Below, in pieces: positions 1 through 64,000 of a stretch of DNA of 64,000 bases. Source of the stretch: a virus. Within the stretch, counting starts at the first letter, position 1; the number at the start of each line of letters is the position of its first letter. The stretch lies in the IMG/VR virus record IMGVR_UViG_3300044971_004534; one strand, 5' to 3'. A model generated the notes under the pieces. That model was not told the origin of the DNA. It ran no database searches and was given only the letters and a program-made list of their open reading frames with translations. The translations under genes and the position numbers were made by a program.

Positions 1-2991
1 GTTGAAGCAACTTGCAAAATTGCTTCCAAGGTTACCGATCAGGAAAAGGCAGCTTTTGAAAAGTGGGCTTCTTCTGTCCCTGCAGAAAAGGTAGTTGCTG
101 AGGAGTCATCTCAAACTAAGAGAGCTTCTTTGCTTGCTGATTTAGACAAGCTCGAAAAGCAGGCTCAGCTTGCTGGTGGTCAAATGCCAGCTGGATTGAA
201 TCCTGCAGGTATGGGCATGGGCATGCAGTTGCCTGGTGGAGCTCCTCCAGCTGGTGCTCCAGGAGTTGAGGCTTTAACTGCAGGCGCTCCTGTTGATCCC
301 GCAGCTGCTGCTCCAATGGGTGCAGATCCTTTGGCTGGTGGTGATATGGGCGGTGAGGCAGAAGAAAGTAAGCCAAAGCCACCAGGCGCAGTTTGCGTTG
401 TCTGCGGTGGACAGGATGTTGATGTTCTTGGCGGTAAGTCCAAGTGCAATGGTCCTGGATGCGGCTTAAATTATACAATCAAGATTGTACCTGATGCATC
501 TTTACTTGACAAGATCACAGATGGTGATGTTGATCAAGAAGACGTTACTGCAAGTCCAGAGTCTCCAGAAAAGGGATTGGGTGGCGAAGGTGCAATGTCT
601 CCTGCTCCAGACATGGGTATGGGCGCTCCAGCTCCTGGCGGCATGCCAGGAATGGGTGGAATGGCAGTTGCGGCTTCTACCAAAATCAGCGCAGATACCA
701 TGAAGAAGTTTGCTTCTAAGGGCGAGCTTGGCAGTATCAGTCCAATCAGTGGTGAACGTAACACCGTCAAGTTAGATAAGGAGCACTGGCAGTGCCTTGA
801 TAGTGGTCAAATCTATAAGGTCAGACTTGCTGCAAAGACTGACGATCCAAAGCATGTTTATGCTCAATGGGAATGGGCTCCTGTCGCTAAGCAAGCCTCT
901 TGCACTCCATGTGAGCGCAAGAAGAATGCAATAATCAAGGCTCTTTCTGCAGTTGGTATTTCAGAGGACTCTTTTGATGGAATGTCAATGCAGGATAAGG
1001 CAGCTGCTCTTAACACCATCAATGATAAGGGTCTTCTTGGAACTATCAAAGAAGCATCTTCTGATGACGTTAAGGGATTCTTCAAGCAAGCATTTACTGT
1101 TCATGGTGAATTCCCAATGTCAAGATGCATTGAAAAGCTTGCAAACAGATACGGTGAGAATGCGCTCGCACTAAGTGGTCCATGTGAGGGTAAGAATCTC
1201 GCAGAATGTGTTTGCGGATCTTTGTCTGACGAAAACGTCTATACAACTAAGCTTGCTAACAAGATCGCATCTGCTTGGTCAGAGCGTGATGCAATGCATG
1301 AGTGCGTAGAAGATTTTGTCAGAAGTGGTCTAGTTTTGAATAAGGCTGCTCAGGCATGTGAAGATCTTAAGTCTAAGTACGTGTCTGCAGAAGAAATTTA
1401 TGCAGAAACTCTTTCTGAAGATCAGTCCATCAAGTCTGCTATGGGTGATGGAGAAATGGATGAAGAAGATCCATTTGACTCTGAAGATTTCTCTGATTCT
1501 CCTGAGGGAGACGAAGGTGAAATGCCAGAGATGTCTGGTATGGATTCTGGCGAGGATATGGAAGAAGATCTTGACATGGATGAGCCAACTGAAGAAGAAA
1601 TGCCAGAAGGCTACCGCGACGAATCAGATGATGAAGGTTTCGATTTAGATATTGAATTCGAAAACACTGATTCGTCTGATATGGGTGAGGATGCAGATCT
1701 TGATGTTGAAATAGAAATGCCAGAATCAGAAGAAGGCATGGAGCCAGAATCTGAAGAGTCAGAAATGTCCGAAATGCCAGAACAAGAGGAGGGCGAAATG
1801 GATACAGCAGAAGATACCGAAGGTCCATCTATGATGGAAGAGTCTGATATGATGAAGGAAGCTCCAAAGAGCGCTTCTCAGAATGATGAGATAGAGCGCC
1901 TTGAAAAGGAAGCTCATTCTCTTCGTCGTGGACGTATAGTCGGTGTCAATAAGTTAAACATTGATATTGACTCTATACGTGCTGCTCTTAACAAGCAAGC
2001 CAAGTCTGGCAAGCTCGAACAAACAAGTGCACAAGACGTTGTCGGTGCAGTTGCAAACGGCAAGCCACACAAGGATAGCACTCAAGAGGGCTTCTCAGCC
2101 GAATCTCCCGATGTTCCAAGCAATGGCGGTAAGCCATTGGCTGCTGAGCACGGAGAGGGATTCAAGGAAAGTGCTCCAGAAATTCCATACGGTGATGGTC
2201 AGTTTGAAGGCGAGCCAAACAAGGGTGAAATGCAAAATGCAATCACTGGCGGACAGGCTGGTCAAGGCAAGGATCACACTGGAAAGTATCGCAAGGCTTC
2301 CAACATGTTCGATCAAGCTTTGTCTAAGTTAGCAAAAGACATGGGCTTGTCCGTTCACACCGTGCAGGACGATGCTGATCTAGGTCAGATAGCCAACGGT
2401 AAGCCACACAAGGACAGCACTCAAGAAGGTTTCTCTGCCGAAACTCCTGATGTTCCAGAAAATGGAGGCAAGCCTCTTTCTTCTGAGAAGGGTGAGGGCT
2501 TCAAGGTAGATTCTCCAAGTATCCCAGCCGGAGATGGTCAGCTTGGCCATGAATCTGAGCTTGGACTTGAGGGCGAAAAGCAAAATCAAATCACCGGTGG
2601 TCAAAACGGCCAGGGTGGTGCACAAAACTATAAATCTAAGAAGGCCAGTAGTGCCAACAAAGAGGTTGCAATTAAGCTTGCTGCCAAAATGGTAGAAAAC
2701 GGCATAATCAAAGCCGACCAGATGCCAGCAAAGCTCGCGGAGTTGCAGAGATACGAGGTATCTCAGCTTCGTGACCTCGAAAAGGCGATGTTTAATCGCC
2801 CAAGCGCTACCAAGGGTCTGAAGGTTGCATCGAGTGGAGTTGAGCAGCCACTCGTAATCAACGAAGTAAGCAGTCACAAAAATGCTTCGTCTGATCTGAA
2901 AGGTAAAATTGCTTCTCTATTCCGTCTCCAACAGCAGGTCGAGATGGCAGATGAGAGCGAGGCTGCTAAGTTACGTAATGCATTCAAATGA
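1..2991 (+). CDS. Head scaffolding-like / internal head protein, 5'-partial (runs off the window start)
   Basis: Frame 1 is open from nt 1 (VEATCKIASKVTDQEKAAFEKW...) into the listed 130..2991 ORF, so the TTG at 130 is not the real start. The gene lies directly upstream of a decoration-like gene and an HK97-type capsid gene (lambda-like Nu3-D-E order). It has M/G/P/A-rich tracts (nt ~170-370 and ~590-680) and Cys clusters (CVVCGG...CNGPGCG at nt ~394-465, CTPCE at ~900, CEGKNLAECVC at ~1185-1215). A ~150-aa tract is about half D/E (nt ~1420-1860) and the C-terminus is helical. Coding status is near certain; the function is positional and compositional inference only. Confidence 0.45.
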   Translation, partial: VEATCKIASKVTDQEKAAFEKWASSVPAEKVVAEESSQTKRASLLADLDKLEKQAQLAGGQMPAGLNPAGMGMGMQLPGGAPPAGAPGVEALTAGAPVDPAAAAPMGADPLAGGDMGGEAEESKPKPPGAVCVVCGGQDVDVLGGKSKCNGPGCGLNYTIKIVPDASLLDKITDGDVDQEDVTASPESPEKGLGGEGAMSPAPDMGMGAPAPGGMPGMGGMAVAASTKISADTMKKFASKGELGSISPISGERNTVKLDKEHWQCLDSGQIYKVRLAAKTDDPKHVYAQWEWAPVAKQASCTPCERKKNAIIKALSAVGISEDSFDGMSMQDKAAALNTINDKGLLGTIKEASSDDVKGFFKQAFTVHGEFPMSRCIEKLANRYGENALALSGPCEGKNLAECVCGSLSDENVYTTKLANKIASAWSERDAMHECVEDFVRSGLVLNKAAQACEDLKSKYVSAEEIYAETLSEDQSIKSAMGDGEMDEEDPFDSEDFSDSPEGDEGEMPEMSGMDSGEDMEEDLDMDEPTEEEMPEGYRDESDDEGFDLDIEFENTDSSDMGEDADLDVEIEMPESEEGMEPESEESEMSEMPEQEEGEMDTAEDTEGPSMMEESDMMKEAPKSASQNDEIERLEKEAHSLRRGRIVGVNKLNIDIDSIRAALNKQAKSGKLEQTSAQDVVGAVANGKPHKDSTQEGFSAESPDVPSNGGKPLAAEHGEGFKESAPEIPYGDGQFEGEPNKGEMQNAITGGQAGQGKDHTGKYRKASNMFDQALSKLAKDMGLSVHTVQDDADLGQIANGKPHKDSTQEGFSAETPDVPENGGKPLSSEKGEGFKVDSPSIPAGDGQLGHESELGLEGEKQNQITGGQNGQGGAQNYKSKKASSANKEVAIKLAAKMVENGIIKADQMPAKLAELQRYEVSQLRDLEKAMFNRPSATKGLKVASSGVEQPLVINEVSSHKNASSDLKGKIASLFRLQQQVEMADESEAAKLRNAFK
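2053..2625 (+). repeat. Intragenic duplication (two diverged copies, offset 339 nt = 113 aa) inside the scaffold-like gene
   Basis: Copy 1 is ANGKPHKDSTQEGFSAESPDVPSNGGKPLAAEHGEGFKESAPEIPYGDGQ...ITGGQAGQG (from nt 2053). Copy 2 is ANGKPHKDSTQEGFSAETPDVPENGGKPLSSEKGEGFKVDSPSIPAGDGQ...ITGGQNGQG (from nt 2392). The nucleotide differences are of all types, not biased to one base. Confidence 0.85.
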
Positions 2992-3021
2992 CTTGCAAAT
3001 TAATTCTTAAGGAGAATAAAA

Positions 3022-3591
3022 ATGGCTTTAATTGAAGTTTTTCACACAATAGCAACCCAGCTCCCCACCACTGCTACAGACATTGTTGAGGGCATGGGCG
3101 TTAAGCTCAGTGCAAATTCAGGCGCTGAGTCCTCAGTAGTTAGAAAGAGTTCTAACACTGACATCGTGTTTGGTATAGCAGGAGACAGCGCAAAAAGCAC
3201 TGGTCCAAATAAGCCCTATGGAGCTTCTTTGGTTGTAAATGCTGCTGGCGGCACTCGTGCAACTCAAAACCGTGTCTCTGATTTCTTTAATGAGACTGTT
3301 GGTTCTGGAAAGATGACTGTTTATACTGGTATTGGAGAATTTTACACTGACCAGTATGACACAGGTCAGTCTTATACAGCTGGTGCAGCTCTTTACTGCA
3401 ACGGTAATGGTAAGTTGACCAGTGTGTCTTCTAGCATGGGCAATCAGATTGGATACATAATTGACGGGCCACGCGCTTATCCAAGCGGTGTTCCTGGCGT
3501 AGACGACGGTGGCGTTGCTGGAAACACTGCTGCAGTTAATGGCAGCTTGTCTCTTGGCACCTTCCTCCGTTTCTACATGAACGTTCAGTAA
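3022..3591 (+). CDS. Putative head decoration / auxiliary capsid protein (function by position only)
   Basis: 189-aa ORF with an AAGGAG Shine-Dalgarno (nt ~3010-3015) upstream of the ATG at 3022. It sits between the scaffold-like gene and the major capsid gene, where lambda has gpD. It shares the elevated GC and C-ending codon style of the capsid gene. I recognised no diagnostic motif. Confidence 0.35.
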   Translation: MALIEVFHTIATQLPTTATDIVEGMGVKLSANSGAESSVVRKSSNTDIVFGIAGDSAKSTGPNKPYGASLVVNAAGGTRATQNRVSDFFNETVGSGKMTVYTGIGEFYTDQYDTGQSYTAGAALYCNGNGKLTSVSSSMGNQIGYIIDGPRAYPSGVPGVDDGGVAGNTAAVNGSLSLGTFLRFYMNVQ

Positions 3592-3655
3592 TTTTATATT
3601 GGTATTCTTGTTGAGATCAATATAACAAAATAAAACTTTGAAAGGATATACAAAC

Positions 3656-4528
3656 ATGTCACTAAATAAAGATGGTTTGACCTATGATGAAAAGGAGGCA
3701 GTGATTGCCCAAGCCCTCGCAACCGAGGAAGGCCGCACTGCTCTCGCACAGGCCATGGTGGAGCCAATCCGCCGTTCACTAGAGTATCAGGCTGTAGGCC
3801 GCAAGCTTCTCATGGTAGATGAGCTCCCACAAGGCGCTCTTCCCCGCTATGAGCGCGATGTTGCCTCTACAGCAACTGTTATTGCCCGTCAGGGTGCAGT
3901 TCCCGATCAGATTCAGGAAGGCGAGGAAGTCCTCGTTCCAACTTTTGAGATCGCTGCTCACCCAACAATTCGTTTGAGCGAGATCAAGGCACGTCGCTTC
4001 TATATCGTTGACCGTGCTCAGATCAAGGCAAAGGAAGCCATTCAGAAGGAAGAAGATCGCAATATCTTCAGCGCTCTGATTGCTGCTGCTGATGCTCGCA
4101 ATGATCAAGTCGTTGGTAACACCGGTGACTTGACCACTGATTCGCTCAACGTTGCATACCGTTTGATTGAGACTCACGATCTTGTCGCAAGCAAGGTTGT
4201 TGCTCACCCCCTTCAGTATGCTCGTTTCCGCGTGTTTGGTAAGACCTTCTATGATGAGGCTACCACTCGTGAAATCCTCACCACCGGTCTCTATGGTCAC
4301 CTCTGGACTGCTGACATCCACGTCAGCTCCCAGCTTGACGCTCAGACCGTATTGGTGTGCGCTTCTCCCGACACTGTCGGTGCCTTCCCCATCCGCCAGG
4401 ACATCACAGTCCTTCCAGCAGATGATCCAAAGAAGCTCCGTCTTGGTTGGGTAATCTACGAAGAAGTCGGCATCGTTGTTATGAACGATTACGCCATCTC
4501 GAAGATCGAAGTTTACCGTGCATCCTAA
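3656..4528 (+). CDS. Major capsid protein, HK97/encapsulin-like fold
   Basis: 290 aa counted from the ATG at 3656, with AAAGGA at 3641-3646 as SD; the track's TTG at 3638 is probably too early. The layout resembles HK97-fold/encapsulin shell proteins: N-terminal helix region (EPIRRSLEYQAVGRKLLMVDEL), VPTFEIAAHPTIRLSEI, QKEEDRNIFSAL, and C-terminal LRLGWVIYEEVGIVVMNDYAISKIEV. Codon usage looks highly expression-biased. A strong terminator follows, and neck, tail and tape-measure genes lie downstream. Confidence 0.85.
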   Translation: MSLNKDGLTYDEKEAVIAQALATEEGRTALAQAMVEPIRRSLEYQAVGRKLLMVDELPQGALPRYERDVASTATVIARQGAVPDQIQEGEEVLVPTFEIAAHPTIRLSEIKARRFYIVDRAQIKAKEAIQKEEDRNIFSALIAAADARNDQVVGNTGDLTTDSLNVAYRLIETHDLVASKVVAHPLQYARFRVFGKTFYDEATTREILTTGLYGHLWTADIHVSSQLDAQTVLVCASPDTVGAFPIRQDITVLPADDPKKLRLGWVIYEEVGIVVMNDYAISKIEVYRAS

Positions 4529-4558
4529 TAGCTAGGTAAATATAGGGTTTTTTAAATC

Positions 4559-4595
4559 GCAACCCGCTCTCCGAAAGGAGGGCGGGTTGCTTTTT
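4559..4595 (+). terminator. Rho-independent terminator after the capsid gene
   Basis: GCAACCCGC (4559-4567) pairs perfectly with GCGGGTTGC (4582-4590). The stem extends through CTCC (4569-4572) and GGAG (4577-4580) around a GAAA tetraloop, followed by TTTTT (4591-4595). It lies 31 nt after the capsid stop codon. Confidence 0.9.
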
Positions 4596-4615
4596 ATGTA
4601 TTAATATATACTTCT

Positions 4616-6184
4616 ATGAATTGGTATAAAGTTGCTGACAAAATATCTAAATCTATTCAGTTAACTCCTGAAGAGCATGCTATATTTAATGTAATTAAGG
4701 CTGGCAGAGATGCATACGCTTCAGGTGTTCAATTGAGGATCGCTGGAGGATGGGTTAGGGACAGGTTGCTTGGCAAAGTATCTGACGACATAGATATCGC
4801 TGTTAGCGGAGGTGATGGCAACTCTGTGGCAGAAGCCGTTAGACGTTATGATATTGAACAAAATGCAGGCAAGCACACAAAAGATCCTTACGCAGTAAGT
4901 TTAGAAAAAACTCAACCGGGTGAAAAGAAAACAAGTGCTGGACTAAAAGTAGGCGCTATAGATATTAATGGAATTAAGGTAGAATTTGTGCCTATGCGCA
5001 CAGAGATTTATAATCCTACCAGTAGAGTTCCAGAAATATCTGCAACAAATGATCCTACAGAAGACGTAAAAAGAAGGGATTTAACAATTAATGCAATTTA
5101 TTATAATATTGATACTGGTAAAATCGAAGACTATGTAGGCGGGGTAAAAGATTTAGAAAATGGTATTTTAAGAACGCCAGTTGATCCTGTAGTAACTTTA
5201 AAAGAAGATCCGTTAAGAGCATTAAGGGCATTGCGTTTTTTATCTCAAATGTATGGCTTTGAGCTTGATGAACAGTTGGTTGAAGCATTGAAGCATCCAG
5301 AAGTTCATAAGTCTTATCTTGATAAAGTCGCTCCAGAGCGTGCAAGAAAAGAACTTGAAAAGCTAGTTCTTGGTAAGCGTCCTGCTGATGCTATAAGGCA
5401 TTTCTTTTCAAGTGGTCTGTATTTACCAGTCTTTCATCATAAAAAACTTTATGGATTTAAGCCTATTCATATGGATCAAAACAACCCTCATCATCAGTAT
5501 AATTTGCTTGAGCATACTGTTCATGTAGTAAAAAATTTAAATAATATGCTCATTGATGCTGGAGTTTCAGACAAAGAAAGAATGGTTGCTGTTATGGCAG
5601 CTATATTCCATGATTTTGGTAAAATGGACCCAAATATTGTGCGTCCAAGTAAAAGCAACCCTAATGCTTCTTCTTATCCAGGTCATGAGAATGTCTCTGC
5701 TGAACTTGCTGTAGAAATACTGAAGAGACTTGGTTTTGGAAATGAAAGAGAATTAATATCTAAAGTTGTTCAAGAACATATGCGTCCTCATGGAGAAATG
5801 CAAAGTCCAAAATCTATTGGTAAATTTTTACGAGATTTTGAGTCGATGAGTATTGGCGATGATTCCAAAACAAGATTGTGGTGGTTGACTTTTATGCATG
5901 CGATAGCAGATTCTATGAGTAAAGGTGGAGTTGATTATGATGAGGAAGTCAAGGGGAAGCATGATCAAATCAAGACAATCGAAAAGTTTATTGAAGAAAG
6001 ATCTAAGGTGGGCACTAAGCCGCTTTTGAATGGAAAAGAAATTATGGATTTGTTTCCTGATAAAAATCCTAAAACTGGATTTATAAATGTAATGCAAAAT
6101 GCTTTAGCTGAAGCTCAAGATAGTGGTGAAATAAAAGACAAGAATGAAGCAAAAAATTTCTTGCTAAAACAGTTTTCTCAATAA
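4616..6184 (+). CDS. cca: Class II tRNA nucleotidyltransferase (CCA-adding enzyme family) with C-terminal HD domain
   Basis: The class II nucleotidyltransferase motifs appear in order: GGWVRDRLLG, DIDIAV (catalytic DxD), RRDLTINAIYYN, EDPLRALRALRF. Downstream HD-domain signatures are present (LLEHTVHV ... IFHDFGK). I cannot separate CCA-adding from CC-adding, A-adding or poly(A) polymerase activity by eye. Confidence 0.85.
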   Translation: MNWYKVADKISKSIQLTPEEHAIFNVIKAGRDAYASGVQLRIAGGWVRDRLLGKVSDDIDIAVSGGDGNSVAEAVRRYDIEQNAGKHTKDPYAVSLEKTQPGEKKTSAGLKVGAIDINGIKVEFVPMRTEIYNPTSRVPEISATNDPTEDVKRRDLTINAIYYNIDTGKIEDYVGGVKDLENGILRTPVDPVVTLKEDPLRALRALRFLSQMYGFELDEQLVEALKHPEVHKSYLDKVAPERARKELEKLVLGKRPADAIRHFFSSGLYLPVFHHKKLYGFKPIHMDQNNPHHQYNLLEHTVHVVKNLNNMLIDAGVSDKERMVAVMAAIFHDFGKMDPNIVRPSKSNPNASSYPGHENVSAELAVEILKRLGFGNERELISKVVQEHMRPHGEMQSPKSIGKFLRDFESMSIGDDSKTRLWWLTFMHAIADSMSKGGVDYDEEVKGKHDQIKTIEKFIEERSKVGTKPLLNGKEIMDLFPDKNPKTGFINVMQNALAEAQDSGEIKDKNEAKNFLLKQFSQ

Positions 6185-6187
6185 ATT

Positions 6188-7435
6188 TTATAATCCAAAT
6201 CTTGCTTTTGTTGCATTGTAGTTGCTTGTAATTTCTGCAGCACTTAATGCTCTATTATAAACATAAAATGCTCCTACTTTCATTACAGGGTATGGAGTAC
6301 CTTCCTGTATGCTCTGACCTATTCTTAAAGAGGCGTCGTTGTTTGGAATACTGTTTTCTGCATTATTTACAGAAACAACATTTGTTGTATCCACGTAAGC
6401 TTTTGGAGACCCTCCAAAGTCTATCACGGCAGTAAACAAATGCCACGTATTTAAACTCCAAACATTGTTTGCACTGTTATATCCACCATTTACAGTCAGT
6501 CCATTCATTTGCAGTCTTAAGACATTGTTTGTTTGTATTGCAAGACTGTAACCATCATAGTCCTTAGTCACTCCATATTGTTTTCCAAACAATCCATCTC
6601 CTGCTGTGAATGAGGATATTTTTGCCCATATTTGAATGGTCAGTTCTCCAGTTGTTGATCCTCTCAGTGCTGCGTTGTCAGCTATATTGACATAGTCGTT
6701 ATCTCCATCAAAGCTAATTACCCCTCCATCTTCGTTAACAAATGTTGGTCCGTTTGTTAATGTACCGTTGTATCCTCCAACTATATCTGTCCACGTTGTT
6801 CCAGACCCAGGATAGCTTGCAGAATTACTTGCGTCTAAGTGCAATATCAAGCCGCTAGTAACTGCTGGGCTATAAGACGAAGACGCAGATTCAATATCAA
6901 TTAAGGCTACAGGAGAAAAGCCGTCTGAGTATTCTCCACACAATATTAGCTTGTGTCCAAACATAAATTTCTTAAAAGCTCTTGGCTGTTGTTCCGTTGT
7001 TACTATGGCTAAAGAATGGTCTTCATCAAGTAGCCATTGCATACCAGAATAGTCTGTGGACTTATTCATTGGAACATAGTCTAAATCCGTAAGTTTTTGT
7101 AAATGCAATATATAATCATTTAGTCCATTTGTGGCAACTTGCACTGAGCATCCATTTAATACAGTTTTGTCAGTAAGAGTGCCAAAGCTGCCTTGTAACC
7201 CAGTAATTGCTTGTACATCTACTACTCTTAAAGCTGATTTTCCATTTACCATTCTATAGGCAAGCATTGGGATGCCGCTTATTGGATATCTGTCAGTATC
7301 ATAATAGTGTGAGCTTATTTCGCTACATGTTAGCTTTTTTACATTGTCCGTGAGGCTTTCTAGCGTTCTTATTTTTGATGAACCTAGCATCATAAAGCCT
7401 TTTGTATAGCTTGTTGTGTCGTATGTATATGCCAT
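6188..7435 (-). CDS. LamG / concanavalin-A-like lectin-fold protein (Laminin_G_3-type C-terminal domain); only minus-strand gene in the window
   Basis: The C-terminal ~220 aa match the classic Laminin_G_3 pattern: LILHLDASNSASYPGSGTTWTDIVGGYNGTLTNGPTF...ISFDGDNDYVNI...ELTIQIWAK...WHLFTAVID...AYVDT...LRIGQ...VGAFYVYNRALSAAEITSNYN. The N-terminal ~190 aa are unassigned. The gene converges on cca with only 3 nt between the two stop codons. Confidence 0.75.
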   Translation of the reverse strand: MAYTYDTTSYTKGFMMLGSSKIRTLESLTDNVKKLTCSEISSHYYDTDRYPISGIPMLAYRMVNGKSALRVVDVQAITGLQGSFGTLTDKTVLNGCSVQVATNGLNDYILHLQKLTDLDYVPMNKSTDYSGMQWLLDEDHSLAIVTTEQQPRAFKKFMFGHKLILCGEYSDGFSPVALIDIESASSSYSPAVTSGLILHLDASNSASYPGSGTTWTDIVGGYNGTLTNGPTFVNEDGGVISFDGDNDYVNIADNAALRGSTTGELTIQIWAKISSFTAGDGLFGKQYGVTKDYDGYSLAIQTNNVLRLQMNGLTVNGGYNSANNVWSLNTWHLFTAVIDFGGSPKAYVDTTNVVSVNNAENSIPNNDASLRIGQSIQEGTPYPVMKVGAFYVYNRALSAAEITSNYNATKARFGL

Positions 7436-7482
7436 AAGGATTATTATAAAAAAATATATCTTAAACCTTTCGATAAAGGACT
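7436..7482. promoter_or_regulatory. AT-rich divergent intergenic region, candidate bidirectional promoter
   Basis: This is a 47-nt gap between the divergently oriented genes 6188-7435(-) and 7483-8841(+). Its sequence is aaggattattataaaaaaatatatcttaaacctttcgataaaggact, with TATAAA/TATATC-like elements and an AAAGGA SD at 7475-7480 for the + gene. No confident -35/-10 pair was found, so the call rests on geometry: a strand switch needs a promoter. Confidence 0.3.
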
Positions 7483-8841
7483 ATGAAGATTCAGAATCGC
7501 ACAGGTCATTCTGTCTATATTTCTGATATTGATAGAAATTTTTCTCCAACTGAAATAGTTAATTTTTATGAATTATCAAAACAAGATTTATTAAAAAGTA
7601 CTTCACTTAGAAAATTAATACGTTCTGGAGCTTTTTATCCCGTTGAATGGGATGTCAATTCAACTCTTGAATCTTCTCTTCAAAAAGAAAGTGAGCAATT
7701 TTATCAGGCTATGGTAAAAGAAAAAAATAAAGAAAGCAACGGAATATTATTAAGAGGCCAGTTTTTAGATTACAGTGGATATGGCAAGGTGAATAGAAAT
7801 CTTGCTATATGCTTAAAAAAACGAGGGGTAAATATTTCCGTTAATGCTATTGATCATGCTCACCCAAGGCTAATAGGAAATGATCTAATAATAGGATCAA
7901 GTTTTTCTTATACTCACAGTACAGTTTCTGATGTTGTGATAGACAGTATTGTTCCGTCTTTTGATACTGCTCGTGGTAAGAAGAAATCAATTTTATACAC
8001 CACTGTTGAATCTTATACAATACCACAAAACTTTTCAGATATATTTAAAAAGTATGATGAGATATGGACTACCTCTAATTTTTGCAAGAGTGTAATTTCT
8101 CAACATTTTAGCGGTCCTATATCGGTAGTGCCTGGAATCGTAGATTCTCAGACTTATTGCATTGATGGAAATAGGGCAGATATACGTAATCAGTCTAAGA
8201 GCTTTAAATTTATTAGTGTCTTTAATTGGAACTACAGAAAAGGACCTGATGCATTGTTAAAAGCTTACTGTAAGGCATTTTCTAATAGTGATGATGTTTC
8301 TTTAATACTTGTCTGTCGCAAAAAAAGGATATCTGGTCCAGCTAGTGGTGTTAAAGACGAAGTTGAAAAAACTATTAATGATTTAAATTTAAAAAATCCA
8401 CCTCACATTATGCGTGTTACTAAAGAATTAAATGAAGATGGCATAGCCAGTCTTTATAGGGCTTGTAATGCCTTTGTACTTCCCTCTAGGGGCGAAGGTT
8501 ACGGCCTGCCCTACTTGGAGGCAAGCCTTTGTGGTCTGCCTGTGATTGGCACTAATGTAAGTGCAGTTGCAGACATTTTAAACACAAAAAATAGTTTATT
8601 ATTAGATATAGACCGTCTTTCAAAGGTTCCTCAAAATGCAACTGGTGCTTATTTTTGGGACGATCATATTATGGCAGATTTAACTTCTGAATCTTTTATT
8701 AATAGTCTTGCGGATGGTATGAAAGATATGTATATTCATTATAAAAAATATGTCGAAAAAAATAAAGATCTTCAAAAATTTGCTATACAGCATGCATCTG
8801 CGGATAAAGTTTTTAGCATAATAAAGGAAAGAATAAATTGA
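7483..8841 (+). CDS. Glycosyltransferase, GT-B fold (GT4-like)
   Basis: The C-terminal half carries the GT4/GT1 EX7E-type signature FVLPSRGEGYGLPYLEASLCGLPVIGTNVSAVADIL. The length (452 aa) fits a GT-B enzyme with an N-terminal extension. Confidence 0.75.
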   Translation: MKIQNRTGHSVYISDIDRNFSPTEIVNFYELSKQDLLKSTSLRKLIRSGAFYPVEWDVNSTLESSLQKESEQFYQAMVKEKNKESNGILLRGQFLDYSGYGKVNRNLAICLKKRGVNISVNAIDHAHPRLIGNDLIIGSSFSYTHSTVSDVVIDSIVPSFDTARGKKKSILYTTVESYTIPQNFSDIFKKYDEIWTTSNFCKSVISQHFSGPISVVPGIVDSQTYCIDGNRADIRNQSKSFKFISVFNWNYRKGPDALLKAYCKAFSNSDDVSLILVCRKKRISGPASGVKDEVEKTINDLNLKNPPHIMRVTKELNEDGIASLYRACNAFVLPSRGEGYGLPYLEASLCGLPVIGTNVSAVADILNTKNSLLLDIDRLSKVPQNATGAYFWDDHIMADLTSESFINSLADGMKDMYIHYKKYVEKNKDLQKFAIQHASADKVFSIIKERIN

Positions 8842-9428
8842 TAGCCATATTTGATTATAGTGAAGACAAGGTTGTGCTTATAGGCGACAAAACTTATCGT
8901 ATTAGTTTTGAAGAATTTAATCGCATAGAGAACAAATTGAGAGCTATTGGACTTTTGGTTTTAAACGGTCGTGACTCTCATATCGCAACAAGTGTTGTCA
9001 AGCAGCCATCTTTGCTGTCAGGTAATGAACGTCTTGTTTCAGAGCAACAAAGTGGTCAAAAAGAATATATTGGTTCAGCTAGTGGTAAATGTGTTATAGT
9101 GAATGGTCTTGAGCCAAAAATACAGTTCATGGGACTAGATGACATAAAATCTATTGGTAGTATCTCTTCCACTTATGGCTCCATTCCAGAGGCTATATCT
9201 ATACTTATAAAAAATGGTCAACTTGTTTTGCTTAATGATGCTGAAAAAGCAGAACGATTGGAAAAAATGAAACAAAAAATGGCAGTAAAAGGCAAATCAA
9301 TCAAGCAGGCGAGCAGTAAGTCTGTAAGATTATCTGAAAATGCTATGGAAGATTCTGGCTATGAAGATTCTTCTGATGTTGATGTAGAAGATAGAGTTAT
9401 GAGAAACGCAGTAAAAATAGATTTATAA
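8838..9428 (+). CDS. Hypothetical protein
   Basis: 196-aa ORF. It has a TTG start overlapping the upstream stop (TTGA at 8838-8841), with AAAGGA at ~8824-8829. No motif recognised. Confidence 0.65.
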   Translation: MIAIFDYSEDKVVLIGDKTYRISFEEFNRIENKLRAIGLLVLNGRDSHIATSVVKQPSLLSGNERLVSEQQSGQKEYIGSASGKCVIVNGLEPKIQFMGLDDIKSIGSISSTYGSIPEAISILIKNGQLVLLNDAEKAERLEKMKQKMAVKGKSIKQASSKSVRLSENAMEDSGYEDSSDVDVEDRVMRNAVKIDL

Positions 9429-9429
9429 A

Positions 9430-10143
9430 ATGAAAAAGATACTACTATCATTGCCTCAAGTTGAATGGTCATGCTTTCTGGCGTCATATTTGCAAAACAT
9501 TTTGCAAATATACTATGCAACACCGGTTGATTTTGATTTGCTTGAAAAAAATTCTATTGATGAAATAACTTTTCCATATATAGGCGGTAAAAATCAAATC
9601 GTTAATTATTGTGAAATTCAAAAGTCATATGACTTGGTTGTGGACTTAGATCCTGATCCGTTGTTTTCTAAGTTTTTAAATAATAAATATGGGAATGTTG
9701 AAAGTATACAGAATTGCTTATATAATTCAGGTGAAATTTCTATATGGGAATCTGTTGCTAATCATTTTTCTGTACCGTTTTTAGAGCCAAAATTTTCTAT
9801 AAAAATTAAAAATAAGACTCGTAAAAATCGTTCTATATCTGGTGTTGCGATAAAAAATAACAATTTAAGGTCATATGTCAAAAATGCTTTTTTTATTGAA
9901 GACAACAGATTGTGGCATGTTCCCGTAAGACAAAATTTGATTAAAAGATATGATGAGTGTAATACTGTAGAAAGTATTGTTACTGATGATATCTTCTGTG
10001 CTTTATCAGGTTTTGCAATGAATAAAGATGTAATATTTTTAAGGCTTAATGAGTGCACTCCAAATATTCATATAAAAGATAAAATACATATACAAGATAT
10101 TGGAGATTTTATTAATGCAGCTCATACTAAAGAAGCCAATTGA
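9430..10143 (+). CDS. Hypothetical protein
   Basis: 237-aa ORF starting 2 nt after the previous stop. No motif recognised. Confidence 0.65.
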   Translation: MKKILLSLPQVEWSCFLASYLQNILQIYYATPVDFDLLEKNSIDEITFPYIGGKNQIVNYCEIQKSYDLVVDLDPDPLFSKFLNNKYGNVESIQNCLYNSGEISIWESVANHFSVPFLEPKFSIKIKNKTRKNRSISGVAIKNNNLRSYVKNAFFIEDNRLWHVPVRQNLIKRYDECNTVESIVTDDIFCALSGFAMNKDVIFLRLNECTPNIHIKDKIHIQDIGDFINAAHTKEAN

Positions 10144-10954
10144 TAGGAAAAAATCTGTAAAAAGCGTTAAAGAACCCATTAGGTATTTACCAACTAATTT
10201 TGGATTTCATATACCTAATGTGAATCCTGGGAATGTTAAAGTCGCTGTTTTGGACACAGGAGTTCCAGCTCATAGCGATATGTCAAATATAGGATGTCAT
10301 TCTGAACTTTCATTTGTAGATCTTTTATCTTCAAAATCTACAGTATGGGATGAGCATGGTCATGCTACGATAGTTACTGGGATACTCGCTGGGTCTAATC
10401 CAAGCACCATCATGGGTATGGCTCCATCTGCAAGATATTATTTCTGTAAGGTGATGGACGATTTTGGAGATGGAGACACAAACAATTTAACAGCCGGAAT
10501 AATATGGTCAATTACTAATAACGTTGATATTATTTTGATATGCGCTGGCTCTCCAATTTATGACAGATATTTAGAAAAAGTGATTAAAAAAGCAGTAGAT
10601 GTTGGATGCATAGTTATAGCTTCATCTGGCAAGGAGGTAACTAGGGGAAATAAAATATTATATCCAGCAGCATTTGACGGTGTTATATGTTGTAGTTCTT
10701 CCAAGGAACCAAGCTCTCAATTTGTTCCTGATAAAAATAAGCTCTATGTTGATGTGAATGCAAGTAACACGTGGTCTACTTTTCCGTCAGATTCTTATAT
10801 GAAAACTTCTGGTAGTAGTATTGCAGCGTCTATTGTTTGTGGGTGTAGTATTAATCTTCTTGGAGATTGCCGCATGAGGAATATTCCTATTAATAGTGTA
10901 GCAGACTTTATGCAGAAGATGGATAGTTCTTTTAGGGGTGAATCATATGGCTAA
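10115..10954 (+). CDS. Subtilisin-like serine protease (peptidase S8 family)
   Basis: The catalytic triad motifs appear in S8 order: VAVLDTGV (Asp), HGHATIVTGILAG (His), TSGSSIAASIVCG (Ser). I prefer the ATG at 10115 (GGAG at 10102-10105) to the track's TTG at 10100. It overlaps the upstream ORF by 29 nt. No obvious signal peptide. Confidence 0.8.
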   Translation: MQLILKKPIDRKKSVKSVKEPIRYLPTNFGFHIPNVNPGNVKVAVLDTGVPAHSDMSNIGCHSELSFVDLLSSKSTVWDEHGHATIVTGILAGSNPSTIMGMAPSARYYFCKVMDDFGDGDTNNLTAGIIWSITNNVDIILICAGSPIYDRYLEKVIKKAVDVGCIVIASSGKEVTRGNKILYPAAFDGVICCSSSKEPSSQFVPDKNKLYVDVNASNTWSTFPSDSYMKTSGSSIAASIVCGCSINLLGDCRMRNIPINSVADFMQKMDSSFRGESYG

Positions 10955-11762
10955 TCTTGTATTTACTTTTACCACACAATATCCAGGTAGCTACTACGCC
11001 CTTGTTCATGATCATAAAAATATGTTTGTCAGTAGAATAACTGGTAACGCTGAATTTGTTTTTGGTAACATATCTAATTATTGTTTTTCTTTAACGCGTG
11101 GTAATTTAAATACTTATACAACAAATGTTTCTTCAGATAAGCTTGGAACTGGTGTCTATACTTTTAGAATTTATAACAAAAACGGAAGTTCTTTTGATCC
11201 TGAAAAAGATGAGTTAGTTTCAGTAGGGCAAACGGGCTGGAATGCTGCTTTATCCTTACAGACTAATCCTAATGATATTATTAGTTCTATTGATGCATAT
11301 GAAAAGCGTCAGGATAATATATTTAGATTAGAAATACTATTAGATTCTGTTCAGCTAGGACTGCGTAACAATGAAACTGGTTTTGCAAGAATAGATTTTG
11401 ATGAAATAACTTCGTCAATGAAAATAAAATCCTTTTGGAAATTACAAACTGGTATTATTCCTAGTCGTATTAGCTTGAGGGGGCCAGCAGCATTAGGTGC
11501 AAGAGCAAACCCTGTTTTATCTATTAATATTCCAAACAATGCGTCAAAGCTAGATAGTATTCAGCAGGTAGATAATGCCGTAGCTTCTTTGTTGGCTTCT
11601 AAGAATTTTTATGTCACTATAGATACTTCTGCCTTTCCAAATGGTAGAATAGGGGGATATCCAATTTATTCTCCTTCTTCTATTTCTACACGTTCTGGCA
11701 CTGTAGCTTTTAGAATTGCATCTAGCAATACTTCAACAGGAGTTTCTTTCAGGACTTCATAA
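10947..11762 (+). CDS. Hypothetical protein
   Basis: ORF with an ATG at 10947 preceded by AGGGG (10934-10938); the track's GTG at 10938 is the alternative start. It overlaps the protease stop by 8 nt. No motif recognised. Confidence 0.65.
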   Translation: MANLVFTFTTQYPGSYYALVHDHKNMFVSRITGNAEFVFGNISNYCFSLTRGNLNTYTTNVSSDKLGTGVYTFRIYNKNGSSFDPEKDELVSVGQTGWNAALSLQTNPNDIISSIDAYEKRQDNIFRLEILLDSVQLGLRNNETGFARIDFDEITSSMKIKSFWKLQTGIIPSRISLRGPAALGARANPVLSINIPNNASKLDSIQQVDNAVASLLASKNFYVTIDTSAFPNGRIGGYPIYSPSSISTRSGTVAFRIASSNTSTGVSFRTS

Positions 11763-11770
11763 ATATTAGT

Positions 11771-12781
11771 ATGACTACATACGGACAAATAGCAGAAAAT
11801 GTTGGAAATTTCTCTCAAGGCACTATTAACAGTCTTTTCTTGAAAGTTACCGACATAGACGGCAAGGCTAAGGCTGCAGAGGATGTAAAGATAAGTATTA
11901 CTAAAGACGACGCATATGCTGATCCTGTTGTGGATTTGGCAATAGCATCTACAGTGCAAGACGGATATTATTTTTATGAATGGTCTATAGCTAGCGATGC
12001 CCCTGCTGGCAACTATACTGTTACATGGACTTATTTATTAGATGATGAAGAAAAAATTACTATTCAATCTGTTATCGTAAATGAAAAACCAACTGCTGAA
12101 AATGCATATTGGGGCGTAGTTAATGATCTAAGAATTGCTCTTGAGTTTCATATTCGTTCTGCTATGAATATTCCTATTTATTTTGAACAGGCTAAGCCAA
12201 GTAGAAATAAAACAAATTATAAATTTACATTTCCCAGATGGAATCAAAGTGCTGGCGTTAAAGTATACAGAAATCAAGAAATTGTAGAATCTGGCGTTAC
12301 TATAAATTATTTTAAGGGAGAAGTAATTTTTGACAATCCCTTGTCTACATATGATGTAGTAAATTGTGATTATAATTTTAGATGGTTTGATGATGGTCAA
12401 TTATATCAATTTTTGCAAAACGGTCTTAATAGATATAATCACTATCCAGCAGTTTCTTATTACGCTTTAAATTCAATGCCAGAAAGAGCTTACACTCCGG
12501 TCATATATGGAGCTGTGGTTGACGCTCTTAGGGAAATGATGATGTCTTTGCAGTTCCAAGAGCCACAGCTTGTCTTTGGTTCTGTAGAAAGAGCTCAAAG
12601 TGTGTTTGGAAACCTTGACACATTAAAGAAAAATTACGAAGAAAGTCTTAAGTCCATGCTTGATACCAAGAAGAATGGACCTTACACTGGATTGACAAAG
12701 ATGATTGTCGTTCCTGAGTACACGCTGCCTGGAGGCAGAAGTCGTTGGTTTAGATACATGTTCACAGGTTCAAATATTTAA
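11771..12781 (+). CDS. Hypothetical protein (possible Ig-like N-terminal module)
   Basis: 336-aa ORF. The N-terminal ~110 aa look beta-sandwich-like (YFYEWSIASDAPAGNYTVTWTYLLDDEEKITIQSVIV). Function unknown. Confidence 0.6.
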   Translation: MTTYGQIAENVGNFSQGTINSLFLKVTDIDGKAKAAEDVKISITKDDAYADPVVDLAIASTVQDGYYFYEWSIASDAPAGNYTVTWTYLLDDEEKITIQSVIVNEKPTAENAYWGVVNDLRIALEFHIRSAMNIPIYFEQAKPSRNKTNYKFTFPRWNQSAGVKVYRNQEIVESGVTINYFKGEVIFDNPLSTYDVVNCDYNFRWFDDGQLYQFLQNGLNRYNHYPAVSYYALNSMPERAYTPVIYGAVVDALREMMMSLQFQEPQLVFGSVERAQSVFGNLDTLKKNYEESLKSMLDTKKNGPYTGLTKMIVVPEYTLPGGRSRWFRYMFTGSNI

Positions 12782-12782
12782 T

Positions 12783-13064
12783 ATGTTTACAAAAGATAAT
12801 ATAAGAAATGCGTTAATGGATAAAAATGTAACATTTTTTGTGTTACCTACTAAAGCCATAAAAGATCATATTATTAAATGTGATGATCCAGACATTAATG
12901 GATTGTCGCAAGAAGTTAAGAGTATATTTTTGGAAGGGAAGGGGCTGACGGTAGAAAATAAAATGGTTGCAGATTATATGGATGGAATGCTTGACTCAAA
13001 AAATCACAAAATAATATCTTTATGTGAAATAAGAGTTTTGCAAGACAGAGTACCTGTAATTTAA
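12783..13064 (+). CDS. Hypothetical small protein
   Basis: I prefer the ATG at 12783 (MFTKDNIRNAL...), 2 nt after the upstream stop (12779-12781). The track's 12705 start would overlap the upstream gene by 77 nt. Confidence 0.55.
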   Translation: MFTKDNIRNALMDKNVTFFVLPTKAIKDHIIKCDDPDINGLSQEVKSIFLEGKGLTVENKMVADYMDGMLDSKNHKIISLCEIRVLQDRVPVI

Positions 13065-13075
13065 AAAAAATAGTT

Positions 13076-13489
13076 ATGGTCATTACTGGGAAAAAAGACC
13101 CGATTATATTCAAGGACTATGGAGAATATTTCCATTTTACTCGCCCCTTGAGTCTTTATCAAAAAACTAAACTGTTTGATAGCTTTAGACACGATTTACG
13201 TTATCTACTTGAGAGTAGCTATTTAGAAGATGGATGGGCTGAAGTCGTAGAGATGAATTTACTGGAGCACAAAATAGAGTCTATTAAAAAACAGTTTAAT
13301 AAAGATCTTTATCAGATGAAATTAAAAATAAACTCAGGATTTAAAATTAGAGTAAAACAGACATTTTGGAATTTTGTACAACAAGAACTTTCTGACATAT
13401 CAGAAAGTCGTAAAAAACATATTTTGGGCAACATATCGTATAGTCATGACCCAAAAGATTTGCGTTGGATTATTATTGAAAAGAGGTAA
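13076..13489 (+). CDS. Hypothetical protein
   Basis: 137-aa ORF in series with its neighbours. No motif recognised. Confidence 0.6.
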   Translation: MVITGKKDPIIFKDYGEYFHFTRPLSLYQKTKLFDSFRHDLRYLLESSYLEDGWAEVVEMNLLEHKIESIKKQFNKDLYQMKLKINSGFKIRVKQTFWNFVQQELSDISESRKKHILGNISYSHDPKDLRWIIIEKR

Positions 13490-13493
13490 ATTT

Positions 13494-14198
13494 ATGAGCA
13501 AGAATACGAAGGCTAAGAAGAAGGCTGCACAGGAGCTGAAAACTGGCACTTATGTGTACAGTGCTTTTAAGCCAAGAGATTCGTTTCAGCAATCTGCAGT
13601 AGATACTGTTTTGTCAAACCCAGTTTCCGTGCTTTATGGTGTTGCAGGCACTGGTAAAACGACGGTGGCAGTTGGTTGTGCGCTCAGAATGTTAATGGCT
13701 GGCGAAATAGACACTATTGTCGTGACCAGGCCATACGTAACCGCTGGTGAAAAGCTTGGTTTTTTACCAGGTAATATTGAAGAAAAGTTTGACCCGTTTG
13801 TAATGCCAATTAAGATGATATTAGAAAAACTTGTTGGCAAAGCTACTGCTGGTAGATACTTTGCTAGCAATAAGGTCATGATACTCCCTCTTGCATATAT
13901 GAGAGGCATGACTTTTGAGAAGTCTTTTGTGATTATGGATGAAGCTCAAAACAGTAGTTGTGAACAAATGCATCTTTTATTAACTCGTTTAGGTAAAGAC
14001 AGTAAAATATGTATTGCTGGTGACGAGTTCCAGACAGACCTTGAAAAGAGCTCTAAGAATGGCTTGACTGATGCGCTTCATAGGTTAAAGGGTATAGAAG
14101 GCATTGGAATGTTTGAGTTCCCTCCAGAGAGCTGCCAAAGACATGCTCTAGTGTCTCAAATTGACTCTAAATACAAAAACTATAAACCATCTAAGTAA
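13494..14198 (+). CDS. phoH: PhoH-like ATPase
   Basis: Walker A is GVAGTGKTT. The PhoH-typical block is IMDEAQNSSCEQMHLLLTRLGKDSKICIAGDEFQTDL. I prefer the ATG at 13494 (MSKNTKAKKK...), which has AAGAGG at 13481-13486 and lies just after the upstream stop at 13487-13489. The track's 13374 start lies inside the upstream gene. Confidence 0.85.
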   Translation: MSKNTKAKKKAAQELKTGTYVYSAFKPRDSFQQSAVDTVLSNPVSVLYGVAGTGKTTVAVGCALRMLMAGEIDTIVVTRPYVTAGEKLGFLPGNIEEKFDPFVMPIKMILEKLVGKATAGRYFASNKVMILPLAYMRGMTFEKSFVIMDEAQNSSCEQMHLLLTRLGKDSKICIAGDEFQTDLEKSSKNGLTDALHRLKGIEGIGMFEFPPESCQRHALVSQIDSKYKNYKPSK

Positions 14199-14273
14199 TT
14201 GTCGTTTACTGTTATACGCAAAAACCTGCAGGGGTATTGGCTATTATTTTCGAAATAAATTTAGGTAATTTAT

Positions 14274-16865
14274 ATGAGTACTCCATTTAATTTAATAAAA
14301 TTAGCTCAAAGTATAAGCGAATTAGAGGCAGAGGCTAGGCAGATAATTGCTCGCCTCGGCGTCAAAGCTGCCTCTAAGGACAAACGCTTACAGGAGATAA
14401 TTCTGCTGCTACAAACAAAAGAAAGTCCTCGTGCTGAGGCTATTGCTGACAGTTTAACCAGTGATCTATATTCTGAGGAGCTTGTGCCAGAGCAGCGCTC
14501 TGTAGAACAAGTAGCTCAAGAAAGAGGTTTAAGAGAAAAGCATTGGAGCGTCGTTCTGCTTGGAGAATTGAACAAGGTGGCTGGTTCATTAAAGGGAAAA
14601 ATTATTAGTGATATCAAGAGCATAAATACCGAGCCATATAAAAACTGTGCAAACGCAAGCGCTCTTCGATGGGTTCAATATAATGCTGGTCGTAAGGGTC
14701 ATGGTAGTATCTATGCTAACGCTATTGACACATTGGCAAATGATACTAATCCAGTCTTTGAGATGGATGATTTTTTTGGATATCATCCGCCAATTGTTGC
14801 TACTTATTACGCTTTGCATCCAGAAATACTCAAGTCTATCTCTCAATCTATGTATGACAGAATGCTGTCTTATGGCATTTCTGATGTGTCTGAAGGGGTA
14901 AGTAGCGTCCAGCGAGTTGATTTATTAAAATATCGTGAAAATATTTTGCAAAACTGGGGTGCCTTAAGCTCTAACAAGGGTGGAATCCCCCTCCATTGGA
15001 CATCATATCGAGATGAATCAAATAGCTTTTTTACATTTGGACAAATATTAATTAAAGACTTTACTCATAGATTGTCTCAGCAAGATCCTGAAGCAATGTG
15101 TATTTTATTTGAAAAGCTCTACAGGCACGTTACAAGGCTGGTCAGCGTGGAGATGAGTAAGGCTAAAGGCGACAGGGGTGCAGGCGAAGAAGGACAAGAT
15201 ATCGTAGAATTGGGTAAATCAGATTTTTCTTCAGCACAATCTGAACTAGTTGGCAATGAACAAAGACGCCAAGCTATGGAAGCAAATTTGCAATATGCTT
15301 TAGACGAGTCAGTTTTTTCTAATGGTACTAAATCCTTTGTCAAGCAAATAGAATTTTTGGAAACATATAAGTCTTACTTTAGTAGTCTTTTGTCAGTTAT
15401 GGATAGTAGCAGAGATCCTGAATCATTTAAGATTATCTTAAGTTTATCAAATGATGTAGAAAGTGCCATTTCTAATTTTGTTTATCAATACGTAGACTCG
15501 CTTACGAATGCGCATAAATATTCTTTAGAGTATAGAGAAAATAAAGGTATAACAATTTTAGATTTATCATTTGACAAAATGCTTAAATCTAATGCTCGCA
15601 AGGATGGTAAGCACTTTATTGTAAAATTTTCTGGCTCTAATGGTTATGTAAATATAAATGCAAAATTTATCGATAATGGTAAAAAGATCAAAAAAGAACT
15701 TGTTGATATTTCTAGTGGTAGACTTTTAGGAATATTTAAAGAGTTGTCTCTAATTGAATTTGATGGATTAGAAATAAAAATTTCACCTAAACAGATGTTG
15801 TCATTAACCAAGCAGGGAGATGACAATGAAAATGATTTGTTAAATTCTCTTGGTGATGTTTTTGAGATGTATGGCGAGCTAAATACGCCAGCAGAAAATA
15901 AAAAATTATCTCAGGCAGTATTTCAGAAGCCTTTTTATAGCGTAAAGCCAGAGCTGATACAACATTATCAGCAGCAAAATGCAATACCAATGTTGGCTTC
16001 AATATGTAGGGGCTTTTTTTATGAACATCCAGAGTTAATAGACAAAGTAATTGTTGGTATTAAAAATACTGGTAGCAAATCTCTAAGTGCACAAGAAAAA
16101 ATCATAGATTGGAAAAAATCATTTCCCAATCAGTATAATGCATTTGAAAGTGTATATGTACTTATATCAAATCATTTAATTAACAAGATTAGATTATTAA
16201 AAGAAAAAGTTAATTTAACTGATGAGGCTATAGAATGTTTTTATACAATTGGAAATTCAGCTTTAATTTCTGAAATTGAAAAATTATCTGTCTCTTTAAA
16301 AACAGAATCCGATCCAGATAAAAGGAAGGCAATATCTGATCTTATTGCTTCTCATAAAGAAGCTCAAAAAGTTTTTGATAATTTATTTATAGGATTAAAT
16401 CAGTCAGGTTTTAAAAGTGAAGGAAGCGTAGACGTTGATTCTAAGTGGCTTACCAGTGCAATCGGGAGTCTTTGGAAAGACGGAGAAATATCTAATTTAA
16501 TTGATAGTATAGAATATAAAGAAAAAATTATTCCTGAAATTACTTCATATATAAATAACCTAGACGATCTTCAAGTTATAGATTTAGCTGCTACAGCATA
16601 TCGTGGTCTAACATATAACATGACTAAGAAAGAATGCATGGACATTCTTCCAAAAATGAGGGGTATTTTAAGTAAATACGGATTAGAGTCTGGTGACGAA
16701 AAAGTTGCAGCAATCTTTTCTTTGTTGTCTTCTTCGTGTCCCATAGAGGCAAAACCAAAAACTGCAAATTCGCATTTCTCCTACAAATACGCAAATGTCG
16801 GTAATCATATTTATGAAATAAAAGATTGGATTAAAGCATTTGGAAGAAAAGCATATACAGAATAA
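14274..16865 (+). CDS. Hypothetical large protein (863 aa)
   Basis: Long uninterrupted ORF after a 75-nt gap. It looks mostly helical, with no NTPase, nuclease or polymerase motif recognised by eye. Confidence 0.7.
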   Translation: MSTPFNLIKLAQSISELEAEARQIIARLGVKAASKDKRLQEIILLLQTKESPRAEAIADSLTSDLYSEELVPEQRSVEQVAQERGLREKHWSVVLLGELNKVAGSLKGKIISDIKSINTEPYKNCANASALRWVQYNAGRKGHGSIYANAIDTLANDTNPVFEMDDFFGYHPPIVATYYALHPEILKSISQSMYDRMLSYGISDVSEGVSSVQRVDLLKYRENILQNWGALSSNKGGIPLHWTSYRDESNSFFTFGQILIKDFTHRLSQQDPEAMCILFEKLYRHVTRLVSVEMSKAKGDRGAGEEGQDIVELGKSDFSSAQSELVGNEQRRQAMEANLQYALDESVFSNGTKSFVKQIEFLETYKSYFSSLLSVMDSSRDPESFKIILSLSNDVESAISNFVYQYVDSLTNAHKYSLEYRENKGITILDLSFDKMLKSNARKDGKHFIVKFSGSNGYVNINAKFIDNGKKIKKELVDISSGRLLGIFKELSLIEFDGLEIKISPKQMLSLTKQGDDNENDLLNSLGDVFEMYGELNTPAENKKLSQAVFQKPFYSVKPELIQHYQQQNAIPMLASICRGFFYEHPELIDKVIVGIKNTGSKSLSAQEKIIDWKKSFPNQYNAFESVYVLISNHLINKIRLLKEKVNLTDEAIECFYTIGNSALISEIEKLSVSLKTESDPDKRKAISDLIASHKEAQKVFDNLFIGLNQSGFKSEGSVDVDSKWLTSAIGSLWKDGEISNLIDSIEYKEKIIPEITSYINNLDDLQVIDLAATAYRGLTYNMTKKECMDILPKMRGILSKYGLESGDEKVAAIFSLLSSSCPIEAKPKTANSHFSYKYANVGNHIYEIKDWIKAFGRKAYTE

Positions 16866-17046
16866 TCATAAAATATCTTGCGTTTGTGCTTTATGTGGTA
16901 AACAAACTGACGCAAATATATCGCTTGAATTTAATTTTTTACAACGAAAAATATATTGGTATTGTGGTGAATGTCATAAAATGAATGACATAGATTTTCA
17001 AGCCTTAAAAGAAATACAACCACTTCCTAGAATGAGGTTAAGCTAA
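16840..17046 (+). CDS. Zinc-ribbon miniprotein (start uncertain)
   Basis: It has two CxxC pairs, CALCGK ... CGECHK, about 25 aa apart. The only available start is the TTG at 16840, overlapping the upstream ORF by 26 nt. Its stop overlaps the next start (TAATG at 17044-17048). Confidence 0.5.
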   Translation: MEEKHIQNNHKISCVCALCGKQTDANISLEFNFLQRKIYWYCGECHKMNDIDFQALKEIQPLPRMRLS

Positions 17047-17555
17047 TGTATGCAATAGTAAATACTTCTGGGAGACATTTGAGTTTGCAAGATTTGAGAG
17101 TAATGCTTTCTCCAAGAGAAAGAATAGATTTAGATTCTGTGTGTGACCGTAGAGAAATAGAAGCAAGTACTCATTTAAAGCATGCGCTGAAAAAAGGCTA
17201 TGTAAAGGTTGTTGTCAAAGACAAGGAGGGTCATGATTTTAGTGTTCCTCAAACTCAGTCTGGAATTACTAAAGATGATTTAAATAAAATAAAATCAGAG
17301 ATAGCCAGCATTATACAGGATGCGATTAAGTCCATGCCATCTTCTACAGTTGTGGTTCAAGGTGGTGTTGTTGATAAAAACGCCGATCATGTTGATCACG
17401 GCATTGAAATGTCAGACGAAGTTCTTGATCACATTCATAAAAAAGCAGTTGATCGTTTAATGAACAATACTGAAAAAACAGTAGATGTTAAGCCGGTACA
17501 TGGTTCTAATTTAAATATCAAAAAGAATCTTGATGAGTTAGAAGATTTACTATAA
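17046..17555 (+). CDS. Hypothetical protein
   Basis: 169-aa ORF, translationally coupled to the zinc-ribbon ORF and lying immediately upstream of the actin-fold gene. Confidence 0.65.
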   Translation: MYAIVNTSGRHLSLQDLRVMLSPRERIDLDSVCDRREIEASTHLKHALKKGYVKVVVKDKEGHDFSVPQTQSGITKDDLNKIKSEIASIIQDAIKSMPSSTVVVQGGVVDKNADHVDHGIEMSDEVLDHIHKKAVDRLMNNTEKTVDVKPVHGSNLNIKKNLDELEDLL

Positions 17556-17568
17556 ACAGGAGATACGC

Positions 17569-18624
17569 ATGTCAATATCAGCAGGTTACGATGTCGGTAC
17601 TATGTTCTGTCAAATGGCCAAATCTGGCAAGTCAGGTGATGCTGTTTTTTCTACGATAAGGAATGCGTTTGTTGAAATACCAGAGTCGGAAGATGTGGAA
17701 GAAATACTTTCAAGAAACGGATGGCAATGGGTTAGAGACGGTAAAAGTGTTTTTGTTATAGGAGAAGATAGCGTTCAAGTTGCTAAGCTATTTCCTGGGA
17801 AGGTAGAAATAAGGCGTCCTCTACAAGACGGAGTGTTGAACAAAAACGAAGAAAAGAAGAATATTGTTCTTGCTTCTATCATTGAAAGTCAGCTTGGTAA
17901 AGCTCCAGATGAAGAATCTATTGTTACTACCTGCATTTCTTCTCCTTGTGTTGACAGTAGTGGAGACAGCACATTCCATGCTGCTAGATTAAAAAGCATG
18001 TTTTCCAGACTGGGCTGGAACGTTAAGGTAATTGAGGAAGCTCTCGCTGTTGTATTAAGCGAGCGTCCATGTGTGATAGAAGACGATGGTACAGAAATCC
18101 CATACTCTGGCATAGGCATGAGCTTTGGCGCAGGTCGAGCTAATTGCATGCTTGCTTTTAAGGGCATGCCAATACTTGGCATGAGTGTATCTCGTTCTGG
18201 TGATTGGATAGATCGCATGGTCAGTGAACAGACTGGCGTGCCAATCGCTCAAGTAATGGAGGCAAAAGAAAGACGACTTGATTTTAATAAAATCGACATG
18301 GATGATGATGTGCTATTTGCCTTAGATGCCTACTACGATGCAATGCTTAAGCACGTTTTTTCTTTATTTGCCAAGAAGTTCAAGGAAGTCAAGGCAGAAT
18401 TTAGCAAACCTCTTGATGTTGTGGTGGCTGGTGGAACTAGTATGCCATCTGGTTTTGAAAAGAAAGTAGAATCAGCTATACGTTCATATGACCTACCTTT
18501 TAAGGTAAATTGTGTCAGAAAGAGTAAAGATCCAAGGAATGCGGTTGTTGCTGGCCTGTTGACTCAGGCTGAAATAGTAAGAAGAAAGCTAGAGAAAGGT
18601 CAAATATCAAAGGATAGCATTTAA
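17569..18624 (+). CDS. Actin-fold (ASKHA) protein, MreB-like
   Basis: An AGGAG SD precedes the ATG. Motifs appear in order: phosphate-1 GYDVGTMF, MreB-like RPLQDGVL (nt ~17815), IEEALAVVL, phosphate-2-like GIGMSFGAGRAN, adenosine motif VVVAGGTSMPSGF, and C-terminal DPRNAVVAGLL. At 351 aa the size is MreB-like. Confidence 0.7.
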   Translation: MSISAGYDVGTMFCQMAKSGKSGDAVFSTIRNAFVEIPESEDVEEILSRNGWQWVRDGKSVFVIGEDSVQVAKLFPGKVEIRRPLQDGVLNKNEEKKNIVLASIIESQLGKAPDEESIVTTCISSPCVDSSGDSTFHAARLKSMFSRLGWNVKVIEEALAVVLSERPCVIEDDGTEIPYSGIGMSFGAGRANCMLAFKGMPILGMSVSRSGDWIDRMVSEQTGVPIAQVMEAKERRLDFNKIDMDDDVLFALDAYYDAMLKHVFSLFAKKFKEVKAEFSKPLDVVVAGGTSMPSGFEKKVESAIRSYDLPFKVNCVRKSKDPRNAVVAGLLTQAEIVRRKLEKGQISKDSI

Positions 18625-19349
18625 TGGGATACGCCACACCTCAATTAGTACAAAGAGTATTGACTCAGTCTCTTACTTCAGCTACCCAGCCTACTTTAAC
18701 TGGTAAGGGTCAGCTTATGAATTTTGGTGCCACTTTAGATAAGAATTTAATAAGTGATGATATTATGAATCAGCATATTAATATTGCTGATACATTCATT
18801 AACGGAGTTCTTAGTGTTCTTTACAAGACGCCACTTAAAGAAATAGCTGATATTGAATGCAAATTGGCCGTTGATATAGATGTATATGGTTCAGAGGTTA
18901 TACTTGTTTCTCCACAAGCAAATGTTTTTGTGCCTGGAGATGTAATAGTTATTACTGATGGTACTTATGATGAAAAAAGAACGGTATCTGAAATTTCTAG
19001 TGACAACATACTGAAATTTACTGACAATATTACTGGTATGTTTTCTGCAGATATTACAAGAGTCTTGCGCGTAAGATTTCCTGATCCCATTCCAAATACT
19101 AGTGCACGTCTGGCTGCAGCGAGTATTTATGATCGATATTTTTCTTCACAGTCAACTGTTCAAAATTCAGAATTTGGAAAACTATTAAGAAATCAAGTCA
19201 AAATTGATTTAAATAATATAATGAATGGAAGGACCGTTCTGCATGGTCAGCATAGAATAGGCGACAGATTTGTCAATTCTCACCTTAAGGATAGATATGG
19301 ATTGAGAAATATTGAGAGTGATGGATCAAGAGACATTGGAGACTTATAA
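18624..19349 (+). CDS. Putative head-tail connector / head completion protein (DUF1320-like N-terminus)
   Basis: The N-terminus MGYATPQLVQRVLTQSL... and the ...INIADTFINGVLSVLYKTPL pattern resemble Mu gp36/DUF1320-type adaptors. It lies upstream of the tail genes and is TAATG-coupled to the upstream gene. This is weak by-eye similarity. Confidence 0.35.
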   Translation: MGYATPQLVQRVLTQSLTSATQPTLTGKGQLMNFGATLDKNLISDDIMNQHINIADTFINGVLSVLYKTPLKEIADIECKLAVDIDVYGSEVILVSPQANVFVPGDVIVITDGTYDEKRTVSEISSDNILKFTDNITGMFSADITRVLRVRFPDPIPNTSARLAAASIYDRYFSSQSTVQNSEFGKLLRNQVKIDLNNIMNGRTVLHGQHRIGDRFVNSHLKDRYGLRNIESDGSRDIGDL

Positions 19350-19597
19350 TGAGTAATGAAAATCTAAAATCTCAGCTTATGGCATTGCAAAACCAGCTTA
19401 GCAAGATTTCTGCGCAATCTGGGTCTACATCAATGTCGCCTCCAGTATTCTCAAGTAGAGAGGAAGCCGCTAAGTCCAAGCCATTTGTAGATGATTCTAA
19501 AATAGAAATGAACGAAGCTGCTTTGACTGAAAAGGTGAGTGCTATAGTTATGGATGCAGTAGAAAAAGAGTTGTCAAAAATTTTTAGCAAGTACTGA
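19349..19597 (+). CDS. Hypothetical small protein
   Basis: 82-aa ORF with a TAATG junction at 19347-19351. No motif recognised. Confidence 0.55.
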   Translation: MSNENLKSQLMALQNQLSKISAQSGSTSMSPPVFSSREEAAKSKPFVDDSKIEMNEAALTEKVSAIVMDAVEKELSKIFSKY

Positions 19598-19599
19598 TT

Positions 19600-20502
19600 A
19601 TGGAAGAAGTATTAGACAGTTTAAGAAAAATTATCAACAGATGGGTAAACACAGAATCAGTGATTACCGAAGATGTCATCGTTAATGATGTTCTATTAAA
19701 AGTTAATAATTCTCTTAGATTTAGAGAGGGTGATGAAGTTTTAATTGTTGACAATAGAGATGAATTTGAGCATCCATTATATGTGAAGAGCATTCCTGAT
19801 GAGACTACTGTGGAACTTAATACTCCTGTGCGTTTTAATTGGAACGTTGCAAATAGTGCGAAGCTTAAAAAATCAGTAGCTGGCAGATTTGTGCAAGGTG
19901 TATATCTAGGAGATCCTAATACTATACCAAGATTTCCTGCTATCACAGTCGTTGGTGAGAATCAAAATTCAAACTGGACAACTTTAGAAAGCACTACGGA
20001 AACTTATGATGTTAGCATAAATTGCTACATAGAAGACAGCACTTTAGAAGATGGATATCGCGCTTTAATGAGGCTGACAAAATTAATTGAATTTGGTTTA
20101 AAAAGAAATATGTTTCCTTTAGTTGGTGAGAGATCTCACACTAGTCTTACAGCTGCAGCAGAACCAAATGATTTATATTTAAAGGTAGAAAGCACAGATG
20201 GTATGGTTGCTGAGCAGTTAATACTTTTAGAAAGTAACTTTGCTGCAGAGCAAGTCATTATCAAAAGCATTATAGATGAAACAACTATAGAATTAGTTCA
20301 GGGTCCATACTTCTCATATCCAATGGTGAACGATCCAAGAGCAATTATTGTAACAAGATTTTTGTATAAATGTTGGCCAAAAAGTATTAATTATGGATTT
20401 GTACACAAAGACACATTATTAAAGGCTAGCAAGATTAGTTGGAGTGGAGAAGAAATTCAGCAACACGGCTCAATTGGATGGTGGGATACTCCGAGAAATT
20501 AA
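19600..20502 (+). CDS. Hypothetical protein (neck/tail-completion candidate by position)
   Basis: 300-aa ORF between the connector-like and tail genes. No motif recognised. Confidence 0.4.
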   Translation: MEEVLDSLRKIINRWVNTESVITEDVIVNDVLLKVNNSLRFREGDEVLIVDNRDEFEHPLYVKSIPDETTVELNTPVRFNWNVANSAKLKKSVAGRFVQGVYLGDPNTIPRFPAITVVGENQNSNWTTLESTTETYDVSINCYIEDSTLEDGYRALMRLTKLIEFGLKRNMFPLVGERSHTSLTAAAEPNDLYLKVESTDGMVAEQLILLESNFAAEQVIIKSIIDETTIELVQGPYFSYPMVNDPRAIIVTRFLYKCWPKSINYGFVHKDTLLKASKISWSGEEIQQHGSIGWWDTPRN

Positions 20503-20503
20503 T

Positions 20504-21649
20504 ATGAAAATATTAATTATTGGCCCCTCTCCTTACATGAAGCACGATCCAGGATTGATGGTAAACGATTTTATTAAACTTGCTAGTAAAGATCGTCAAG
20601 TTTTTGGTTGTTTCTATCATCACGATTTTTCTAAGTTGCCTCTAGAAAACACTAATGAGTTTCATTATGGCTCTGGATCAGTAGATGCAAAATGGATAGA
20701 CAATTCTCAAGAAAATGCAGCAGTAATTGCTGCTTATGATGCAATCATGGAATGGGAAATCGATTGCATAGTTAGTTTTGGTAGTTATATAGAAGCAGAT
20801 TTTATTAGAGCAGCTAAAGAAACTTCTGGTAGAGAGATTGCCTGGCATCATGTGCTTACCATGGCTAATCATGTTCACGATGTACGATACGCTGAAACTT
20901 TTAATAATATAGATTTTATATATAGCTTTTCTGAATCCCAATTAGAGAATATAGTATCAACGCTTGGAGTTTTAAAAGATAAACTGTGCGTTTTAGAAAA
21001 ACCATGTAAAGTAACCAGTTCAAATTCTGAAAAGACTGTTGATATTTTATGTGGTGGATGGAATACAGAGTCGTATAATTTTAAGTCTATTTTTGAATCT
21101 GTCGCTGGGTTAAGCGCATCTTTCAAGTGTTTAACAAATTACTATGAATATGGAGATTATGATCTTGAAGCAATGAAGAACTGCTATTTTAATAATCAAG
21201 AAATATATCCGTCTGATTTTGCTAGCCTATTTGAAAAACCCGCATATGAGCAATGGGATCATTTCATTGAAAATTGTAAAATTTTTATTGACATGAGTAT
21301 GAGTCAAGGGTCCTGTAGTACTGCAAAAACTGCTCACGCAAGTGGTGCGTTTTGTTTTCTTATAGACACTCCAAGACACAGAGAGTTGTCTCGTTATTTT
21401 AGTAATATTAGATTGATAAAATCTTCTGTTTTTTTTAGTTCCTCTGGCATCAAAATGTATGTTCCAGATCATTTAGATTTGCATATGCAATTAGTTGAGT
21501 ATCTTTCTAATAGCTCTAATTTGTCTAGAAAATACGATATTTACGATAATTATGACAAAAAAGAAGGGAAGGATTTAGAATATTTATTAAATAACATAAT
21601 ACAAGCAGATTCTGCAGGAAGGTGTATAGGGATAGAATCAATAACATAA
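20504..21649 (+). CDS. GT-B-like protein, possible (degenerate) glycosyltransferase
   Basis: I prefer the ATG at 20504 (MKILIIGPSPY..., a typical GT-B N-terminus), 2 nt after the upstream stop. The C-terminal segment SQGSCSTAKTAHASGAFCFLIDTP only loosely resembles the EX7E region. Confidence 0.35.
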   Translation: MKILIIGPSPYMKHDPGLMVNDFIKLASKDRQVFGCFYHHDFSKLPLENTNEFHYGSGSVDAKWIDNSQENAAVIAAYDAIMEWEIDCIVSFGSYIEADFIRAAKETSGREIAWHHVLTMANHVHDVRYAETFNNIDFIYSFSESQLENIVSTLGVLKDKLCVLEKPCKVTSSNSEKTVDILCGGWNTESYNFKSIFESVAGLSASFKCLTNYYEYGDYDLEAMKNCYFNNQEIYPSDFASLFEKPAYEQWDHFIENCKIFIDMSMSQGSCSTAKTAHASGAFCFLIDTPRHRELSRYFSNIRLIKSSVFFSSSGIKMYVPDHLDLHMQLVEYLSNSSNLSRKYDIYDNYDKKEGKDLEYLLNNIIQADSAGRCIGIESIT

Positions 21650-21668
21650 GGTGGAGGAATGAACCAAA

Positions 21669-22055
21669 ATGGCAAGCATTTCGTTTGAAAAATACAAAAT
21701 TATATCAGACAACTTAGGGGAAGCCCGTACTTCTATCCTTGCAGCAATAGATAAAATGTTTTCTGCAGTCTACGAAGTAGCGGTATTAGATGACGTTCAG
21801 CAAACTCTAGATTTATTGCAGCCCATGTTCGCTGCATATCAGTTGGCAGATCAGACTCTTCGTAGCATTAATAACTTTACTTCCGCCGTCACCGCATTAA
21901 ATAATCACGTTGTTCGCAGGAATGCATCCTACGATACAGTAAATGATTTCTTAGATGCAAATAATGCAGATTCGCCTGCAAACAATCTAGATGCACAATT
22001 TGTTGACATGTCAAACACTTTAGGCTATGACATCAATGCATCTTATTCTGAATAA
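21669..22055 (+). CDS. Hypothetical protein (tail-associated by position)
   Basis: 128-aa helical ORF with GGTGGAGG upstream. It lies immediately before the major tail gene. Confidence 0.45.
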   Translation: MASISFEKYKIISDNLGEARTSILAAIDKMFSAVYEVAVLDDVQQTLDLLQPMFAAYQLADQTLRSINNFTSAVTALNNHVVRRNASYDTVNDFLDANNADSPANNLDAQFVDMSNTLGYDINASYSE

Positions 22056-22081
22056 ATCATTAATACAAACTGAGGAGTAAT

Positions 22082-23191
22082 ATGCCAGTAGAAGGACAAC
22101 CATCATTTAGCGTTCCTCCGCCACTAGGACTAGCAGATCCAACTGCACGTCCAGCTTATGCTGGATATTCTGGCTTTGTTACTTATGAAGCCAATCTTGG
22201 CGGTGCTTTAAATAAATACCTTATTCGTGCAGATAGTTGCACATTAAAAGGCACTCAAAACATAGATACTATTAGAGATATTGACGGTTCTATTGACTCT
22301 ACAAGATATGCTCTTAAGCCATTTGAGCTTAATGGAGACATTAGCTTTAAGTTAGATTCAGCTCCAGACAGTGTTGGGTATCAGGCATTTTCTCGTATTT
22401 ATAGAGACACGGTTGAGCGTAGCTCAGATGGTCGTCTTAAGATAAGAGAAGTTCCTGGTTGCAGAAATATGCTTGTTCGTTATAATGGCGAGGTTTCATA
22501 TAGATACTTAGATCTAGTTCCCAGTAGAATGACCATTACCTGCAACGCTGGAGATGCCCTTAACGTTCAGGTGTCTTTCATGGGAAGAGGCCGTGAGGGT
22601 CCATTTGATGGCACTAGCGCCATTATGGGAGATGGGTTGGGTTCTTCCGTTGGAGGAAAGGTTAACGTTGCTCCTGTCCGTGTAGTAACTTATAATGACG
22701 TTACGATTGACATTGAGCAGTCTCCAATCGCTACCGGAGTCGTTGTTAATACTCCTCCAAACATTACAAGACTCCCCCTTGTGAAAAGTTTTTCTGTTAC
22801 AATAGACAATCAGGTTGAGGCAGTCCATACATTGAGTGGAACCTTGGCTGCTTATGATCTGGTTGCCAAGAAGCGTCAGATCACTGGTAGAATAGATTTC
22901 TTGGGCAGAAATAGGGATATAGCAGACTATGCTATGTATAACGAAATTGGTCAGACTTCTCGCGCCAATTTACTATTCAATGTAAGATTTGGTAACGTCA
23001 CCAAGACATTATTTAAACTTCGTGGAGTGGTGTTTAAGCTTGAGTCTATGGATTTAACAAATGATGTACTGAATTCATCTATGGACTTTATGGCTCTTGG
23101 AGATCAGGCCTTCAATTACGAGGCAATATCAGCTTTAGAGACTCCAGGCACGAACGCTAACGGCGCTCAGCACCCATATCCATTCATTTGA
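22082..23191 (+). CDS. Major tail (tube) protein
   Basis: 369-aa ORF with a strong GAGGAG SD. It lies immediately upstream of the frameshifting chaperone pair and the tape measure gene, which is the conserved order in long-tailed phages. The call is positional. Confidence 0.6.
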   Translation: MPVEGQPSFSVPPPLGLADPTARPAYAGYSGFVTYEANLGGALNKYLIRADSCTLKGTQNIDTIRDIDGSIDSTRYALKPFELNGDISFKLDSAPDSVGYQAFSRIYRDTVERSSDGRLKIREVPGCRNMLVRYNGEVSYRYLDLVPSRMTITCNAGDALNVQVSFMGRGREGPFDGTSAIMGDGLGSSVGGKVNVAPVRVVTYNDVTIDIEQSPIATGVVVNTPPNITRLPLVKSFSVTIDNQVEAVHTLSGTLAAYDLVAKKRQITGRIDFLGRNRDIADYAMYNEIGQTSRANLLFNVRFGNVTKTLFKLRGVVFKLESMDLTNDVLNSSMDFMALGDQAFNYEAISALETPGTNANGAQHPYPFI

Positions 23192-23199
23192 TAATGTCG

Positions 23200-23219
23200 A
23201 TATAGCATTGAGGCTATAT
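23200..23219 (+). terminator. Weak hairpin after the major tail gene (possible attenuator)
   Basis: ATATAGC (23200-23206) pairs with GCTATAT (23213-23219) around a 6-nt loop. The stem is AT-rich and has no clean T-tract (followed by tcgaatt). Confidence 0.25.
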
Positions 23220-23226
23220 TCGAATT

Positions 23227-23634
23227 GTGAAAAATGTAACATTGCATCAAAAAGCAAAGGTTTACTTGGAAAACGGCTCTTTTGTCTATGCCAAAGAGCT
23301 TTTTTCTCCAATTGAAGAACCGGTTCCTGAGAATATTTATGTCTTTGATATTGAAGCAGAATGGACTTTTCCTACTGCAACTACAAGGGCAAAAATGTTA
23401 AAACAGGTAGAAATTTTTGACCCAATTAAGATTGAAATTGGCTATGACCTATTAGCTTACAAAAACGTGTTTATAGAAACGTTTTTAAAATCTTGGCGAA
23501 TACGTGGACCGGATACTGATATTTCTAATAAAGATACTTCATTGGAAGATCTTCCATGTGATTTTGTAGATATTATGTATGACAAAATTTACAATCTCAC
23601 TCGAAAGGCTGAAGATGAACTGGGAAAAGTATAG
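23227..23634 (+). CDS. Tail assembly chaperone (gpG-like, zero-frame product)
   Basis: 135-aa ORF with a GTG start, lying between the major tail gene and the tape measure gene. It ends 4 nt after a canonical slippery heptamer. Confidence 0.7.
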   Translation: MKNVTLHQKAKVYLENGSFVYAKELFSPIEEPVPENIYVFDIEAEWTFPTATTRAKMLKQVEIFDPIKIEIGYDLLAYKNVFIETFLKSWRIRGPDTDISNKDTSLEDLPCDFVDIMYDKIYNLTRKAEDELGKV

Positions 23635-23861
23635 AGGCACTTCGGAGCATACTGACTGGTAAAAAAATATCTGAAGTGCCAGAAGCTTGTAGAGAGTATA
23701 TTATAGTGCAAGATGTTGGTTGGACTCTGGACTATATTAGATCTTTAGATGAGAATGAAAAAGAATTTTTCTATCTTATGGCTTTAATGAAATTGCATTA
23801 CAAAAATTTTGACATCGTTAATATGATGTATATGAGTTCAACAGGAAAATCTTTAATATAA
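23227..23861 (+). CDS. Tail assembly chaperone frameshift fusion (gpGT-like), join(23227..23628,23628..23861)
   Basis: A -1 slip at 23622-23628 would give 134 aa plus 77 aa (...ELGK/SIEALRSILTGKKISEVPEACREY...GKSLI), 211 aa in total. The listed 61-aa ORF 23676..23861 has only a GTG start and no SD, which fits its being the T-extension rather than an independent gene. Confidence 0.7.
23622..23628 (+). promoter_or_regulatory. Programmed -1 ribosomal frameshift slippery heptamer G_GGA_AAA
   Basis: The zero-frame codons are CTG GGA AAA GTA TAG (23620-23634), giving X_XXY_YYZ = G_GGA_AAA at 23622-23628. The -1 frame has no stop codons from 23625 through the listed ORF 23676..23861; I checked every codon from 23628 to 23678. 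Confidence 0.75.
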
Positions 23862-23871
23862 AGGAGAAAAT

Positions 23872-24255
23872 ATGGGAATTTTTATAACAGATAATGACAG
23901 TTTTGATATCACATTTTTTTGTGGCGAATTGAATGGAGATATCGCTTGTGTTGGTTCTGAATCTGAAGCAAAAGAAAAATTTACTAATAATGCTTTTGAA
24001 AAACATATAGTTACTTTTAAGAAAATGAATTACGGTACTTTAAAGAAAGTTCAAGCAGCATGCATGCAGGATTCTGATGGAAAGTTTTCTTTTAACCCAA
24101 TAAAGTTTAGAGCAGAAAGATTTTCACAGTCATTGAAAAAGTGGTCATTTAAAGATGCTTCGGGCAATCCAGTGCCGGTTACCCCTCAAGCTTTAGACAA
24201 TCTTTCTAGCTCAATTGCCTTTTATTTAATGGATGAATTTGATAAGAAAGTATAA
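23872..24255 (+). CDS. Hypothetical protein between chaperone and tape measure
   Basis: 127-aa ORF with an AAGGAG SD. No motif recognised. Confidence 0.6.
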   Translation: MGIFITDNDSFDITFFCGELNGDIACVGSESEAKEKFTNNAFEKHIVTFKKMNYGTLKKVQAACMQDSDGKFSFNPIKFRAERFSQSLKKWSFKDASGNPVPVTPQALDNLSSSIAFYLMDEFDKKV

Positions 24256-24263
24256 GATAAACT

Positions 24264-26861
24264 ATGGCTAATTTTGCTGAATTAGGTAAGCTCTTAGAAA
24301 CTAATGCTGTTCAAGCATTAAAATTAGTTTCTAATATATCTGGCGTTGACACCAGCATTACTGGGCTTATGAACAAAATTCAAGGCATTAATCAGCAACT
24401 GTATGGTTTATCTGTTGCTAATACTGTAGTCGGTAAAGATTTTGAGCAATTAAAAACTCAAGTAACAGGAGTTATGAGGCAGTTTAATTTTACTGCTGAT
24501 TCTGTTATTTCAATGCAGAAAACCTTAATGACGGGCTTTCGTGAGCCAATTAGTGATATTGAAGGTTTTCAAAATATTTTAGCTAGATCTCGTCAGGTAT
24601 TTGGCAACAATGAGGCTGCGGCTAAGGCTTTTATTGAGCAGCTTGCGCATCTTGATAAAAATGCTGTAGGATTAAGAAATAATTTTCTTGAGCTTGTCCA
24701 GGTCCTTGGTAAAACAGAGGGTTTAAAAACAGGCACTCAAGCAGAAATAGAAAGAGGAGCTGCATTAAAAGAATTAACTAAGTCACAAATTGAAGGCAGA
24801 TATTTGCTTGGCGAAATTGATAGAGAGCAGTATTTAAACTATATCAAAATAATGGAGGGTAAAAATCAAGAAGAAGAAAAGCTTCTTCGAATGACTGAAA
24901 AAGTTCAGCAAAGTAGGCAGGCTACTTCTGCAATGGAAGCTGTATTTGTTAGTAAGGGAGACTCTGAAGCGCTTGCAGAGATGCTTGGAACCTTAAACAA
25001 TTTCGGCTCTGCAGTTGCTGCATCTGGCATTGATGCTCTTACTGGACAATTGCAAAAATTACAAGAGACTCGTACAAATATGGGCGCCAGTGAAATGGGG
25101 AAGCAGTCTCAAGAAATAGTTAAATCTATAGTAGAGCAGGCAAAAGATGAAGCTCAGATTAGAGAAAAGCTTACGGAAGCAGGTATTAAAGATTCTGAAA
25201 TATCAAAAATACTTAAAGACAATTATGAATTAATTGCTAAGAAAAAAGAAGACGAAGAGCGTACTGCGCAACAGATTCAGGCTATTCAGAATAAAACTTT
25301 AACTACTGAACAATACAGGGCAATTATTACTGATCAGCTTGCGCAAAGAACAGAAACACTTAAGCGAAATTATTTTATAATGAAGGACACTATTCTTGCA
25401 TCTGTTGATGCAATGAAAACTTTTTCAGAAATATCTGCATATTCTGGCGCTAAAATAGACATGTCTGCAATGGGTTTGTCTCCAGACAAAATGATTGATA
25501 ATGCACAAAAAGCTTACGATATGGCAATGGAAAGAGTCGCAGCTATAAGGCAAAAGGTTTCGGCACAACAATCTGCTCAAGCAGCTTTAGATCCTAAAGA
25601 TGTAGAGAAAAACGTCAAAGAAGCGGAAAAAATTATTACTATGAGCCAAAGTATTGTAGATGGCTTTAGAAAAGATGGAAATCAAAAAGCAGCAGATGAT
25701 GAGCAAAAGAGATTAGATGGAATGAAGCAGCAACTAGATACATATAGGACATCTCAAAAGATAGAAGATTTAAAGTTTTTAACAAGCACAGCTGAAAGTA
25801 AAAATGAAGCAAATCGTCAAGAGGCAGAGGCAAATAAGATTCACACTGACTCCACAAAATTACTTGCTCAAACTCTGTCAGATGCCGCCAATAATGCAAC
25901 TATTTACCATAAAATAAATTTAGAAAAATTACAAGCTGAATCTGCAGTCATGCAGAGTCAAATAGCTCTGATGGACAGCTTTGCTGTTGGTATTGGTGCT
26001 AGCGCCGCAGCTCGTGAAAAGGCTGCCAGAAATCTAATAGAACAAGCTAAGCAAGAAGAAGAAATAGTAAAAAGACTGACTGAAGAAAGAAATAAAGCAT
26101 TAAAAGCCGCTGCAGAAGCAGATGATCCTGTCAAGAAAGCTACTCTTGAGTCTGAGGCTGCAAAGCGTGCTATTGAAATAAATAAGCATCTTGCTGACAG
26201 AAACAATTTAAATAAGCAAGCTCTTGATCAGTTACAGAAACTTAGAGAAGGTTATTTGGATGCCATAACTTCTATGGAATCTGGTGCGGGTATGTTTACT
26301 GAAATTGTTGTTGATCAAAATAAAAATCTTGGTGCATTGATTAGAACTACCGAAGAAGTACCTCGTGTTTTAAGAACTGGCGCTGGTAGCGGCGGTATTA
26401 CTCAAGCCAGTCAATTTGGACCTGGAGGTTTAGTCGGCGGATTTGGACCTAAGAGTGAGGAATATAGCAAGCATGTCATAACAAGTATGGATGACATTCA
26501 AAAACTTGTTCAAAATTTACCGGAGCAAATAGGGCAGAACTTGGCGCTTGCTGGTCGTGATCGTCCAGAACGGGCAGGTCAAATAGTGGAGGCAGCTACT
26601 CCTGGCCAAGCTGGTACTATTGTTGCTCCTGGTGGGAATCCTGCTGTTCCAGGTGTTAATGTGGAAGGTCCTCCATCTCCATCTTCTATGACTGCAAGCA
26701 ACCAGAGTGGCGCTGCAGCTACTGCTGTAGCTTCTAACATTGATATGTCTAATATGGTTAAAGAAATATCAACTACTATACAGCGTGGCGTCGTAGATGC
26801 TGTTAAAAAGGGAATGTCTGCAGCCGTAAGTGAACTAGCAAAGCAAACTGCGCCTGAATAA
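24264..26861 (+). CDS. Tail tape measure protein
   Basis: 865 aa, dominated by long helical/coiled-coil sequence rich in A/E/K/Q, with a Gly-rich C-terminal part (GAGSGGITQASQFGPGGLVGGFGP). It is in the canonical position after the frameshifting chaperone. At ~1.5 Angstrom per residue it would measure a tail of roughly 130 nm (rule-of-thumb inference). Confidence 0.8.
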   Translation: MANFAELGKLLETNAVQALKLVSNISGVDTSITGLMNKIQGINQQLYGLSVANTVVGKDFEQLKTQVTGVMRQFNFTADSVISMQKTLMTGFREPISDIEGFQNILARSRQVFGNNEAAAKAFIEQLAHLDKNAVGLRNNFLELVQVLGKTEGLKTGTQAEIERGAALKELTKSQIEGRYLLGEIDREQYLNYIKIMEGKNQEEEKLLRMTEKVQQSRQATSAMEAVFVSKGDSEALAEMLGTLNNFGSAVAASGIDALTGQLQKLQETRTNMGASEMGKQSQEIVKSIVEQAKDEAQIREKLTEAGIKDSEISKILKDNYELIAKKKEDEERTAQQIQAIQNKTLTTEQYRAIITDQLAQRTETLKRNYFIMKDTILASVDAMKTFSEISAYSGAKIDMSAMGLSPDKMIDNAQKAYDMAMERVAAIRQKVSAQQSAQAALDPKDVEKNVKEAEKIITMSQSIVDGFRKDGNQKAADDEQKRLDGMKQQLDTYRTSQKIEDLKFLTSTAESKNEANRQEAEANKIHTDSTKLLAQTLSDAANNATIYHKINLEKLQAESAVMQSQIALMDSFAVGIGASAAAREKAARNLIEQAKQEEEIVKRLTEERNKALKAAAEADDPVKKATLESEAAKRAIEINKHLADRNNLNKQALDQLQKLREGYLDAITSMESGAGMFTEIVVDQNKNLGALIRTTEEVPRVLRTGAGSGGITQASQFGPGGLVGGFGPKSEEYSKHVITSMDDIQKLVQNLPEQIGQNLALAGRDRPERAGQIVEAATPGQAGTIVAPGGNPAVPGVNVEGPPSPSSMTASNQSGAAATAVASNIDMSNMVKEISTTIQRGVVDAVKKGMSAAVSELAKQTAPE

Positions 26862-26864
26862 AAT

Positions 26865-29800
26865 ATGGGTGATACCTATTCTAGTATTCTTAATCCAGAT
26901 TTAAGGCGAAGATTACGAGGCTTTTCAGCTTATTATCTTGGCGACTTGGTTCCACTGGGTTTTATTAAACCGTTTGAGGTTTTAAACTTAAGCGCTTCTC
27001 AAGAGCCATTGCCAAATTCTTATGAATTAAGCATTGATGGCTCTAATGTTCCTAATTCAGATCCGGTGACTCCAAAATATTTATTTAAATTTACTTCAAG
27101 TGAAGATGACTTAAAAGATCAAGATGGTCAGCCGTTGCAGCCTGATGAAAATGGAAAAATAGAAAAAGTATATGCAGTATATTTAGAATATGTGTGGCTT
27201 AGCAATACACGAGTTACGGATTCTCAGGGTCAGTATTCTATCGGAGGTTTTGGCATCCCGAGTAGTGGGCGTGTTATCTCAAAAAGAATACATGTAGTTA
27301 ATGATAAAAAATTTATTCCAGGCAATCAGGCAGTGTCTGGTGACGACTTGTATGTCATACCATCTGTTGAAGGGACAGGGATTGCTGGTGCAACGGCAAA
27401 AAAAGCTGTTAGCATTGAAGTTATCCCAGTATTTTTGGCTGATAAGGATAAGTATGCCGGTAAAATTTTGGGTCCATTTTTTGAGGAACCCAGATTTGGC
27501 GCAGCTAAAGTATCACTTTTGCCATCTAGAGCTTTGAGTTTGTGGCTTGGATTTGGTGGCGGTATAGACCTGCAAAGAGCGTTTGATCCAGGTGCGGCAG
27601 TTGAGGGATTTGCTGGTTTGGTTTTTGGTGCTGGATTGCTTGACCTACTTGCTGGCGCGACTGCTATCACATTGAGGATTACCTCTCCAGCTGTGTACAG
27701 GCCCTATACCATAAAAAACGGATATTCAATAGTTAATTCTTCCCAAACAATCTTTGATCAAGAAGTCACAATAACTTTTAATGATTTATTTGAAAGACAA
27801 GATGGTCAAGATGCTGGTTACAAAAAGAAGTTTATTGAGGGTGACAATTATGTACTAGTCAATAAGTCTTTAGGCGATAGTTTTGATTTTATATCTAATG
27901 TATTTGGTGTGTTTTTAAAGCCATTTGAATTTGAAGACTTGGAAAAAAGATATATAGGCAAAGGTCTCACTGATTCTACTGATCCTCGAGATGGAGTTTC
28001 GCAAACCAAATTTTTGTCTAAAGAGCCATGTGGTTTTGCTATCGTTAAAGATAAGATAATAACAAACATGTTTATGCGTCAGGTAAAAAAATTTAGAGGC
28101 CCAACAACCTCTATTCCAGAAGAGCAAATTCCTGGAGGTTCCGCACAAATTCAAATTTTTATACCAAAATCAAAAATATCACTAAATACAAGTTCTTTTC
28201 AACCACTTAAACTGTATGTAACTTATGAAATTGTAAAAGGTCCACAAATTAGACAGACAAATTCTTACAAACTTTTTGCAACTGCTGCTTCTGGTGTAGC
28301 TAATGTGGATGCTAAATCTTTTTATCAAAATCATGCTTTTGTTTATGATAAATTTTATGTAAGACCTGATGTCAAATACAATTTTGCAGAATCAGCAAAT
28401 AGATTTCCAATTATTGTCAATAACTTTGATTTTAGTGCCATAGCAAATTTGCGTGGCGTACCTGCTTTGTACGATTTTTCTGTCCCGCCAGAAGAATTTA
28501 AAGTTAGTCAAAATGTATTTAATGGATCAGACCCTGATGGAGATATTCCAAAAGTTACTGTCGGCACATATAGATTGGCAGCTAGAAGCGTTCAGGAAAG
28601 AAGTGACAATTTCATGCTTGCAGAAGGCATATTTGTTGCCGCCAATAACCTTGTACAAGATGGCACAAATTTGGGTGGAGGTATTGGCTATATAGATGGT
28701 GTAGGAAATTTTACTTTATTAATAAGTAAAAATGATATAGCTGACAAAGAATGGTGGCGCGACAATTTTGAAGCTCCTAACAATACTATTTTTGTTAATA
28801 GTTATCTAGATGATGGACCATCTATAATAGCAGTAAAATATGACAGGTCGTTGATTTCAAATAGTATGTTTACGGATGATGAAAAAATAGGATATGATTC
28901 TGTATTGGCAGATGCTTTAATGACTATCGAAAAGAAAAGTGATGGAGGATTTGGTGTAGGGATTTGTTTACTTGATTTTTTAAATGTTCAAAACTTTAAT
29001 CTTAAAAATGAAGTTTCTAGTTTTAAAAAATATGCATCTGAAATACAATCTGAAGAAGATAGCCAGTTATACTATGACTTATCTGAGGCTATATTCAGTG
29101 GTGTTGTTAATCCGAATTGGACTTTAAATATAATACAAATTTTACCACCCAGTTTGAGTTCAACTGGTCAAGAGACTGGTCGAGCCACAATAGTGGGAGA
29201 AAATTTTTGTTTTGATGTTTCTCCAATAGACATTAGTAGAAATGGCAGAGTGTTCTGGGAAGGAATGAGTGGCGTAAATGCCGCTTTGGGTGTTCAGCCA
29301 TATGAGCAGTTATGGATCAGGAGTAACGCTTATGATGTTAAGCTTGGCTTTGCTGCAGACTTAAAAAAATATATAGGATTATACGCGCAGTCTTATAACG
29401 GTAAGGTTAGAATATTTTCTGCCGATATGCCATCATTTGTTTTTAATAACTCTAATCCTGCTTTAGGTTTTGAGAATAACCAGGAAGTAATTGATGCTAA
29501 CAAGTCAGTTACTTCTTATAAATATCAAGACAGAAAATGGTTTGGTCTGCCTGTTGACAAAATGCCATTTCATCAATATGGTGGAGAGCTTGTGTCTAGT
29601 GAAGACTCTGGTTTTTATCAAGAGAACAAAGATGGTATTATTAATTATAAAGAATTGATATGGTCTTCTGGTGAAAGTATTGGGATTAAATATGAAACCC
29701 CAGCTGAAAATGGAGGGCAATTTGCATCTTTAACTTTTGATTCTGTTTACAGAGTAAGCTATATATCTATTAGCTTTAAGCCATTTGGAGATTCTAAAAG

Positions 29801-31541
29801 TAAAATTTCAAATGATAATTATTATTACAATATTGGCTTTGACGAGCCTCAGGGTGAAAGTTTTATAAAAAAAGAAGCAATTTCTTATGCTTATATGATG
29901 GGTGTTGGTGGAAGTAAAAACAATGGTCTATTATCAGAAGTCAACATTTATAACTGCGAATGTCAAAAAATGTATTTTTCAGGTCCATTTTTTGAAAAAT
30001 TTAAAAATGTAAAACCATTTTACATTAAGGTAAGAGTGTTTGAGGTAGACAACTATGACAAGTTTGTCTTTACTGCAAATGATTGTTTTCCTGCAATTGA
30101 TGGATATTCTCAGGGATATGTTGGGTTTTTAAATCTTAAAAATGGATCACCATCACTAGACGCATATATGACTGGAGATCACAATAGAAGATGGAAGTTA
30201 ATTAGAAACATTTTTCAATCTTTTGTTAATGAAAATATTTTTCAATGTGTTTTAAAGTCTGATCCACGAGGAAGTAAACTGTATTTTATGTTTTCTTTGA
30301 ATGGAAATTTATTGTGTAAACCTATTGATAGTTGGATGCTTTCAAAAACTAAATACTATGATCAGGGTATTGTGAGTAGTAATATATTTAATATAAGCAT
30401 TAGTACAGACAAATCAGTTATTGCCTTATCTCCTGTAGTCTATCACATTATACAGGGTCTTGATCAGTATTCTGAAAATCCTCAAGAATTTGACAATATC
30501 GCTAGACTTCAATCTGCTTATGTTGTACAGGCTAGATATACAGATAATGAATTTTTGTTAAAAGAAAATATTAATACTACTATATGTCAAAATATAAAAT
30601 TTAAAGGCGAATCTGAAAAGGCAAATCAATCATCTAGCTCAACAAGTAATAATCGTTCAATAATACAGATTGGGGATTATACTGTTAATATACCATCTTC
30701 TTCTTTTGGTTTATCAAAACTTTTTTATCCAAGAATAAATGTTCCTGCAATACCGATTATTGATGAAAACAATATAGATGATGATTGGGCTGTGAATCAG
30801 CCATATACTTTTGAAGTTATAGGAAATGGATCATTAGTAGCATTTTTATTAAAAGACGGATTTGTTCATATGAAGTGGAGTCAAAATGGACAAAATTGGA
30901 GTAACATTTTTAACATGAGCAGACTGTTTGGTTTTAGGCCCATTAAATGGGGAGTAAATGATCAAGATAGTTTTATTGACACAGAAAAAAATGAATACTT
31001 TCCTGGCTCGGCAGTTTCTATAGACAATATTTCTAGCTGCTATGATTTCCAATCTGGTAAGCTTACACTATTTTACATGATAGGCAACGCTATATTCGGT
31101 CAAAATTTTGATCTCTCTTCTTTTCAGGGGCTCAATAGCAGTAATAGTGTAGTCAAATATATGCAAACAAAAAATAATCCTAAGCATTCGCCCTACCATC
31201 CTTATTATGTAGTTGGAGAAATGCCATCAGGGATGGTAGAGGCCATAAGAGCAGGTAATAGTTTTGTTAATTTTGGCTTGATATCAGACGTAAATAGTCA
31301 AAGAATATCAGGTTTATCTCAGCTTGAAAAAAATATTGGAAGCAATGAGTCTATTATAAATTCATATTCTAATCTTAAAACCAACGGTAAGGCACCTGGT
31401 GCTTGTTACGTAGGTAATGACGTAATAAGGTTATATTATGAAGATGATAGTAATATTATAAGAGGCGTTACAATCACAAATAGTATTGTAAAGCCCGATC
31501 TTTTAACGATAAGTGATTCTGTTTTTTCGGAGCTTAATTAA
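26865..31541 (+). CDS. Giant distal tail / baseplate structural protein (1558 aa)
   Basis: Uninterrupted ORF starting 4 nt after the tape measure stop, where distal tail proteins are normally encoded. No specific domain recognised. Confidence 0.5.
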   Translation: MGDTYSSILNPDLRRRLRGFSAYYLGDLVPLGFIKPFEVLNLSASQEPLPNSYELSIDGSNVPNSDPVTPKYLFKFTSSEDDLKDQDGQPLQPDENGKIEKVYAVYLEYVWLSNTRVTDSQGQYSIGGFGIPSSGRVISKRIHVVNDKKFIPGNQAVSGDDLYVIPSVEGTGIAGATAKKAVSIEVIPVFLADKDKYAGKILGPFFEEPRFGAAKVSLLPSRALSLWLGFGGGIDLQRAFDPGAAVEGFAGLVFGAGLLDLLAGATAITLRITSPAVYRPYTIKNGYSIVNSSQTIFDQEVTITFNDLFERQDGQDAGYKKKFIEGDNYVLVNKSLGDSFDFISNVFGVFLKPFEFEDLEKRYIGKGLTDSTDPRDGVSQTKFLSKEPCGFAIVKDKIITNMFMRQVKKFRGPTTSIPEEQIPGGSAQIQIFIPKSKISLNTSSFQPLKLYVTYEIVKGPQIRQTNSYKLFATAASGVANVDAKSFYQNHAFVYDKFYVRPDVKYNFAESANRFPIIVNNFDFSAIANLRGVPALYDFSVPPEEFKVSQNVFNGSDPDGDIPKVTVGTYRLAARSVQERSDNFMLAEGIFVAANNLVQDGTNLGGGIGYIDGVGNFTLLISKNDIADKEWWRDNFEAPNNTIFVNSYLDDGPSIIAVKYDRSLISNSMFTDDEKIGYDSVLADALMTIEKKSDGGFGVGICLLDFLNVQNFNLKNEVSSFKKYASEIQSEEDSQLYYDLSEAIFSGVVNPNWTLNIIQILPPSLSSTGQETGRATIVGENFCFDVSPIDISRNGRVFWEGMSGVNAALGVQPYEQLWIRSNAYDVKLGFAADLKKYIGLYAQSYNGKVRIFSADMPSFVFNNSNPALGFENNQEVIDANKSVTSYKYQDRKWFGLPVDKMPFHQYGGELVSSEDSGFYQENKDGIINYKELIWSSGESIGIKYETPAENGGQFASLTFDSVYRVSYISISFKPFGDSKSKISNDNYYYNIGFDEPQGESFIKKEAISYAYMMGVGGSKNNGLLSEVNIYNCECQKMYFSGPFFEKFKNVKPFYIKVRVFEVDNYDKFVFTANDCFPAIDGYSQGYVGFLNLKNGSPSLDAYMTGDHNRRWKLIRNIFQSFVNENIFQCVLKSDPRGSKLYFMFSLNGNLLCKPIDSWMLSKTKYYDQGIVSSNIFNISISTDKSVIALSPVVYHIIQGLDQYSENPQEFDNIARLQSAYVVQARYTDNEFLLKENINTTICQNIKFKGESEKANQSSSSTSNNRSIIQIGDYTVNIPSSSFGLSKLFYPRINVPAIPIIDENNIDDDWAVNQPYTFEVIGNGSLVAFLLKDGFVHMKWSQNGQNWSNIFNMSRLFGFRPIKWGVNDQDSFIDTEKNEYFPGSAVSIDNISSCYDFQSGKLTLFYMIGNAIFGQNFDLSSFQGLNSSNSVVKYMQTKNNPKHSPYHPYYVVGEMPSGMVEAIRAGNSFVNFGLISDVNSQRISGLSQLEKNIGSNESIINSYSNLKTNGKAPGACYVGNDVIRLYYEDDSNIIRGVTITNSIVKPDLLTISDSVFSELN

Positions 31542-34500
31542 TGGTTGATGCTACTAACGGATGGGACAGTTCTGGCTACGTTGTCCCGCATAGCGCTGGT
31601 GTTGTGCGGATGGAAGTTACTATATTTCCAAATACAGTTCCTATTAGAAGTAGAATAAGACAGCATTATGCATATCAGTTTAACTCTTCTACTTTGGGTC
31701 AGGTTCAAACTAATGATATGAAAATTTTGGAAACAGTTGATGATGGAAATGCGTCAATAGGCATAACTTTCAAAAAGAATACAAATTATTTTCATACTGT
31801 ATGTGGTTTTTTGTTTACTGGTGAGGTTGCTGGAGTCAGCTCAGATGCAATTGAGTCTGCAAGTGGTAACGTTACAAAAGATCCATCTTATAACCCTAGA
31901 CTATCTAATGGCCGTTGGTTTTCAGACGATGGCGCTGATAGCTGTTATCCTACTGCTGCTGATTTGGTGAAAATGGAGCACCAAATATTTATTTTATCAG
32001 GATCTTTGTTTAGTGCAGAGTATAGCACTTTGCAAGATGTGTTTAAAAAGAACAGTAATCTTACTATAAATAATATAGGTTTATTTTTGGCTTCTGCTCA
32101 AGGCAAATTTTTTGCTTCTTTAGTTCCTCAAGCAAGAACTTGGATGAAATCAGAATCTATTACTACCACTATAAAAAGACTTAAAAATAAAAATCCTAAT
32201 GACTATTGGATGTCTATAGCAGATTCTGAGATGATTAATGGAGATCCGAATGGAGCAGATTTTCATGATTATTCTCAAGCAAGTAACTTCTCTAACGACG
32301 AAGGTTTGTCCAATATGAATTCTTCATCTATTCTTGATGCTCTTGAATTTGAAGAAGTAGATCAGGTTACTCAGCAGTTGCTGGGATATGTGGGAATTGA
32401 GCAAGTTATTAGTTCTAATATTGTTGAGGAGATGGCCAAGGCAGATATAGATTTTGCACAATCTCCCACAAGAGGTTTGAAGTTAAATAAAAACAATGCT
32501 TCTTTAGACACAGAAAGAGTTCCTGCGTATGTTGGTCTTCCCCCTGGTGTTCATGCAAGTTTTTATAAAGCAAATCCTATATTCCCTGGTGAAGATTTTA
32601 CTTTTAGATTTCATAAAACTGCACAAAGTCATTCTAAAGCTATTGTTGAAGATCCGCAAGAAGAATTTAGATATGCTATGCAAAATAGTTATAAATATAT
32701 AGATTCTGGGTGTACTTCTGCTGACAATGAAGACAACGGAACTTTAACTCCTAATTTTGGTGTTTGTCGCCCAACTTTTATCCAACAAAAAAATGGTAAA
32801 TTTAACGTTAACAGAATAGTTAGTAAAAATGCTAAAGATTATTACTTAGCAGACCAAAGTTATGTGGTTTTAGAAATAGATGGTGGTATAGAAAATAGAT
32901 ATTTTTTAATCATACCTGAGCGTAGTTCTGTTGTCATGTTGGAGGTAACTGCTGACGCAGAAATATGTGATGTTGTTGATAATGACGGTAATTTGGCTAA
33001 ATTTTTAGATTTTACAGGCATGCGTCATTCAAGATTGTTATTTGATTTTGGCATTAGCGGCTCAAGCTTGTTAAATCAAGAAAATTTTTCAATACATTTT
33101 CAGCATTTCCGTGGTTTATTAAAAGTAACTTTTGAATCTGGAACAACTCAGTCATTCACTGTTTCTAGACAGCGTTTTACTAAAGATGTTTATGGCTTAC
33201 GTGACAACATATTTCTTGTTAATGTTCTTGACGATAAAAATCCATTTAAAAACAATGGTACATTTTTAGATCATCCAGCATTAAAAGATAAATTAAATAG
33301 TGAAAAATTTCCTATTAAGCTATCTGGAAATGTTATTGTTCACATGGGTCACGTAAGAATGGCTTTTAATTTTTCACCAATTACATACCCAAACACAACG
33401 AGCTTAAATATATCATATCCTGTTGGTATTACTAACTTGGAGGGCAATGATGGCGCTGTCAATATATTACTTCGCTCAGCTGGAGGGTATGAGGAGGGCA
33501 GCTCTAGGAATGTTTCTTCAAACCTTATTGACAAGTATCTAATTAGAAATGAAAACGGCAAGGTAGTGCCTGGACAATCAAAGCCTCACTACACTCACTG
33601 TAGTAGTAGAATATCTGAAATTATTGGCGGATCTTTAGTTAACGTGGATTCTAGTCTTTTTTCTGCCAACCAAAAAATGTGCATTACTGGACCTCATCTG
33701 TATGGTGACAAAAATTGGCCGCCCTATTTAGGTCAATACGCTGATCCAAGCTCTATTGTTACATCTTATAGAATAACTGATAGAAAAGAATTTGTAAATA
33801 GAATACACCCTTCAGTAACCTTAAAATCTGGATCGATTACTCTTAAAGGCAGTAATGGTTCTTTATGGCTTTTGGAGGGAGCTACGCGTCCAATATGCGA
33901 TGGATTTAGCGTATTTGTTCCCGAGGGATCAAAGCCTCAATGGAAAGGTGTTGCTGCTGATGTTACCGTTAATGTGATGGAGTACAGCGATTCTTGGGAC
34001 AGATCGGATAGATCATTTATGCAGCATAGTGGTAACATAAAATTTTATTTAAATAAAGCTGATGCTCTTCCACTGATAGAAAACATAACTTCTGTTCAGA
34101 CAGACAAAGGCTCTTTGGTTGATGGGGTCAGGAAAGCAGAAAGAATAGATGTTGATGGCATGGCTCGCTATGGTGAATATCAGGGTGACCAAACTCCATT
34201 GCTTGCAAGTTTGCAAGATAAATATTTTTATATTGAAGTAAGAGCATGGAGAGATCCTTATAAAGTTAACACTTTTGGTGCTGGTTTAAACGCACAAAAT
34301 GTTAATAATGGACCTGCAAATATAACGGAAGCTTTTTATGCCACTCATGAAAATGAAGTTCCAGATGAAGAGAACACTTTATTATTTACTGGTTTTTGCA
34401 GGAGCAGCTCTTATGCAATTAAGGACACTCATATTGAGATGAGCTGTAAGCTTGAAGATTACTATAGTATTTTAAATAGTATGACATGGTTAAATGCTCC

Positions 34501-35449
34501 TTTTTATGACGCCATGCGCGACTATGATGCGGTATTTGATGTAATGCAAAGAGCTGGATTTTTTTATGAACGTAGCAGTAGAGATCCGGCACATCTCATA
34601 TATAAGTATGTAACTACTCCATCTGATAGTGATTATCACGAAGTTCCATATGATGGAGAAAACTATATTGCCAATGATTATGTTTTACCTGGAAGTTATG
34701 GCACTATGGATCAGCCAATTTATAAACCTAATACCGGTGATTCCTATGCTGATATTTTAAAGAAATTTGCTACTATATCTGGTAAGACAATCTATTTTGA
34801 TCGTCGTGGGGTAATGCATTTTGATATACCTACAGATGAAATGGAAATTATGCAGGTCACTAGCACTGACCCTTCTAGGGAAATATATAGAGCTCCACCA
34901 TCTCATATATTTTCTCACACATATAACAGTCCAGATAGAGATTTAGTTCCATGGTGGAATGTCATTACTGATACATACAATTTTACTAGAAAGGTTGAAG
35001 ACATCGTTAATGAGATAAGAGTGGTATCTTCAACCCCAAACGGCAGTCTTGTTTCTGCAGCGCATATGAATAGGGCGTCTCTTGCTGATATTGGACTGCC
35101 TGGATTCATTGGTTTTAGGAAAATGTTTATACAAAAAAGTGGATATTTTGGATCTGGAGAGGCGGTCAGAAAGCAAGTGGAAAGGTATACCACCATGTTT
35201 AATGCTCCTGTAACTGCTAATTTTTCCATTTTAGGAAGAGTGGGACTGCAATCTGGCCAAATTATTTTAATAGATGGTCCAGGATTGTCAGGTGCTTACA
35301 GGCTTTTATTAACAAATGTTAGTAATACAATATCACCTAGAGATAATTCTTGGGTAGCTAGTGTTTCTGGTAGATATTTCTTGCCAGGAGAAAAAATTAA
35401 ATTTACTGGTACTACGCTGACCTTGGGAACAGGCACTGGAGGAGGCTAA
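31541..35449 (+). CDS. Giant tail hub / baseplate protein candidate (1302 aa)
   Basis: It is TAATG-coupled to the upstream gene and is the second gene after the tape measure (Tal/hub position). The C-terminal third (...YADILKKFATISGKTIYFDRRGVMHFDIP...VRKQVERY...) loosely resembles phage hub/late-control-D-like proteins. This is weak by-eye evidence. Confidence 0.35.
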   Translation: MVDATNGWDSSGYVVPHSAGVVRMEVTIFPNTVPIRSRIRQHYAYQFNSSTLGQVQTNDMKILETVDDGNASIGITFKKNTNYFHTVCGFLFTGEVAGVSSDAIESASGNVTKDPSYNPRLSNGRWFSDDGADSCYPTAADLVKMEHQIFILSGSLFSAEYSTLQDVFKKNSNLTINNIGLFLASAQGKFFASLVPQARTWMKSESITTTIKRLKNKNPNDYWMSIADSEMINGDPNGADFHDYSQASNFSNDEGLSNMNSSSILDALEFEEVDQVTQQLLGYVGIEQVISSNIVEEMAKADIDFAQSPTRGLKLNKNNASLDTERVPAYVGLPPGVHASFYKANPIFPGEDFTFRFHKTAQSHSKAIVEDPQEEFRYAMQNSYKYIDSGCTSADNEDNGTLTPNFGVCRPTFIQQKNGKFNVNRIVSKNAKDYYLADQSYVVLEIDGGIENRYFLIIPERSSVVMLEVTADAEICDVVDNDGNLAKFLDFTGMRHSRLLFDFGISGSSLLNQENFSIHFQHFRGLLKVTFESGTTQSFTVSRQRFTKDVYGLRDNIFLVNVLDDKNPFKNNGTFLDHPALKDKLNSEKFPIKLSGNVIVHMGHVRMAFNFSPITYPNTTSLNISYPVGITNLEGNDGAVNILLRSAGGYEEGSSRNVSSNLIDKYLIRNENGKVVPGQSKPHYTHCSSRISEIIGGSLVNVDSSLFSANQKMCITGPHLYGDKNWPPYLGQYADPSSIVTSYRITDRKEFVNRIHPSVTLKSGSITLKGSNGSLWLLEGATRPICDGFSVFVPEGSKPQWKGVAADVTVNVMEYSDSWDRSDRSFMQHSGNIKFYLNKADALPLIENITSVQTDKGSLVDGVRKAERIDVDGMARYGEYQGDQTPLLASLQDKYFYIEVRAWRDPYKVNTFGAGLNAQNVNNGPANITEAFYATHENEVPDEENTLLFTGFCRSSSYAIKDTHIEMSCKLEDYYSILNSMTWLNAPFYDAMRDYDAVFDVMQRAGFFYERSSRDPAHLIYKYVTTPSDSDYHEVPYDGENYIANDYVLPGSYGTMDQPIYKPNTGDSYADILKKFATISGKTIYFDRRGVMHFDIPTDEMEIMQVTSTDPSREIYRAPPSHIFSHTYNSPDRDLVPWWNVITDTYNFTRKVEDIVNEIRVVSSTPNGSLVSAAHMNRASLADIGLPGFIGFRKMFIQKSGYFGSGEAVRKQVERYTTMFNAPVTANFSILGRVGLQSGQIILIDGPGLSGAYRLLLTNVSNTISPRDNSWVASVSGRYFLPGEKIKFTGTTLTLGTGTGGG

Positions 35450-35450
35450 A

Positions 35451-35666
35451 ATGGACAACATTCCTACACTTGGTAAACAATTAGCAGATAATATAAATTC
35501 ATTAATTGAGAAAAAGATAAATGAGAATTACACTAAGTTATATCATCAGCAAAATGTATTTGAAGGCGGCTTATATGGTGGAGCTAGAAGCTTGACAGAT
35601 GTCTCTACTAGTGAGGAAGAAGCTTATGGTCGCATTGGGATTAAAAGCGGAATTGTAGGAGCGTAA
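35451..35666 (+). CDS. Hypothetical small tail-module protein
   Basis: 71-aa ORF with GGAGGAGG upstream. Its stop overlaps the next start (TAATG). Confidence 0.55.
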   Translation: MDNIPTLGKQLADNINSLIEKKINENYTKLYHQQNVFEGGLYGGARSLTDVSTSEEEAYGRIGIKSGIVGA

Positions 35667-38600
35667 TGGCTGGAAAAACAAAACATTTTGGTTTAGGATA
35701 CTTTGATTTTAAAGATAGACTTGATACATCTGTATCTGTCAAGCTGGAGCGTGATCGTTTTCTTACTATAGATGATCAGCTTTTTGGTTTATATAGTGTA
35801 TTTGGTAATGGTATTGTTCGAGGATTTAGAGTCACAAGATCTCAGAACGAATCTGGAATAAAGACTCTTTCTATTGAGCCAGGTGTGCTATTTTGCAGAA
35901 ATAGAAGTTTTGAAAGTGTGGAAACTAAAAGCTTAGAGAATTTACCTCCTAATGGCGAATTTTATGTATTTGCAGATATTTTTTCAACATCTTCTGGAGA
36001 CAAAGACTTAGTACTATATTATAGTAGATCTGGTACAGACTTAAATGCCATAAGACTTGCTAGAATAGAAACATTCAATGGTGATGTATCAAAAATAGAC
36101 TATTCTTATAGGCATGAAATATCTTTTAGAAGAATTATTGAAAATGAAGTTGCCAAGCACAAGCATAATGGCACAGTATCAAAGATAGATCTTTTGAGAG
36201 AAGTTAAAAACACTTTGCCAGGTGCTAGAGTGGGATCTTTGGACGCAAGTAAGGTTCAATACGGAACTTTTAAAAGAGAGCGTATTCCTCAGATAAATCA
36301 CAACAACTTAAAGAACAAGGGAATAGTGAGTCATGCTGGCTTAGAAACTTTAGCACGCAGTTTGCAAAATGTTAATAGACAATTACTTGGAGAAATATCT
36401 TCTGTTAATATGATGAAGCATTCTTTAATGTTAAAGAGAAAGTATCCATCCGACTCTGATGGTTCCGTAAACATGATTACATTTATTCCTGGGTTAGTTT
36501 CAAACTCAGCAATAGACTTTTCCAATAGTAGTGTTAATATAAATTTAAATGAGGGATGCATATCTGGTCGTAGAACTGGCGGTGGAAGACAGGTATCTAT
36601 TTATTACAATAATATTGAAGCTCTAGAGTCCTATTCGTTTATTAATAACTGCTCAATTACTGATGCTTTTGTTTATTTAAATAGTACTGTTAGTTCTTCT
36701 ACTGTTCAATTTACCGATAGTTTTGAAAATGCAACTGGTGCTGATCGTCCTTATCCAGGAACGACCGCTCAAGCTGTGTCTGTTGAAAATAAAATAGCAG
36801 TGAGAAGTGATGTTTATAATGTTGTAAGTGGACTGTTCTCTGCTCGTTTCACTTCGGGTAAAAAAGACAAGTCAGTTTATAAAAGAGAAGTAACTACTCA
36901 AAAGAACTGGACTAGTTTTAATAGATTATTTTTGTCTGTGAAGTGTTCTCAGTCTCCGCATCCTCCAGTTTTCTTTTACATGGTCAATGCAAATGCAGAC
37001 AATACAATAACAGAAAGCGAAAAAATACAGCTTTTAGCAGAGGATGAGGTTACTTCAAACGCTGCATTGTCAAATTTTAAATCTATAGAAATTGACATAA
37101 CAGACTATACAAAAAACAACATTACAGAACTTGTTTTTGAAGTTGCTGATGCAGCAACAGAATTCGCTTTTTATGTTGATGACATTAAGACATCTTCAGT
37201 TTCTACGACTGATGTTACTTATGTAGACTCTGGCTCTGTGAGATACAGATATTTGGCTCCAACTCAGGTAATATTGGAATCAATATCGTTTGAAACAGAA
37301 GAACTAGACAATACCTCTGTGCAGTGCAGGTTTAGAACTGGAAGTAGTATTGTTGAGCTGTTGAACGCAACATTCTCATCTCCAATATCTTCAAATGATC
37401 AAATTACCGTTCCTTGCAATGCAGTTGAGGTTGAGTTTACTTTGCGTACTAATCCAGAAAAAAGTGCTTCTCCTAAATTAAATAATTTAGTATTAGTATT
37501 GCTGATACAGGGCGGAGAGAGACGAATTGAGGTAAATGCTCTTTCTGAATGGCAGCAGGGAACGCGTGCAAATATAGAAATATTTTCAGAATCTGGAGAC
37601 GCTGATTATGGAATTAGAATAAGAAGTCCATTGGAAACAAAACATATTATATATTCTTCTAACAATTATGTGCAGCAAATTAAAAATGCCTTACCTGATG
37701 TTCCTCCGGCAGAATCAAATATAAGTGTATTCGGTTTTAATGGTGCAAACTTATTACAAAGTCCTCAACAAATCATGTCATCTACTGCAGGGAATCCTGC
37801 TGTTGGTCTTGATCAGGCCAGTAGTGTTTTTAGAATGGATAATCGCAATTATTTAATTTGTGATACCTATAATAACAGAGTGTTGGAAATTAACAGAGAA
37901 GGTCAACTTGTAAGGGGCTACGGTGGTTCTTACATCATTGAAAATGGATTGCAGGGTGATTTTATTCCGCTTTGCGCCAACTTTAATTCTGACAATAGAC
38001 TTCTTCAGATTGTCTTTGATAAAGACATAGAAAATAGATCTGATATCAGCATACAGTATATTACATTAGTAATAGGTCAGACTCAGATCACTCTTGGAGA
38101 TGTTGATGTTAATGTAAATGACAATGCTCCTAAAAATTGCATACAAGTACGATTGTCTTTGCAAAAAACTCAAATACTTAAAGATACAAGTACACCTATT
38201 TTTGTTAAACTGACACCAGCAGTAATTAAAAAAGAAAAGTTTAATTCTGATTCTGAAATATTTAGCATTGCATACGGGATCAGCGGTTTGCGTTTAACAA
38301 AACAAAAATTTACTTACACTAAGCAAGTTTTTCATCCCATATCTGCTATTGCTTATGATGATAATAACTGGATTATCGCAAATAGTTTAATTAGCTTTGA
38401 CCGCATAAGAGCTGGATTAAGAGAAGATATAGATGAATTCTTTATTCCCGTAAATGTAGAGGAAGAGTTCTTTATCATAGCTGAAGTTCCTCAAGATCTT
38501 GGTGGAGATGTCCGTGTTACATTCCTTAACGATCAGGCTGCATCTTCCACTAACAATGAAACTTACGAACCAGTTATAATTTTAAATGGTAATAATATTG

Positions 38601-39331
38601 CTTTTGATGGGACCGTAGAGGTAGTAACTCAAAGTAATTTTAGTGCTAAAGTTAAAGTTAAGCCAAACGCTCCTATGTTAGGTTTAGACTTTAGCTTTAT
38701 ATTTAGAGTATCTGTAAAGGTTTTAGACACTATCACAAATACATATGTACCTGTTGAGGGCTCTCCTTATCGCATAGAGAAGAGAATCCACGTCATAAAT
38801 CAGGCTACTGCTGAAGGATCTGAGCAAGCTCCAGATATGCCTTCTGTGATAAGAATGAATATACTGGATGGTCAGGTTGACTTTGCTTTTGGCAAAGTAG
38901 ATCAATTTACTTTTAGTGATTTTACTCTTGGCGGTCTTTACAAGCTTGAAGACGGAAATATACTTATGGGTGGTATTAAAAAGTTGCCTGCTGATTTGCA
39001 ATTCGACACAAATCCCCCCAATGACGATGGTTTTAGAGCACAGGCTTTTAATTTATTAAAATCCTACAGAGGTCAAGTTATAAAAATAAACCCAGATGAT
39101 AGCGCGGTGTCTTTCAACTATGAGAGTCCAGATGGTCTCTATGTCAGTGATTGTTCAATGACATCAACTAATGAGATTTTAATTGCAGAATCTTCTATCA
39201 TACAAAATTCTGGTAGGACGATAAAAATTGACGGATTCGGAAACATAAGTTTTAATTTATCTAATGGACAATTCAGTATTATCAATCATGCAAGAGAATC
39301 TGGAGAAAACAGTATCATCATCAGTACATGA
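35666..39331 (+). CDS. Giant tail fibre/baseplate protein (1221 aa) with NHL-like propeller repeats
   Basis: The NHL-repeat-like segment is FRMDNRNYLICDTYNNRVLEINREGQLVRGYGG (nt ~37830-37925). A similar C-terminal segment follows (LYVSDCS...ILIAESS...GRTIKIDGFGNISF). The tail role is positional. Confidence 0.45.
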   Translation: MAGKTKHFGLGYFDFKDRLDTSVSVKLERDRFLTIDDQLFGLYSVFGNGIVRGFRVTRSQNESGIKTLSIEPGVLFCRNRSFESVETKSLENLPPNGEFYVFADIFSTSSGDKDLVLYYSRSGTDLNAIRLARIETFNGDVSKIDYSYRHEISFRRIIENEVAKHKHNGTVSKIDLLREVKNTLPGARVGSLDASKVQYGTFKRERIPQINHNNLKNKGIVSHAGLETLARSLQNVNRQLLGEISSVNMMKHSLMLKRKYPSDSDGSVNMITFIPGLVSNSAIDFSNSSVNINLNEGCISGRRTGGGRQVSIYYNNIEALESYSFINNCSITDAFVYLNSTVSSSTVQFTDSFENATGADRPYPGTTAQAVSVENKIAVRSDVYNVVSGLFSARFTSGKKDKSVYKREVTTQKNWTSFNRLFLSVKCSQSPHPPVFFYMVNANADNTITESEKIQLLAEDEVTSNAALSNFKSIEIDITDYTKNNITELVFEVADAATEFAFYVDDIKTSSVSTTDVTYVDSGSVRYRYLAPTQVILESISFETEELDNTSVQCRFRTGSSIVELLNATFSSPISSNDQITVPCNAVEVEFTLRTNPEKSASPKLNNLVLVLLIQGGERRIEVNALSEWQQGTRANIEIFSESGDADYGIRIRSPLETKHIIYSSNNYVQQIKNALPDVPPAESNISVFGFNGANLLQSPQQIMSSTAGNPAVGLDQASSVFRMDNRNYLICDTYNNRVLEINREGQLVRGYGGSYIIENGLQGDFIPLCANFNSDNRLLQIVFDKDIENRSDISIQYITLVIGQTQITLGDVDVNVNDNAPKNCIQVRLSLQKTQILKDTSTPIFVKLTPAVIKKEKFNSDSEIFSIAYGISGLRLTKQKFTYTKQVFHPISAIAYDDNNWIIANSLISFDRIRAGLREDIDEFFIPVNVEEEFFIIAEVPQDLGGDVRVTFLNDQAASSTNNETYEPVIILNGNNIAFDGTVEVVTQSNFSAKVKVKPNAPMLGLDFSFIFRVSVKVLDTITNTYVPVEGSPYRIEKRIHVINQATAEGSEQAPDMPSVIRMNILDGQVDFAFGKVDQFTFSDFTLGGLYKLEDGNILMGGIKKLPADLQFDTNPPNDDGFRAQAFNLLKSYRGQVIKINPDDSAVSFNYESPDGLYVSDCSMTSTNEILIAESSIIQNSGRTIKIDGFGNISFNLSNGQFSIINHARESGENSIIIST

Positions 39332-40415
39332 TCATGTAGACTATCATTGTTTTTTGGCTCCTACTGGATATACTCAGGCTGCTATAGATAACATAAAATC
39401 TTTAGAGAAAGTCGGTATCAATGTATCACTTAAATGTGTGCATGGAAAAATGGTTGGTACAGGTTTCTCTAAAGAAGAAATTTATTGGTTGACAGAACTA
39501 TTAAAAAAACAAAATTATGCAGATTCTCCACAGTTATTGCACGCAATACCCCCACGTTGGAAAAGTATAAAATTAAAAAATAACAGAATAGCTTTATTCG
39601 TTTTTGAAAATTATGCTATGCCAAAAATGTGGCTTGATGATTTGAAAAAATGTAAAGCTGTTGTTGTTCCATCTAAATTTAATTACGATTCACTTGTTGC
39701 TAGTGGTCTCACTAATGTGCATCTTGTTCATCATTCTGTCGATTCAAGTATATGGAACTATGAAATGGTGACTCCAAGAAACGATGCCGCTGAATCTATC
39801 AAAATTATTACAATAGGAACGTGGCGTGAAAGAAAAAATTGGAAAAATATGCTTTTGGCCATTTCGTCTTTAGCGACATCTCATCCTAATTTAGTTTGGA
39901 CCTTGAAGGTTGACAAGACCGCAAGTGCATCCACTGATGTTAAAAAGTGGTTAAATGAAATTAATAAAATTAATTTATTTAATAAAAATATTATTATAGA
40001 TGGTCGTATATTGGACGAATACAGCATGGCTAGACTTGTGTGTGGAAATGACATACTATTAAGTGCTTCTTATGGGGAGGGTTTTGGTCTTCCAGCTTTG
40101 CAGGCATGTATGGCAGGTTTAGCAGTAGTTTGTCCGAATTATGGAGGTTATTGTGAGTTTTTTAATGAAAATTGTTATGTAGAGGTAAAGTCCAAGGGTC
40201 TTGCTAAAAGACTCGGCAAAATGGACGGTTTACCTCAATTTGATAATTTAGTATGGCCTTTATATGACAAGGATTCCATACTTGATGCCTTGTATTTATG
40301 TATAGGTAATTTGTCCAATCTTAAGGAATCTGCTCGTAAAGTGTCTAACGAATATTCTATAAAATTTAGTCACAACAATATTGGGCAATCTTTTTTAAAT
40401 GTTTTGAAAAAATAA
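39264..40415 (+). CDS. Glycosyltransferase, GT-B fold (GT4-like), embedded in the tail-fibre cluster
   Basis: The EX7E-type signature is LLSASYGEGFGLPALQACMAGLAVVCPNYGGYCEFF. The in-frame ATGs at 39264 and 39288 both lie inside the upstream ORF (stop at 39329-39331), so the overlap is 44-68 nt. Confidence 0.75.
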   Translation: MDNSVLSIMQENLEKTVSSSVHDHVDYHCFLAPTGYTQAAIDNIKSLEKVGINVSLKCVHGKMVGTGFSKEEIYWLTELLKKQNYADSPQLLHAIPPRWKSIKLKNNRIALFVFENYAMPKMWLDDLKKCKAVVVPSKFNYDSLVASGLTNVHLVHHSVDSSIWNYEMVTPRNDAAESIKIITIGTWRERKNWKNMLLAISSLATSHPNLVWTLKVDKTASASTDVKKWLNEINKINLFNKNIIIDGRILDEYSMARLVCGNDILLSASYGEGFGLPALQACMAGLAVVCPNYGGYCEFFNENCYVEVKSKGLAKRLGKMDGLPQFDNLVWPLYDKDSILDALYLCIGNLSNLKESARKVSNEYSIKFSHNNIGQSFLNVLKK

Positions 40416-40416
40416 G

Positions 40417-43400
40417 ATGCTATCACCAGTTATAAAAATAAACAAATTTGATTCTCACCTTAAGTCTATAGACGCTACACTGTCTAATCTTGACTATAAT
40501 AAGCGATATAAGATTGAATTTTCTAATCTTAATTTTGATAGTGTAAATGAAAGAGTTGAGATATCGTCTGGAACTTTTTCAGATATTAACAACGTTTCTG
40601 AAATCAAATTTTCTTATAAAATTAAATCTGACGAAGATAAATTTTTATATTGTCAAATATATGAATGGGACATTGATGGCTGGAAGTCTTCTCATATTGC
40701 AACGTCGGTCTTCAAAGAAGACGATGTTGTAGATAGTAAGTATATTACTGTTGATCCTATCTATGTTGGTCACAATGATAAAATTAACATATTAGTCAGT
40801 GCTAAACCTAATCATAAATATGACGTAATTGTTGGTAAAAATAGCTTTACAATTACTACTAATAATGTTGGTAAGTCTTCATTGCATATTAATGCAATCA
40901 ACGCAGTAGACTATAAAACATTCTCTCAAAAATTTGTTAAAAAGTATACTTGTAGTCTAATTGATTCTGAAAACAAGCAGTTGGTAGAGAACTCATTCTT
41001 TGAATTTGTTCCAGAGCATATGTACGCACTTGCTGCTACAAATGATCCAGACAGACCAAGTTGTGTAATCTTAGATCCAGATCCTGTAGCTGCTTTTTCA
41101 GTAGCGACTGAGCCTTTTGATTCTCCTTGTTTTGTGCAACCTTTAGTAGGTTCACTTTTTACTTCTGATGGAGCATCTTATGGCGATGTTTCTCGTCTTG
41201 ATCCAGATTATAAAAACTGTAATGACGGGTATGTTTCTTCGGCACTGTCTGTTGTAAATTCTTCTTGTAAAATATATAATAAGCCTAAATTTGTAAATTT
41301 AAATGTTTTTGACACAAACGCAAGAAAAAAGATAAAATCGCTTTATGCTTCCGGTGAAAATAAAATACCTGAAATTGTATTTTTTCATAGAAATATTGGA
41401 TTTGTTTACAGCGCTTGCGACGAGAATGCTTCTGATATAAATAACCCAATTGATCCTTGTTCTTTTTCTTCACAAGAAATTAAAAAAATACCAAGAATAT
41501 TTTTGGGGTGTACTACTGGCGCAAGCAAAATTAAAGTTCATAGTTTAGCAAGAGGTATTCTAAAAGCTCCGCCATCTTATTTTCATAGTGCTTTGATTGG
41601 AAAGAATGGAGCGGATGACGTAGAGATTTCTGATGGAGACATAGTAAATATAGTGTTTGACTTATCTAATGGTTCCAGGATATCTAAATCTTTAGAATAT
41701 AGTGACAGTACTCATGGCAATATATCTGCTTTCGTAGAAGCATTAGCTAGTGAAATATCCTCAGACTCAAATATAGTAAATGCAAATATTTCAGTGCGTC
41801 CTTATCCTGATCTCAAAAGAATTGACTTTACATCAGATACCAAGTTTATCATATTTGCTGGTCAGGTTAATTTTATAGATTCCAGCACTGGTGATTATAA
41901 AAAGAATAATAAAGTTTTAATTGTTAGAGATTCTAAATATACTTTTGATTTTGAAATTACAAACCCATCAGATTATGATGATATCAAAAATGTATTAAAT
42001 TCTGGTGGTACACATATGGTATTTTTGGATGGACAATTCAAGGGTTTAACTGTCTCTATTAACAAAACTGCAACTAGCGGGGTGATTACTCTAGACACAT
42101 GTCCTCGTGTTAGTGTTGAAAGGCGTGGATTGGGTGCTTTTATAGTGTCTGATGATATTTATTGTACTCATGTTGCTTTTATAAGTAAAGATAAATTAAT
42201 TGAAGACTCAAGTGGCACTGAATTTACTGCTTTACCATTTTTAAGAAATAATTTTAATGAAGTTATACCTTCATCTCACCCATGCATAACCGCTAACGGT
42301 CAAGTCTTGTGTCAAGGCTTGGTAGATGGTAAGTGGCAAATATTTGGATACTTTCCTGGCCTTACTGATTCTCCATGGCTGCAGCTTACTAGTAATGGAG
42401 AAAACAGAAATCCAAGTGCAGCATCTGATTCAGAAGGCAACATACACATTGCTTGGGAGACAGACAGGTTTGGCTACACCACAATTCAATATGGGTGTAT
42501 TGGCCCATCATCAAAATTAATCAATCGCTTAGCGCTGTCGGGATTGATTTCAAGACAAATTTCTGATGAATTGGTGTCAAAGATTTTTGATATTAATCCT
42601 ATTGGTGACGATGTAAATTTTATAGAATCTTCTTCTAATAATATAACTTTGTTACCAGAGATAGAGCTACGAAGTCTTGTCGCAGGAGCTGAAATTAGCG
42701 GTGGATCTTTCAGAATAGCTAGAGAGTTTACTGGTAATGTAAGAATAGATGATGATGAATTTTCTAATTTGGCACAGGTCCCAGCTTCATTCAATAAATT
42801 TGGAGCTATTAGATGGGCTGATGGCGCTCCTCCTGACTTTTACAACGGTTCTTATTGCACAAGTTATATAGTGCATTTTCAGCAAAACGGAACTGGTTCT
42901 GGCAGTACTGTATCAGCTAGCTTTTCTGCTTCTTTTAATGGGAAAATATTAAGAGTATTTTTAGGGCCTAATCAGATGTCTAGGTCTAATGAAGTATTTA
43001 GATCTACTGAAATAATATATCCTGCAGTTCAGTCTGGTGATCAAATCTCAAATTTTGTAATGAATGCAAGTGTTATTGATGGTGAAATAGAAATTTCTGG
43101 TGATGGAAAAACTTTAATATTCTCTATGAACTATAGGGATCTAGAACAAATAGGTCCTATGCAATTAAGAGTTTTGGTAGATGGTGTAAAGTCTCAAAAT
43201 TCAGTAGATCAGTCAAGTTGGAATCGAATATTTTCAAATAACGGAAAGGTTAGTGTTCCAGAAAATTCTCAGGTTTGTGTAGAGTGTTCTCCAAAATTTG
43301 ATTGCGCGATTGCTTCACTTTCTGTATATGAAAATGAAGCTGGAATACCTTTTGATGGACAGGAAAGGGAAATAAATCTTTCTGTGCATGCTGACTGCAG

Positions 43401-46400
43401 TATTGGCCCTCCAGGAAGCGACTATATAGTCCCTATTGGAGACACAACAAAGTCAATTTTTGAAAATCATATATCTCTTATAGAAAGAAGTGCTCCTCCT
43501 TTTGATTCTTTTAATGAGACAGTAATATGGTTAAAAGAATTTTCTGGAGAATCAGGTTTTTCGCAAGGTAAGCAATTTGCTTCAGAATATAGAAATTACA
43601 ATAATTATTTTATTGTAACTTTTGAAGATCAATCAAATAAATATTTTAATGGATTTACAAATACAGATCATATAACTTCTTTTACTTTGTCTTTATATTT
43701 TCAATCTGGCAGTTCTGCGTTGACTAAAGAAGTTGCTTTTGGCCAAGAGATTTTGTCCCTTTACGTATCACGGCTTGATTTGGAAAACACTGATATTACT
43801 TTAGGAAATGGAGCTGCTACTAGAGCTTACATTTTAGAAGATAGTGACATAAAAATACTCGTAAATAGTGCTAAAAATAAACTCACTTTCCAAATACCTC
43901 CAAATACTCAAGTAGACTTTACGGTGAGAGCTGTTGTGTCTTCTCAAAATTTTGTAAATCCATTTATAATAAAAGATCATAAAGAAATAGATTCATTATT
44001 TGTTAAATTTATCAATCAATTTACGCAACAAAATGATAATTCGTATTTATTTGATAACAATAAATTTTCAATTGGTAAAACTGAAAAAAGATATGACAAC
44101 CTCATTCCTTTGCTGGGAACTTTGAGATTTGATGATTTGAACATTAATGCTAATGCAATATCTGCAAATTTTGCTAATTTATCAACTATTCAGAATTCCG
44201 CAGAAGATATTGATTCGTTTTCGTGTGCAGATGTTTCTTCAATTAATACTTATGAGTTAATAGATCAGTTTAATATTGATGGAAGTGATAGTCATCTTGG
44301 TCATAGTTATGTGGGTATCATTCCTGAAAGAGTTTCTTTTATAGCAAAAAATAATGAGACATTAGATGAGTATTCAATAAGAACTGGATCTGTTGCTGGT
44401 TATAGAGAAGCCGTGATTAAGGATGTATACACGGGATATGCAAAAGCTTGTTTAATTATTAATGGAGCTTCTTCAGCGGGTAAGGCAACTTCTTTTGCTT
44501 TAGGAACAGTGTTTGTTATATCCGATTATGCCAACATTGACATATCGAGTAATTTTAAATTGCAGTTAGATGCTAATTATCTTCGTCTTGGCAAAACTGA
44601 TAAGCTTTTAATCAATAAATGGTCTCATATATCAAATGAAGCTTTTTATCAATCATCTGAATATAAATTAAATTATCATTTAATGTGTAACGTATTTGTT
44701 GATGATAGGCCGATATTGTCTCACAATGCTCAAGTAGATTTAAGTGATAAAAATAGACAATGGGATATTTGCTTTGGCTCTCCATTTGGTTCTTATCCTG
44801 TGTGCAGAAATGGAAACTCTAGTTTCTTAGATTTTATTTCTGCTACTAATTGGGAGCTTAACTTTAATAATATTAGAGTTGGCAGTCCACGCATGGTTAT
44901 AGCAAGTGGGGCTTCAGAAGTATCTTCCTACACATACTCTTCGCCTTCATTAGTAAAACCTGTTCCAAATTCTGATTCAAACACAAAAAATGAAATATTT
45001 TCAGAGTCGCTAATAGATCCTGGTGATTGGGTGTGTCTCGAAGATTCTAGTCTTCTTGTAGATCAGTGGTCTGCAGAGAGCGGTGGATGTGTCTATGTTG
45101 GAAGTTATGCTAAATCTGCTAGTGGATTTAGGTCTATATTGCTGGAGTCTTGTGTTCCATATAGTCAAGATATTATAAATCTTTCTTACAGGCTGTATCC
45201 GCAGATAAAAACAAGAAGAGGTAGAATATCGACTGGTAGTGGTGGAGGTCTGTCTCAAGTTACTGGAACCTTATATCCTAATGAGTCTCACAAAATTTAT
45301 ATTACAACAGGGCTAAGGCAGTTGCCTGAAAATTTGCCAAGACTAGTAAAAACCATACTTGTACAATGTGATGCAGATGTTTTTGCGTATAGACATCCTG
45401 TAGTTTCTGGAAGATTTGCAAGTTCTTTGTCTGCCCTAGATTACAAAACATTTAGATCCGATTTTATTCCGTCTTCCTCTAATTTTAACGTTAATATTAG
45501 AAACGTTTCAGATAATTTGAGTAGTTCTTTTGCTCACTTTTACATTAGTTACAACGGAACTGGATGGATAGATAATTTTACGGGTCCAATTGACCACACA
45601 AACGGAAGTACATATGGAGATTCAGTATTTTATATTGATCAAGATGGAGTTCTTGGTCTTTATAGAGGCTACAATTTAAGTGGAGGAATCAGTTCAGAAG
45701 CTAATCTGCTCAATCCTGATGATCCTTTGAAGATAGTTGCAGTTGATTCTTCTTTACATTTTAATACCACTGTAAATCAAAATGATTCTGCTATTGCTGT
45801 AACATCTGACGGCGATCTGGTCACTTTTACTTATGATGGTTCTGAAACTGATATACCTTCTTTTATGTATCAGGCCAACTTGCCAGCAGATTCTAATTAT
45901 GTTAATGTTTCAATTGGATGGACTCACGGTTGTGCATTAAAGAAAGATGGCACTGTTACATGCTGGGGTGATGACACTTATGGTCAGGTTAGCGGGCAGC
46001 CATCGGGTGTAAAATTTGTTCAAATAAAAGCTGGTAAATATTTTACTGTGGGCTTAAAAGAGAATGGAGAAATTGCTGTTTGGGGTAGAGATAATCATAA
46101 TCAAGTAACAAATAAGCCATCTGGAAAGTTCGTAAAGATAGATGCTGGTTCTGATCATGCAGTTGCAATAGGATTTGATGGCTATCCTGTGTCCTGGGGC
46201 AAGAATGTAGGTATTGCATATAGTGCTTCTATAAGGATTACAGATCCACAAACAAAATTAATTGACGTTGCTGCATGTGGTGGCGATGTTTATAATTTGA
46301 ACACATATGCATCTAGCACTCCTGGATCTTCTGTTTTAACTACTACAAATCCATTTAATGTTGGCATTGACGTTAATGGAAACGTCGTTGCTTGGGGGCC

Positions 46401-49400
46401 TTACGCGACTGCATTTACTCCAACAGGAAGAGAAGGCACTCATTCTTCTCCAAGCGTACCTTGTGTTGCTGTGAAAAAAGGTATAAAAAATGCATTACTA
46501 TTAGGTGTTGATGGCAAAATATATTCATATGGTATATCATATTGCCCGTCTGACCCCTCTGATGTAGATGCTCCATCAAATGTTTCATCAATATACAAAA
46601 CAGATTTAGATTTTATATCTGGTGGTTTGTTGGTAAGCGGTGTTGACGTATATCCAGTTTCAAATTTAGTGGAAGAAGAAGCTGATGTAGAAAACTTCAG
46701 ATTGTTGGGTATGACTTCTAATAATGAGTTGCTTACTTCATATGGACTTCCGTATCTTGCATCAATAAGTGGTGTACCAATTTCTTGGAATAATGGTGAT
46801 CTTCAGAAGTCTCCATCTTGCATAGTCGATAGATTTGATAAGTTAAGTATCGTTTGGGAGGACAATGGTAGGGGACCATGGGGTGTTGCATTAACATCAA
46901 ATATTTGGTTGAATAGATCTTTTACTGACAAAGTATATCTTTCAGAAAGATCATATTCCGGTATAAATCCAGCCGTTTCTTCTGACTCAAGCGGAAAAAG
47001 AATCGTAGTATGGGAGTCGATAAAAAATGAAAAGCATTTTATTGAATGTGCATCTCATGTCTTGCATCCTGACTATGTTTCTGAATGCGATATTGATAAA
47101 ATAGTTAAGTCCAGCAGAGAGCTCGGTATCGACCCAGATCCTTACGATCCATATAATGTTGAAAAGTCACTTATGTCATGTAAGGTCGAAGTCTCATTTA
47201 CTGCACCTGAATTTGGGAATTACTTTTTTAATATAAAGTTTAAGGATTATATTAATGAAAATATAATTTACAAAACCGCTTCTTCTAGATCTGAATCTGG
47301 CAAATGGTTTATTAATGGTAAAAATATGCCATTTAATGGTCAAGTAATCGCTCAGGGTGAAACTATAGCCTTGTCTTATGTTCCAGACGCAAATGATGAT
47401 GTGTTCAACAAAGTTCTTAAGGTTGATATAGGATATAGCATTGAAAATGAACAAGAAGAAGTGTTTATCACATATAAAGCTCCTAGTATTACTGAGGGGA
47501 GAGGCTATGGTTGGTGGGACATTCCTACTCGCTCATATCCCATAGAAATCAAATCTCCACCAGCGGTTGATTTTATAAATGAATTTTTAGTTTTTGATGA
47601 GGCTGCCATAAATGCTCCTGTTAGTGTTTCTGAGCAAAAAGCTAGTTATTTTGAGTCTATTGGTTCTTCAAAAGATACTAATTTTATATTCCCAACTGGG
47701 ATTGATAGTCTTCCTGGCTTCAGTGCTGGAGATTATGTAAAAAGCTTTTTACTTCTTCTTGGAGATGACGGACTGACTACCAATAACGTTGTTGAGGGAA
47801 CTTTAACATTCAGTGCTCCTATTGTTGCTGTTATAGTTGATTCTGCAAATCTCGCTGCAACTGACAATTATTTTAATGATGCTTCTAGGCCAATTGTTAT
47901 ACAAAGAAAAGGTTTGGTTTCTAATTTTCAATTTTATCAAGGTGAATATATAAGGCTAAGTGAAGATCGTAAGTCTTTGAGCCTGAGATTTAGGCAGCCA
48001 AGAAGAACTTCTTGGCCTTCAATTCCTGGTGGAGTAACCTCTACTAAGCCTGGCAGCGCTGTACTGACTACAGGCGATACTATTGTTTCAGTAGACGTAA
48101 AAGAAGTTAGTGTCAGTGGCCTTTTAGTCGCTCCTTCCGATGTTGGGGTTTTTGATAGAGTAGATGAAACTTTTGGAAGTGTAGGTCCTTTGGCTGCAGG
48201 TTTGAGCGCAAATGCAAGACCATACGGCAGTCTTAGAATAATAGTATCAAACACTGGAAGTGCAACTGGCCAAATAACGACAACCTATTTTTGTTCAAGT
48301 CCTATTATTAATTCTTGTAAGATAAATATGTCTTACAAGAACGATTCTACAGAAGTTAAGAATGTTCATTTTAAAGTTTCAGTATTTGCAGACTCTAACT
48401 ATACTGACTCTTTGATGGTATTTAGCTCCCTGTCTGATCCAAGAATGTGGTCAAGTGGTAATGATGTTTACCCAACTGCTGGATTAGGGATTGCTCCTAG
48501 TTCAAATATTGCTGTTAATTTTTCCCCACCTACTATAGACGTTCAGAATTTTCAAATTCCAGTTGATCAAAATTCAGTTAATGAGCAGTCAAGAGTAGCT
48601 GGCTATGGTAATTATTTTAACTTGTCAAGATCATCACTAATATGCGGAGTTAGATATTACATAATAGCTGAGTCTATAGTAGATGGTAATGCTTCAGAAA
48701 TCTTCCGAAGCTCTCTGCTATGTCCTTGCAGAGAAGAACTTTCATATAAAGAAGATGCTTTTGAGTGGCGTAGTCCGTTGAATGGTTCTAACAATACAAT
48801 TATCGCAATGTCTAATTACTACATAGGTCATCCAAGCGTGGTCGGCGGAAAAGATGGATTGTTTGCGATTGTTTGGGAAGACAGTAGAAGTTCTCAAAAC
48901 TCTTATGGTATCATCAATAAAAATATACAGCAAGTAGATTTATACTGCGGTTTCTTTGACACCAACAGAGACATTATTGAGTCTGCTTATCATGGTGGAA
49001 TTGACAGGCTTTTGGTGAATAATTCAAATGCTACTGATAAAAACATATTGGATTGCAGAATGCCTCATGTTGCTGCTGATGATTTTGGAAATTTCTCTAT
49101 TTTTGCTAATGTTGGTTATAATAAGATTATTAAAAGATACTTAAGTGTTGGATCAAAAATTACGCCAAACATTATAGAAGAATCCGCTAATACTAAAGCA
49201 TGCTCATTTACGTTGACCGATGTCACGAGGTATGCTACCGCTTTTGATGGCGGAGAATTTATGCAGGCTAGGGTTGCAGAGCGTTTTGTTAAATCGTACA
49301 AGTCTATTGCCTCATCTGATTCTGCTCCAGTAGTTAATGATTGTTTTATTGATTTAGAAGTAATAGGGATTCCTGGAGCGATGGCCTTTAGGATTAAAAA

Positions 49401-50283
49401 TGAATCAGAATCTGATTTTACTGATTGGATTCCAATAGGTATGGCAATCCAGCCATTAGATAGTGTTGGAAAAGAGATATCAGAAGATGCTTCTAAATTT
49501 AGAGAAGCGTTTAAGGGCAAATGGATAGCAAATGATATATTTATTGCCCCCTGGGTGCTTAGTAAGGGTGATGGAGTCAAAAGAGTTTGTCTTGAGGTTT
49601 TGACACAATTTGGAAAAACTCAACAATTCTGCTTAGACATTATTGCAGAATATTCATCTATGTCTTATGTGGTAGAAGTTTTCTACGTAGAATCTGGAAA
49701 GACTGAAAAGCTTTTCAAGCCAATTAAGTATAAGGGCATTCCTGTTGTGAACAGGAAAACATGGTATAAATCTGCTGAAAATAATCAAACAGCAATTACT
49801 TTATCTCTTGAAGATTTAAGAACTATTGATTTATCAGAATCCACAGAAGTAGATTTGTACGTGCAGGTAACTTTTGAAGACTCTCAGAGAATATCTAGAC
49901 TTAATGCACTTAATCAAATAGCCTCGTATGCTGATAGAAGAAAAGATTCTGGTTCTATGAAAGCTTATCTTTATCAGCAAGGTAGTCGCGTTTATCGTTC
50001 TGTGCTTAATCCTGTGGCAAACAGTGATGGCGTGTATTATGCAACTTTTAAAATAAAGAAAAATAATGGCGCAACAGATAAAGATGGATTAGGTTTTATA
50101 TTTATAGATGTGCCTTCAGAATGTTTGAATCCTTTTGTCAAAAAGTTTATAAATACGCTGAGGCTGTTAAGTGATCCAGGATTGGATCGCTCGTATGCCG
50201 AAGTAATTGATCAAAATGCATTTATTGAAAGGTACGTCAATACAGATAAGAGAAATGCATTTGGTTCTAGGAGATTATTCTAA
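40417..50283 (+). CDS. Giant tail fibre / adhesin-like protein (3288 aa) with an RCC1-like propeller and other repeats
   Basis: A single uninterrupted 9.9-kb ORF. It carries RCC1-like repeats at 45916-46206. A recurrent blade motif appears at nt ~42408 (NPSAASDSEGNIHIAWETD), ~46963 (NPAVSSDSSGKRIVVWES), ~48829 (HPSVVGGKDGLFAIVWEDS) and ~49051 (MPHVAADDFGNFSIFAN). Confidence 0.55.
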   Translation: MLSPVIKINKFDSHLKSIDATLSNLDYNKRYKIEFSNLNFDSVNERVEISSGTFSDINNVSEIKFSYKIKSDEDKFLYCQIYEWDIDGWKSSHIATSVFKEDDVVDSKYITVDPIYVGHNDKINILVSAKPNHKYDVIVGKNSFTITTNNVGKSSLHINAINAVDYKTFSQKFVKKYTCSLIDSENKQLVENSFFEFVPEHMYALAATNDPDRPSCVILDPDPVAAFSVATEPFDSPCFVQPLVGSLFTSDGASYGDVSRLDPDYKNCNDGYVSSALSVVNSSCKIYNKPKFVNLNVFDTNARKKIKSLYASGENKIPEIVFFHRNIGFVYSACDENASDINNPIDPCSFSSQEIKKIPRIFLGCTTGASKIKVHSLARGILKAPPSYFHSALIGKNGADDVEISDGDIVNIVFDLSNGSRISKSLEYSDSTHGNISAFVEALASEISSDSNIVNANISVRPYPDLKRIDFTSDTKFIIFAGQVNFIDSSTGDYKKNNKVLIVRDSKYTFDFEITNPSDYDDIKNVLNSGGTHMVFLDGQFKGLTVSINKTATSGVITLDTCPRVSVERRGLGAFIVSDDIYCTHVAFISKDKLIEDSSGTEFTALPFLRNNFNEVIPSSHPCITANGQVLCQGLVDGKWQIFGYFPGLTDSPWLQLTSNGENRNPSAASDSEGNIHIAWETDRFGYTTIQYGCIGPSSKLINRLALSGLISRQISDELVSKIFDINPIGDDVNFIESSSNNITLLPEIELRSLVAGAEISGGSFRIAREFTGNVRIDDDEFSNLAQVPASFNKFGAIRWADGAPPDFYNGSYCTSYIVHFQQNGTGSGSTVSASFSASFNGKILRVFLGPNQMSRSNEVFRSTEIIYPAVQSGDQISNFVMNASVIDGEIEISGDGKTLIFSMNYRDLEQIGPMQLRVLVDGVKSQNSVDQSSWNRIFSNNGKVSVPENSQVCVECSPKFDCAIASLSVYENEAGIPFDGQEREINLSVHADCSIGPPGSDYIVPIGDTTKSIFENHISLIERSAPPFDSFNETVIWLKEFSGESGFSQGKQFASEYRNYNNYFIVTFEDQSNKYFNGFTNTDHITSFTLSLYFQSGSSALTKEVAFGQEILSLYVSRLDLENTDITLGNGAATRAYILEDSDIKILVNSAKNKLTFQIPPNTQVDFTVRAVVSSQNFVNPFIIKDHKEIDSLFVKFINQFTQQNDNSYLFDNNKFSIGKTEKRYDNLIPLLGTLRFDDLNINANAISANFANLSTIQNSAEDIDSFSCADVSSINTYELIDQFNIDGSDSHLGHSYVGIIPERVSFIAKNNETLDEYSIRTGSVAGYREAVIKDVYTGYAKACLIINGASSAGKATSFALGTVFVISDYANIDISSNFKLQLDANYLRLGKTDKLLINKWSHISNEAFYQSSEYKLNYHLMCNVFVDDRPILSHNAQVDLSDKNRQWDICFGSPFGSYPVCRNGNSSFLDFISATNWELNFNNIRVGSPRMVIASGASEVSSYTYSSPSLVKPVPNSDSNTKNEIFSESLIDPGDWVCLEDSSLLVDQWSAESGGCVYVGSYAKSASGFRSILLESCVPYSQDIINLSYRLYPQIKTRRGRISTGSGGGLSQVTGTLYPNESHKIYITTGLRQLPENLPRLVKTILVQCDADVFAYRHPVVSGRFASSLSALDYKTFRSDFIPSSSNFNVNIRNVSDNLSSSFAHFYISYNGTGWIDNFTGPIDHTNGSTYGDSVFYIDQDGVLGLYRGYNLSGGISSEANLLNPDDPLKIVAVDSSLHFNTTVNQNDSAIAVTSDGDLVTFTYDGSETDIPSFMYQANLPADSNYVNVSIGWTHGCALKKDGTVTCWGDDTYGQVSGQPSGVKFVQIKAGKYFTVGLKENGEIAVWGRDNHNQVTNKPSGKFVKIDAGSDHAVAIGFDGYPVSWGKNVGIAYSASIRITDPQTKLIDVAACGGDVYNLNTYASSTPGSSVLTTTNPFNVGIDVNGNVVAWGPYATAFTPTGREGTHSSPSVPCVAVKKGIKNALLLGVDGKIYSYGISYCPSDPSDVDAPSNVSSIYKTDLDFISGGLLVSGVDVYPVSNLVEEEADVENFRLLGMTSNNELLTSYGLPYLASISGVPISWNNGDLQKSPSCIVDRFDKLSIVWEDNGRGPWGVALTSNIWLNRSFTDKVYLSERSYSGINPAVSSDSSGKRIVVWESIKNEKHFIECASHVLHPDYVSECDIDKIVKSSRELGIDPDPYDPYNVEKSLMSCKVEVSFTAPEFGNYFFNIKFKDYINENIIYKTASSRSESGKWFINGKNMPFNGQVIAQGETIALSYVPDANDDVFNKVLKVDIGYSIENEQEEVFITYKAPSITEGRGYGWWDIPTRSYPIEIKSPPAVDFINEFLVFDEAAINAPVSVSEQKASYFESIGSSKDTNFIFPTGIDSLPGFSAGDYVKSFLLLLGDDGLTTNNVVEGTLTFSAPIVAVIVDSANLAATDNYFNDASRPIVIQRKGLVSNFQFYQGEYIRLSEDRKSLSLRFRQPRRTSWPSIPGGVTSTKPGSAVLTTGDTIVSVDVKEVSVSGLLVAPSDVGVFDRVDETFGSVGPLAAGLSANARPYGSLRIIVSNTGSATGQITTTYFCSSPIINSCKINMSYKNDSTEVKNVHFKVSVFADSNYTDSLMVFSSLSDPRMWSSGNDVYPTAGLGIAPSSNIAVNFSPPTIDVQNFQIPVDQNSVNEQSRVAGYGNYFNLSRSSLICGVRYYIIAESIVDGNASEIFRSSLLCPCREELSYKEDAFEWRSPLNGSNNTIIAMSNYYIGHPSVVGGKDGLFAIVWEDSRSSQNSYGIINKNIQQVDLYCGFFDTNRDIIESAYHGGIDRLLVNNSNATDKNILDCRMPHVAADDFGNFSIFANVGYNKIIKRYLSVGSKITPNIIEESANTKACSFTLTDVTRYATAFDGGEFMQARVAERFVKSYKSIASSDSAPVVNDCFIDLEVIGIPGAMAFRIKNESESDFTDWIPIGMAIQPLDSVGKEISEDASKFREAFKGKWIANDIFIAPWVLSKGDGVKRVCLEVLTQFGKTQQFCLDIIAEYSSMSYVVEVFYVESGKTEKLFKPIKYKGIPVVNRKTWYKSAENNQTAITLSLEDLRTIDLSESTEVDLYVQVTFEDSQRISRLNALNQIASYADRRKDSGSMKAYLYQQGSRVYRSVLNPVANSDGVYYATFKIKKNNGATDKDGLGFIFIDVPSECLNPFVKKFINTLRLLSDPGLDRSYAEVIDQNAFIERYVNTDKRNAFGSRRLF
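45916..46206 (+). other. RCC1-like beta-propeller repeats (core three blades; probably extends to ~45600-46600)
   Basis: The three core blades are GWTHGCALKKDGTVTCWGDDTYGQVSG, AGKYFTVGLKENGEIAVWGRDNHNQVTN and AGSDHAVAIGFDGYPVSWGKN. They match the RCC1 pattern G-x-x-H-x-x-A-L-x-x-D/N-G-x-V-x-x-WG-x-N-x-x-GQ. Weaker blades follow (VGIDVNGNVVAWGPY, LLLGVDGKIYSYG). Confidence 0.7.
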
Positions 50284-51788
50284 TGTCATTGCCAGGAATT
50301 CCAGTTATTGAATATCCATTGGGATCTGAAAAAATATCTACAAAAATTGTAGAAGTTAAGTGGAAATCTCCTAATGTTACTATCGGTCAATTTGATCCTG
50401 TTTACTATTATGAAATTTACTATAGAACATCAGACGTTATATCTTATTCTACAAAAGATTGGAAAAGAATTTCCAGAGTCCCATCTTCTGTTAATAAATA
50501 CAATTGGGTAATACCAGAGTATTTATTTGGGGCAGAAATTTTTATTGGTATTAGATCTGTAAATCAAAGCGGACAGTATTCTGAATACTCTGCAAGTGGA
50601 GTGTTTTCCATTCTGCCAAAACCTTTGCCAAAAATATCTATATCTAATCCTGTGTCTGGTAAAATATATGGATCTCAAATAGATATACAGCTGCAAAACT
50701 CTATGATATCTGAAGATTCTTTAAAGCTTAACCGATATAGAATTAATTTGTATTATTCTAGTCAGTCAAATGATATTTCATATGCACCTATAGTGGAAAG
50801 GGTATCTGGCTCTACCTCTCAGGTGATATGGAATACTTCCCAACTAAATCCTGGACAAGACTATTTTATATACGGATTTTATAGTGATGATTTTGGAAGA
50901 AAAGGGCCACAAACTTCTATTGGACCTTTTGCGGTTGAAAATCAGGGATATGTTATTATCGATACTGATGGACCAGAAGTAGCTTTAAAAATAAGTTCTA
51001 ATAATGGTTTTGTCAGAGATAGAACCGTTGGTTTAGAATTATTCGCTTACGACGACGTGTCTGGCATACATGGTTTTAAACTTATTGAAAATATAAGAAA
51101 AAATGATGGTAGTTTGGAAGAAAAATCTGATAGTGAACCTAGATTTTATCAAAAAAACAACTTTTTACAACTTTCTGACCAAGATGCAAGATTTGTCATA
51201 ACAAGCCTTGTAGAAGACATAGCTGGAAATAGAGCTAATGACGCAGATGCAAGTTTAATTAAAGTTGGTAATAAATTTAGAAAATTTTATAATAGAAACG
51301 GTTTTAAAATTACTTCTTGGGCAAAAACACAAGACACGTTGTACGTCTGTATTTATGATGGTCAATTTACTCAAGTTTTAAAGATATTAGATGGCAAAAT
51401 TAATTTTGTAAGTTCTTTTGTAGGTTTAATCAATGTATTATCATATGTTGGTGGTAAACTATATGGTAGTAAGTTCAATCAGAATAGACTATTGGAATTA
51501 GTAGCAATTGAGTCTAATGGCTTGGTTCCTGTAGTGAGTCTTTTATCCCCAGATACTGAGATATCTGCCATGATAGATTCTGAAGACGGAGGCATTCTAT
51601 TGGGATGCATTAATGGAGAAATTTACAGATTATTTAATCAGTCTCTGCAACTAATATCTAATGTTAACATTTCAATTTTAGGTTTTTCAAAAGGTCAATT
51701 TAATTCTGTTTTTATATTAACAAATAGTTCCGAAAAAGTATTTATATACAAAGATCAAAATATTAATACTGTAGAAATAACCATTTAA
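50283..51788 (+). CDS. Tail-module protein with FN3/Ig-like N-terminal modules (501 aa)
   Basis: TAATG-coupled to the upstream gene. The N-terminus looks FN3-like (VEVKWKSPNV...YYYEIYYRTSD...WKRISRVPSSVNKYNWVIP...IGIRSVNQSGQYSEYS). An Ig-like motif follows (VIIDTDGPEVALKI...LELFAYDDVSGIHGFKL). Confidence 0.45.
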   Translation: MSLPGIPVIEYPLGSEKISTKIVEVKWKSPNVTIGQFDPVYYYEIYYRTSDVISYSTKDWKRISRVPSSVNKYNWVIPEYLFGAEIFIGIRSVNQSGQYSEYSASGVFSILPKPLPKISISNPVSGKIYGSQIDIQLQNSMISEDSLKLNRYRINLYYSSQSNDISYAPIVERVSGSTSQVIWNTSQLNPGQDYFIYGFYSDDFGRKGPQTSIGPFAVENQGYVIIDTDGPEVALKISSNNGFVRDRTVGLELFAYDDVSGIHGFKLIENIRKNDGSLEEKSDSEPRFYQKNNFLQLSDQDARFVITSLVEDIAGNRANDADASLIKVGNKFRKFYNRNGFKITSWAKTQDTLYVCIYDGQFTQVLKILDGKINFVSSFVGLINVLSYVGGKLYGSKFNQNRLLELVAIESNGLVPVVSLLSPDTEISAMIDSEDGGILLGCINGEIYRLFNQSLQLISNVNISILGFSKGQFNSVFILTNSSEKVFIYKDQNINTVEITI

Positions 51789-51791
51789 AAT

Positions 51792-54700
51792 ATGCCAATA
51801 GTAAAATCACTATTTAGAATAGATCGTCGTCCTATAGCTCGTATAGTTTGCGATCCTATGTCTTTTGTTACTGTAAATTCTTTAGAATACGTGCCGTGTC
51901 CAGATTTGAATAGAGATGGTGTAGTGGACAATGCTGATTTAGCTATAGTTCAAAGCAACTGGGGTGAAAATCCTGGTCATCCTGCAGATTTAAATCTTGA
52001 CGGAAAAGTAGATGGCTTAGATATAAACATAGTATTGTCAAATATGGGGGTTGCAAATTGTGTAGATAATGTAGAAGATCTTTGTAATATTGCACGAGGA
52101 AGATGTTTAGGATCTGCTTTTTATGGAGCTAATGGTTTTTACAAATTTTTTAATATTTATTTAACTAAATTATATGATGCTGGTTTTAGAAGATTTTCTA
52201 TACAATCTCCATCAGGATGCTATTTAGATCCATCTACCGGGAATTTATCAAGTAATATCAGAAACACTTTTGATAATTTGCAGTCTTATTATTTTATTAC
52301 ACGCCGAGAGGAAGCCGGGGTTTGTGAAGAACGTAATTTACCTTTTGACGCAAGTAATCTCAGGCTTGATGATCAGTTGTATACGAGTTTTTTTGAAGCA
52401 TTTGTTGGACATCTTTCTTATTGGATTAGAAGTCGTCATGAGTCTGTTGATGTTCATATTGAGATGGGTTCCAAAGTAATATATACTAGTGGTTCTGTAA
52501 ATACTGATGTGCTAAATTTGCCTGTAAATGAGTTTGTAAATGTAGAGCAAGATTTTAATATTGATATTCCAGAACATAGAAGATGGTTTGAATACAACTG
52601 TGGAAATTATTTGAGTAGTGGCGTGTCTGGTATAGGGTTGAGCAATTGCAAACTATCATTATTGAATAATCTAGTAAATTTTACAAATATCAATAAGGCT
52701 ATGTGGAAATTGTATGAATCTTATTTTATGCATGTCAATGTGCCAAATATAAATGGAGATTTATTGAATAGTGAAGAATACTCAAGGTTCAAAATTATTT
52801 CCAATTTTACCAACCCTGTTGGATTCGGCAGTACAAATCTGTTTAGATTATTTAGCGGTCTTCGCATGTTTGACAAAGGGTCCGAGATACACGGCTCATT
52901 TAAGTCTGAAGAATTAAATTCATATTCATCTGATTTATTAAGAGAATATGTAGATGACACTGGAATTATTCCTGGAATTGAACTGTCTTATTCTGTTGAC
53001 GGTAGCTCTTTAAATGTTGAATCAATTTCTAATCAGTTTTCAAAAATAAATCAAGCTATTGAATATGCAGAAAATCAGTCAAACGTCAGAAGTTTTGGTC
53101 AATCTATGTTCTTTTTTAGTGAATCTGCAGGAGAGACAAGAAATTCAAATGGTGCAGTAAGTACTTCAAACGCATATTTAAGGTCTTCTGCAAAAGAAGA
53201 TCCAGCAATTGTTCCTGTTATAAAAGTGAATTGCTCAAAGAGTATAAAAAGTTTAGATGAAAGTGTCATTCGTTCTTACATCCCTTCTTGGTGGTTTACT
53301 GATCGTTCAGGGGAATGCATAGATATTTCTATGATTGACGCAGTTTTAAATAGTTGGACTGTGCAAAACTCAGCAGACATAGTTAAAGTAAATTCTTCTA
53401 GTCCTTATGGGACGTATGGTCCAGAAAAATGCGCAGATGCTGCTTTTGATTTGATATTGCAATATCAGTCCTCTTATACAGGAGTGGATCGTGCAAGCAT
53501 TAATTTTCAAAACACAAAAAATATAGCAATTAAATTGGAAAACTGGGGTGATCTTTTTGATCACGAGTGTACAAAAGATGATCTTAATGATGTTTTGGCT
53601 GAAGGTTGGTGCAGGCTATTTACAAACTCCCTTGATCAGATCAGGCCTTATTTTGATAGGGAACTTGAATTAGAGCGTTCGCCTATTAATAGACTTAAAA
53701 ATTTGTATGCAAAAAATGGAACTTTCGAATGTTCTCTTTGGGTAAAAAGATTTATTCAAAGATTCAAATATAGACAGCACAACAGGAGAGTAGATAGCTC
53801 TTTGAGCGTTGTTCCTAATCCTAGAATTATATACATAGATGAACCTAATGTATTGGCTGTACATGATTTTATTGATTATGCTTATTTGGATAGTGGTTCA
53901 TCTTCTGTATGTCTGAATAATGGTCATAATTTTGGATCATGGCATCATCATGTCAATGATCCAAGATTTTCTGATAAAGAAGTTGGATTTAAATGGCGAG
54001 ATGTTAGTAACTTAAAAGACGCTTACATGATTGCAGATCAATCTTCAGAATTTAAAGTTAAGCGTGCCTCTAGCGACTCAGATAATTTGCTTGGTGATAT
54101 TTTAATTTCTGACTATAGCAAAAAAATAGAGTCTTATGCTTATTCTGATCAGTCCAACGCGGCAATAGAAAAATGGTTGCAAATTTTAATAGACGAAGTA
54201 GTAAGTCGTAGAGTTTACGAGAGCATGGGTATGCATGTGGAAAATGCATTTTCTTTAGGAAGATATGCGCAACGAGGATTTACTTGTGGCATTAGTGATA
54301 GTTTATCCGCGTGTAATATACAAGCTCCATTTTATTATTTTGTTAATAGATGGCAGTACTACAACGGTAAGCATAATTTTAATATTCCAAAATCCACTAG
54401 CGTTCAAGTGCATCATATTTGTCCTACTTCTGTTGCCGTTGACGATGGTATAAATCAGGCAGCTTTTGACTGGTCTCCTGATTTTAAAAACACAAAAGTT
54501 AGATTTGAAAGTTTAGAATACATTTTAACATATGATAACAACCAGCCTGAGCATGGTAATTTTGGATGGCGTCCCATGTATAGCAAGGACCCTGACGGAA
54601 GAGGAATTTTTTCTTATGGATCAGGCCCTATTGACGGCAACCCAGAAGATGGAATTATTTATGGAGATGTGCATAGGTCAAATATGCAAATGCTCTTACA

Positions 54701-56918
54701 GAAAAATCACGCAAAATATCTATCTTACTTGTTAAGTACAATTTACACCCTCAACTCATCAGCTTCATTTTATCAAAAAACAAAAGTTGTATTTACTCAT
54801 GGAATAAACAATAATTCTTTAAATGTTTCTTTGGCGGCAAATATTAAATCTTTAGGAAATCTTCAAACAGGTGCTTTGACTGCTTCTGCAGACAAAATAT
54901 TTGATATAGAATTTTTAGATGGATATTCATTTGATTTTAGATCTTTTGTGTCTTCGTGGTATCGTATACTTCAAAAAATATCTCGCGAAAATATATACGA
55001 TCAATTTATTTTTATACACAAACATAGGCAGCAAGGCGTATCAGATTGGCAAGATCTATCTACTGGCATACAAAATGCACTAGTTTATCAGGAACCTCCT
55101 GGATCATCGTCCAGTTCTAGCAGTTCTAGTTTCATGATGGGAGACTGGGATTTAGATGGTGTTATTGGCGGTAGTGATCTAGGACCGTTGCTAGGCTGCT
55201 TTGGCACTTCTGATCCACAATGTCTGCGTGTATTTGATTTTGATGGAGACGGTGTTATTGGCGGAAATGATCTAGGAGTTTTGTTAGGAATGTGGACGGT
55301 GGCATCTAGTTCTAGCAGTTCTAGTTTCATGATGGGAGACTGGGATTTAAACGGGATTATTAATGGTAGTGATCTGGGACCGTTGCTAGGCTGCTTTGGT
55401 TCTTCTGATCCACAATGTCTGCGTGTATTTGATTTTGATGGAGACGGTGTGATTGGCGGAAATGATTTAGGAGTTTTATTAGGCATGTGGACTGTAACAT
55501 CTAGTTCTAGTAGTTCTAGTAGTTCTAGTAGTTCGATTAATCTTGACGACTACACTGGAGTTATGGCAGTTCGTGTAAATGAAAACGGCATTTACAACAT
55601 TACTGGATCAGCTTTAAACAATTTTAACTGGAAAATTTATGTCTCTGTTAGAGACAATAATAGTTATTTGCATTGTGTTTTATTAGATAGTAGTGGTGGC
55701 GTTCAAAGTGTTTTGTTTGATATTTTAATAAATAATAAGTTTGTAGGCGATATTGTAAAAGAAATAGACGGAATAGCAGGGTTTCATGCAGAAGTTTTAA
55801 ATAATGCTGATCTGTCTATTAGTGATGGCATTTATTTTGACCCAATGAAAGTGTATACAGAAAATGATTTTGCAATAGGTTACCTAGAAAACCCAACAAC
55901 TAATTTTACAGGTTTTGACAATCCATTTTTGCTACTTTCTCTAGAAGGTACTACTAACGATTACGCATTGATAGGTTCTCAAGTAAAGCAAAACTTTGGT
56001 AAATACCCATCTTACAAAGCTATTGTTCCATCTGCAAAATTATCTAGCGTAATTGGTGGGTCTTCTGGATTTTTGACAGTTGAAGATCCTCTCAACATTC
56101 TAGCTACATTTAATCATGTTTCTATAGATGGAGAAATTATAAAAATTAATGAATGGAACAATGGTGTTGCAGAAATTGTTGAAAGGTCTGTTGGTGGAAC
56201 TGTAAAAAGATTTCACCCCAGTGGATCAAGTGTGTTTGGAGTTGGAGACAATGATGTATTTGATAATAACTTCTACTTAGATAGTAATGGCAAGTATATC
56301 TATCAGTATAGGTGTTTGGCTATTAGAAATATATACAAAAATCTATCCATAGTTAACCCATCGATTGTTATGGAAAATAATTACAATCCAGGTTTAACAA
56401 ACTTAAGTTTTGGTTTCGAAATACCTGCGCATAAATATGTAGTGCTAAGTAGTTCGGTGGGATCTGGCACAAGAGTTGTTAATATAGAAACAGAAAATCT
56501 ACAGAATTATTCATACAATGGTAATTTGAGTAGCTACACTGACTCATTAATGAGATTTTCTAATTCATCTGGTTCTGTGTATTATAGAAAAATTGTTTCT
56601 ATAAATAGTAATTTTATTGAACTGGATAAAGACCTTCCATCTCCAGTAAATCAATTTGTTAGTGTAGAGATCTTACCAGGTCAAGCATCTAATAGTCATC
56701 AAGGTAAAATGTCTCCTGTTGTGTCTTCAAGATTCAGCGGATTTTATAATGTTGGAGAATTAAATAATTTATCAGTACCTCTTGTAGGAAATAATCTAAC
56801 TAGGTCTATTTCTTATAATAATATAATATATCTATGGATAAAAAGAGAAGTGCCAAAAGACGTAAGAATGAATTTACAAAACACTTTACCAATTAAATTT
56901 AAATTTACAATTAAATGA
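51792..56918 (+). CDS. Giant tail-module protein (1708 aa) with three dockerin-like modules
   Basis: It has an N-terminal dockerin-like module (51903-52049) and two tandem internal dockerin-like modules flanked by poly-Ser linkers (55113-55535). The rest is unassigned. Confidence 0.55.
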   Translation: MPIVKSLFRIDRRPIARIVCDPMSFVTVNSLEYVPCPDLNRDGVVDNADLAIVQSNWGENPGHPADLNLDGKVDGLDINIVLSNMGVANCVDNVEDLCNIARGRCLGSAFYGANGFYKFFNIYLTKLYDAGFRRFSIQSPSGCYLDPSTGNLSSNIRNTFDNLQSYYFITRREEAGVCEERNLPFDASNLRLDDQLYTSFFEAFVGHLSYWIRSRHESVDVHIEMGSKVIYTSGSVNTDVLNLPVNEFVNVEQDFNIDIPEHRRWFEYNCGNYLSSGVSGIGLSNCKLSLLNNLVNFTNINKAMWKLYESYFMHVNVPNINGDLLNSEEYSRFKIISNFTNPVGFGSTNLFRLFSGLRMFDKGSEIHGSFKSEELNSYSSDLLREYVDDTGIIPGIELSYSVDGSSLNVESISNQFSKINQAIEYAENQSNVRSFGQSMFFFSESAGETRNSNGAVSTSNAYLRSSAKEDPAIVPVIKVNCSKSIKSLDESVIRSYIPSWWFTDRSGECIDISMIDAVLNSWTVQNSADIVKVNSSSPYGTYGPEKCADAAFDLILQYQSSYTGVDRASINFQNTKNIAIKLENWGDLFDHECTKDDLNDVLAEGWCRLFTNSLDQIRPYFDRELELERSPINRLKNLYAKNGTFECSLWVKRFIQRFKYRQHNRRVDSSLSVVPNPRIIYIDEPNVLAVHDFIDYAYLDSGSSSVCLNNGHNFGSWHHHVNDPRFSDKEVGFKWRDVSNLKDAYMIADQSSEFKVKRASSDSDNLLGDILISDYSKKIESYAYSDQSNAAIEKWLQILIDEVVSRRVYESMGMHVENAFSLGRYAQRGFTCGISDSLSACNIQAPFYYFVNRWQYYNGKHNFNIPKSTSVQVHHICPTSVAVDDGINQAAFDWSPDFKNTKVRFESLEYILTYDNNQPEHGNFGWRPMYSKDPDGRGIFSYGSGPIDGNPEDGIIYGDVHRSNMQMLLQKNHAKYLSYLLSTIYTLNSSASFYQKTKVVFTHGINNNSLNVSLAANIKSLGNLQTGALTASADKIFDIEFLDGYSFDFRSFVSSWYRILQKISRENIYDQFIFIHKHRQQGVSDWQDLSTGIQNALVYQEPPGSSSSSSSSSFMMGDWDLDGVIGGSDLGPLLGCFGTSDPQCLRVFDFDGDGVIGGNDLGVLLGMWTVASSSSSSSFMMGDWDLNGIINGSDLGPLLGCFGSSDPQCLRVFDFDGDGVIGGNDLGVLLGMWTVTSSSSSSSSSSSSINLDDYTGVMAVRVNENGIYNITGSALNNFNWKIYVSVRDNNSYLHCVLLDSSGGVQSVLFDILINNKFVGDIVKEIDGIAGFHAEVLNNADLSISDGIYFDPMKVYTENDFAIGYLENPTTNFTGFDNPFLLLSLEGTTNDYALIGSQVKQNFGKYPSYKAIVPSAKLSSVIGGSSGFLTVEDPLNILATFNHVSIDGEIIKINEWNNGVAEIVERSVGGTVKRFHPSGSSVFGVGDNDVFDNNFYLDSNGKYIYQYRCLAIRNIYKNLSIVNPSIVMENNYNPGLTNLSFGFEIPAHKYVVLSSSVGSGTRVVNIETENLQNYSYNGNLSSYTDSLMRFSNSSGSVYYRKIVSINSNFIELDKDLPSPVNQFVSVEILPGQASNSHQGKMSPVVSSRFSGFYNVGELNNLSVPLVGNNLTRSISYNNIIYLWIKREVPKDVRMNLQNTLPIKFKFTIK
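51903..52049 (+). other. Dockerin type I-like module (two EF-hand-like Ca-binding segments)
   Basis: The two segments are DLNRDGVVDNADLAIVQSNWG and DLNLDGKVDGLDINIVLSNMG, separated by ENPGHPA. Both fit the D-x-N/D-x-D-G-x-V-D-x-x-D-L/I loop-helix pattern of dockerin repeats. Confidence 0.7.
55113..55535 (+). repeat. Tandem 195-bp (65-aa) coding repeat, 2 copies plus a partial third (Ser-linker); each unit = poly-Ser + dockerin-like module
   Basis: Copy 1 spans 55113-55307 and copy 2 spans 55308-55502. I count ~17 mismatches in 195 nt by eye (about 91% identity). Each unit encodes SSSSSSFMMGDWDL(D/N)G(V/I)I(G/N)GSDLGPLLGCFG(T/S)SDPQCLRVFDFDGDGVIGGNDLGVLLGMWTV. 55503-55535 is an (AGTTCT)n-type Ser-Ser microsatellite. 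Confidence 0.95.
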
Positions 56919-57985
56919 GCACACTAAGTATAGAAAAATATTTGCATTTTAACTTTGATCAGTTTCCGGTTGTGGAAACTGGTACTTTAGATAATCTAAT
57001 TTTCAATGGCAATGGTAGTGTGGATATCGTTCCAGGTGTATTTTCTTCTGGTCTTTTATTAAATGATGATGGGTATTTTTCAATGCCTATATCATCTGTT
57101 AGATATCAAAATTTGCGTTCAGAATTTTCTGTAGGATTTTGGTTAAACTCTGTTTCTTTATCTGATAAAATTTATGATGACGTTGTAATAGTGCCATCTA
57201 TGCCTATATTGTCTGTTGGTAATGCTACGTTATTGAATGGTTCTTACGTTTTTTCTGATGGTCTATTTATGTTATATGAAAAATCTGTCTTTGCCAATTA
57301 TAATAAAATGTATTTGATTATAATGACATCTGGTGGTGAAAAGCTAGAATTTGAAAGTGAAATATACGAAACTGGTATCTTTAATCATTTTATGTTTTCT
57401 GTAAATTCAGAAACAAGTCAAATAAAACTCTATATTAATGGAGTAGAAAGTATACTATCTTCTAATACAGCCGTTCTTCCTCCATCCTTTGGTCTTTCTT
57501 CAGTTCCAGAGCTGTATATTAATAAAAATATAGAAGGTGATAATAGAAGTTTAGAAAAAAATAAGGGTGTAATAGATGATCTGTTTATAATAGCTGATGC
57601 AATTATTGAAAATTATAAAATATCTAAAATAATAGCTGACGGATTTTCATCTTATATTGCAGAAGTTTCTGGCAATATATCAGAAAGAGTTTTTGATGCA
57701 AAAATTAGTTTTTTGCAAAAAACGTCTGTAGCTCCTCCAATATCTGCCGTAGACATGTCTAGTGGAGATATTGTGGCTGGAACTCAAGATGGTGTCGTTT
57801 TAAAAGGAGACTCGGGGTATTGGAATAAGAAATACAGTTTAACGAATCAGCAATCCTTAAGTGATTTTACTGTTGTTTATTCTACTCAAAACAGCTCTGG
57901 TTCTAATGAAAATTCTGCAAATGATGGTAAGATAATATCTGGAGAGGGTCTTATCTTATTTAAAAATGGTATTATAATAAACTAA
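56915..57985 (+). CDS. LamG/concanavalin-A-like jelly-roll protein (356 aa), tail module
   Basis: It has an ATGA overlap with the upstream gene. LamG-like landmarks are FNGNGSVDIVPGVFSSGLLLNDDGYFSMP...EFSVGFWLN...HFMFSVNSETSQIKLYINGV...GVIDDLFIIADAI. Confidence 0.5.
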   Translation: MSTLSIEKYLHFNFDQFPVVETGTLDNLIFNGNGSVDIVPGVFSSGLLLNDDGYFSMPISSVRYQNLRSEFSVGFWLNSVSLSDKIYDDVVIVPSMPILSVGNATLLNGSYVFSDGLFMLYEKSVFANYNKMYLIIMTSGGEKLEFESEIYETGIFNHFMFSVNSETSQIKLYINGVESILSSNTAVLPPSFGLSSVPELYINKNIEGDNRSLEKNKGVIDDLFIIADAIIENYKISKIIADGFSSYIAEVSGNISERVFDAKISFLQKTSVAPPISAVDMSSGDIVAGTQDGVVLKGDSGYWNKKYSLTNQQSLSDFTVVYSTQNSSGSNENSANDGKIISGEGLILFKNGIIIN

Positions 57986-57986
57986 A

Positions 57987-60900
57987 ATGATAGAATCTAT
58001 TAACGTAAAAATAAATGGAAAAGAGTTTTTGGGAAATCCGCTAAAGGTTTTGCCTAAAGGTTTTATTGTATCTTGGCAGTTTGGTCCTTCGCAGGTATCT
58101 CAAACAAATTTTGAAATAAGAATAGGGGCAGATGCTTTTGGATTAGGTACAGACTTGTTTGTTGGTAGTATATTTGAATATTCTGGCATAAACAAAACTC
58201 GACAAGATTACGCATTTTTTCCAAGCGCTATTCTTTCAAGAAGTTCTGAACTTTATGGTCAGCTAAGAATCGTTGATCAATTTGGTAATAATTCTTTTTG
58301 GAAAACATTTTCAGTTTATGTTAATGACGTTCCTCACCTAATAGATTCTTATTTTTTGCCTGGATATGGAATTGAATCTGGAATATCTCTAGGTGTTGTC
58401 AAGCCTAGTGATGATGTATTGGTTAAAACTAGATGGTTTCAAAATGGTAAACTGCAATCTTATTTAGATGATTCTTATTCAGTTCCATCTAGAAATATAG
58501 AATATGGAGATGTTTGGAGTGCTCAAGTTATTCCTTATAATGAGTTAGAGTCTGGATTAACTTTTGACGTAAGCCCTGTTTCTATTCTACCACCAATTAT
58601 TTCAGTTAGTAATATATCTATTATACCTTCAAATCCAAATCCAGATGATATATTTGAAGTATCTTATAGCTTATATAAAAATAATTTATTAGAAAATATA
58701 GGTGATGAATCTATAGTCAGATGGTATGTGAATGATATAGAAGTCTCTGGAAATGTTAATTCAAAATTTGCAAGGTTAAATGTAAAACCTAAAGATCATG
58801 TTTATGCCAGAATAGATTCTAATTGGAGTGGTTTTGCTGGTACAAGCTTGGTTAGTAATCCTGTAATTGTTGGAGAATACAATCTGCAATTATCAAATTG
58901 CGTTATTAACGGAGTTTCTGATAAAAATTTTGTTTCTTATGACGCAGTGAATATTCTTTGGAATGTTGCTGATAATATTAAAGAAAAAATATCGCAATAC
59001 AATATAAAGTTAGGTCATTCTGAGGGTGGATCTAATCTTCTGAATACGCATGTTGGCCCTAATGTATTTAGCTTTTTTATACCACCATCTGCTCTTAAAA
59101 AAGGGATGGACTATTATGTTTCAGTTGGTCCAGTAGACGTAAATGGTAATGCTGGAAAATATGAGACCGTATATTTTAAGACTTTTGGTAATACTTGGGG
59201 TGACAATGTATCTGCCGACAATGGGTATACTATTTTCATCAAATTAAAATGTGAGATTGCTAGTGGAGAGAGTTCTCCAGAAGATGTTCTTTCGCTTAAC
59301 GTTTCTGACGGACTGCAGTCATATGTGGTAGATTTTCATAAAAGTTTCGTCAGAATTAATATAGATACAAATACAAAAGTTAAAGCTGATGTTGATAATT
59401 CTATATTTAGAGAGTATATATTGTCAGTAAAAAACAATGACATTAATTTGTTCGTTGATGGCAATTTAATAGCCAAATATAGTCAACAAACTCAGCGTTC
59501 AGGTGAAAAGTATTTAAATTTGATACCACGCGGAGGTAAGGGCGACTTAAAGTCTACAATTTCTTCAATTAGAATAAGTGTAAGTAATCCATATCATTTA
59601 GATTCTACTGGCATATCTGAGTTAACAAGTTTTTCTGAAGTAATTGATTTACCGAATATCGTAATAAATGATGTTGAGTCAACCCCGGGCGGTGTTTTAC
59701 TAGCTGCTAAAAATATTTCTGATGAATATTCAAGAATATATAAATATGACTCTTCTAAAAACAATTTTAAATTTGATGTAGAAAGTTTGTCAAGCTCAGT
59801 ATTTACTGTTAGTCATGTGGATGTTTCTCCTGGGTATGAAGCTTTTACTGTGTCTAGTAATAAGGGCGTTTCTTTGTTCAAAGGCGACCCGGTTGCTGGA
59901 TGGGATTCTTCTGTGGAATTTAGATCTTTAAATGACTTATACAACAATAAGTGGAGTGTTATTTCTTCTTCAGGAGACTCTGGAATATCAATTAATTCTG
60001 ATGGGTTGTTAATATCAAATAGTTTTGCTACAGTTGGTAGAACTTCAACAATAAAAAGATCTAATGAATTACAATATCCTGCCGTTGCTGTTAAAAGCCT
60101 GTTCTTGAGTAATTTTAGTTTTTCTGTATCTAATAATATTATGTCTATCTTGAACAATGGAGATACATCTCTTCTTCAACACTCAATAGACATTACACAG
60201 TTTACTTCTATAGGCAATTTGTTTGCTTATATAAAAGATCTTTTTGCTACTGCTGATAATGGATCGTACATCAAAGATTTTTTCTCATTTTATATCTTGA
60301 ATGGAGCAAATGACTTATCGACTAGTTTACTTTCAGATTATAATTCTGCATCTCAACAAATAGAGTATATATTTTATGTTGATAATGTTGCTGACTCTAT
60401 AGATCCGTATGCAGATGCTTCTCAAACTTCTTTTTCTGGTGGTAGAGCATTTATATCTCACGACAGTCCAGGGTCTCCATGGTTTGATAGTGCAAATAGT
60501 GAATCTGGATATTCTATAGAGTTAGATTGCAAAGTTGATTCGTTAGAAGACAGTTTACGTCCGGTTAGTTTTTCTGACAAAAACTTCTTGGGTATGTATA
60601 TAAATGATGGAGAGTATGAGCAAGAAATATCTTTGAGCAGTAGCGCAATTAGAATCCCTAAAATTGGGAAAAACATACCAATCAATTTGTCTGAATTTAC
60701 AAAATTAAGATTTAATAGCTTAGACGGTAAAGTAAATTTGTGGAAAAAATCATCGGCAGATAGAGACTATGTATTATTAGACAGTTTTATTTTAAATTCT
60801 GTATCAAACATATCTAGAAATGTCATTCAACACAAGGTGTTTAATAGTGATTCAAAAACATACATCATGTGGGTGGAAGAAGACGGTGATTATAGCGTCA

Positions 60901-63900
60901 TAAGATACTCGGAATCAGAAGATAATGGGAAATGGTCAACTCCGTACTCAGTACCGATATATAGATCTTCTATAAAATCATTTGATTTTGTAGTTGACAA
61001 TGCTGGCGTCATTTATGTGTCTTATGAAACATATGCCTATGATCACTCAGATATTATTGTTCTTGCAAAAAATCAAGTTGGCTGGAGTACCCAGTTTAAC
61101 ATAAGTAATGACAGAGGATCTTCTGTACAGCCAGTGATGGCTTTAGATGAAAATGGTGGGGTTCACATCATATGGTCTGACTCAAGGGCAGGTACTTATG
61201 AAATAATGCACGCTTATTTTGACGTGTTTACTAGAACCTGGATTGGCTCTGGGCAAGATGCTCGCATAATTAGCTCAAGCGGATATGCAGCATATAATCC
61301 TGCTGTGTCTAGTAGAATGAATAGTCTTTATGTGACATGGACAGAATTAAGTCCAAATGGAAATAGTCAAATTAAAATAGCTAAATATAACATAGCCTTA
61401 CAATCATGGATGAGTGAAAATAATTTAGAAATAGGAAAATTAGTAAGCGATCCAGGTATTTCAAAATCAGACTTTTCAGATATTGTGGCAGATAAAGATG
61501 GAAACATACATATTGTTTACCATGATATTGTAAATGATAAATATAAGATATTTTACAGACAGTGTTCTCAAGATTTAAATTTTTATAATCTTCCAACTCC
61601 CATTGTTGCTGTTGATGAAGAATCAGATTCTTTTGAGCCTAATTTGTCTATAGTCGATGCTTCTGGAGATTTAATAGTTAATTGGAAAAAGTCAAATGAA
61701 TATGCTCCCTCTAATGTTCGTTCTGGTACATTTGATTTTACAGACCCTTATGCTCCAGCATTGTTGCTACCTCCCAGATCTACAACATCGGCTACAAACG
61801 GTTATTACTTTGCAAGATGGAGTAGGGTATATAGGTCTTGGCTATCTTCTGGAAGCTCTATAGTTAATGATTCTGGAGCTGTAGAGGGTGGATATGATTC
61901 TAGGCTTGATATTGGAAAATTGGGAGGCGACAGTAGTGTTACTGCTCCAAAAAGAATAGTTTCCAATAATAACATAAGTGTTTTGTTATACGATGATTTT
62001 TCAGATGCAAATACAAGAGTTTATGTTTATGAGTTAGACAGTATGCTTTCTTCTTCTATATTAAGTTTTAATAATGAAGATCCTTACGATTACTCTCTGA
62101 TTGCCATCAGTGATGCTGGAAGTAAGAAAAGTTTACTTATAGGTGATGCTAGTAACTATGTTTCTGCTGGAATTTACATCAAGTCAATAAATTACTCAAT
62201 ATCTGGAGTAAGGCGACCTTTCTCTTATAGAAAGATTGGATATTTGACGCATGTCATGCCATATGACCCCATTATCAAGTCTTTTGTTTCTGATGACGGA
62301 GATACTTGGATGATAGGTCAAAATGGCTTATACTATTATGATTATTTAGGAGATCAAGTTTTAAATTCTTGGGATTCTACATTGTGGGATAATAACAATT
62401 TAAATTCTATTATTGGAAATAATTCTTATTCCATACACGATGCCTTTATTGACCCATTAGGTAATATGTTTGTATTTGTTTTGATTGGTTCTGACAAAAA
62501 GCTTTTAGTTTCAAATGATCACTTTAGATGGTTTGAGGTTTCCATCACCGACTTTACATTCGATGTAGATAAAAATATAAAAATTGCTTTTAATAATTTT
62601 GGAGGCATGGTAGTAAGTAAAATTGGTAAAACGTGTTTAGTAAAAAACTATATTTTAGAAATCAGAAATCAAATACCAAACAAGACTACTTCATCTGGTC
62701 AGGATGGAAACACTCAGCGTCCAAAATTGCAGCTTGTATGCGGTGCTTCCTCCAGTAGTCCATCTCTTTCTAATATTTCAAATATTAATGATATTGCTTT
62801 AGATGATAGTGAAAATATACTAATATCAACTAACTTAGGATTGTTCTTTGGTAAAATTAGTAATATCACTTATTACGGTATTGAAGATGGCTTGCCAGGC
62901 AGTGTAATTAAGTCTGTTCATGTAAAAGACGCATATACTAGAATATGTACTTTTGAAAATAAAATATCATATATGAATGGTTCTGTCTTTGAAGAAATAC
63001 CACTTATATCAAATTATCCTATTTCTACATATTTGGGAATAAGTTCATCTAATCAGACTAGTCAAAGATTTGATTCTGGTAAGTTAATTAATTCTAAAGA
63101 GTATGGTAATTATATACTAGTATCTGGTCAAAATGGTTTAGTTATTATTCTTAATAGTGATCCTGTGCTGATGAGAAAGCTACCTGTAAGTGTTTTCTTT
63201 GGATCTGAATTACTAGATGTGATATCTCCTGGAGATGCCAGATCGATAGTTAATAAAGAACTAAAGTTTAATTTACCAGAAAATATATTAAATGATGCAA
63301 ACGTAAATAAATTTGTTGTTGAAGTATTTATAAATGGCAATAAAGTCAATCGTGGTTATGAATTTAGTGCAAAAGAACAAGTTATAAACTTTTTAACTTC
63401 GTTGTTACCAAACGACAAGGTTACATTTAATTTAAGATCAGACATTATATTAGAAAATGACTTTTCTCAAAATGGAGCAGAAAAATCTGCATTTGGAATA
63501 GAAACTAGAAACGTTAAGAGTATACTTTTTAATAATAATCAATCATACGCAGTAGTTCAGGGAACTTCTGATTATATCGCAGTGAGTGACAGCTCAATAT
63601 CGCTCCCATATGATGAAGTCATCTTGGATAGGACGCCACCTAATGGACGTGTAAAGTTTATTGCTCAAACTGGTCCAGATTCTATATACGTAGGTATAGA
63701 TCCTCCGAACAGTGACACTCCTTACGATGCAGTAAGTGGTATAGCATCTATGGTAATTTCTAATTATGATAATTTTACTTCTGACGGCGTGACTCCAATA
63801 GATCCTATCCCTTTTAGGCCAACTATAGGTCATAACTTAATATCAGCATTAAGCAACAACGCTGAAATATTTGAAACAGATACAGACTATTTCAGTAAAC

Positions 63901-64000
63901 TTTTTACGTTTACTCGACCTAGCTCAGTCCAAAAACTGTATGTTGCTACTTCTTCTCCTATTAAAATATATGAACGCGCTACCTCTGGAGATTTTTTAGA
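57987..64000 (+). CDS. Giant tail fibre/adhesin-like protein, 3'-partial (>2004 aa; open to the window end, absent from the supplied ORF track)
   Basis: The ATG at 57987 lies 2 nt after the upstream stop (57983-57985). I translated the frame by eye to nt 64000, checking 61680-64000 codon by codon, and found no stop. It has FN3/Ig-like modules near the N-terminus and a LamG-like segment (~59200-59600: ...YILSVKNNDINLFVDGNLIAKY...). A regularly spaced propeller-blade motif lies at ~60960-61700, and an Ig-like motif (VILDRTPPNGRVKF...YDAVSGIASMVISN) at ~63620-63770. Confidence 0.8.
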   Translation, partial: MIESINVKINGKEFLGNPLKVLPKGFIVSWQFGPSQVSQTNFEIRIGADAFGLGTDLFVGSIFEYSGINKTRQDYAFFPSAILSRSSELYGQLRIVDQFGNNSFWKTFSVYVNDVPHLIDSYFLPGYGIESGISLGVVKPSDDVLVKTRWFQNGKLQSYLDDSYSVPSRNIEYGDVWSAQVIPYNELESGLTFDVSPVSILPPIISVSNISIIPSNPNPDDIFEVSYSLYKNNLLENIGDESIVRWYVNDIEVSGNVNSKFARLNVKPKDHVYARIDSNWSGFAGTSLVSNPVIVGEYNLQLSNCVINGVSDKNFVSYDAVNILWNVADNIKEKISQYNIKLGHSEGGSNLLNTHVGPNVFSFFIPPSALKKGMDYYVSVGPVDVNGNAGKYETVYFKTFGNTWGDNVSADNGYTIFIKLKCEIASGESSPEDVLSLNVSDGLQSYVVDFHKSFVRINIDTNTKVKADVDNSIFREYILSVKNNDINLFVDGNLIAKYSQQTQRSGEKYLNLIPRGGKGDLKSTISSIRISVSNPYHLDSTGISELTSFSEVIDLPNIVINDVESTPGGVLLAAKNISDEYSRIYKYDSSKNNFKFDVESLSSSVFTVSHVDVSPGYEAFTVSSNKGVSLFKGDPVAGWDSSVEFRSLNDLYNNKWSVISSSGDSGISINSDGLLISNSFATVGRTSTIKRSNELQYPAVAVKSLFLSNFSFSVSNNIMSILNNGDTSLLQHSIDITQFTSIGNLFAYIKDLFATADNGSYIKDFFSFYILNGANDLSTSLLSDYNSASQQIEYIFYVDNVADSIDPYADASQTSFSGGRAFISHDSPGSPWFDSANSESGYSIELDCKVDSLEDSLRPVSFSDKNFLGMYINDGEYEQEISLSSSAIRIPKIGKNIPINLSEFTKLRFNSLDGKVNLWKKSSADRDYVLLDSFILNSVSNISRNVIQHKVFNSDSKTYIMWVEEDGDYSVIRYSESEDNGKWSTPYSVPIYRSSIKSFDFVVDNAGVIYVSYETYAYDHSDIIVLAKNQVGWSTQFNISNDRGSSVQPVMALDENGGVHIIWSDSRAGTYEIMHAYFDVFTRTWIGSGQDARIISSSGYAAYNPAVSSRMNSLYVTWTELSPNGNSQIKIAKYNIALQSWMSENNLEIGKLVSDPGISKSDFSDIVADKDGNIHIVYHDIVNDKYKIFYRQCSQDLNFYNLPTPIVAVDEESDSFEPNLSIVDASGDLIVNWKKSNEYAPSNVRSGTFDFTDPYAPALLLPPRSTTSATNGYYFARWSRVYRSWLSSGSSIVNDSGAVEGGYDSRLDIGKLGGDSSVTAPKRIVSNNNISVLLYDDFSDANTRVYVYELDSMLSSSILSFNNEDPYDYSLIAISDAGSKKSLLIGDASNYVSAGIYIKSINYSISGVRRPFSYRKIGYLTHVMPYDPIIKSFVSDDGDTWMIGQNGLYYYDYLGDQVLNSWDSTLWDNNNLNSIIGNNSYSIHDAFIDPLGNMFVFVLIGSDKKLLVSNDHFRWFEVSITDFTFDVDKNIKIAFNNFGGMVVSKIGKTCLVKNYILEIRNQIPNKTTSSGQDGNTQRPKLQLVCGASSSSPSLSNISNINDIALDDSENILISTNLGLFFGKISNITYYGIEDGLPGSVIKSVHVKDAYTRICTFENKISYMNGSVFEEIPLISNYPISTYLGISSSNQTSQRFDSGKLINSKEYGNYILVSGQNGLVIILNSDPVLMRKLPVSVFFGSELLDVISPGDARSIVNKELKFNLPENILNDANVNKFVVEVFINGNKVNRGYEFSAKEQVINFLTSLLPNDKVTFNLRSDIILENDFSQNGAEKSAFGIETRNVKSILFNNNQSYAVVQGTSDYIAVSDSSISLPYDEVILDRTPPNGRVKFIAQTGPDSIYVGIDPPNSDTPYDAVSGIASMVISNYDNFTSDGVTPIDPIPFRPTIGHNLISALSNNAEIFETDTDYFSKLFTFTRPSSVQKLYVATSSPIKIYERATSGDFL

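What the first reader, a model, noticed from the sequence alone, without database searches (positions are those of the whole stretch)
26865..64000. More than 37 kb of gap-free giant ORFs downstream of the tape measure gene
From 26865 to the window end, ten consecutive + strand ORFs encode at least 12,392 aa by my sum: 1558+1302+71+1221+383+3288+501+1708+356+>2004. Their junctions span 0-4 nt or overlap. Most siphovirus-type distal tail modules are a few kb. Here one gene alone is 9.9 kb and the array is still open at the window edge. The domain mix is more like bacterial giant adhesins than typical receptor-binding proteins: RCC1-like, NHL-like, LamG, FN3/Ig-like, dockerin-like and a recurrent propeller blade. 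This suggests an elaborate, possibly multivalent host-recognition apparatus.
Basis: partly seen in the sequence, partly recalled or inferred. Interest (0 to 1): 0.65.

Follow-up and report, generated by a model that had tools for sequence, protein, structure and literature searches.

The report
Giant tail-appendage gene block, huge phage
An uncultured aquatic phage with a genome of about 300 kb devotes a run of abutting, mostly giant and mostly unrecognisable genes after its tail tape-measure gene (37 kb in the window, about 98 kb in a close relative) to what is most likely an oversized tail-tip and fibre apparatus, which no one has yet seen in a virion.

Summary
Ten abutting + strand ORFs fill 26865-64000. 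They are intact in more than 20 independent assemblies and under purifying selection (dN/dS 0.04-0.18).

The block is larger than reported. The last ORF is 2807 aa and an 1848-aa gene follows it. In a relative about 75% identical in DNA, the same-strand run continues through genes of 5596, 2587 and 3965 aa. The composite is 22 genes, 32,582 aa and about 98 kb.

The order TMP - g1 - g2 - small ORF - g4 - GT4 glycosyltransferase - g6 recurs in distant relatives, one from a TARA scaffold. Downstream genes change by fusion, fission and domain swapping.

Recognisable parts are few:
- an RCC1 propeller in g6
- an NHL blade and CBM-like sandwiches in g4
- three dockerin-like modules in g8
- weak LamG and FN3/J-like signals

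No Dit, Tal, sheath or baseplate family was detected.

g4 and g11 share an N-terminal module. g8 holds a 2-kb strain-level divergence hot spot.

Best reading: an enlarged distal-tail and fibre module. Virion location and receptor binding are inferred, and the siphovirus label is unproven.

The parts
22082..23191 (+). Tail tube protein (369 aa). It anchors the tail-module context upstream of the array.
   Evidence: Pfam Phage_tube_2 at 5.1e-12, 46.4 bits against a cutoff of 27. phrog_290 tail at 1.6e-10. 85% identical in relative L007.
24264..26861 (+). Tape-measure-like protein (865 aa), assigned by position and composition only.
   Evidence: It follows the tube gene and two small ORFs. It is rich in Ala, Glu, Lys and Gln and has no Cys. 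No Pfam or PHROG hit. Homologues vary widely in length: 934 aa in L007, 1339 aa in L021, 2453 aa at the same position in L023.
26865..31541 (+). g1, 1558 aa. First gene after the TMP. Unknown fold, narrow family.
   Evidence: Only 8 clusters, all about 1530-1570 aa. No Pfam, PHROG or PDB hit, even with a family profile. 41.5% identical in L007. Patchy similarity in L023. None detectable to the 1299-aa gene at the same position in L021.
31541..35449 (+). g2, 1302 aa. Its C-terminal part of about 350 aa (roughly aa 945-1300) is the most widely conserved piece of the module. Candidate core or hub component; fold unknown.
   Evidence: An exhaustive search with aa 900-1302 found 238 representative clusters (191 at E<=1e-10). 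The domain lies almost always at the C-terminus of proteins of 1000-1400 aa. 0 of 36 members have any Pfam hit. No PDB sequence hit. The AF2 model failed, pLDDT 40.
35451..35666 (+). g3, 71 aa. A small ORF conserved in position between g2 and g4.
   Evidence: A small ORF occupies the same position in L021 (not called there; about 72 aa in my own translation), L022, L023 and L024 (87, 68 and 71 aa as called). Its sequence is poorly conserved.
35666..39331 (+). g4, 1221 aa. The best-conserved large protein. It has an N-terminal module shared with g11, an H-x-H and 'LDAxKIKxGxF..ERIP' motif region, CBM-like beta-sandwiches and an NHL-type propeller. Likely a baseplate-peripheral or fibre protein.
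   Evidence: 35 clusters at 25-100% identity, 1055-1281 aa. NHL blade near aa 715-760: profile against PDB, 6d69 at 3e-10. AF2 pLDDT 71.9. Foldseek hits to a phi812 baseplate chain, CBM11/16/22, ConA-like lectins, minor tail proteins, J and tail fibres. N-terminal aa 23-87 match g11 aa 19-78.
39264..40415 (+). g5, a GT4-family glycosyltransferase (383 or 375 aa). It follows g4 immediately in four of the five relatives examined around g4 (not L022).
   Evidence: Pfam Glycos_transf_1 at 7e-10, 39.1 bits against a cutoff of 26.4. phrog_2170 at 1.1e-26. Same position in L021, L023 and L024; the relative contig behind L016 also starts inside its g5 homologue. In L022 a 160-aa ORF with no Pfam hit follows g4. 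Paralogue of the GT at 7483-8841.
40417..50283 (+). g6, 3288 aa, 49 Cys. A modular giant with conserved N- and C-terminal parts and an exchangeable central insert.
   Evidence: Colinear homologues at 76% and 56% identity. Split into 1033 + 1011 aa genes in L021. Split into 2691 + 414 aa in L023. 3293 aa with Laminin_B in place of RCC1 in the TARA scaffold L024. aa 2591-2746 resemble g10 aa 2542-2729.
45784..46596 (+). RCC1/BLIP-II-like beta-propeller inside g6 (about aa 1790-2060).
   Evidence: Pfam RCC1_2 at 5.1e-18. PDB BLIP-II 1jtd_B at 1.6e-10 and ACR4 at 4.5e-8. Internal blade repeats.
50283..51788 (+). g7, 501 aa. The most slowly evolving small member. It has a partial match to the lambda-J-type central fibre family.
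   Evidence: phrog_31 'central tail fiber J' at 9.5e-7, aa 19-213 against profile positions 886-1057 of 1565. dN/dS 0.04. 63-83% identical in relatives. Homologue in L021.
51792..56918 (+). g8, 1708 aa, 25 Cys. Carries three dockerin-like Ca-binding modules and the strain-level divergence hot spot.
   Evidence: Pfam Dockerin_1 at aa 38-81, 3.9e-7. Two internal modules flanked by poly-Ser, visible in the alignment. Lengths of 1708, 1711, 1712 and 1777 aa among strains and relatives.
53800..55800 (+). Divergence hot spot within g8 (about aa 650-1350).
   Evidence: Up to 89 differences per 300 nt against L009, with 0-5 in the flanks. dS 1.14 and dN 0.156 inside, against dS 0.04-0.19 outside.
55110..55499 (+). 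Tandem 195-nt duplication encoding a poly-Ser and dockerin-like cassette.
   Evidence: Two copies, 91% identical. The protein repeat aa 1106-1169 and 1171-1234 matches at 5e-36.
56915..57985 (+). g9, 356 aa, 14% Ser. Possible LamG/ConA-like jellyroll, below threshold.
   Evidence: Laminin_G_3 at 0.0017, 18.9 bits against a cutoff of 27.6. 74% identical in L016.
57987..64000 (+). g10, the first 2004 of 2807 aa. It runs off the window and is followed by g11 (1848 aa).
   Evidence: Full length and the next gene come from the window's own contig and seven other assemblies. No Pfam hit above threshold and no PDB hit. dN/dS 0.075.

Best explanation
The array is the front part of a single, tightly packed late-gene block. 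The block most likely encodes the distal tail (tail-tip or baseplate) complex and an unusually large set of fibre or appendage proteins. It belongs to an uncultured clade of huge aquatic phages with contigs of 280-406 kb.

A conserved core comes first: TMP, g1, g2 with a widely conserved C-terminal domain, a small ORF, g4, and a GT4 glycosyltransferase. I infer that this core builds the structure at the end of the tail tube and the first ring of appendages.

The giants that follow are accessory appendages made of beta-rich modules: g6, g8, g10, g11, and in the relative genes of up to 5596 aa. Their modules include RCC1 and NHL propellers, CBM/LamG-type sandwiches, FN3/J-like domains, and dockerin-like Ca-binding modules on poly-Ser linkers.

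These appendages would attach through shared N-terminal modules. Possibly they also attach through dockerin-type contacts. They would bind surface glycans or proteins of the host or of particles. They change by gene fusion and fission, domain insertion and allele replacement.

The embedded GT4 enzyme probably glycosylates virion proteins.

Shown here: gene integrity, selection, synteny, the split between core and periphery, and the listed domains.

Inferred: virion location, attachment mode, receptor binding and glycosylation.
For: Position and packing:
- The block follows tube, two small ORFs and a TMP-like gene, with junctions of -4 to +3 nt.

Real genes:
- Intact in independent assemblies.
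- dN/dS 0.04-0.18.

Conserved order:
- The order g1-g2-small ORF-g4-GT-g6 holds at only 30-38% g4 identity, including a TARA scaffold.
- The most distant relative, L022, keeps only g2-small ORF-g4 and then non-structural genes.

Breadth of the core:
- The g2 C-terminal domain occurs in 238 representative clusters.
- The g4 family has 35 clusters.

Tail-like structure of g4:
- AF2 pLDDT 71.9.
- Foldseek matches a phi812 baseplate chain, CBMs, ConA-like lectins of tailed viruses, minor tail proteins, J proteins and tail fibres.
- NHL blade at 3e-10.

Fibre-type logic:
- g4 and g11 share an N-terminal module that is conserved across the g4 family.
- r1231, r797 and r568 are paralogues with shared N-termini and different C-termini.
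- g7 and g11 hit the central tail fibre J family.

Binding-type domains:
- RCC1.
- Dockerin, three copies.
- LamG.

Variable periphery:
- g6 is split or fused differently in L021 and L023, and its insert is swapped in L024.
- g8 hot spot.

Extent:
- The block runs to about 98 kb in the relative.
Against: - There is no direct evidence that any of these proteins is in the virion.
- No Dit, Tal/gp27, gp25, Baseplate_J, sheath or spike family was detected in g1-g4 by Pfam, PHROGs, or profile-to-PDB searches.
- The g2 model failed.
- Foldseek matches for g4 are at domain level, with TM-scores of 0.06-0.13 over the whole chain. They show common beta-sandwich and propeller folds, not a specific tail family.
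- Everything beyond g11 residue 525 was seen only in a relative about 75% identical in DNA, not in the window's own genome.
- RCC1, dockerin and LamG domains also occur in non-virion proteins.
Confidence: 0.68

Rival explanations
1. The proteins are virion appendages, but many of the giants are not at the tail tip. They would be capsid, neck or tail-shaft fibres ('hairy' or 'curly' appendages). Such appendages mediate loose adhesion to hosts, particles or mucus-like matrices, and not specific receptor binding.
For: - Jumbo phages with such appendages exist: phAPEC6 hairy fibres on sheath and capsid with many RCC1-like proteins (PMC7247149), and 0305phi8-36 curly fibres (PMC2147016).
- The LamG domain of the minus-strand gene beside the capsid genes resembles the LamG end of r1231 in the array.
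- About 98 kb of coding is far more than a tail tip would seem to need.
Against: - All the genes lie in one block that starts right after the TMP.
- The shared N-terminal module of g4 and g11 could equally fit either attachment site.
- No data here locate any of the proteins.
Confidence: 0.2
2. Some of the giants are ejected or internal proteins: envelope-spanning conduit, cell-wall-degrading or host-takeover proteins delivered with the DNA. They would not be external binders.
For: - Very large virion-internal proteins are known, for example the 3398-aa N4-like vRNAP (abstract of PMC11445570).
- Most of the sequence has no recognisable domain, so enzymatic parts cannot be excluded.
Against: - The composition is rich in Ser, Asn, Ile, Val and Gly and is beta-rich.
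- The only recognisable modules are extracellular-type binding or propeller domains.
- No polymerase, lysin or peptidase domain was detected.
Confidence: 0.07
3. The block is not structural. It would encode secreted or cell-surface giant adhesin-like proteins and a glycosyltransferase. These would remodel the infected cell's surface, for example for aggregation, superinfection exclusion or a cellulosome-like assembly.
For: - The domain vocabulary (dockerin, RCC1, LamG, poly-Ser linkers, GT4) resembles bacterial surface proteins.
- The relative has a run of small ORFs right after the block that look like glycosyltransferases by eye (untested).
Against: - The block lies inside the tail module, directly abutting the TMP.
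- g7, g11 and g4 show tail-type matches.
- No g4 relative was found in 185,579 prokaryotic species genomes, though that scan was limited by its search patterns.
- No signal peptides are evident by eye at the N-termini (not formally tested).
Confidence: 0.04
4. The long ORFs are an artefact: an assembly chimera, sequencing error or chance open frames.
For: None found.
Against: - Identical or near-identical ORFs occur in independent assemblies from different samples.
- dN/dS is far below 1.
- Colinear full-length homologues exist at 40-83% identity.
- The other two frames have 161 and 280 stops, against none in the reading frame.
Confidence: 0.01

Closest known systems
Distal tail complexes of long-tailed phages (lambda H-M-L-K-I-J; T5 pb2-pb9-pb3-pb4; Dit-Tal-RBP modules). 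From my own knowledge.
   Same: The genes follow the tape-measure gene directly, on one strand, tightly packed. g7 and g11 match part of the lambda-J-type central fibre family. There is a conserved core followed by variable binders.
   Different: The size differs: a few kb to about 10 kb in those phages, against at least 37 kb in the window and about 98 kb in the relative. No Dit, Tal or gp27 signature was detectable in g1 or g2. A glycosyltransferase is embedded in the module.
Bacillus thuringiensis phage 0305phi8-36 virion module (PMC2147016)
   Same: It is a large phage with TMP followed by hub and baseplate genes, then FN3-rich baseplate or fibre genes. It has extra appendages (curly fibres), paralogous domain families, and large modular indels between relatives.
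   Different: 0305phi8-36 is a myovirus with recognisable gp27, gpV and gpJ homologues. Here none is recognisable. Individual genes here reach 3288 aa in the window and 5596 aa in the relative. There is no sequence similarity: no INPHARED tblastn hit for g2, g4 or the tube.
Multi-fibre and 'hairy' jumbo myoviruses: Klebsiella phage phiKp24 hyperbranched fibres, Rak2-like phAPEC6 (PMC13282480, PMC7247149)
   Same: Many different appendage proteins are encoded by one phage. RCC1-like proteins are common in the phAPEC6 genome. The proposed role is broad or multivalent host interaction.
   Different: Those phages are cultured, have contractile tails, and use many moderate-sized fibres. Here there are fewer but giant genes in a single unbroken block. 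There is no homology apart from the RCC1 repeat itself, and the tail type is unknown.
Bacterial giant adhesins and cellulosome components (dockerin, poly-Ser linkers, CBM/LamG, RCC1). From my own knowledge.
   Same: The domain vocabulary is shared, and so is the linker-module-linker layout of the dockerin cassettes.
   Different: The genes are phage-encoded and lie inside a tail module. No cohesin partner was detected. No secretion signal is evident by eye. No g4 relatives were found in prokaryotic species genomes.
Moraphages, aquatic 200-307 kb phages (PMC12619734)
   Same: They are uncultured phages of about 300 kb from mainly aquatic (mostly freshwater) metagenomes. They have several glycosyltransferase orthogroups and an unrecognisable TMP.
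   Different: Moraphage core genes include T4-type sheath, gp19 tube, gp25 and gp6. None of these was detected in the window. The samples that carry this phage are not in their genome list. The capsid protein here is closest to phage G, at 53%.

Membership tests
Siphovirus Dit-Tal distal tail module | A Dit (distal tail protein) fold encoded directly after the TMP. | tested here: inconclusive
   g1 has no Pfam, PHROG or PDB hit, even with an 8-sequence profile. No structure model was made for g1.
Siphovirus Dit-Tal distal tail module | Tal with a gp27-like N-terminal hub domain. | tested here: inconclusive
   g2 has no Pfam or PHROG hit. Profiles of 12 and 36 sequences gave no PDB hit. The AF2 model was unusable, pLDDT 40. 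The conserved domain lies at the C-terminus, not the N-terminus.
Non-contractile (siphovirus-type) tail | No sheath gene between the tail-completion and tube genes or elsewhere in the genome. | tested here: inconclusive
   No sheath family hit in any window ORF scanned, nor in the 7 kb upstream. The 401-aa ORF before the tube is unassigned. The rest of the genome was not seen. The capsid protein's cultured relatives are myoviruses.
Myovirus baseplate (gp25/GPW, Baseplate_J/gp6, gp27/gpD, spike) | Recognisable wedge and hub families downstream of the TMP. | tested here: not met
   No such Pfam or PHROG family was found in any of the 22 block genes.
Lambda J / central tail fibre (phrog_31) | A match across the J hub domains, not only the FN3-like stretch. 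| tested here: not met
   g7 and g11 match only profile positions 886-1057 and 948-1057 of 1565.
RCC1 / BLIP-II beta-propeller | Repeated RCC1 blades above the Pfam gathering score. | tested here: met
   g6 scores 64.8 bits on RCC1_2 against a cutoff of 22, with 2-3 matched stretches reported and further blades seen as internal repeats. BLIP-II at 1.6e-10.
NHL-repeat beta-propeller | NHL blade motif, repeated to form a propeller. | tested here: inconclusive
   One clear blade in the g4 family profile aligns to all six blades of Thin and TRIM71 (3e-10). The AF2 model is beta-rich there with pLDDT of 80-92. I did not count blades in the model. Pfam found no NHL in the single sequence.
Dockerin type I | A duplicated Ca-binding F-hand segment above the Pfam cutoff. 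| tested here: met
   g8 aa 38-81 scores 30.6 bits against a cutoff of 22.9. Two further modules have paired DxDxDG loops. The same cassette occurs in r5597 and r2599 of the relative.
Dockerin type I | A cohesin partner. | tested here: not met
   No cohesin family hit in any scanned protein. Structure-level detection was not possible.
GT4 glycosyltransferase | Glycos_transf_1 domain above the cutoff. | tested here: met
   g5 scores 39.1 bits against a cutoff of 26.4, and phrog_2170 at 1.1e-26. Its substrate is not testable with these tools.
LamG / ConA-like lectin | Laminin_G_3 above the cutoff. | tested here: not met
   g9 scores 18.9 bits against a cutoff of 27.6. The feature is met in the relative's r1231 (47.6 bits) and in the minus-strand gene at 6188-7435 (62.9 bits).
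DGR-diversified tail fibre | A short variable region paired with a template repeat, and adenine-specific substitutions. | tested here: not met
   No template-like repeat in 24000-64000. The g8 hot spot spans 2 kb and has dS 1.14 with dN/dS 0.14. That pattern is allele replacement, not targeted mutagenesis. A reverse transcriptase elsewhere in the genome was not searched for.
Moraphages (PMC12619734) | T4-type core genes (sheath, gp19, gp25, gp6 VOGs) and membership of their genome set. | tested here: not met
   None of these families was detected in the window. The sample identifiers are absent from their Table 1. No whole-genome phylogeny was possible.

The most novel reading that the evidence does not exclude
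The block of about 98 kb may build a modular, cellulosome-like appendage system on the virion. Giant scaffold proteins would carry poly-Ser-linked dockerin modules that plug into as yet unrecognised cohesin-like domains of other block proteins. The Ser-rich linkers would be O-glycosylated by the GT4 enzyme that is conserved in the block. This would resemble the way GT4 enzymes glycosylate bacterial serine-rich adhesins. The result would be an exchangeable, multivalent glycan- and protein-binding 'net' around the tail. If so, roughly a third of the genome would be spent on adsorption.
Probability: 0.1. Interest if true: 0.85.

Novelty: new variant of a known kind. Interest (0 to 1): 0.62.

Why it matters
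If these genes are virion components, this clade spends about a third of a genome of roughly 300 kb on its adsorption apparatus. To my knowledge that is more than any described phage. It would also bear on why huge phages are huge: here the extra DNA would be structural, not metabolic or replicative.

The block offers three further things:
- A set of large protein families that are under purifying selection and completely uncharacterised. g1, g2 and g4 have no Pfam model. The g2 C-terminal domain alone has 238 representative clusters.
- A clear case of giant genes growing by fusion and domain insertion.
- A candidate host-range determinant that can be followed in lake metagenome time series, namely the g8 hot spot.

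Dockerin cassettes and a conserved in-block glycosyltransferase point to assembly or modification chemistry not yet documented for phage tails.

Tried and rejected
1. Megablast of 20-24 kb pieces, and tblastn of the tube, g2 and g4 against 50,697 deposited phage genomes, found nothing. Only the capsid protein hit: phage G at 53%. The phage G region around its capsid gene has no comparable array.
2. AF2 of g2 (aa 103-1302, 12-sequence alignment) gave pLDDT 40. The Foldseek run on it returned coronavirus spikes at TM 0.07. I discarded this as meaningless.
3. Profile-to-PDB searches for the g1 and g2 families gave nothing. phmmer of g1, g2, g4 and g10 against PDB also gave nothing.
4. Plain blastp among the giants showed almost no paralogy. 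Windowed phmmer was needed to see the shared modules.
5. It is not a motif shared across all genes.
6. Scans of JGI metagenome contigs for the relative's 5596-aa and 568-aa genes found nothing. Scans of GTDB species genomes for g11 and the g4 family also found nothing. These scans depend on exact peptide patterns, so absence is weak evidence.
7. DGR diversification of g8 was considered and rejected.
8. Moraphage membership was considered and not supported.
9. The 401-aa ORF before the tube looked like a GT-B enzyme by eye. It shows no significant similarity to the two GT4 genes or to any PDB sequence, so it stays unassigned. It is therefore neither confirmed nor excluded as a sheath.
10. Literature searches for a described equivalent (jumbo, siphovirus, giant, tail fibre, RCC1, giant proteins) found none.

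Full report
**1.

The ORF list and my own translation reproduce the ten + strand ORFs, their lengths and the 12,392-aa sum. The junctions run from a 4-nt overlap to a 3-nt gap. The exception is the glycosyltransferase ORF, whose first ATG lies 68 nt inside g4. Public gene calls use a start 24 nt later, giving 375 aa.

Over 57960-64000 the reading frame has no stop after the seventh codon. The other two + frames have 161 and 280 stops.

The window is identical over 17,086 nt to NCBI contig JBFDSL010005901.1, which is 179,655 bp. Window position 1 corresponds to record position 32,000.

The same genes occur in independent ENA, JGI, Logan and NCBI assemblies at 95.6-100% DNA identity, with the same or nearly the same ORF lengths. 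Exact copies of the window's proteins lie on contigs of 280,008, 281,172, 301,112 and 406,100 bp. This is therefore a huge phage.

dN/dS for g6-g10 is 0.04-0.18, both against a strain 96% identical in DNA and against a relative about 75% identical. Sequencing error, frameshift and chance are excluded.

**2. Genomic context**

GC content is 32-36% across the array. It is 46-48% over the first 4.6 kb, which hold the end of a 1923-aa acidic low-complexity gene, a decoration-like gene and the major capsid protein.

The capsid protein matches phrog_2522 at 1e-63. It is 53% identical to gp27 of Bacillus phage G.

The genes upstream of the array, in order:
- PhoH
- an unassigned 863-aa gene
- a volactin-family actin-like gene
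- weak Mu-gp36-like and SPP1-gp17-like neck or tail-completion candidates
- an unassigned 401-aa gene
- a Phage_tube_2 tube protein at 22082-23191
- two small ORFs
- an 865-aa Ala/Glu/Lys/Gln-rich protein with no family hit

I accept that last protein as the tape measure for two reasons. Its position fits. Its homologues also vary in length as tape measures do: 934 aa in L007, 1339 aa in L021, and a 2453-aa gene at the same position in L023.

No sheath family was detected anywhere in the window or in the 7 kb before it. A non-contractile tail is therefore plausible but not proven. The cultured relatives of the capsid protein are myoviruses.

**3. The block is much longer than the window shows**

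On the window's own contig, g10 is 2807 aa and is followed at once by an 1848-aa gene, g11.

I walked along a relative, IMGVR_UViG_3300042326_002445. It is 223,646 bp, with g6-g10 67-83% identical in protein and perfectly colinear. After g11 (1849 aa there) come + strand genes of 211, 540, 302, 1244, 1231, 797, 568, 5596, 2587, 497 and 3965 aa; all are contiguous except for a gap of about 90 nt before the 5596-aa gene. The run ends at contig position 84,878. Four small ORFs follow that look like glycosyltransferases by eye.

Joining the window's g1-g10 to the relative's continuation gives 22 genes, 32,582 aa and 97.7 kb. The part beyond g11 residue 525 was not seen in the window's own genome.

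**4. Core and periphery**

g1 has only 8 clusters and g2 has 11, all full length. g4 is broader, with 35 clusters at 25-100% identity and lengths of 1055-1281 aa.

I looked up the neighbourhoods of distant g4 homologues:
- **L023** (180,554-bp JGI contig) and **L024** (a TARA scaffold): g4 is about 36% identical. The order is g1 - g2 - small ORF - g4 - GT4 - g6.
- **L021** (208,507-bp contig): g4 is about 30% identical. The order is TMP, a 1299-aa gene with no detectable similarity to g1, g2, a small ORF, g4, GT4, a 300-aa gene, then two genes of 1033 and 1011 aa, then g7. The 1033-aa and 1011-aa genes match the N-terminal and C-terminal parts of g6.
- **L023** also splits g6, into 2691 + 414 aa.
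- **L024** has a 3293-aa g6 with Laminin_B where the window has RCC1.
- **L022**, the most distant locus: only an 873-aa g2 homologue, an 87-aa ORF and g4 are present, followed by ClpB and other non-structural genes.

An exhaustive search with the C-terminal 403 aa of g2 found 238 representative clusters. The domain lies almost always at the C-terminus of proteins of 1000-1400 aa. None of 36 sampled members has any Pfam hit, and a 36-member profile finds nothing in the PDB.

So g2 (C-terminal domain), the small ORF and g4 form an old core. The GT4 gene follows g4 directly in L021, L023 and L024, and a homologue lies at the start of the close relative's contig. It is absent at that position in L022. 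The giants after it are lineage-specific elaborations that change by fusion, fission and domain insertion.

**5. What the proteins are made of**

Pfam, PHROGs and PDB-sequence searches leave more than 90% of the residues unassigned.

Firm assignments:
- g5 is a GT4 glycosyltransferase. It is a paralogue of the GT at 7483-8841.
- g6 has an RCC1/BLIP-II-type propeller at about aa 1790-2060.
- g8 has a dockerin at aa 38-81. It also has two internal dockerin-like modules, each with paired DxDxDG loops and each flanked by poly-Ser. A 195-nt tandem duplication, 91% identical, encodes them.
- The g4 family profile contains an NHL blade that aligns to all six blades of Thin and TRIM71 (3e-10).

Weaker signals:
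- g9 LamG, below threshold.
- g7 and g11 against a stretch of about 110-170 positions of the lambda-J-type family.
- g11 FN3, below threshold.

The AF2 model of g4 (35-sequence alignment) has a mean pLDDT of 71.9 and is good from about residue 380. Foldseek places it nearest to the following:
- a baseplate chain of Staphylococcus phage phi812
- CBM11, CBM16 and CBM22 modules
- propellers
- among viral models: ConA-like lectins of haloarchaeal tailed viruses, Arthrobacter phage minor tail proteins, J proteins and tail fibres

These are domain-level matches. TM-scores normalised over the whole g4 model are 0.06-0.13; normalised by target length they reach about 0.6 for single CBM domains. They fit a tail protein built from sugar-binding sandwiches and a propeller, but they do not place g4 in a named family.

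**6. Signs of fibre-type organisation**

g4 residues 23-87 match g11 residues 19-78. The motif is conserved in g4 homologues down to the most distant one: T..[FY].L.[FY]F...D......RF..ID.QL.GL..[IV]FG.G[IV][IV].G. Different proteins sharing an N-terminal module is the usual pattern for fibres that dock onto the same kind of site.

In the relative, r1231, r797 and r568 are paralogues with shared N-terminal and middle parts and different C-termini. One of these C-termini is a LamG domain similar to the minus-strand LamG gene at 6188-7435.

RCC1 repeats recur in r2599. Cassettes of poly-Ser and dockerin recur in r5597 and r2599, with Ser runs of up to 41 residues.

g6 aa 2591-2746 resemble g10 aa 2542-2729.

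**7. A strain-level hot spot**

Among strains that differ by 0-2% elsewhere, window 53,800-55,800 (g8 aa about 650-1350) differs by up to 30%. Inside it dS is 1.14 and dN/dS is 0.14. In the flanks dS is 0.04-0.19.

This is the signature of recombinational allele replacement, not of relaxed or targeted mutation. No template-repeat pair is present.

A locally swapped segment in an otherwise clonal background is what one expects of a host-range or surface-contact determinant. That reading remains an inference.

**8. Interpretation**

The best-supported reading is an enlarged distal-tail and appendage module. It has a conserved core that assembles at the end of the tube. A large, evolvable periphery of beta-rich binding proteins surrounds that core.

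The GT4 gene's position directly after g4 in most relatives suggests that block proteins are glycosylated. Virion glycosylation is known in mycobacteriophages (cited in PMC12619734).

Rival readings differ mainly in where the proteins sit or act: capsid or shaft 'hairs', ejected proteins, or non-virion surface proteins. They cannot be excluded without proteomics or imaging.

The artefact reading is excluded.

**9. Comparison with known systems**

The gene-order logic matches lambda- and T5-type tail tips. It matches especially phage 0305phi8-36, where TMP, hub and baseplate genes are followed by FN3-rich appendage genes with paralogous domains and modular indels (PMC2147016).

The idea of many appendages matches phiKp24 and the hairy Rak2-like phages (PMC13282480, PMC7247149).

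None of these shares sequence with this block. None, to my knowledge, has a comparable unbroken run of giant genes.

The recently described moraphages have a similar habitat and size but carry T4-type tail genes, and this phage's samples are not in their list.

I found no paper describing this block.

**10. Verdict**

The kind of thing (phage tail-distal and fibre genes) is known. Four features make it a new variant worth following up:
- its scale
- the uncharacterised core families
- the dockerin cassettes
- the embedded glycosyltransferase

Interest is 0.62. Confidence that it is a virion tail-associated module is about 0.7. Confidence that it works as a multivalent host-recognition apparatus is lower, about 0.5.

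Noticed in passing
window 1-4600: Three head genes have 46-48% GC, against 32-36% in the rest of the window. They are the end of a 1923-aa acidic low-complexity gene, a decoration-like gene and the major capsid protein. The capsid protein is 53% identical to Bacillus phage G gp27, while the tube, g2 and g4 have no hit in any deposited phage. The phage G paper notes a similar handful of structural genes with at least 40% GC in a genome below 30% GC.
   Followed up: partly
window 17569-18624: An actin-like protein of the volactin family (PF25216, 3e-56, 191.7 bits). The family was defined in Haloferax. Here it is encoded among neck and tail genes of a phage.
   Followed up: no
window 6188-7435 (minus strand): This is the only large minus-strand gene. 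It is a LamG-domain protein (62.9 bits) that matches a PHROG annotated as virion structural. Its LamG domain resembles the C-terminus of a 1231-aa gene about 60 kb further along the block in the relative.
   Followed up: partly
window 7483-8841 and 39264-40415; L028 17670-21444: Two paralogous GT4 glycosyltransferases lie within the structural region. In the relative, four small ORFs directly after the last giant look like further glycosyltransferases by eye.
   Followed up: partly
window 10100-10954: A subtilase (Peptidase_S8, 2.3e-20) lies between the head and neck genes. It could be a prohead or virion-processing protease of an unusual type.
   Followed up: no
window 4616-6184: A CCA-adding enzyme / poly(A) polymerase family gene with an HD domain (precomputed Pfam PolyA_pol, PolyA_pol_RNAbd and HD). 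No tRNA gene is present in the window.
   Followed up: partly
L029 1436-3718 (7 kb upstream of the window): The portal candidate (760 aa, weak Portal_Mu) also carries DUF559 and MTES_1575 hits. This suggests an endonuclease-type insertion in or fusion to the portal gene.
   Followed up: no
window 20444-21649: A conserved 401-aa ORF lies directly upstream of the tube gene, where a sheath gene would be in a myovirus. It has no Pfam, PHROG or PDB match. Its identity decides whether the tail is contractile.
   Followed up: partly
L026 242-17032 (relative contig 46,877-63,667): A single ORF of 5596 aa with 86 Cys, internal repeated modules and three poly-Ser runs of 36-41 residues. To my knowledge it would be among the longest phage genes if confirmed in other assemblies. 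A pattern-based scan of JGI metagenomes did not find a second copy.
   Followed up: partly

What the first reader, a model, noticed from the sequence alone, without database searches (positions are those of the whole stretch)
51903..55535. Three dockerin-like Ca-binding modules in a 1708-aa tail-region protein
One N-terminal module lies at 51903-52049. Two tandem internal modules each carry the paired 12-residue loop plus helix of dockerins, such as DLNRDGVVDNAD-LAIVQSNWG and DFDGDGVIGGND-LGVLLGMW. Dockerins are plug modules that bind cohesin sockets. In a virion protein they could mediate modular, Ca-dependent attachment of fibre components to one another. Alternatively they could dock onto cohesin-like or other surface proteins of the host. 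I have not seen this described as a standard phage tail-fibre architecture.
Basis: partly seen in the sequence, partly recalled or inferred. Interest (0 to 1): 0.7.

Follow-up and report, generated by a model that had tools for sequence, protein, structure and literature searches.

The report
Dockerin modules on a phage tail protein
A giant protein in the tail-gene block of an uncultivated jumbo phage carries three genuine dockerin-type calcium-binding "plug" modules, which are probably accessory adhesion devices whose binding partner is still unknown.

Summary
ORF 51792-56918 (+, 1708 aa) holds six canonical 12-residue Asp/Asn loops, each followed by a helix. They pair into one N-terminal module (aa 36-90) and two tandem internal modules (aa 1114-1171 and 1179-1236) set between poly-Ser linkers. 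The motif occurs nowhere else in the six-frame translation of the window.

- **N-terminal module:** it passes Pfam Dockerin_1 (30.6 bits, cut-off 22.9).
- **Internal modules:** on their own they miss the Dockerin_1 cut-off and score as EF-hands. However, they are homologous to the N-terminal family (hhalign 98.4%). AlphaFold gives pLDDT 94.6, and Foldseek matches dockerins (TM 0.55-0.74), not calmodulin (TM about 0.3).
- **Setting:** the gene lies downstream of a tail-tube gene in a one-strand block of giant ORFs. A 224-kb IMG/VR contig carries a relative with 67% identity.
- **Variation:** among about 10 known homologues, the internal copy number runs from 0 to 4. The N-terminal module is present in some and absent in others. 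Both kinds are under purifying selection.
- **Partner:** I found no cohesin in the window.
- **Closest cellular modules:** these are C-terminal anchor dockerins of Planctomycetota.

Dockerin-annotated phage proteins already exist in UniProt/BFVD, so this is a new, uncharacterised member of a known kind. The function is inferred, not shown.

The parts
51792..56918 (+). ORF of 1708 aa carrying the three dockerin modules. Layout: N-terminal peptide, dockerin, ~1000-aa body, Ser-linked dockerin x2, 460-aa C-terminal domain.
   Evidence: There are 4 homologues in 5.8e9 proteins, and 6 more from a search with the body (aa 95-1104) in 1.84e9 representatives. No Pfam or PHROG family matches the body or the C-terminal domain.
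51792..51896 (+). Conserved N-terminal peptide (aa 1-35, 'F.[IV]D[RK]RPI'). It is also present in homologues without dockerins. It is a candidate virion-attachment segment (inference).
   Evidence: Alignment A1: F8, D11, R13, P14 and I15 are invariant, including in P0004.
51897..52061 (+). N-terminal dockerin module (aa 36-90). It has two loops, DLNRDGVVDNAD and DLNLDGKVDGLD, each followed by a helix, and is bracketed by Cys36 and Cys90.
   Evidence: Pfam Dockerin_1 scores 30.6-34.1 bits against a cut-off of 22.9. The family profile hits PDB dockerins at 1e-9 to 1e-5. dN/dS is 0.17 against L005.
52062..55103 (+). Conserved body (aa 91-1104) of unknown fold, rich in invariant Cys and Trp.
   Evidence: phmmer with aa 95-1104 against 1.84e9 representatives gives only 6 hits. 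None of the relatives tested has a Pfam family in the body.
55104..55130 (+). Poly-Ser linker 1 (aa 1105-1113).
55131..55304 (+). Internal dockerin module 1 (aa 1114-1171). Loops are DWDLDGVIGGSD and DFDGDGVIGGND, with a Cys pair in the connecting segment.
   Evidence: AlphaFold pLDDT is 94.6, with helices 13-22, 28-34 and 44-52. The top 20 Foldseek PDB hits are all dockerins, TMq 0.54-0.74. hhalign to the N-terminal family gives 98.4%. The segment holding both internal modules scores only 14.8 bits on Dockerin_1, and module 1 alone has no Dockerin_1 match at E <= 0.01.
55305..55325 (+). Poly-Ser linker 2 (aa 1172-1178).
55326..55499 (+). Internal dockerin module 2 (aa 1179-1236), a tandem copy of module 1.
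   Evidence: 195-bp tandem repeat 55113-55520 with 91% matches. dN/dS between the two copies is 0.13.
55500..55535 (+). Poly-Ser linker 3 (aa 1237-1248).
55536..56915 (+). Conserved C-terminal domain (aa 1249-1708), mostly beta. It is a candidate distal or receptor-binding part (inference).
   Evidence: AlphaFold mean pLDDT is 68.8. Foldseek PDB hits all have TM <= 0.23, so the search is uninformative.
22082..23191 (+). Tail tube protein. It anchors the reading of the downstream block as a tail module.
   Evidence: Pfam Phage_tube_2 scores 46.4 bits against a cut-off of 27. phrog_290 'minor tail protein' scores 1.6e-10.
50283..51788 (+). Conserved upstream neighbour of 501 aa.
   Evidence: phrog_31 'central tail fiber J' scores E 9.5e-7. 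It is syntenic in L001 and L004-L006. No PDB or cohesin match.
56915..57985 (+). Conserved downstream neighbour of 356 aa.
   Evidence: Weak Laminin_G_3 match, 18.9 bits, below the cut-off. It is syntenic. No cohesin match.

Best explanation
The ORF encodes a large modular protein in the tail (baseplate or fibre) gene block of an uncultivated jumbo phage. Three dockerin-fold modules have been grafted onto it.

- One module sits right after a conserved N-terminal peptide.
- Two tandem modules sit in a flexible poly-Ser linker between the ~1000-aa body and the 460-aa C-terminal domain.
- Each module is a duplicated F-hand, that is, a 12-residue Asp/Asn Ca2+ loop plus an exiting helix.

The modules most likely fold only with Ca2+ bound and act as small protein-binding (or possibly glycan-binding) plugs held on flexible tethers. 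Orthologues differ in whether the N-terminal module is present, and they carry 0 to 4 internal modules at the same linker site. The modules are therefore accessory rather than part of the core assembly. The best reading is multivalent, Ca-dependent adhesion of the tail protein to a surface partner, more probably on the host cell than on the virion.

**Shown:** the motif, family membership of the N-terminal module, the dockerin fold of the internal module, copy-number variation, purifying selection, and the tail-block context.
**Inferred:** Ca binding, presence in the virion, the adhesion role and the partner.
For: - **Motif specificity:** all six loops in 64 kb x 6 frames lie in this ORF.
- **N-terminal module:** Pfam Dockerin_1 is above the cut-off. 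The PDB profile search returns dockerins.
- **Internal module:** AlphaFold gives pLDDT 94.6 with helices starting at loop position 10. Foldseek matches dockerins at TM 0.55-0.74, against about 0.3 for calmodulins.
- **Homology:** the internal and N-terminal families are homologous (hhalign 98.4%, E 5.5e-15). Ten of 12 internal modules of the family hit Dockerin_1 at E <= 0.01. P0007 scores 59.3 bits.
- **Copy number:** 0 (P0005), 1 (P0006), 2 (window, P0001, P0007), 3 (P0003, L005) and 4 (P0002). P0004, P0008, P0009 and P0010 have no dockerin at all, and where the neighbourhood is known (P0004) it is the same.
- **Selection:** dN/dS is 0.13 and 0.17.
- **Tail context:**. Relatives sit on IMG/VR viral contigs of 224 kb and 94 kb.
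- **Closest cellular modules:** C-terminal dockerins of Planctomycetota proteins, 42-59% identical. The only NCBIfam model they hit is the 'GC-type dockerin domain-anchored protein' model.
Against: - No cohesin or other partner was identified.
- Ca2+ binding and virion location are untested.
- The window's own internal modules miss the Dockerin_1 cut-off (14.8 bits for the segment holding both) and score better as EF-hands (33.2 bits).
- Three of the six loops have Gly at loop position 9.
- The Ser-Thr recognition pair of C. thermocellum type I dockerins is absent, so nothing can be said about specificity.
- The host is unknown. The Planctomycetota genomes with the closest modules have 58-70% GC, against 33% for the phage.
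- The protein has no PHROG tail-fibre match.
Confidence: 0.55

Rival explanations
1. Cellulosome-style self-assembly. The dockerins plug into cohesin-like beta-sandwich domains on other phage tail proteins and hold fibre components together.
For: The gene is embedded among giant, unannotated ORFs of 1221 to 3288 aa that could hide divergent cohesins. The N-terminal module lies where fibres usually attach to the baseplate. Only 64 kb of a genome of at least 180-224 kb was examined.
Against: No Cohesin hit appears in any window ORF at Pfam E <= 0.1 or in PDB searches of the neighbours. P0004, which has no dockerin, keeps the same flanking genes. P0005 has no internal module. The modules are therefore dispensable for assembly of this gene set.
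Confidence: 0.12
2. Partner-less structural modules. They act as Ca2+-stabilised rigid spacers that set the length or stiffness of the linker between the body and the distal domain, or that stabilise the N-terminus.
For: Copy number varies from 0 to 4 exactly at the linker site, next to slippage-prone poly-Ser repeats. No partner was found.
Against: Purifying selection (dN/dS 0.13) keeps the helix surfaces as well as the loops. The dockerin fold is otherwise known as a binding module. A spacer role does not explain the separate N-terminal module.
Confidence: 0.2
3. Calmodulin-like EF-hand Ca2+ sensors that trigger a conformational switch, for example tail firing, when Ca2+ is encountered.
For: The internal segment passes EF-hand_6 (33.2 bits, cut-off 25). 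Calmodulins score about 1e-9 with the module profile. 'LRVFDFDGDG' resembles the calmodulin sequence 'FSLFDKDGDG'.
Against: The predicted fold matches dockerins at TM 0.55-0.74, while calmodulins give TM about 0.3 and rmsd 10-11 A. No entering helix precedes loop 1. The N-terminal family hits dockerins, not calmodulin.
Confidence: 0.08
4. The protein is not a virion component. It is a secreted or lysis-released enzyme that uses dockerins to anchor to the host envelope, as in dockerin-bearing enzymes of bacteria.
For: Bacterial dockerins typically carry enzymes. The ~1000-aa body is Cys-rich and of unknown fold. A GT4 glycosyltransferase lies in the same block.
Against: The gene sits inside an unbroken, translationally coupled run of tail-block ORFs with conserved synteny. 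No catalytic family was detected in any homologue.
Confidence: 0.05

Closest known systems
Type I dockerin modules of cellulosomal enzymes (Pfam PF00404; e.g. C. thermocellum CelS 2mte/1daq, Xyn10B 1ohz; B. cellulosolvens 2y3n_B)
   Same: A duplicated segment of about 22 residues, with a 12-residue D-x-[DN]-x-[DN]-G...D loop plus a helix. The fold has three helices. The N-terminal module passes the Pfam cut-off. The internal module matches 2y3n_B at TMq 0.74.
   Different: - The host protein is a phage tail-block protein, not a glycoside hydrolase.
- The modules are N-terminal and internal/tandem, rather than a single C-terminal copy.
- There is no Ser-Thr recognition pair.
- Cys residues bracket or staple the modules.
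- No cohesin partner was detected.
C-terminal dockerin-like modules of Planctomycetota/Phycisphaerae proteins (nearest NCBIfam model NF041540, 'GC-type dockerin domain-anchored protein')
   Same: These are the closest cellular sequences, at 42-59% identity over the whole module. They share the DLGxLLGxWG helices and the 'PCP-D-L-N-x-D ... G-x-x-C' Cys bracket. NF041540 is the only NCBIfam family hit.
   Different: - All scores fall below the 29-bit cut-off, and the window's internal module gives no hit.
- The bacterial modules sit at the extreme C-terminus and end in WGPCP; the phage modules do not.
- The bacterial genomes have 58-70% GC, against 33% here.
Cellulosomal double-dockerin (Clo1313_0689, PDB 8x39) and dockerin-rich giant proteins of Omnitrophota
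   Same: Several dockerins occur in one polypeptide. 8x39 is the best PDB sequence hit of the internal-module profile (1.7e-10). Up to 15 dockerins per protein are reported in Omnitrophota giants (bioRxiv 10.64898/2026.06.07.730766).
   Different: Those are cellular proteins. Here the copies are separated by poly-Ser linkers and vary in number between phage strains.
Uncultivated phage proteins annotated 'Dockerin type 1' or carrying a dockerin fold (BFVD/UniProt A0A516MFS6, A0A8S5M688, A0A8S5NQH0, A0A8S5UCJ3, 'Tail protein' A0A8S5P366)
   Same: Viral proteins with the same fold (TMq up to 0.76, probability 1.0). Some are large or are named tail proteins.
   Different: There is no detectable sequence relation to this protein family. 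tblastn of the whole protein and of both kinds of module against 50,697 GenBank phage records finds nothing. None of them has been studied, as far as the searchable literature shows.
Ig-like, FN3 and BACON accessory domains on phage structural proteins (functional analogy, from my own knowledge: Fraser et al. 2006; Barr et al. 2013)
   Same: Small, dispensable, copy-number-variable modules appended to virion proteins. They are thought to give weak multivalent adhesion.
   Different: The fold is different (alpha-helical Ca2+-dependent F-hand pair versus beta-sandwich). The analogy concerns role only and is not tested.

Membership tests
Dockerin type I (Pfam PF00404) | Score at or above the Pfam gathering threshold (22.9 bits) | tested here: met
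   N-terminal module: 30.6 bits in the whole protein and 34.1 bits alone. The window's segment holding both internal modules scores only 14.8 bits. However, 10 of 12 internal modules of the family hit at E <= 0.01, with a best of 8.5e-11, and P0007 scores 59.3 bits.
Dockerin type I (Pfam PF00404) | Two repeated segments, each with a 12-residue Ca loop having Asp/Asn at positions 1, 3, 5 and 12, followed by a helix | tested here: met
   All six loops have D at position 1, D/N at positions 3 and 5, and D at position 12. Position 9 is D or N in three loops and G in three.
Dockerin type I (Pfam PF00404) | Three-helix dockerin fold (F-hand pair) | tested here: met
   Internal module 1: pLDDT 94.6, helices 13-22, 28-34 and 44-52. 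The top 20 PDB matches are all dockerins. The N-terminal module was not modelled; it is linked by hhalign at 98.4% and by its PDB profile hits.
Dockerin type I (Pfam PF00404) | Ca2+-dependent folding | not testable with these tools
   This needs CD, ITC or NMR with and without Ca2+/EDTA.
Dockerin type I (Pfam PF00404) | A cognate cohesin partner | tested here: inconclusive
   No Cohesin hit in any window ORF or in PDB searches of the neighbours. The rest of the genome (at least 180-224 kb in total) and the host were not available.
Dockerin type I (Pfam PF00404) | Ser-Thr cohesin-recognition pair at loop positions 10-11 (C. thermocellum type; from my own knowledge) | tested here: not met
   Positions 10-11 read NA, GL, GS, GN, GS and GN. 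This feature defines a specificity subtype, not the fold.
GC-type dockerin domain (NCBIfam NF041540) | Score at or above the 29-bit cut-off | tested here: not met
   N-terminal module: 16.3-18.1 bits. The window's internal module gives no hit. The planctomycete modules themselves score 16.7-28.9 bits.
GC-type dockerin domain (NCBIfam NF041540) | Location at the extreme C-terminus as an anchor | tested here: not met
   In 8 of 9 loci the bacterial module ends 3-5 residues before the stop codon; in the ninth the stop follows just after the 'WGACPQ' end. The phage modules are N-terminal and internal.
EF-hand pair (calmodulin-like) | Helix-loop-helix pair fold | tested here: not met
   The EF-hand_6 score passes for the 144-aa segment (33.2 bits against a cut-off of 25). 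However, no entering helix precedes loop 1, and calmodulin-type structures match at only TM about 0.3, rmsd 8-11 A.
Phage tail fibre / receptor-binding protein | Gene located in the tail morphogenesis block | tested here: met
   The tube gene (22082) is followed by small ORFs, an 865-aa ORF and giant ORFs, all on the + strand. The neighbours give weak tail PHROG hits.
Phage tail fibre / receptor-binding protein | Homology to a known tail fibre or RBP family, or a fibre-like fold | tested here: not met
   No PHROG hit and no match in GenBank phages. The C-terminal model has pLDDT 68.8, and its only matches are TM <= 0.23.
Phage tail fibre / receptor-binding protein | Presence in the virion and a role in adsorption | not testable with these tools
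   This needs virion proteomics and adsorption assays. No isolate is known.

The most novel reading that the evidence does not exclude
The phage copies the surface-anchoring dockerin of its host's own secreted proteins, the type seen at the C-termini of Planctomycetota proteins. It displays one to five copies on flexible Ser tethers, so that its tail plugs, in a Ca2+-dependent way, into the same cell-surface sockets that normally hold host exoproteins. This would be receptor recognition by mimicry of a cohesin-dockerin-type anchoring system, a mode of adsorption not described for any phage.
Probability: 0.15. Interest if true: 0.75.

Novelty: new member of a known kind. Interest (0 to 1): 0.45.

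Why it matters
Dockerins are among the tightest and most specific protein "plug and socket" systems known. They are also widely used as tools for building protein assemblies. If these modules dock a phage tail onto host surface proteins, or onto other virion parts, that would be a new modular principle for adsorption or tail assembly. The gain, loss and duplication of plugs would then be a simple route to tuning avidity or host range.

The finding also gives a concrete, clonable test case: modules of about 58 residues, with natural series of 0 to 4 copies. This bears on the old question of what non-cellulosomal dockerins do. As it stands the result is an annotation-level discovery. The fold is known, dockerin-labelled phage proteins already exist in databases, and the partner is unknown.

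Tried and rejected
- **Chance motif: rejected.** All six loops lie in one ORF and none elsewhere.
- **FG-GAP, TSP3 or RTX-type Ca loops: rejected.** There is only a weak FG-GAP_3 hit (20.3 bits, below the cut-off). The predicted helices also do not fit such repeats.
- **Calmodulin-like EF-hand pair: rejected** on fold.
- **Cohesin search: nothing found.** I used Pfam on all sizeable window ORFs. I ran PDB phmmer on the 3288-, 2004-, 1558-, 1302- and 501-aa neighbours, and profile searches of the 501-aa and 356-aa orthologue sets.
- **Function of the body:**
  - Pfam, PHROGs, NCBIfam and PDB gave no hit in the body or C-terminal domain.
  - An exhaustive phmmer search returned only 6 relatives.
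  - Those relatives carry no Pfam family either.
- **C-terminal domain:** the AlphaFold model is only moderate (pLDDT 68.8), and its Foldseek matches have TM <= 0.23. The top two by E-value are phage baseplate or tail-tip chains, but this cannot be used.
- **GenBank phages:** no match for the protein, the modules, the 863-aa ORF or 20 kb of DNA.
- **IMG/VR scan with the module:** it found only an unrelated giant protein with a single loop-like motif (L016).
- **Host inference:**
  - The GC content does not match the phage.
  - The window has no tRNA genes.
- **Sample accessions:** a literature search for them gave nothing. Peer et al. 2009 is not held in the library.
Full report
**1. What is there**

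The finding lies in ORF 51792-56918 (+), 1708 aa. I scanned all six frames of the 64-kb window for the dockerin/EF loop D-x-[DNS]-x-[DN]-G-x-[IVLF]-x3-D. The scan gives six hits, all in this ORF, at nt 51903, 51987, 55143, 55236, 55338 and 55431. They pair into three modules:

| Module | Residues | Nucleotides | Notes |
|---|---|---|---|
| N-terminal | aa 36-90 | 51897-52061 | bracketed by Cys36 and Cys90 |
| Internal 1 | aa 1114-1171 | 55131-55304 | Cys pair in the connecting segment |
| Internal 2 | aa 1179-1236 | 55326-55499 | tandem copy of internal 1 |

The two internal modules lie between poly-Ser linkers at 55104-55130, 55305-55325 and 55500-55535. At the DNA level they form a 195-bp tandem repeat (2.1 copies, 91% matches). 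The only slip is that one quoted example comes from the N-terminal module.

**2. Are they dockerins?**

- **N-terminal module.** It passes Pfam Dockerin_1, with 30.6 bits in the whole protein and 34.1 bits alone, against a cut-off of 22.9. A profile of the N-terminal modules of the family returns dockerins at the top of the PDB list: NagH 2jnk 9.7e-10, CelS 2mte 3e-8 and 2y3n_B 5e-8.
- **Internal modules, by sequence.** These are more ambiguous.
  - The segment holding both scores 14.8 bits on Dockerin_1, below the cut-off, and 33.2 bits on EF-hand_6, above its cut-off.
  - Their profile hits a cellulosomal double-dockerin (8x39, 1.7e-10), a dockerin (2y3n_B, 3.6e-10) and calmodulins (about 1e-9) about equally.
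- **Three further results settle it.**
  - The internal and N-terminal families are homologous over their whole length (hhalign 98.4%, E 5.5e-15).
  - Ten of 12 internal modules of the family hit Dockerin_1 at E <= 0.01, with a best of 8.5e-11. P0007 reaches 59.3 bits.
  - AlphaFold2 models internal module 1 at pLDDT 94.6 as loop, helix 13-22, short helix 28-34, loop, helix 44-52. Each long helix begins at position 10 of its 12-residue loop, which is the canonical F-hand register.
- **Fold comparison.** The top 20 Foldseek PDB matches are all dockerins (TMq 0.54-0.74; 2ozn_B has rmsd 1.4 A). Calmodulin-type EF-hand structures align at TM about 0.3 with rmsd 8-11 A.

All six loops carry Asp/Asn at positions 1, 3, 5 and 12. 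Three loops have Gly at position 9. I had no model coordinates, so ligand geometry was not measured and Ca2+ binding itself remains inferred.

**3. Context**

The window is one-stranded apart from a single gene, and has about 33% GC. Evidence for a tail module:

- A tail-tube gene lies at 22082-23191 (Phage_tube_2, 46.4 bits against a cut-off of 27. phrog_290).
- It is followed by two small ORFs and an 865-aa ORF that I read as tape-measure-like.
- Then comes an unbroken run of ORFs of 1558, 1302, 1221, 383 (a GT4 glycosyltransferase), 3288, 501, 1708, 356 and more than 2000 aa.
- The 501-aa neighbour weakly matches the lambda J family (phrog_31, 9.5e-7). The 3288-aa neighbour weakly matches a tail PHROG and carries an RCC1/BLIP-II-like propeller.
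- The gene order 3200-aa / 501-530-aa / target / 338-356-aa / 2800-aa / 1600-1850-aa is conserved in every related contig.

Relatives sit on IMG/VR viral contigs of 223,646 bp and 94,349 bp. The identical protein is on a 179,655-bp NCBI contig and on contigs of 0.2-1 Mb. So this is a jumbo phage, and 'tail-region protein' is a reasonable inference. Nothing shows that the protein is in the virion. GenBank phages hold nothing similar.

**4. The family and how the modules vary**

The protein is very rare. There are 4 homologues among 5.8 billion proteins. A search with the body against 1.84 billion cluster representatives adds 6 more. No homologue has an annotated domain in the body or the C-terminal region.

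| Homologue | N-terminal dockerin | Internal modules |
|---|---|---|
| P0005 | yes | 0 |
| P0006 | yes | 1 |
| window, P0001, P0007 | yes | 2 |
| P0003, L005 | yes | 3 |
| P0002 | yes | 4 |
| P0004, P0008, P0009, P0010 | no | 0 |

- The internal modules always sit at the same Ser-rich junction.
- P0004 and P0008 have no dockerin, yet they keep the conserved N-terminal peptide ('F.VDRRPI'). P0004 also keeps the same neighbours.
- The modules are under purifying selection. dN/dS is 0.13 between the two tandem copies, and 0.17 for the N-terminal module against L005.

The modules are therefore functional but accessory. They are gained, lost and duplicated on a constant scaffold.

**5. Partner and origin**

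I found no cohesin. Pfam scans of every sizeable window ORF at E <= 0.1 gave none. PDB sequence and profile searches of the neighbours gave none either. Cohesins are hard to detect by sequence, and only part of the genome was available. This result is negative but not decisive.

I scanned one genome per GTDB species with internal module 1. Nine loci were confirmed, eight of them Planctomycetota (mostly Phycisphaerales) and one Gemmatimonadota, at 42-59% identity. In every case the module is at the extreme C-terminus and ends in 'WGPCP' or a similar sequence. These modules and the phage modules hit only NCBIfam NF041540, 'GC-type dockerin domain-anchored protein', and all fall below its cut-off. 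The phage N-terminal module shares the 'PCP-D-L-N-x-D ... C' Cys bracket with them (38% identity). Those genomes also have 58-70% GC against 33% for the phage. They therefore indicate the module subtype, not the host.

**6. Mechanism**

*Best reading (confidence about 0.55 for the whole statement, about 0.9 for 'these are dockerin-fold Ca modules').* The modules are Ca2+-dependent plug modules on flexible Ser tethers. They give the tail protein accessory, multivalent adhesion to a surface partner. That partner is more probably on the host than on the virion, because dockerin-free orthologues keep the same gene set.

*Rivals:*
- intra-virion cohesin-dockerin assembly (0.12);
- partner-less Ca-stabilised spacers (0.20);
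- EF-hand sensors (0.08);
- a non-virion, dockerin-anchored enzyme (0.05).

**7. Novelty**

The literature held here has no study of dockerins in phage tail proteins. It contains only passing mentions:
- a jumbo phage 'dockerin' gene in a brine-pool virome (bioRxiv 10.1101/2024.01.25.577265);
- Vibrio phage VvAW1 gene 40 (PMC3558961);
- a structural similarity in E. coli phage HSE2 (PMC5967307).

Foldseek against BFVD, however, finds viral proteins with the same fold (A0A516MFS6, TMq 0.76). Several uncultivated phage proteins there are already named 'Dockerin type 1', and one is an 819-aa 'Tail protein'. Non-cellulosomal dockerins are also known across bacteria and archaea (Peer et al. 2009, as cited in PMC9012536). 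They occur in multi-copy form in giant Omnitrophota proteins as well.

I therefore rate this a new, well-documented member of a known kind. It has an interesting natural copy-number series and an open partner question. I give it an interest score of 0.45.

Noticed in passing
window 17569-18624 (+): A 351-aa actin-fold protein matches Pfam Volactin (PF25216) at 191.7 bits, a family named after a Haloferax cell-shape actin. It sits between a portal-sized ORF (14274-16865) and a connector-like ORF (18624-19349). A phage-encoded actin homologue inside the structural region is unusual.
   Followed up: partly
window 1-4500: GC is 46-48% here, against about 33% in the rest of the window. ORF 130-2991 is an acidic low-complexity protein rich in Gly, Ala, Pro, Met and Glu. 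It contains a duplication of about 75 aa ('NGKPHKDSTQEGFSAE.PDVP.NGGKPL'). It may be a scaffold-like protein. No family hit was found.
   Followed up: partly
window 39264-40415 (+) and 7483-8841 (+): There are two GT4-type glycosyltransferases, one of them embedded among the giant tail ORFs. It could O-glycosylate the poly-Ser linkers that flank the dockerins, as happens with cellulosomal linkers. This is pure speculation.
   Followed up: no
window 40417-50283 (+): This 3288-aa protein has an RCC1/BLIP-II-like beta-propeller at about aa 1790-2040 (RCC1_2 64.8 bits; BLIP-II 1.6e-10). It is conserved directly upstream of the locus in all relatives.
   Followed up: partly
window 4616-6184 (+), 10100-10954 (+), 13374-14198 (+): Three further genes: a class II CCA-adding enzyme (PolyA_pol + HD), an S8 subtilase and a PhoH-like ATPase. 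The bacterial-type CCA enzyme hints at a bacterial rather than an archaeal host.
   Followed up: no
window 6188-7435 (-): This is the only convincing minus-strand gene in the window. It encodes a 414-aa protein with a C-terminal Laminin_G_3 / ConA-like lectin domain (62.9 bits).
   Followed up: no
window 55088-55486 (-): A 132-aa antisense ORF overlaps the 195-bp dockerin repeat. It is almost certainly a by-product of the repeat and not a gene.
   Followed up: no
L016 5398-12087 (IMGVR_UViG_3300030060_004770): An unrelated giant viral protein of more than 2200 aa (34% GC) carries a single 'GDWDGDGVIGGSEL' loop with no paired second loop or helices. It has Cys-rich C-terminal repeats. It is not a dockerin.
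   Followed up: partly
L017 (NCBI GCA_043537505.1, JBFDSL010005901.1, 179,655 bp): The identical 1708-aa protein is on at least 8 public contigs, and six index blocks hold contigs of 0.2-1 Mb. The phage is therefore recurrent across samples. Its full genome should be recoverable for a complete cohesin search.
   Followed up: no
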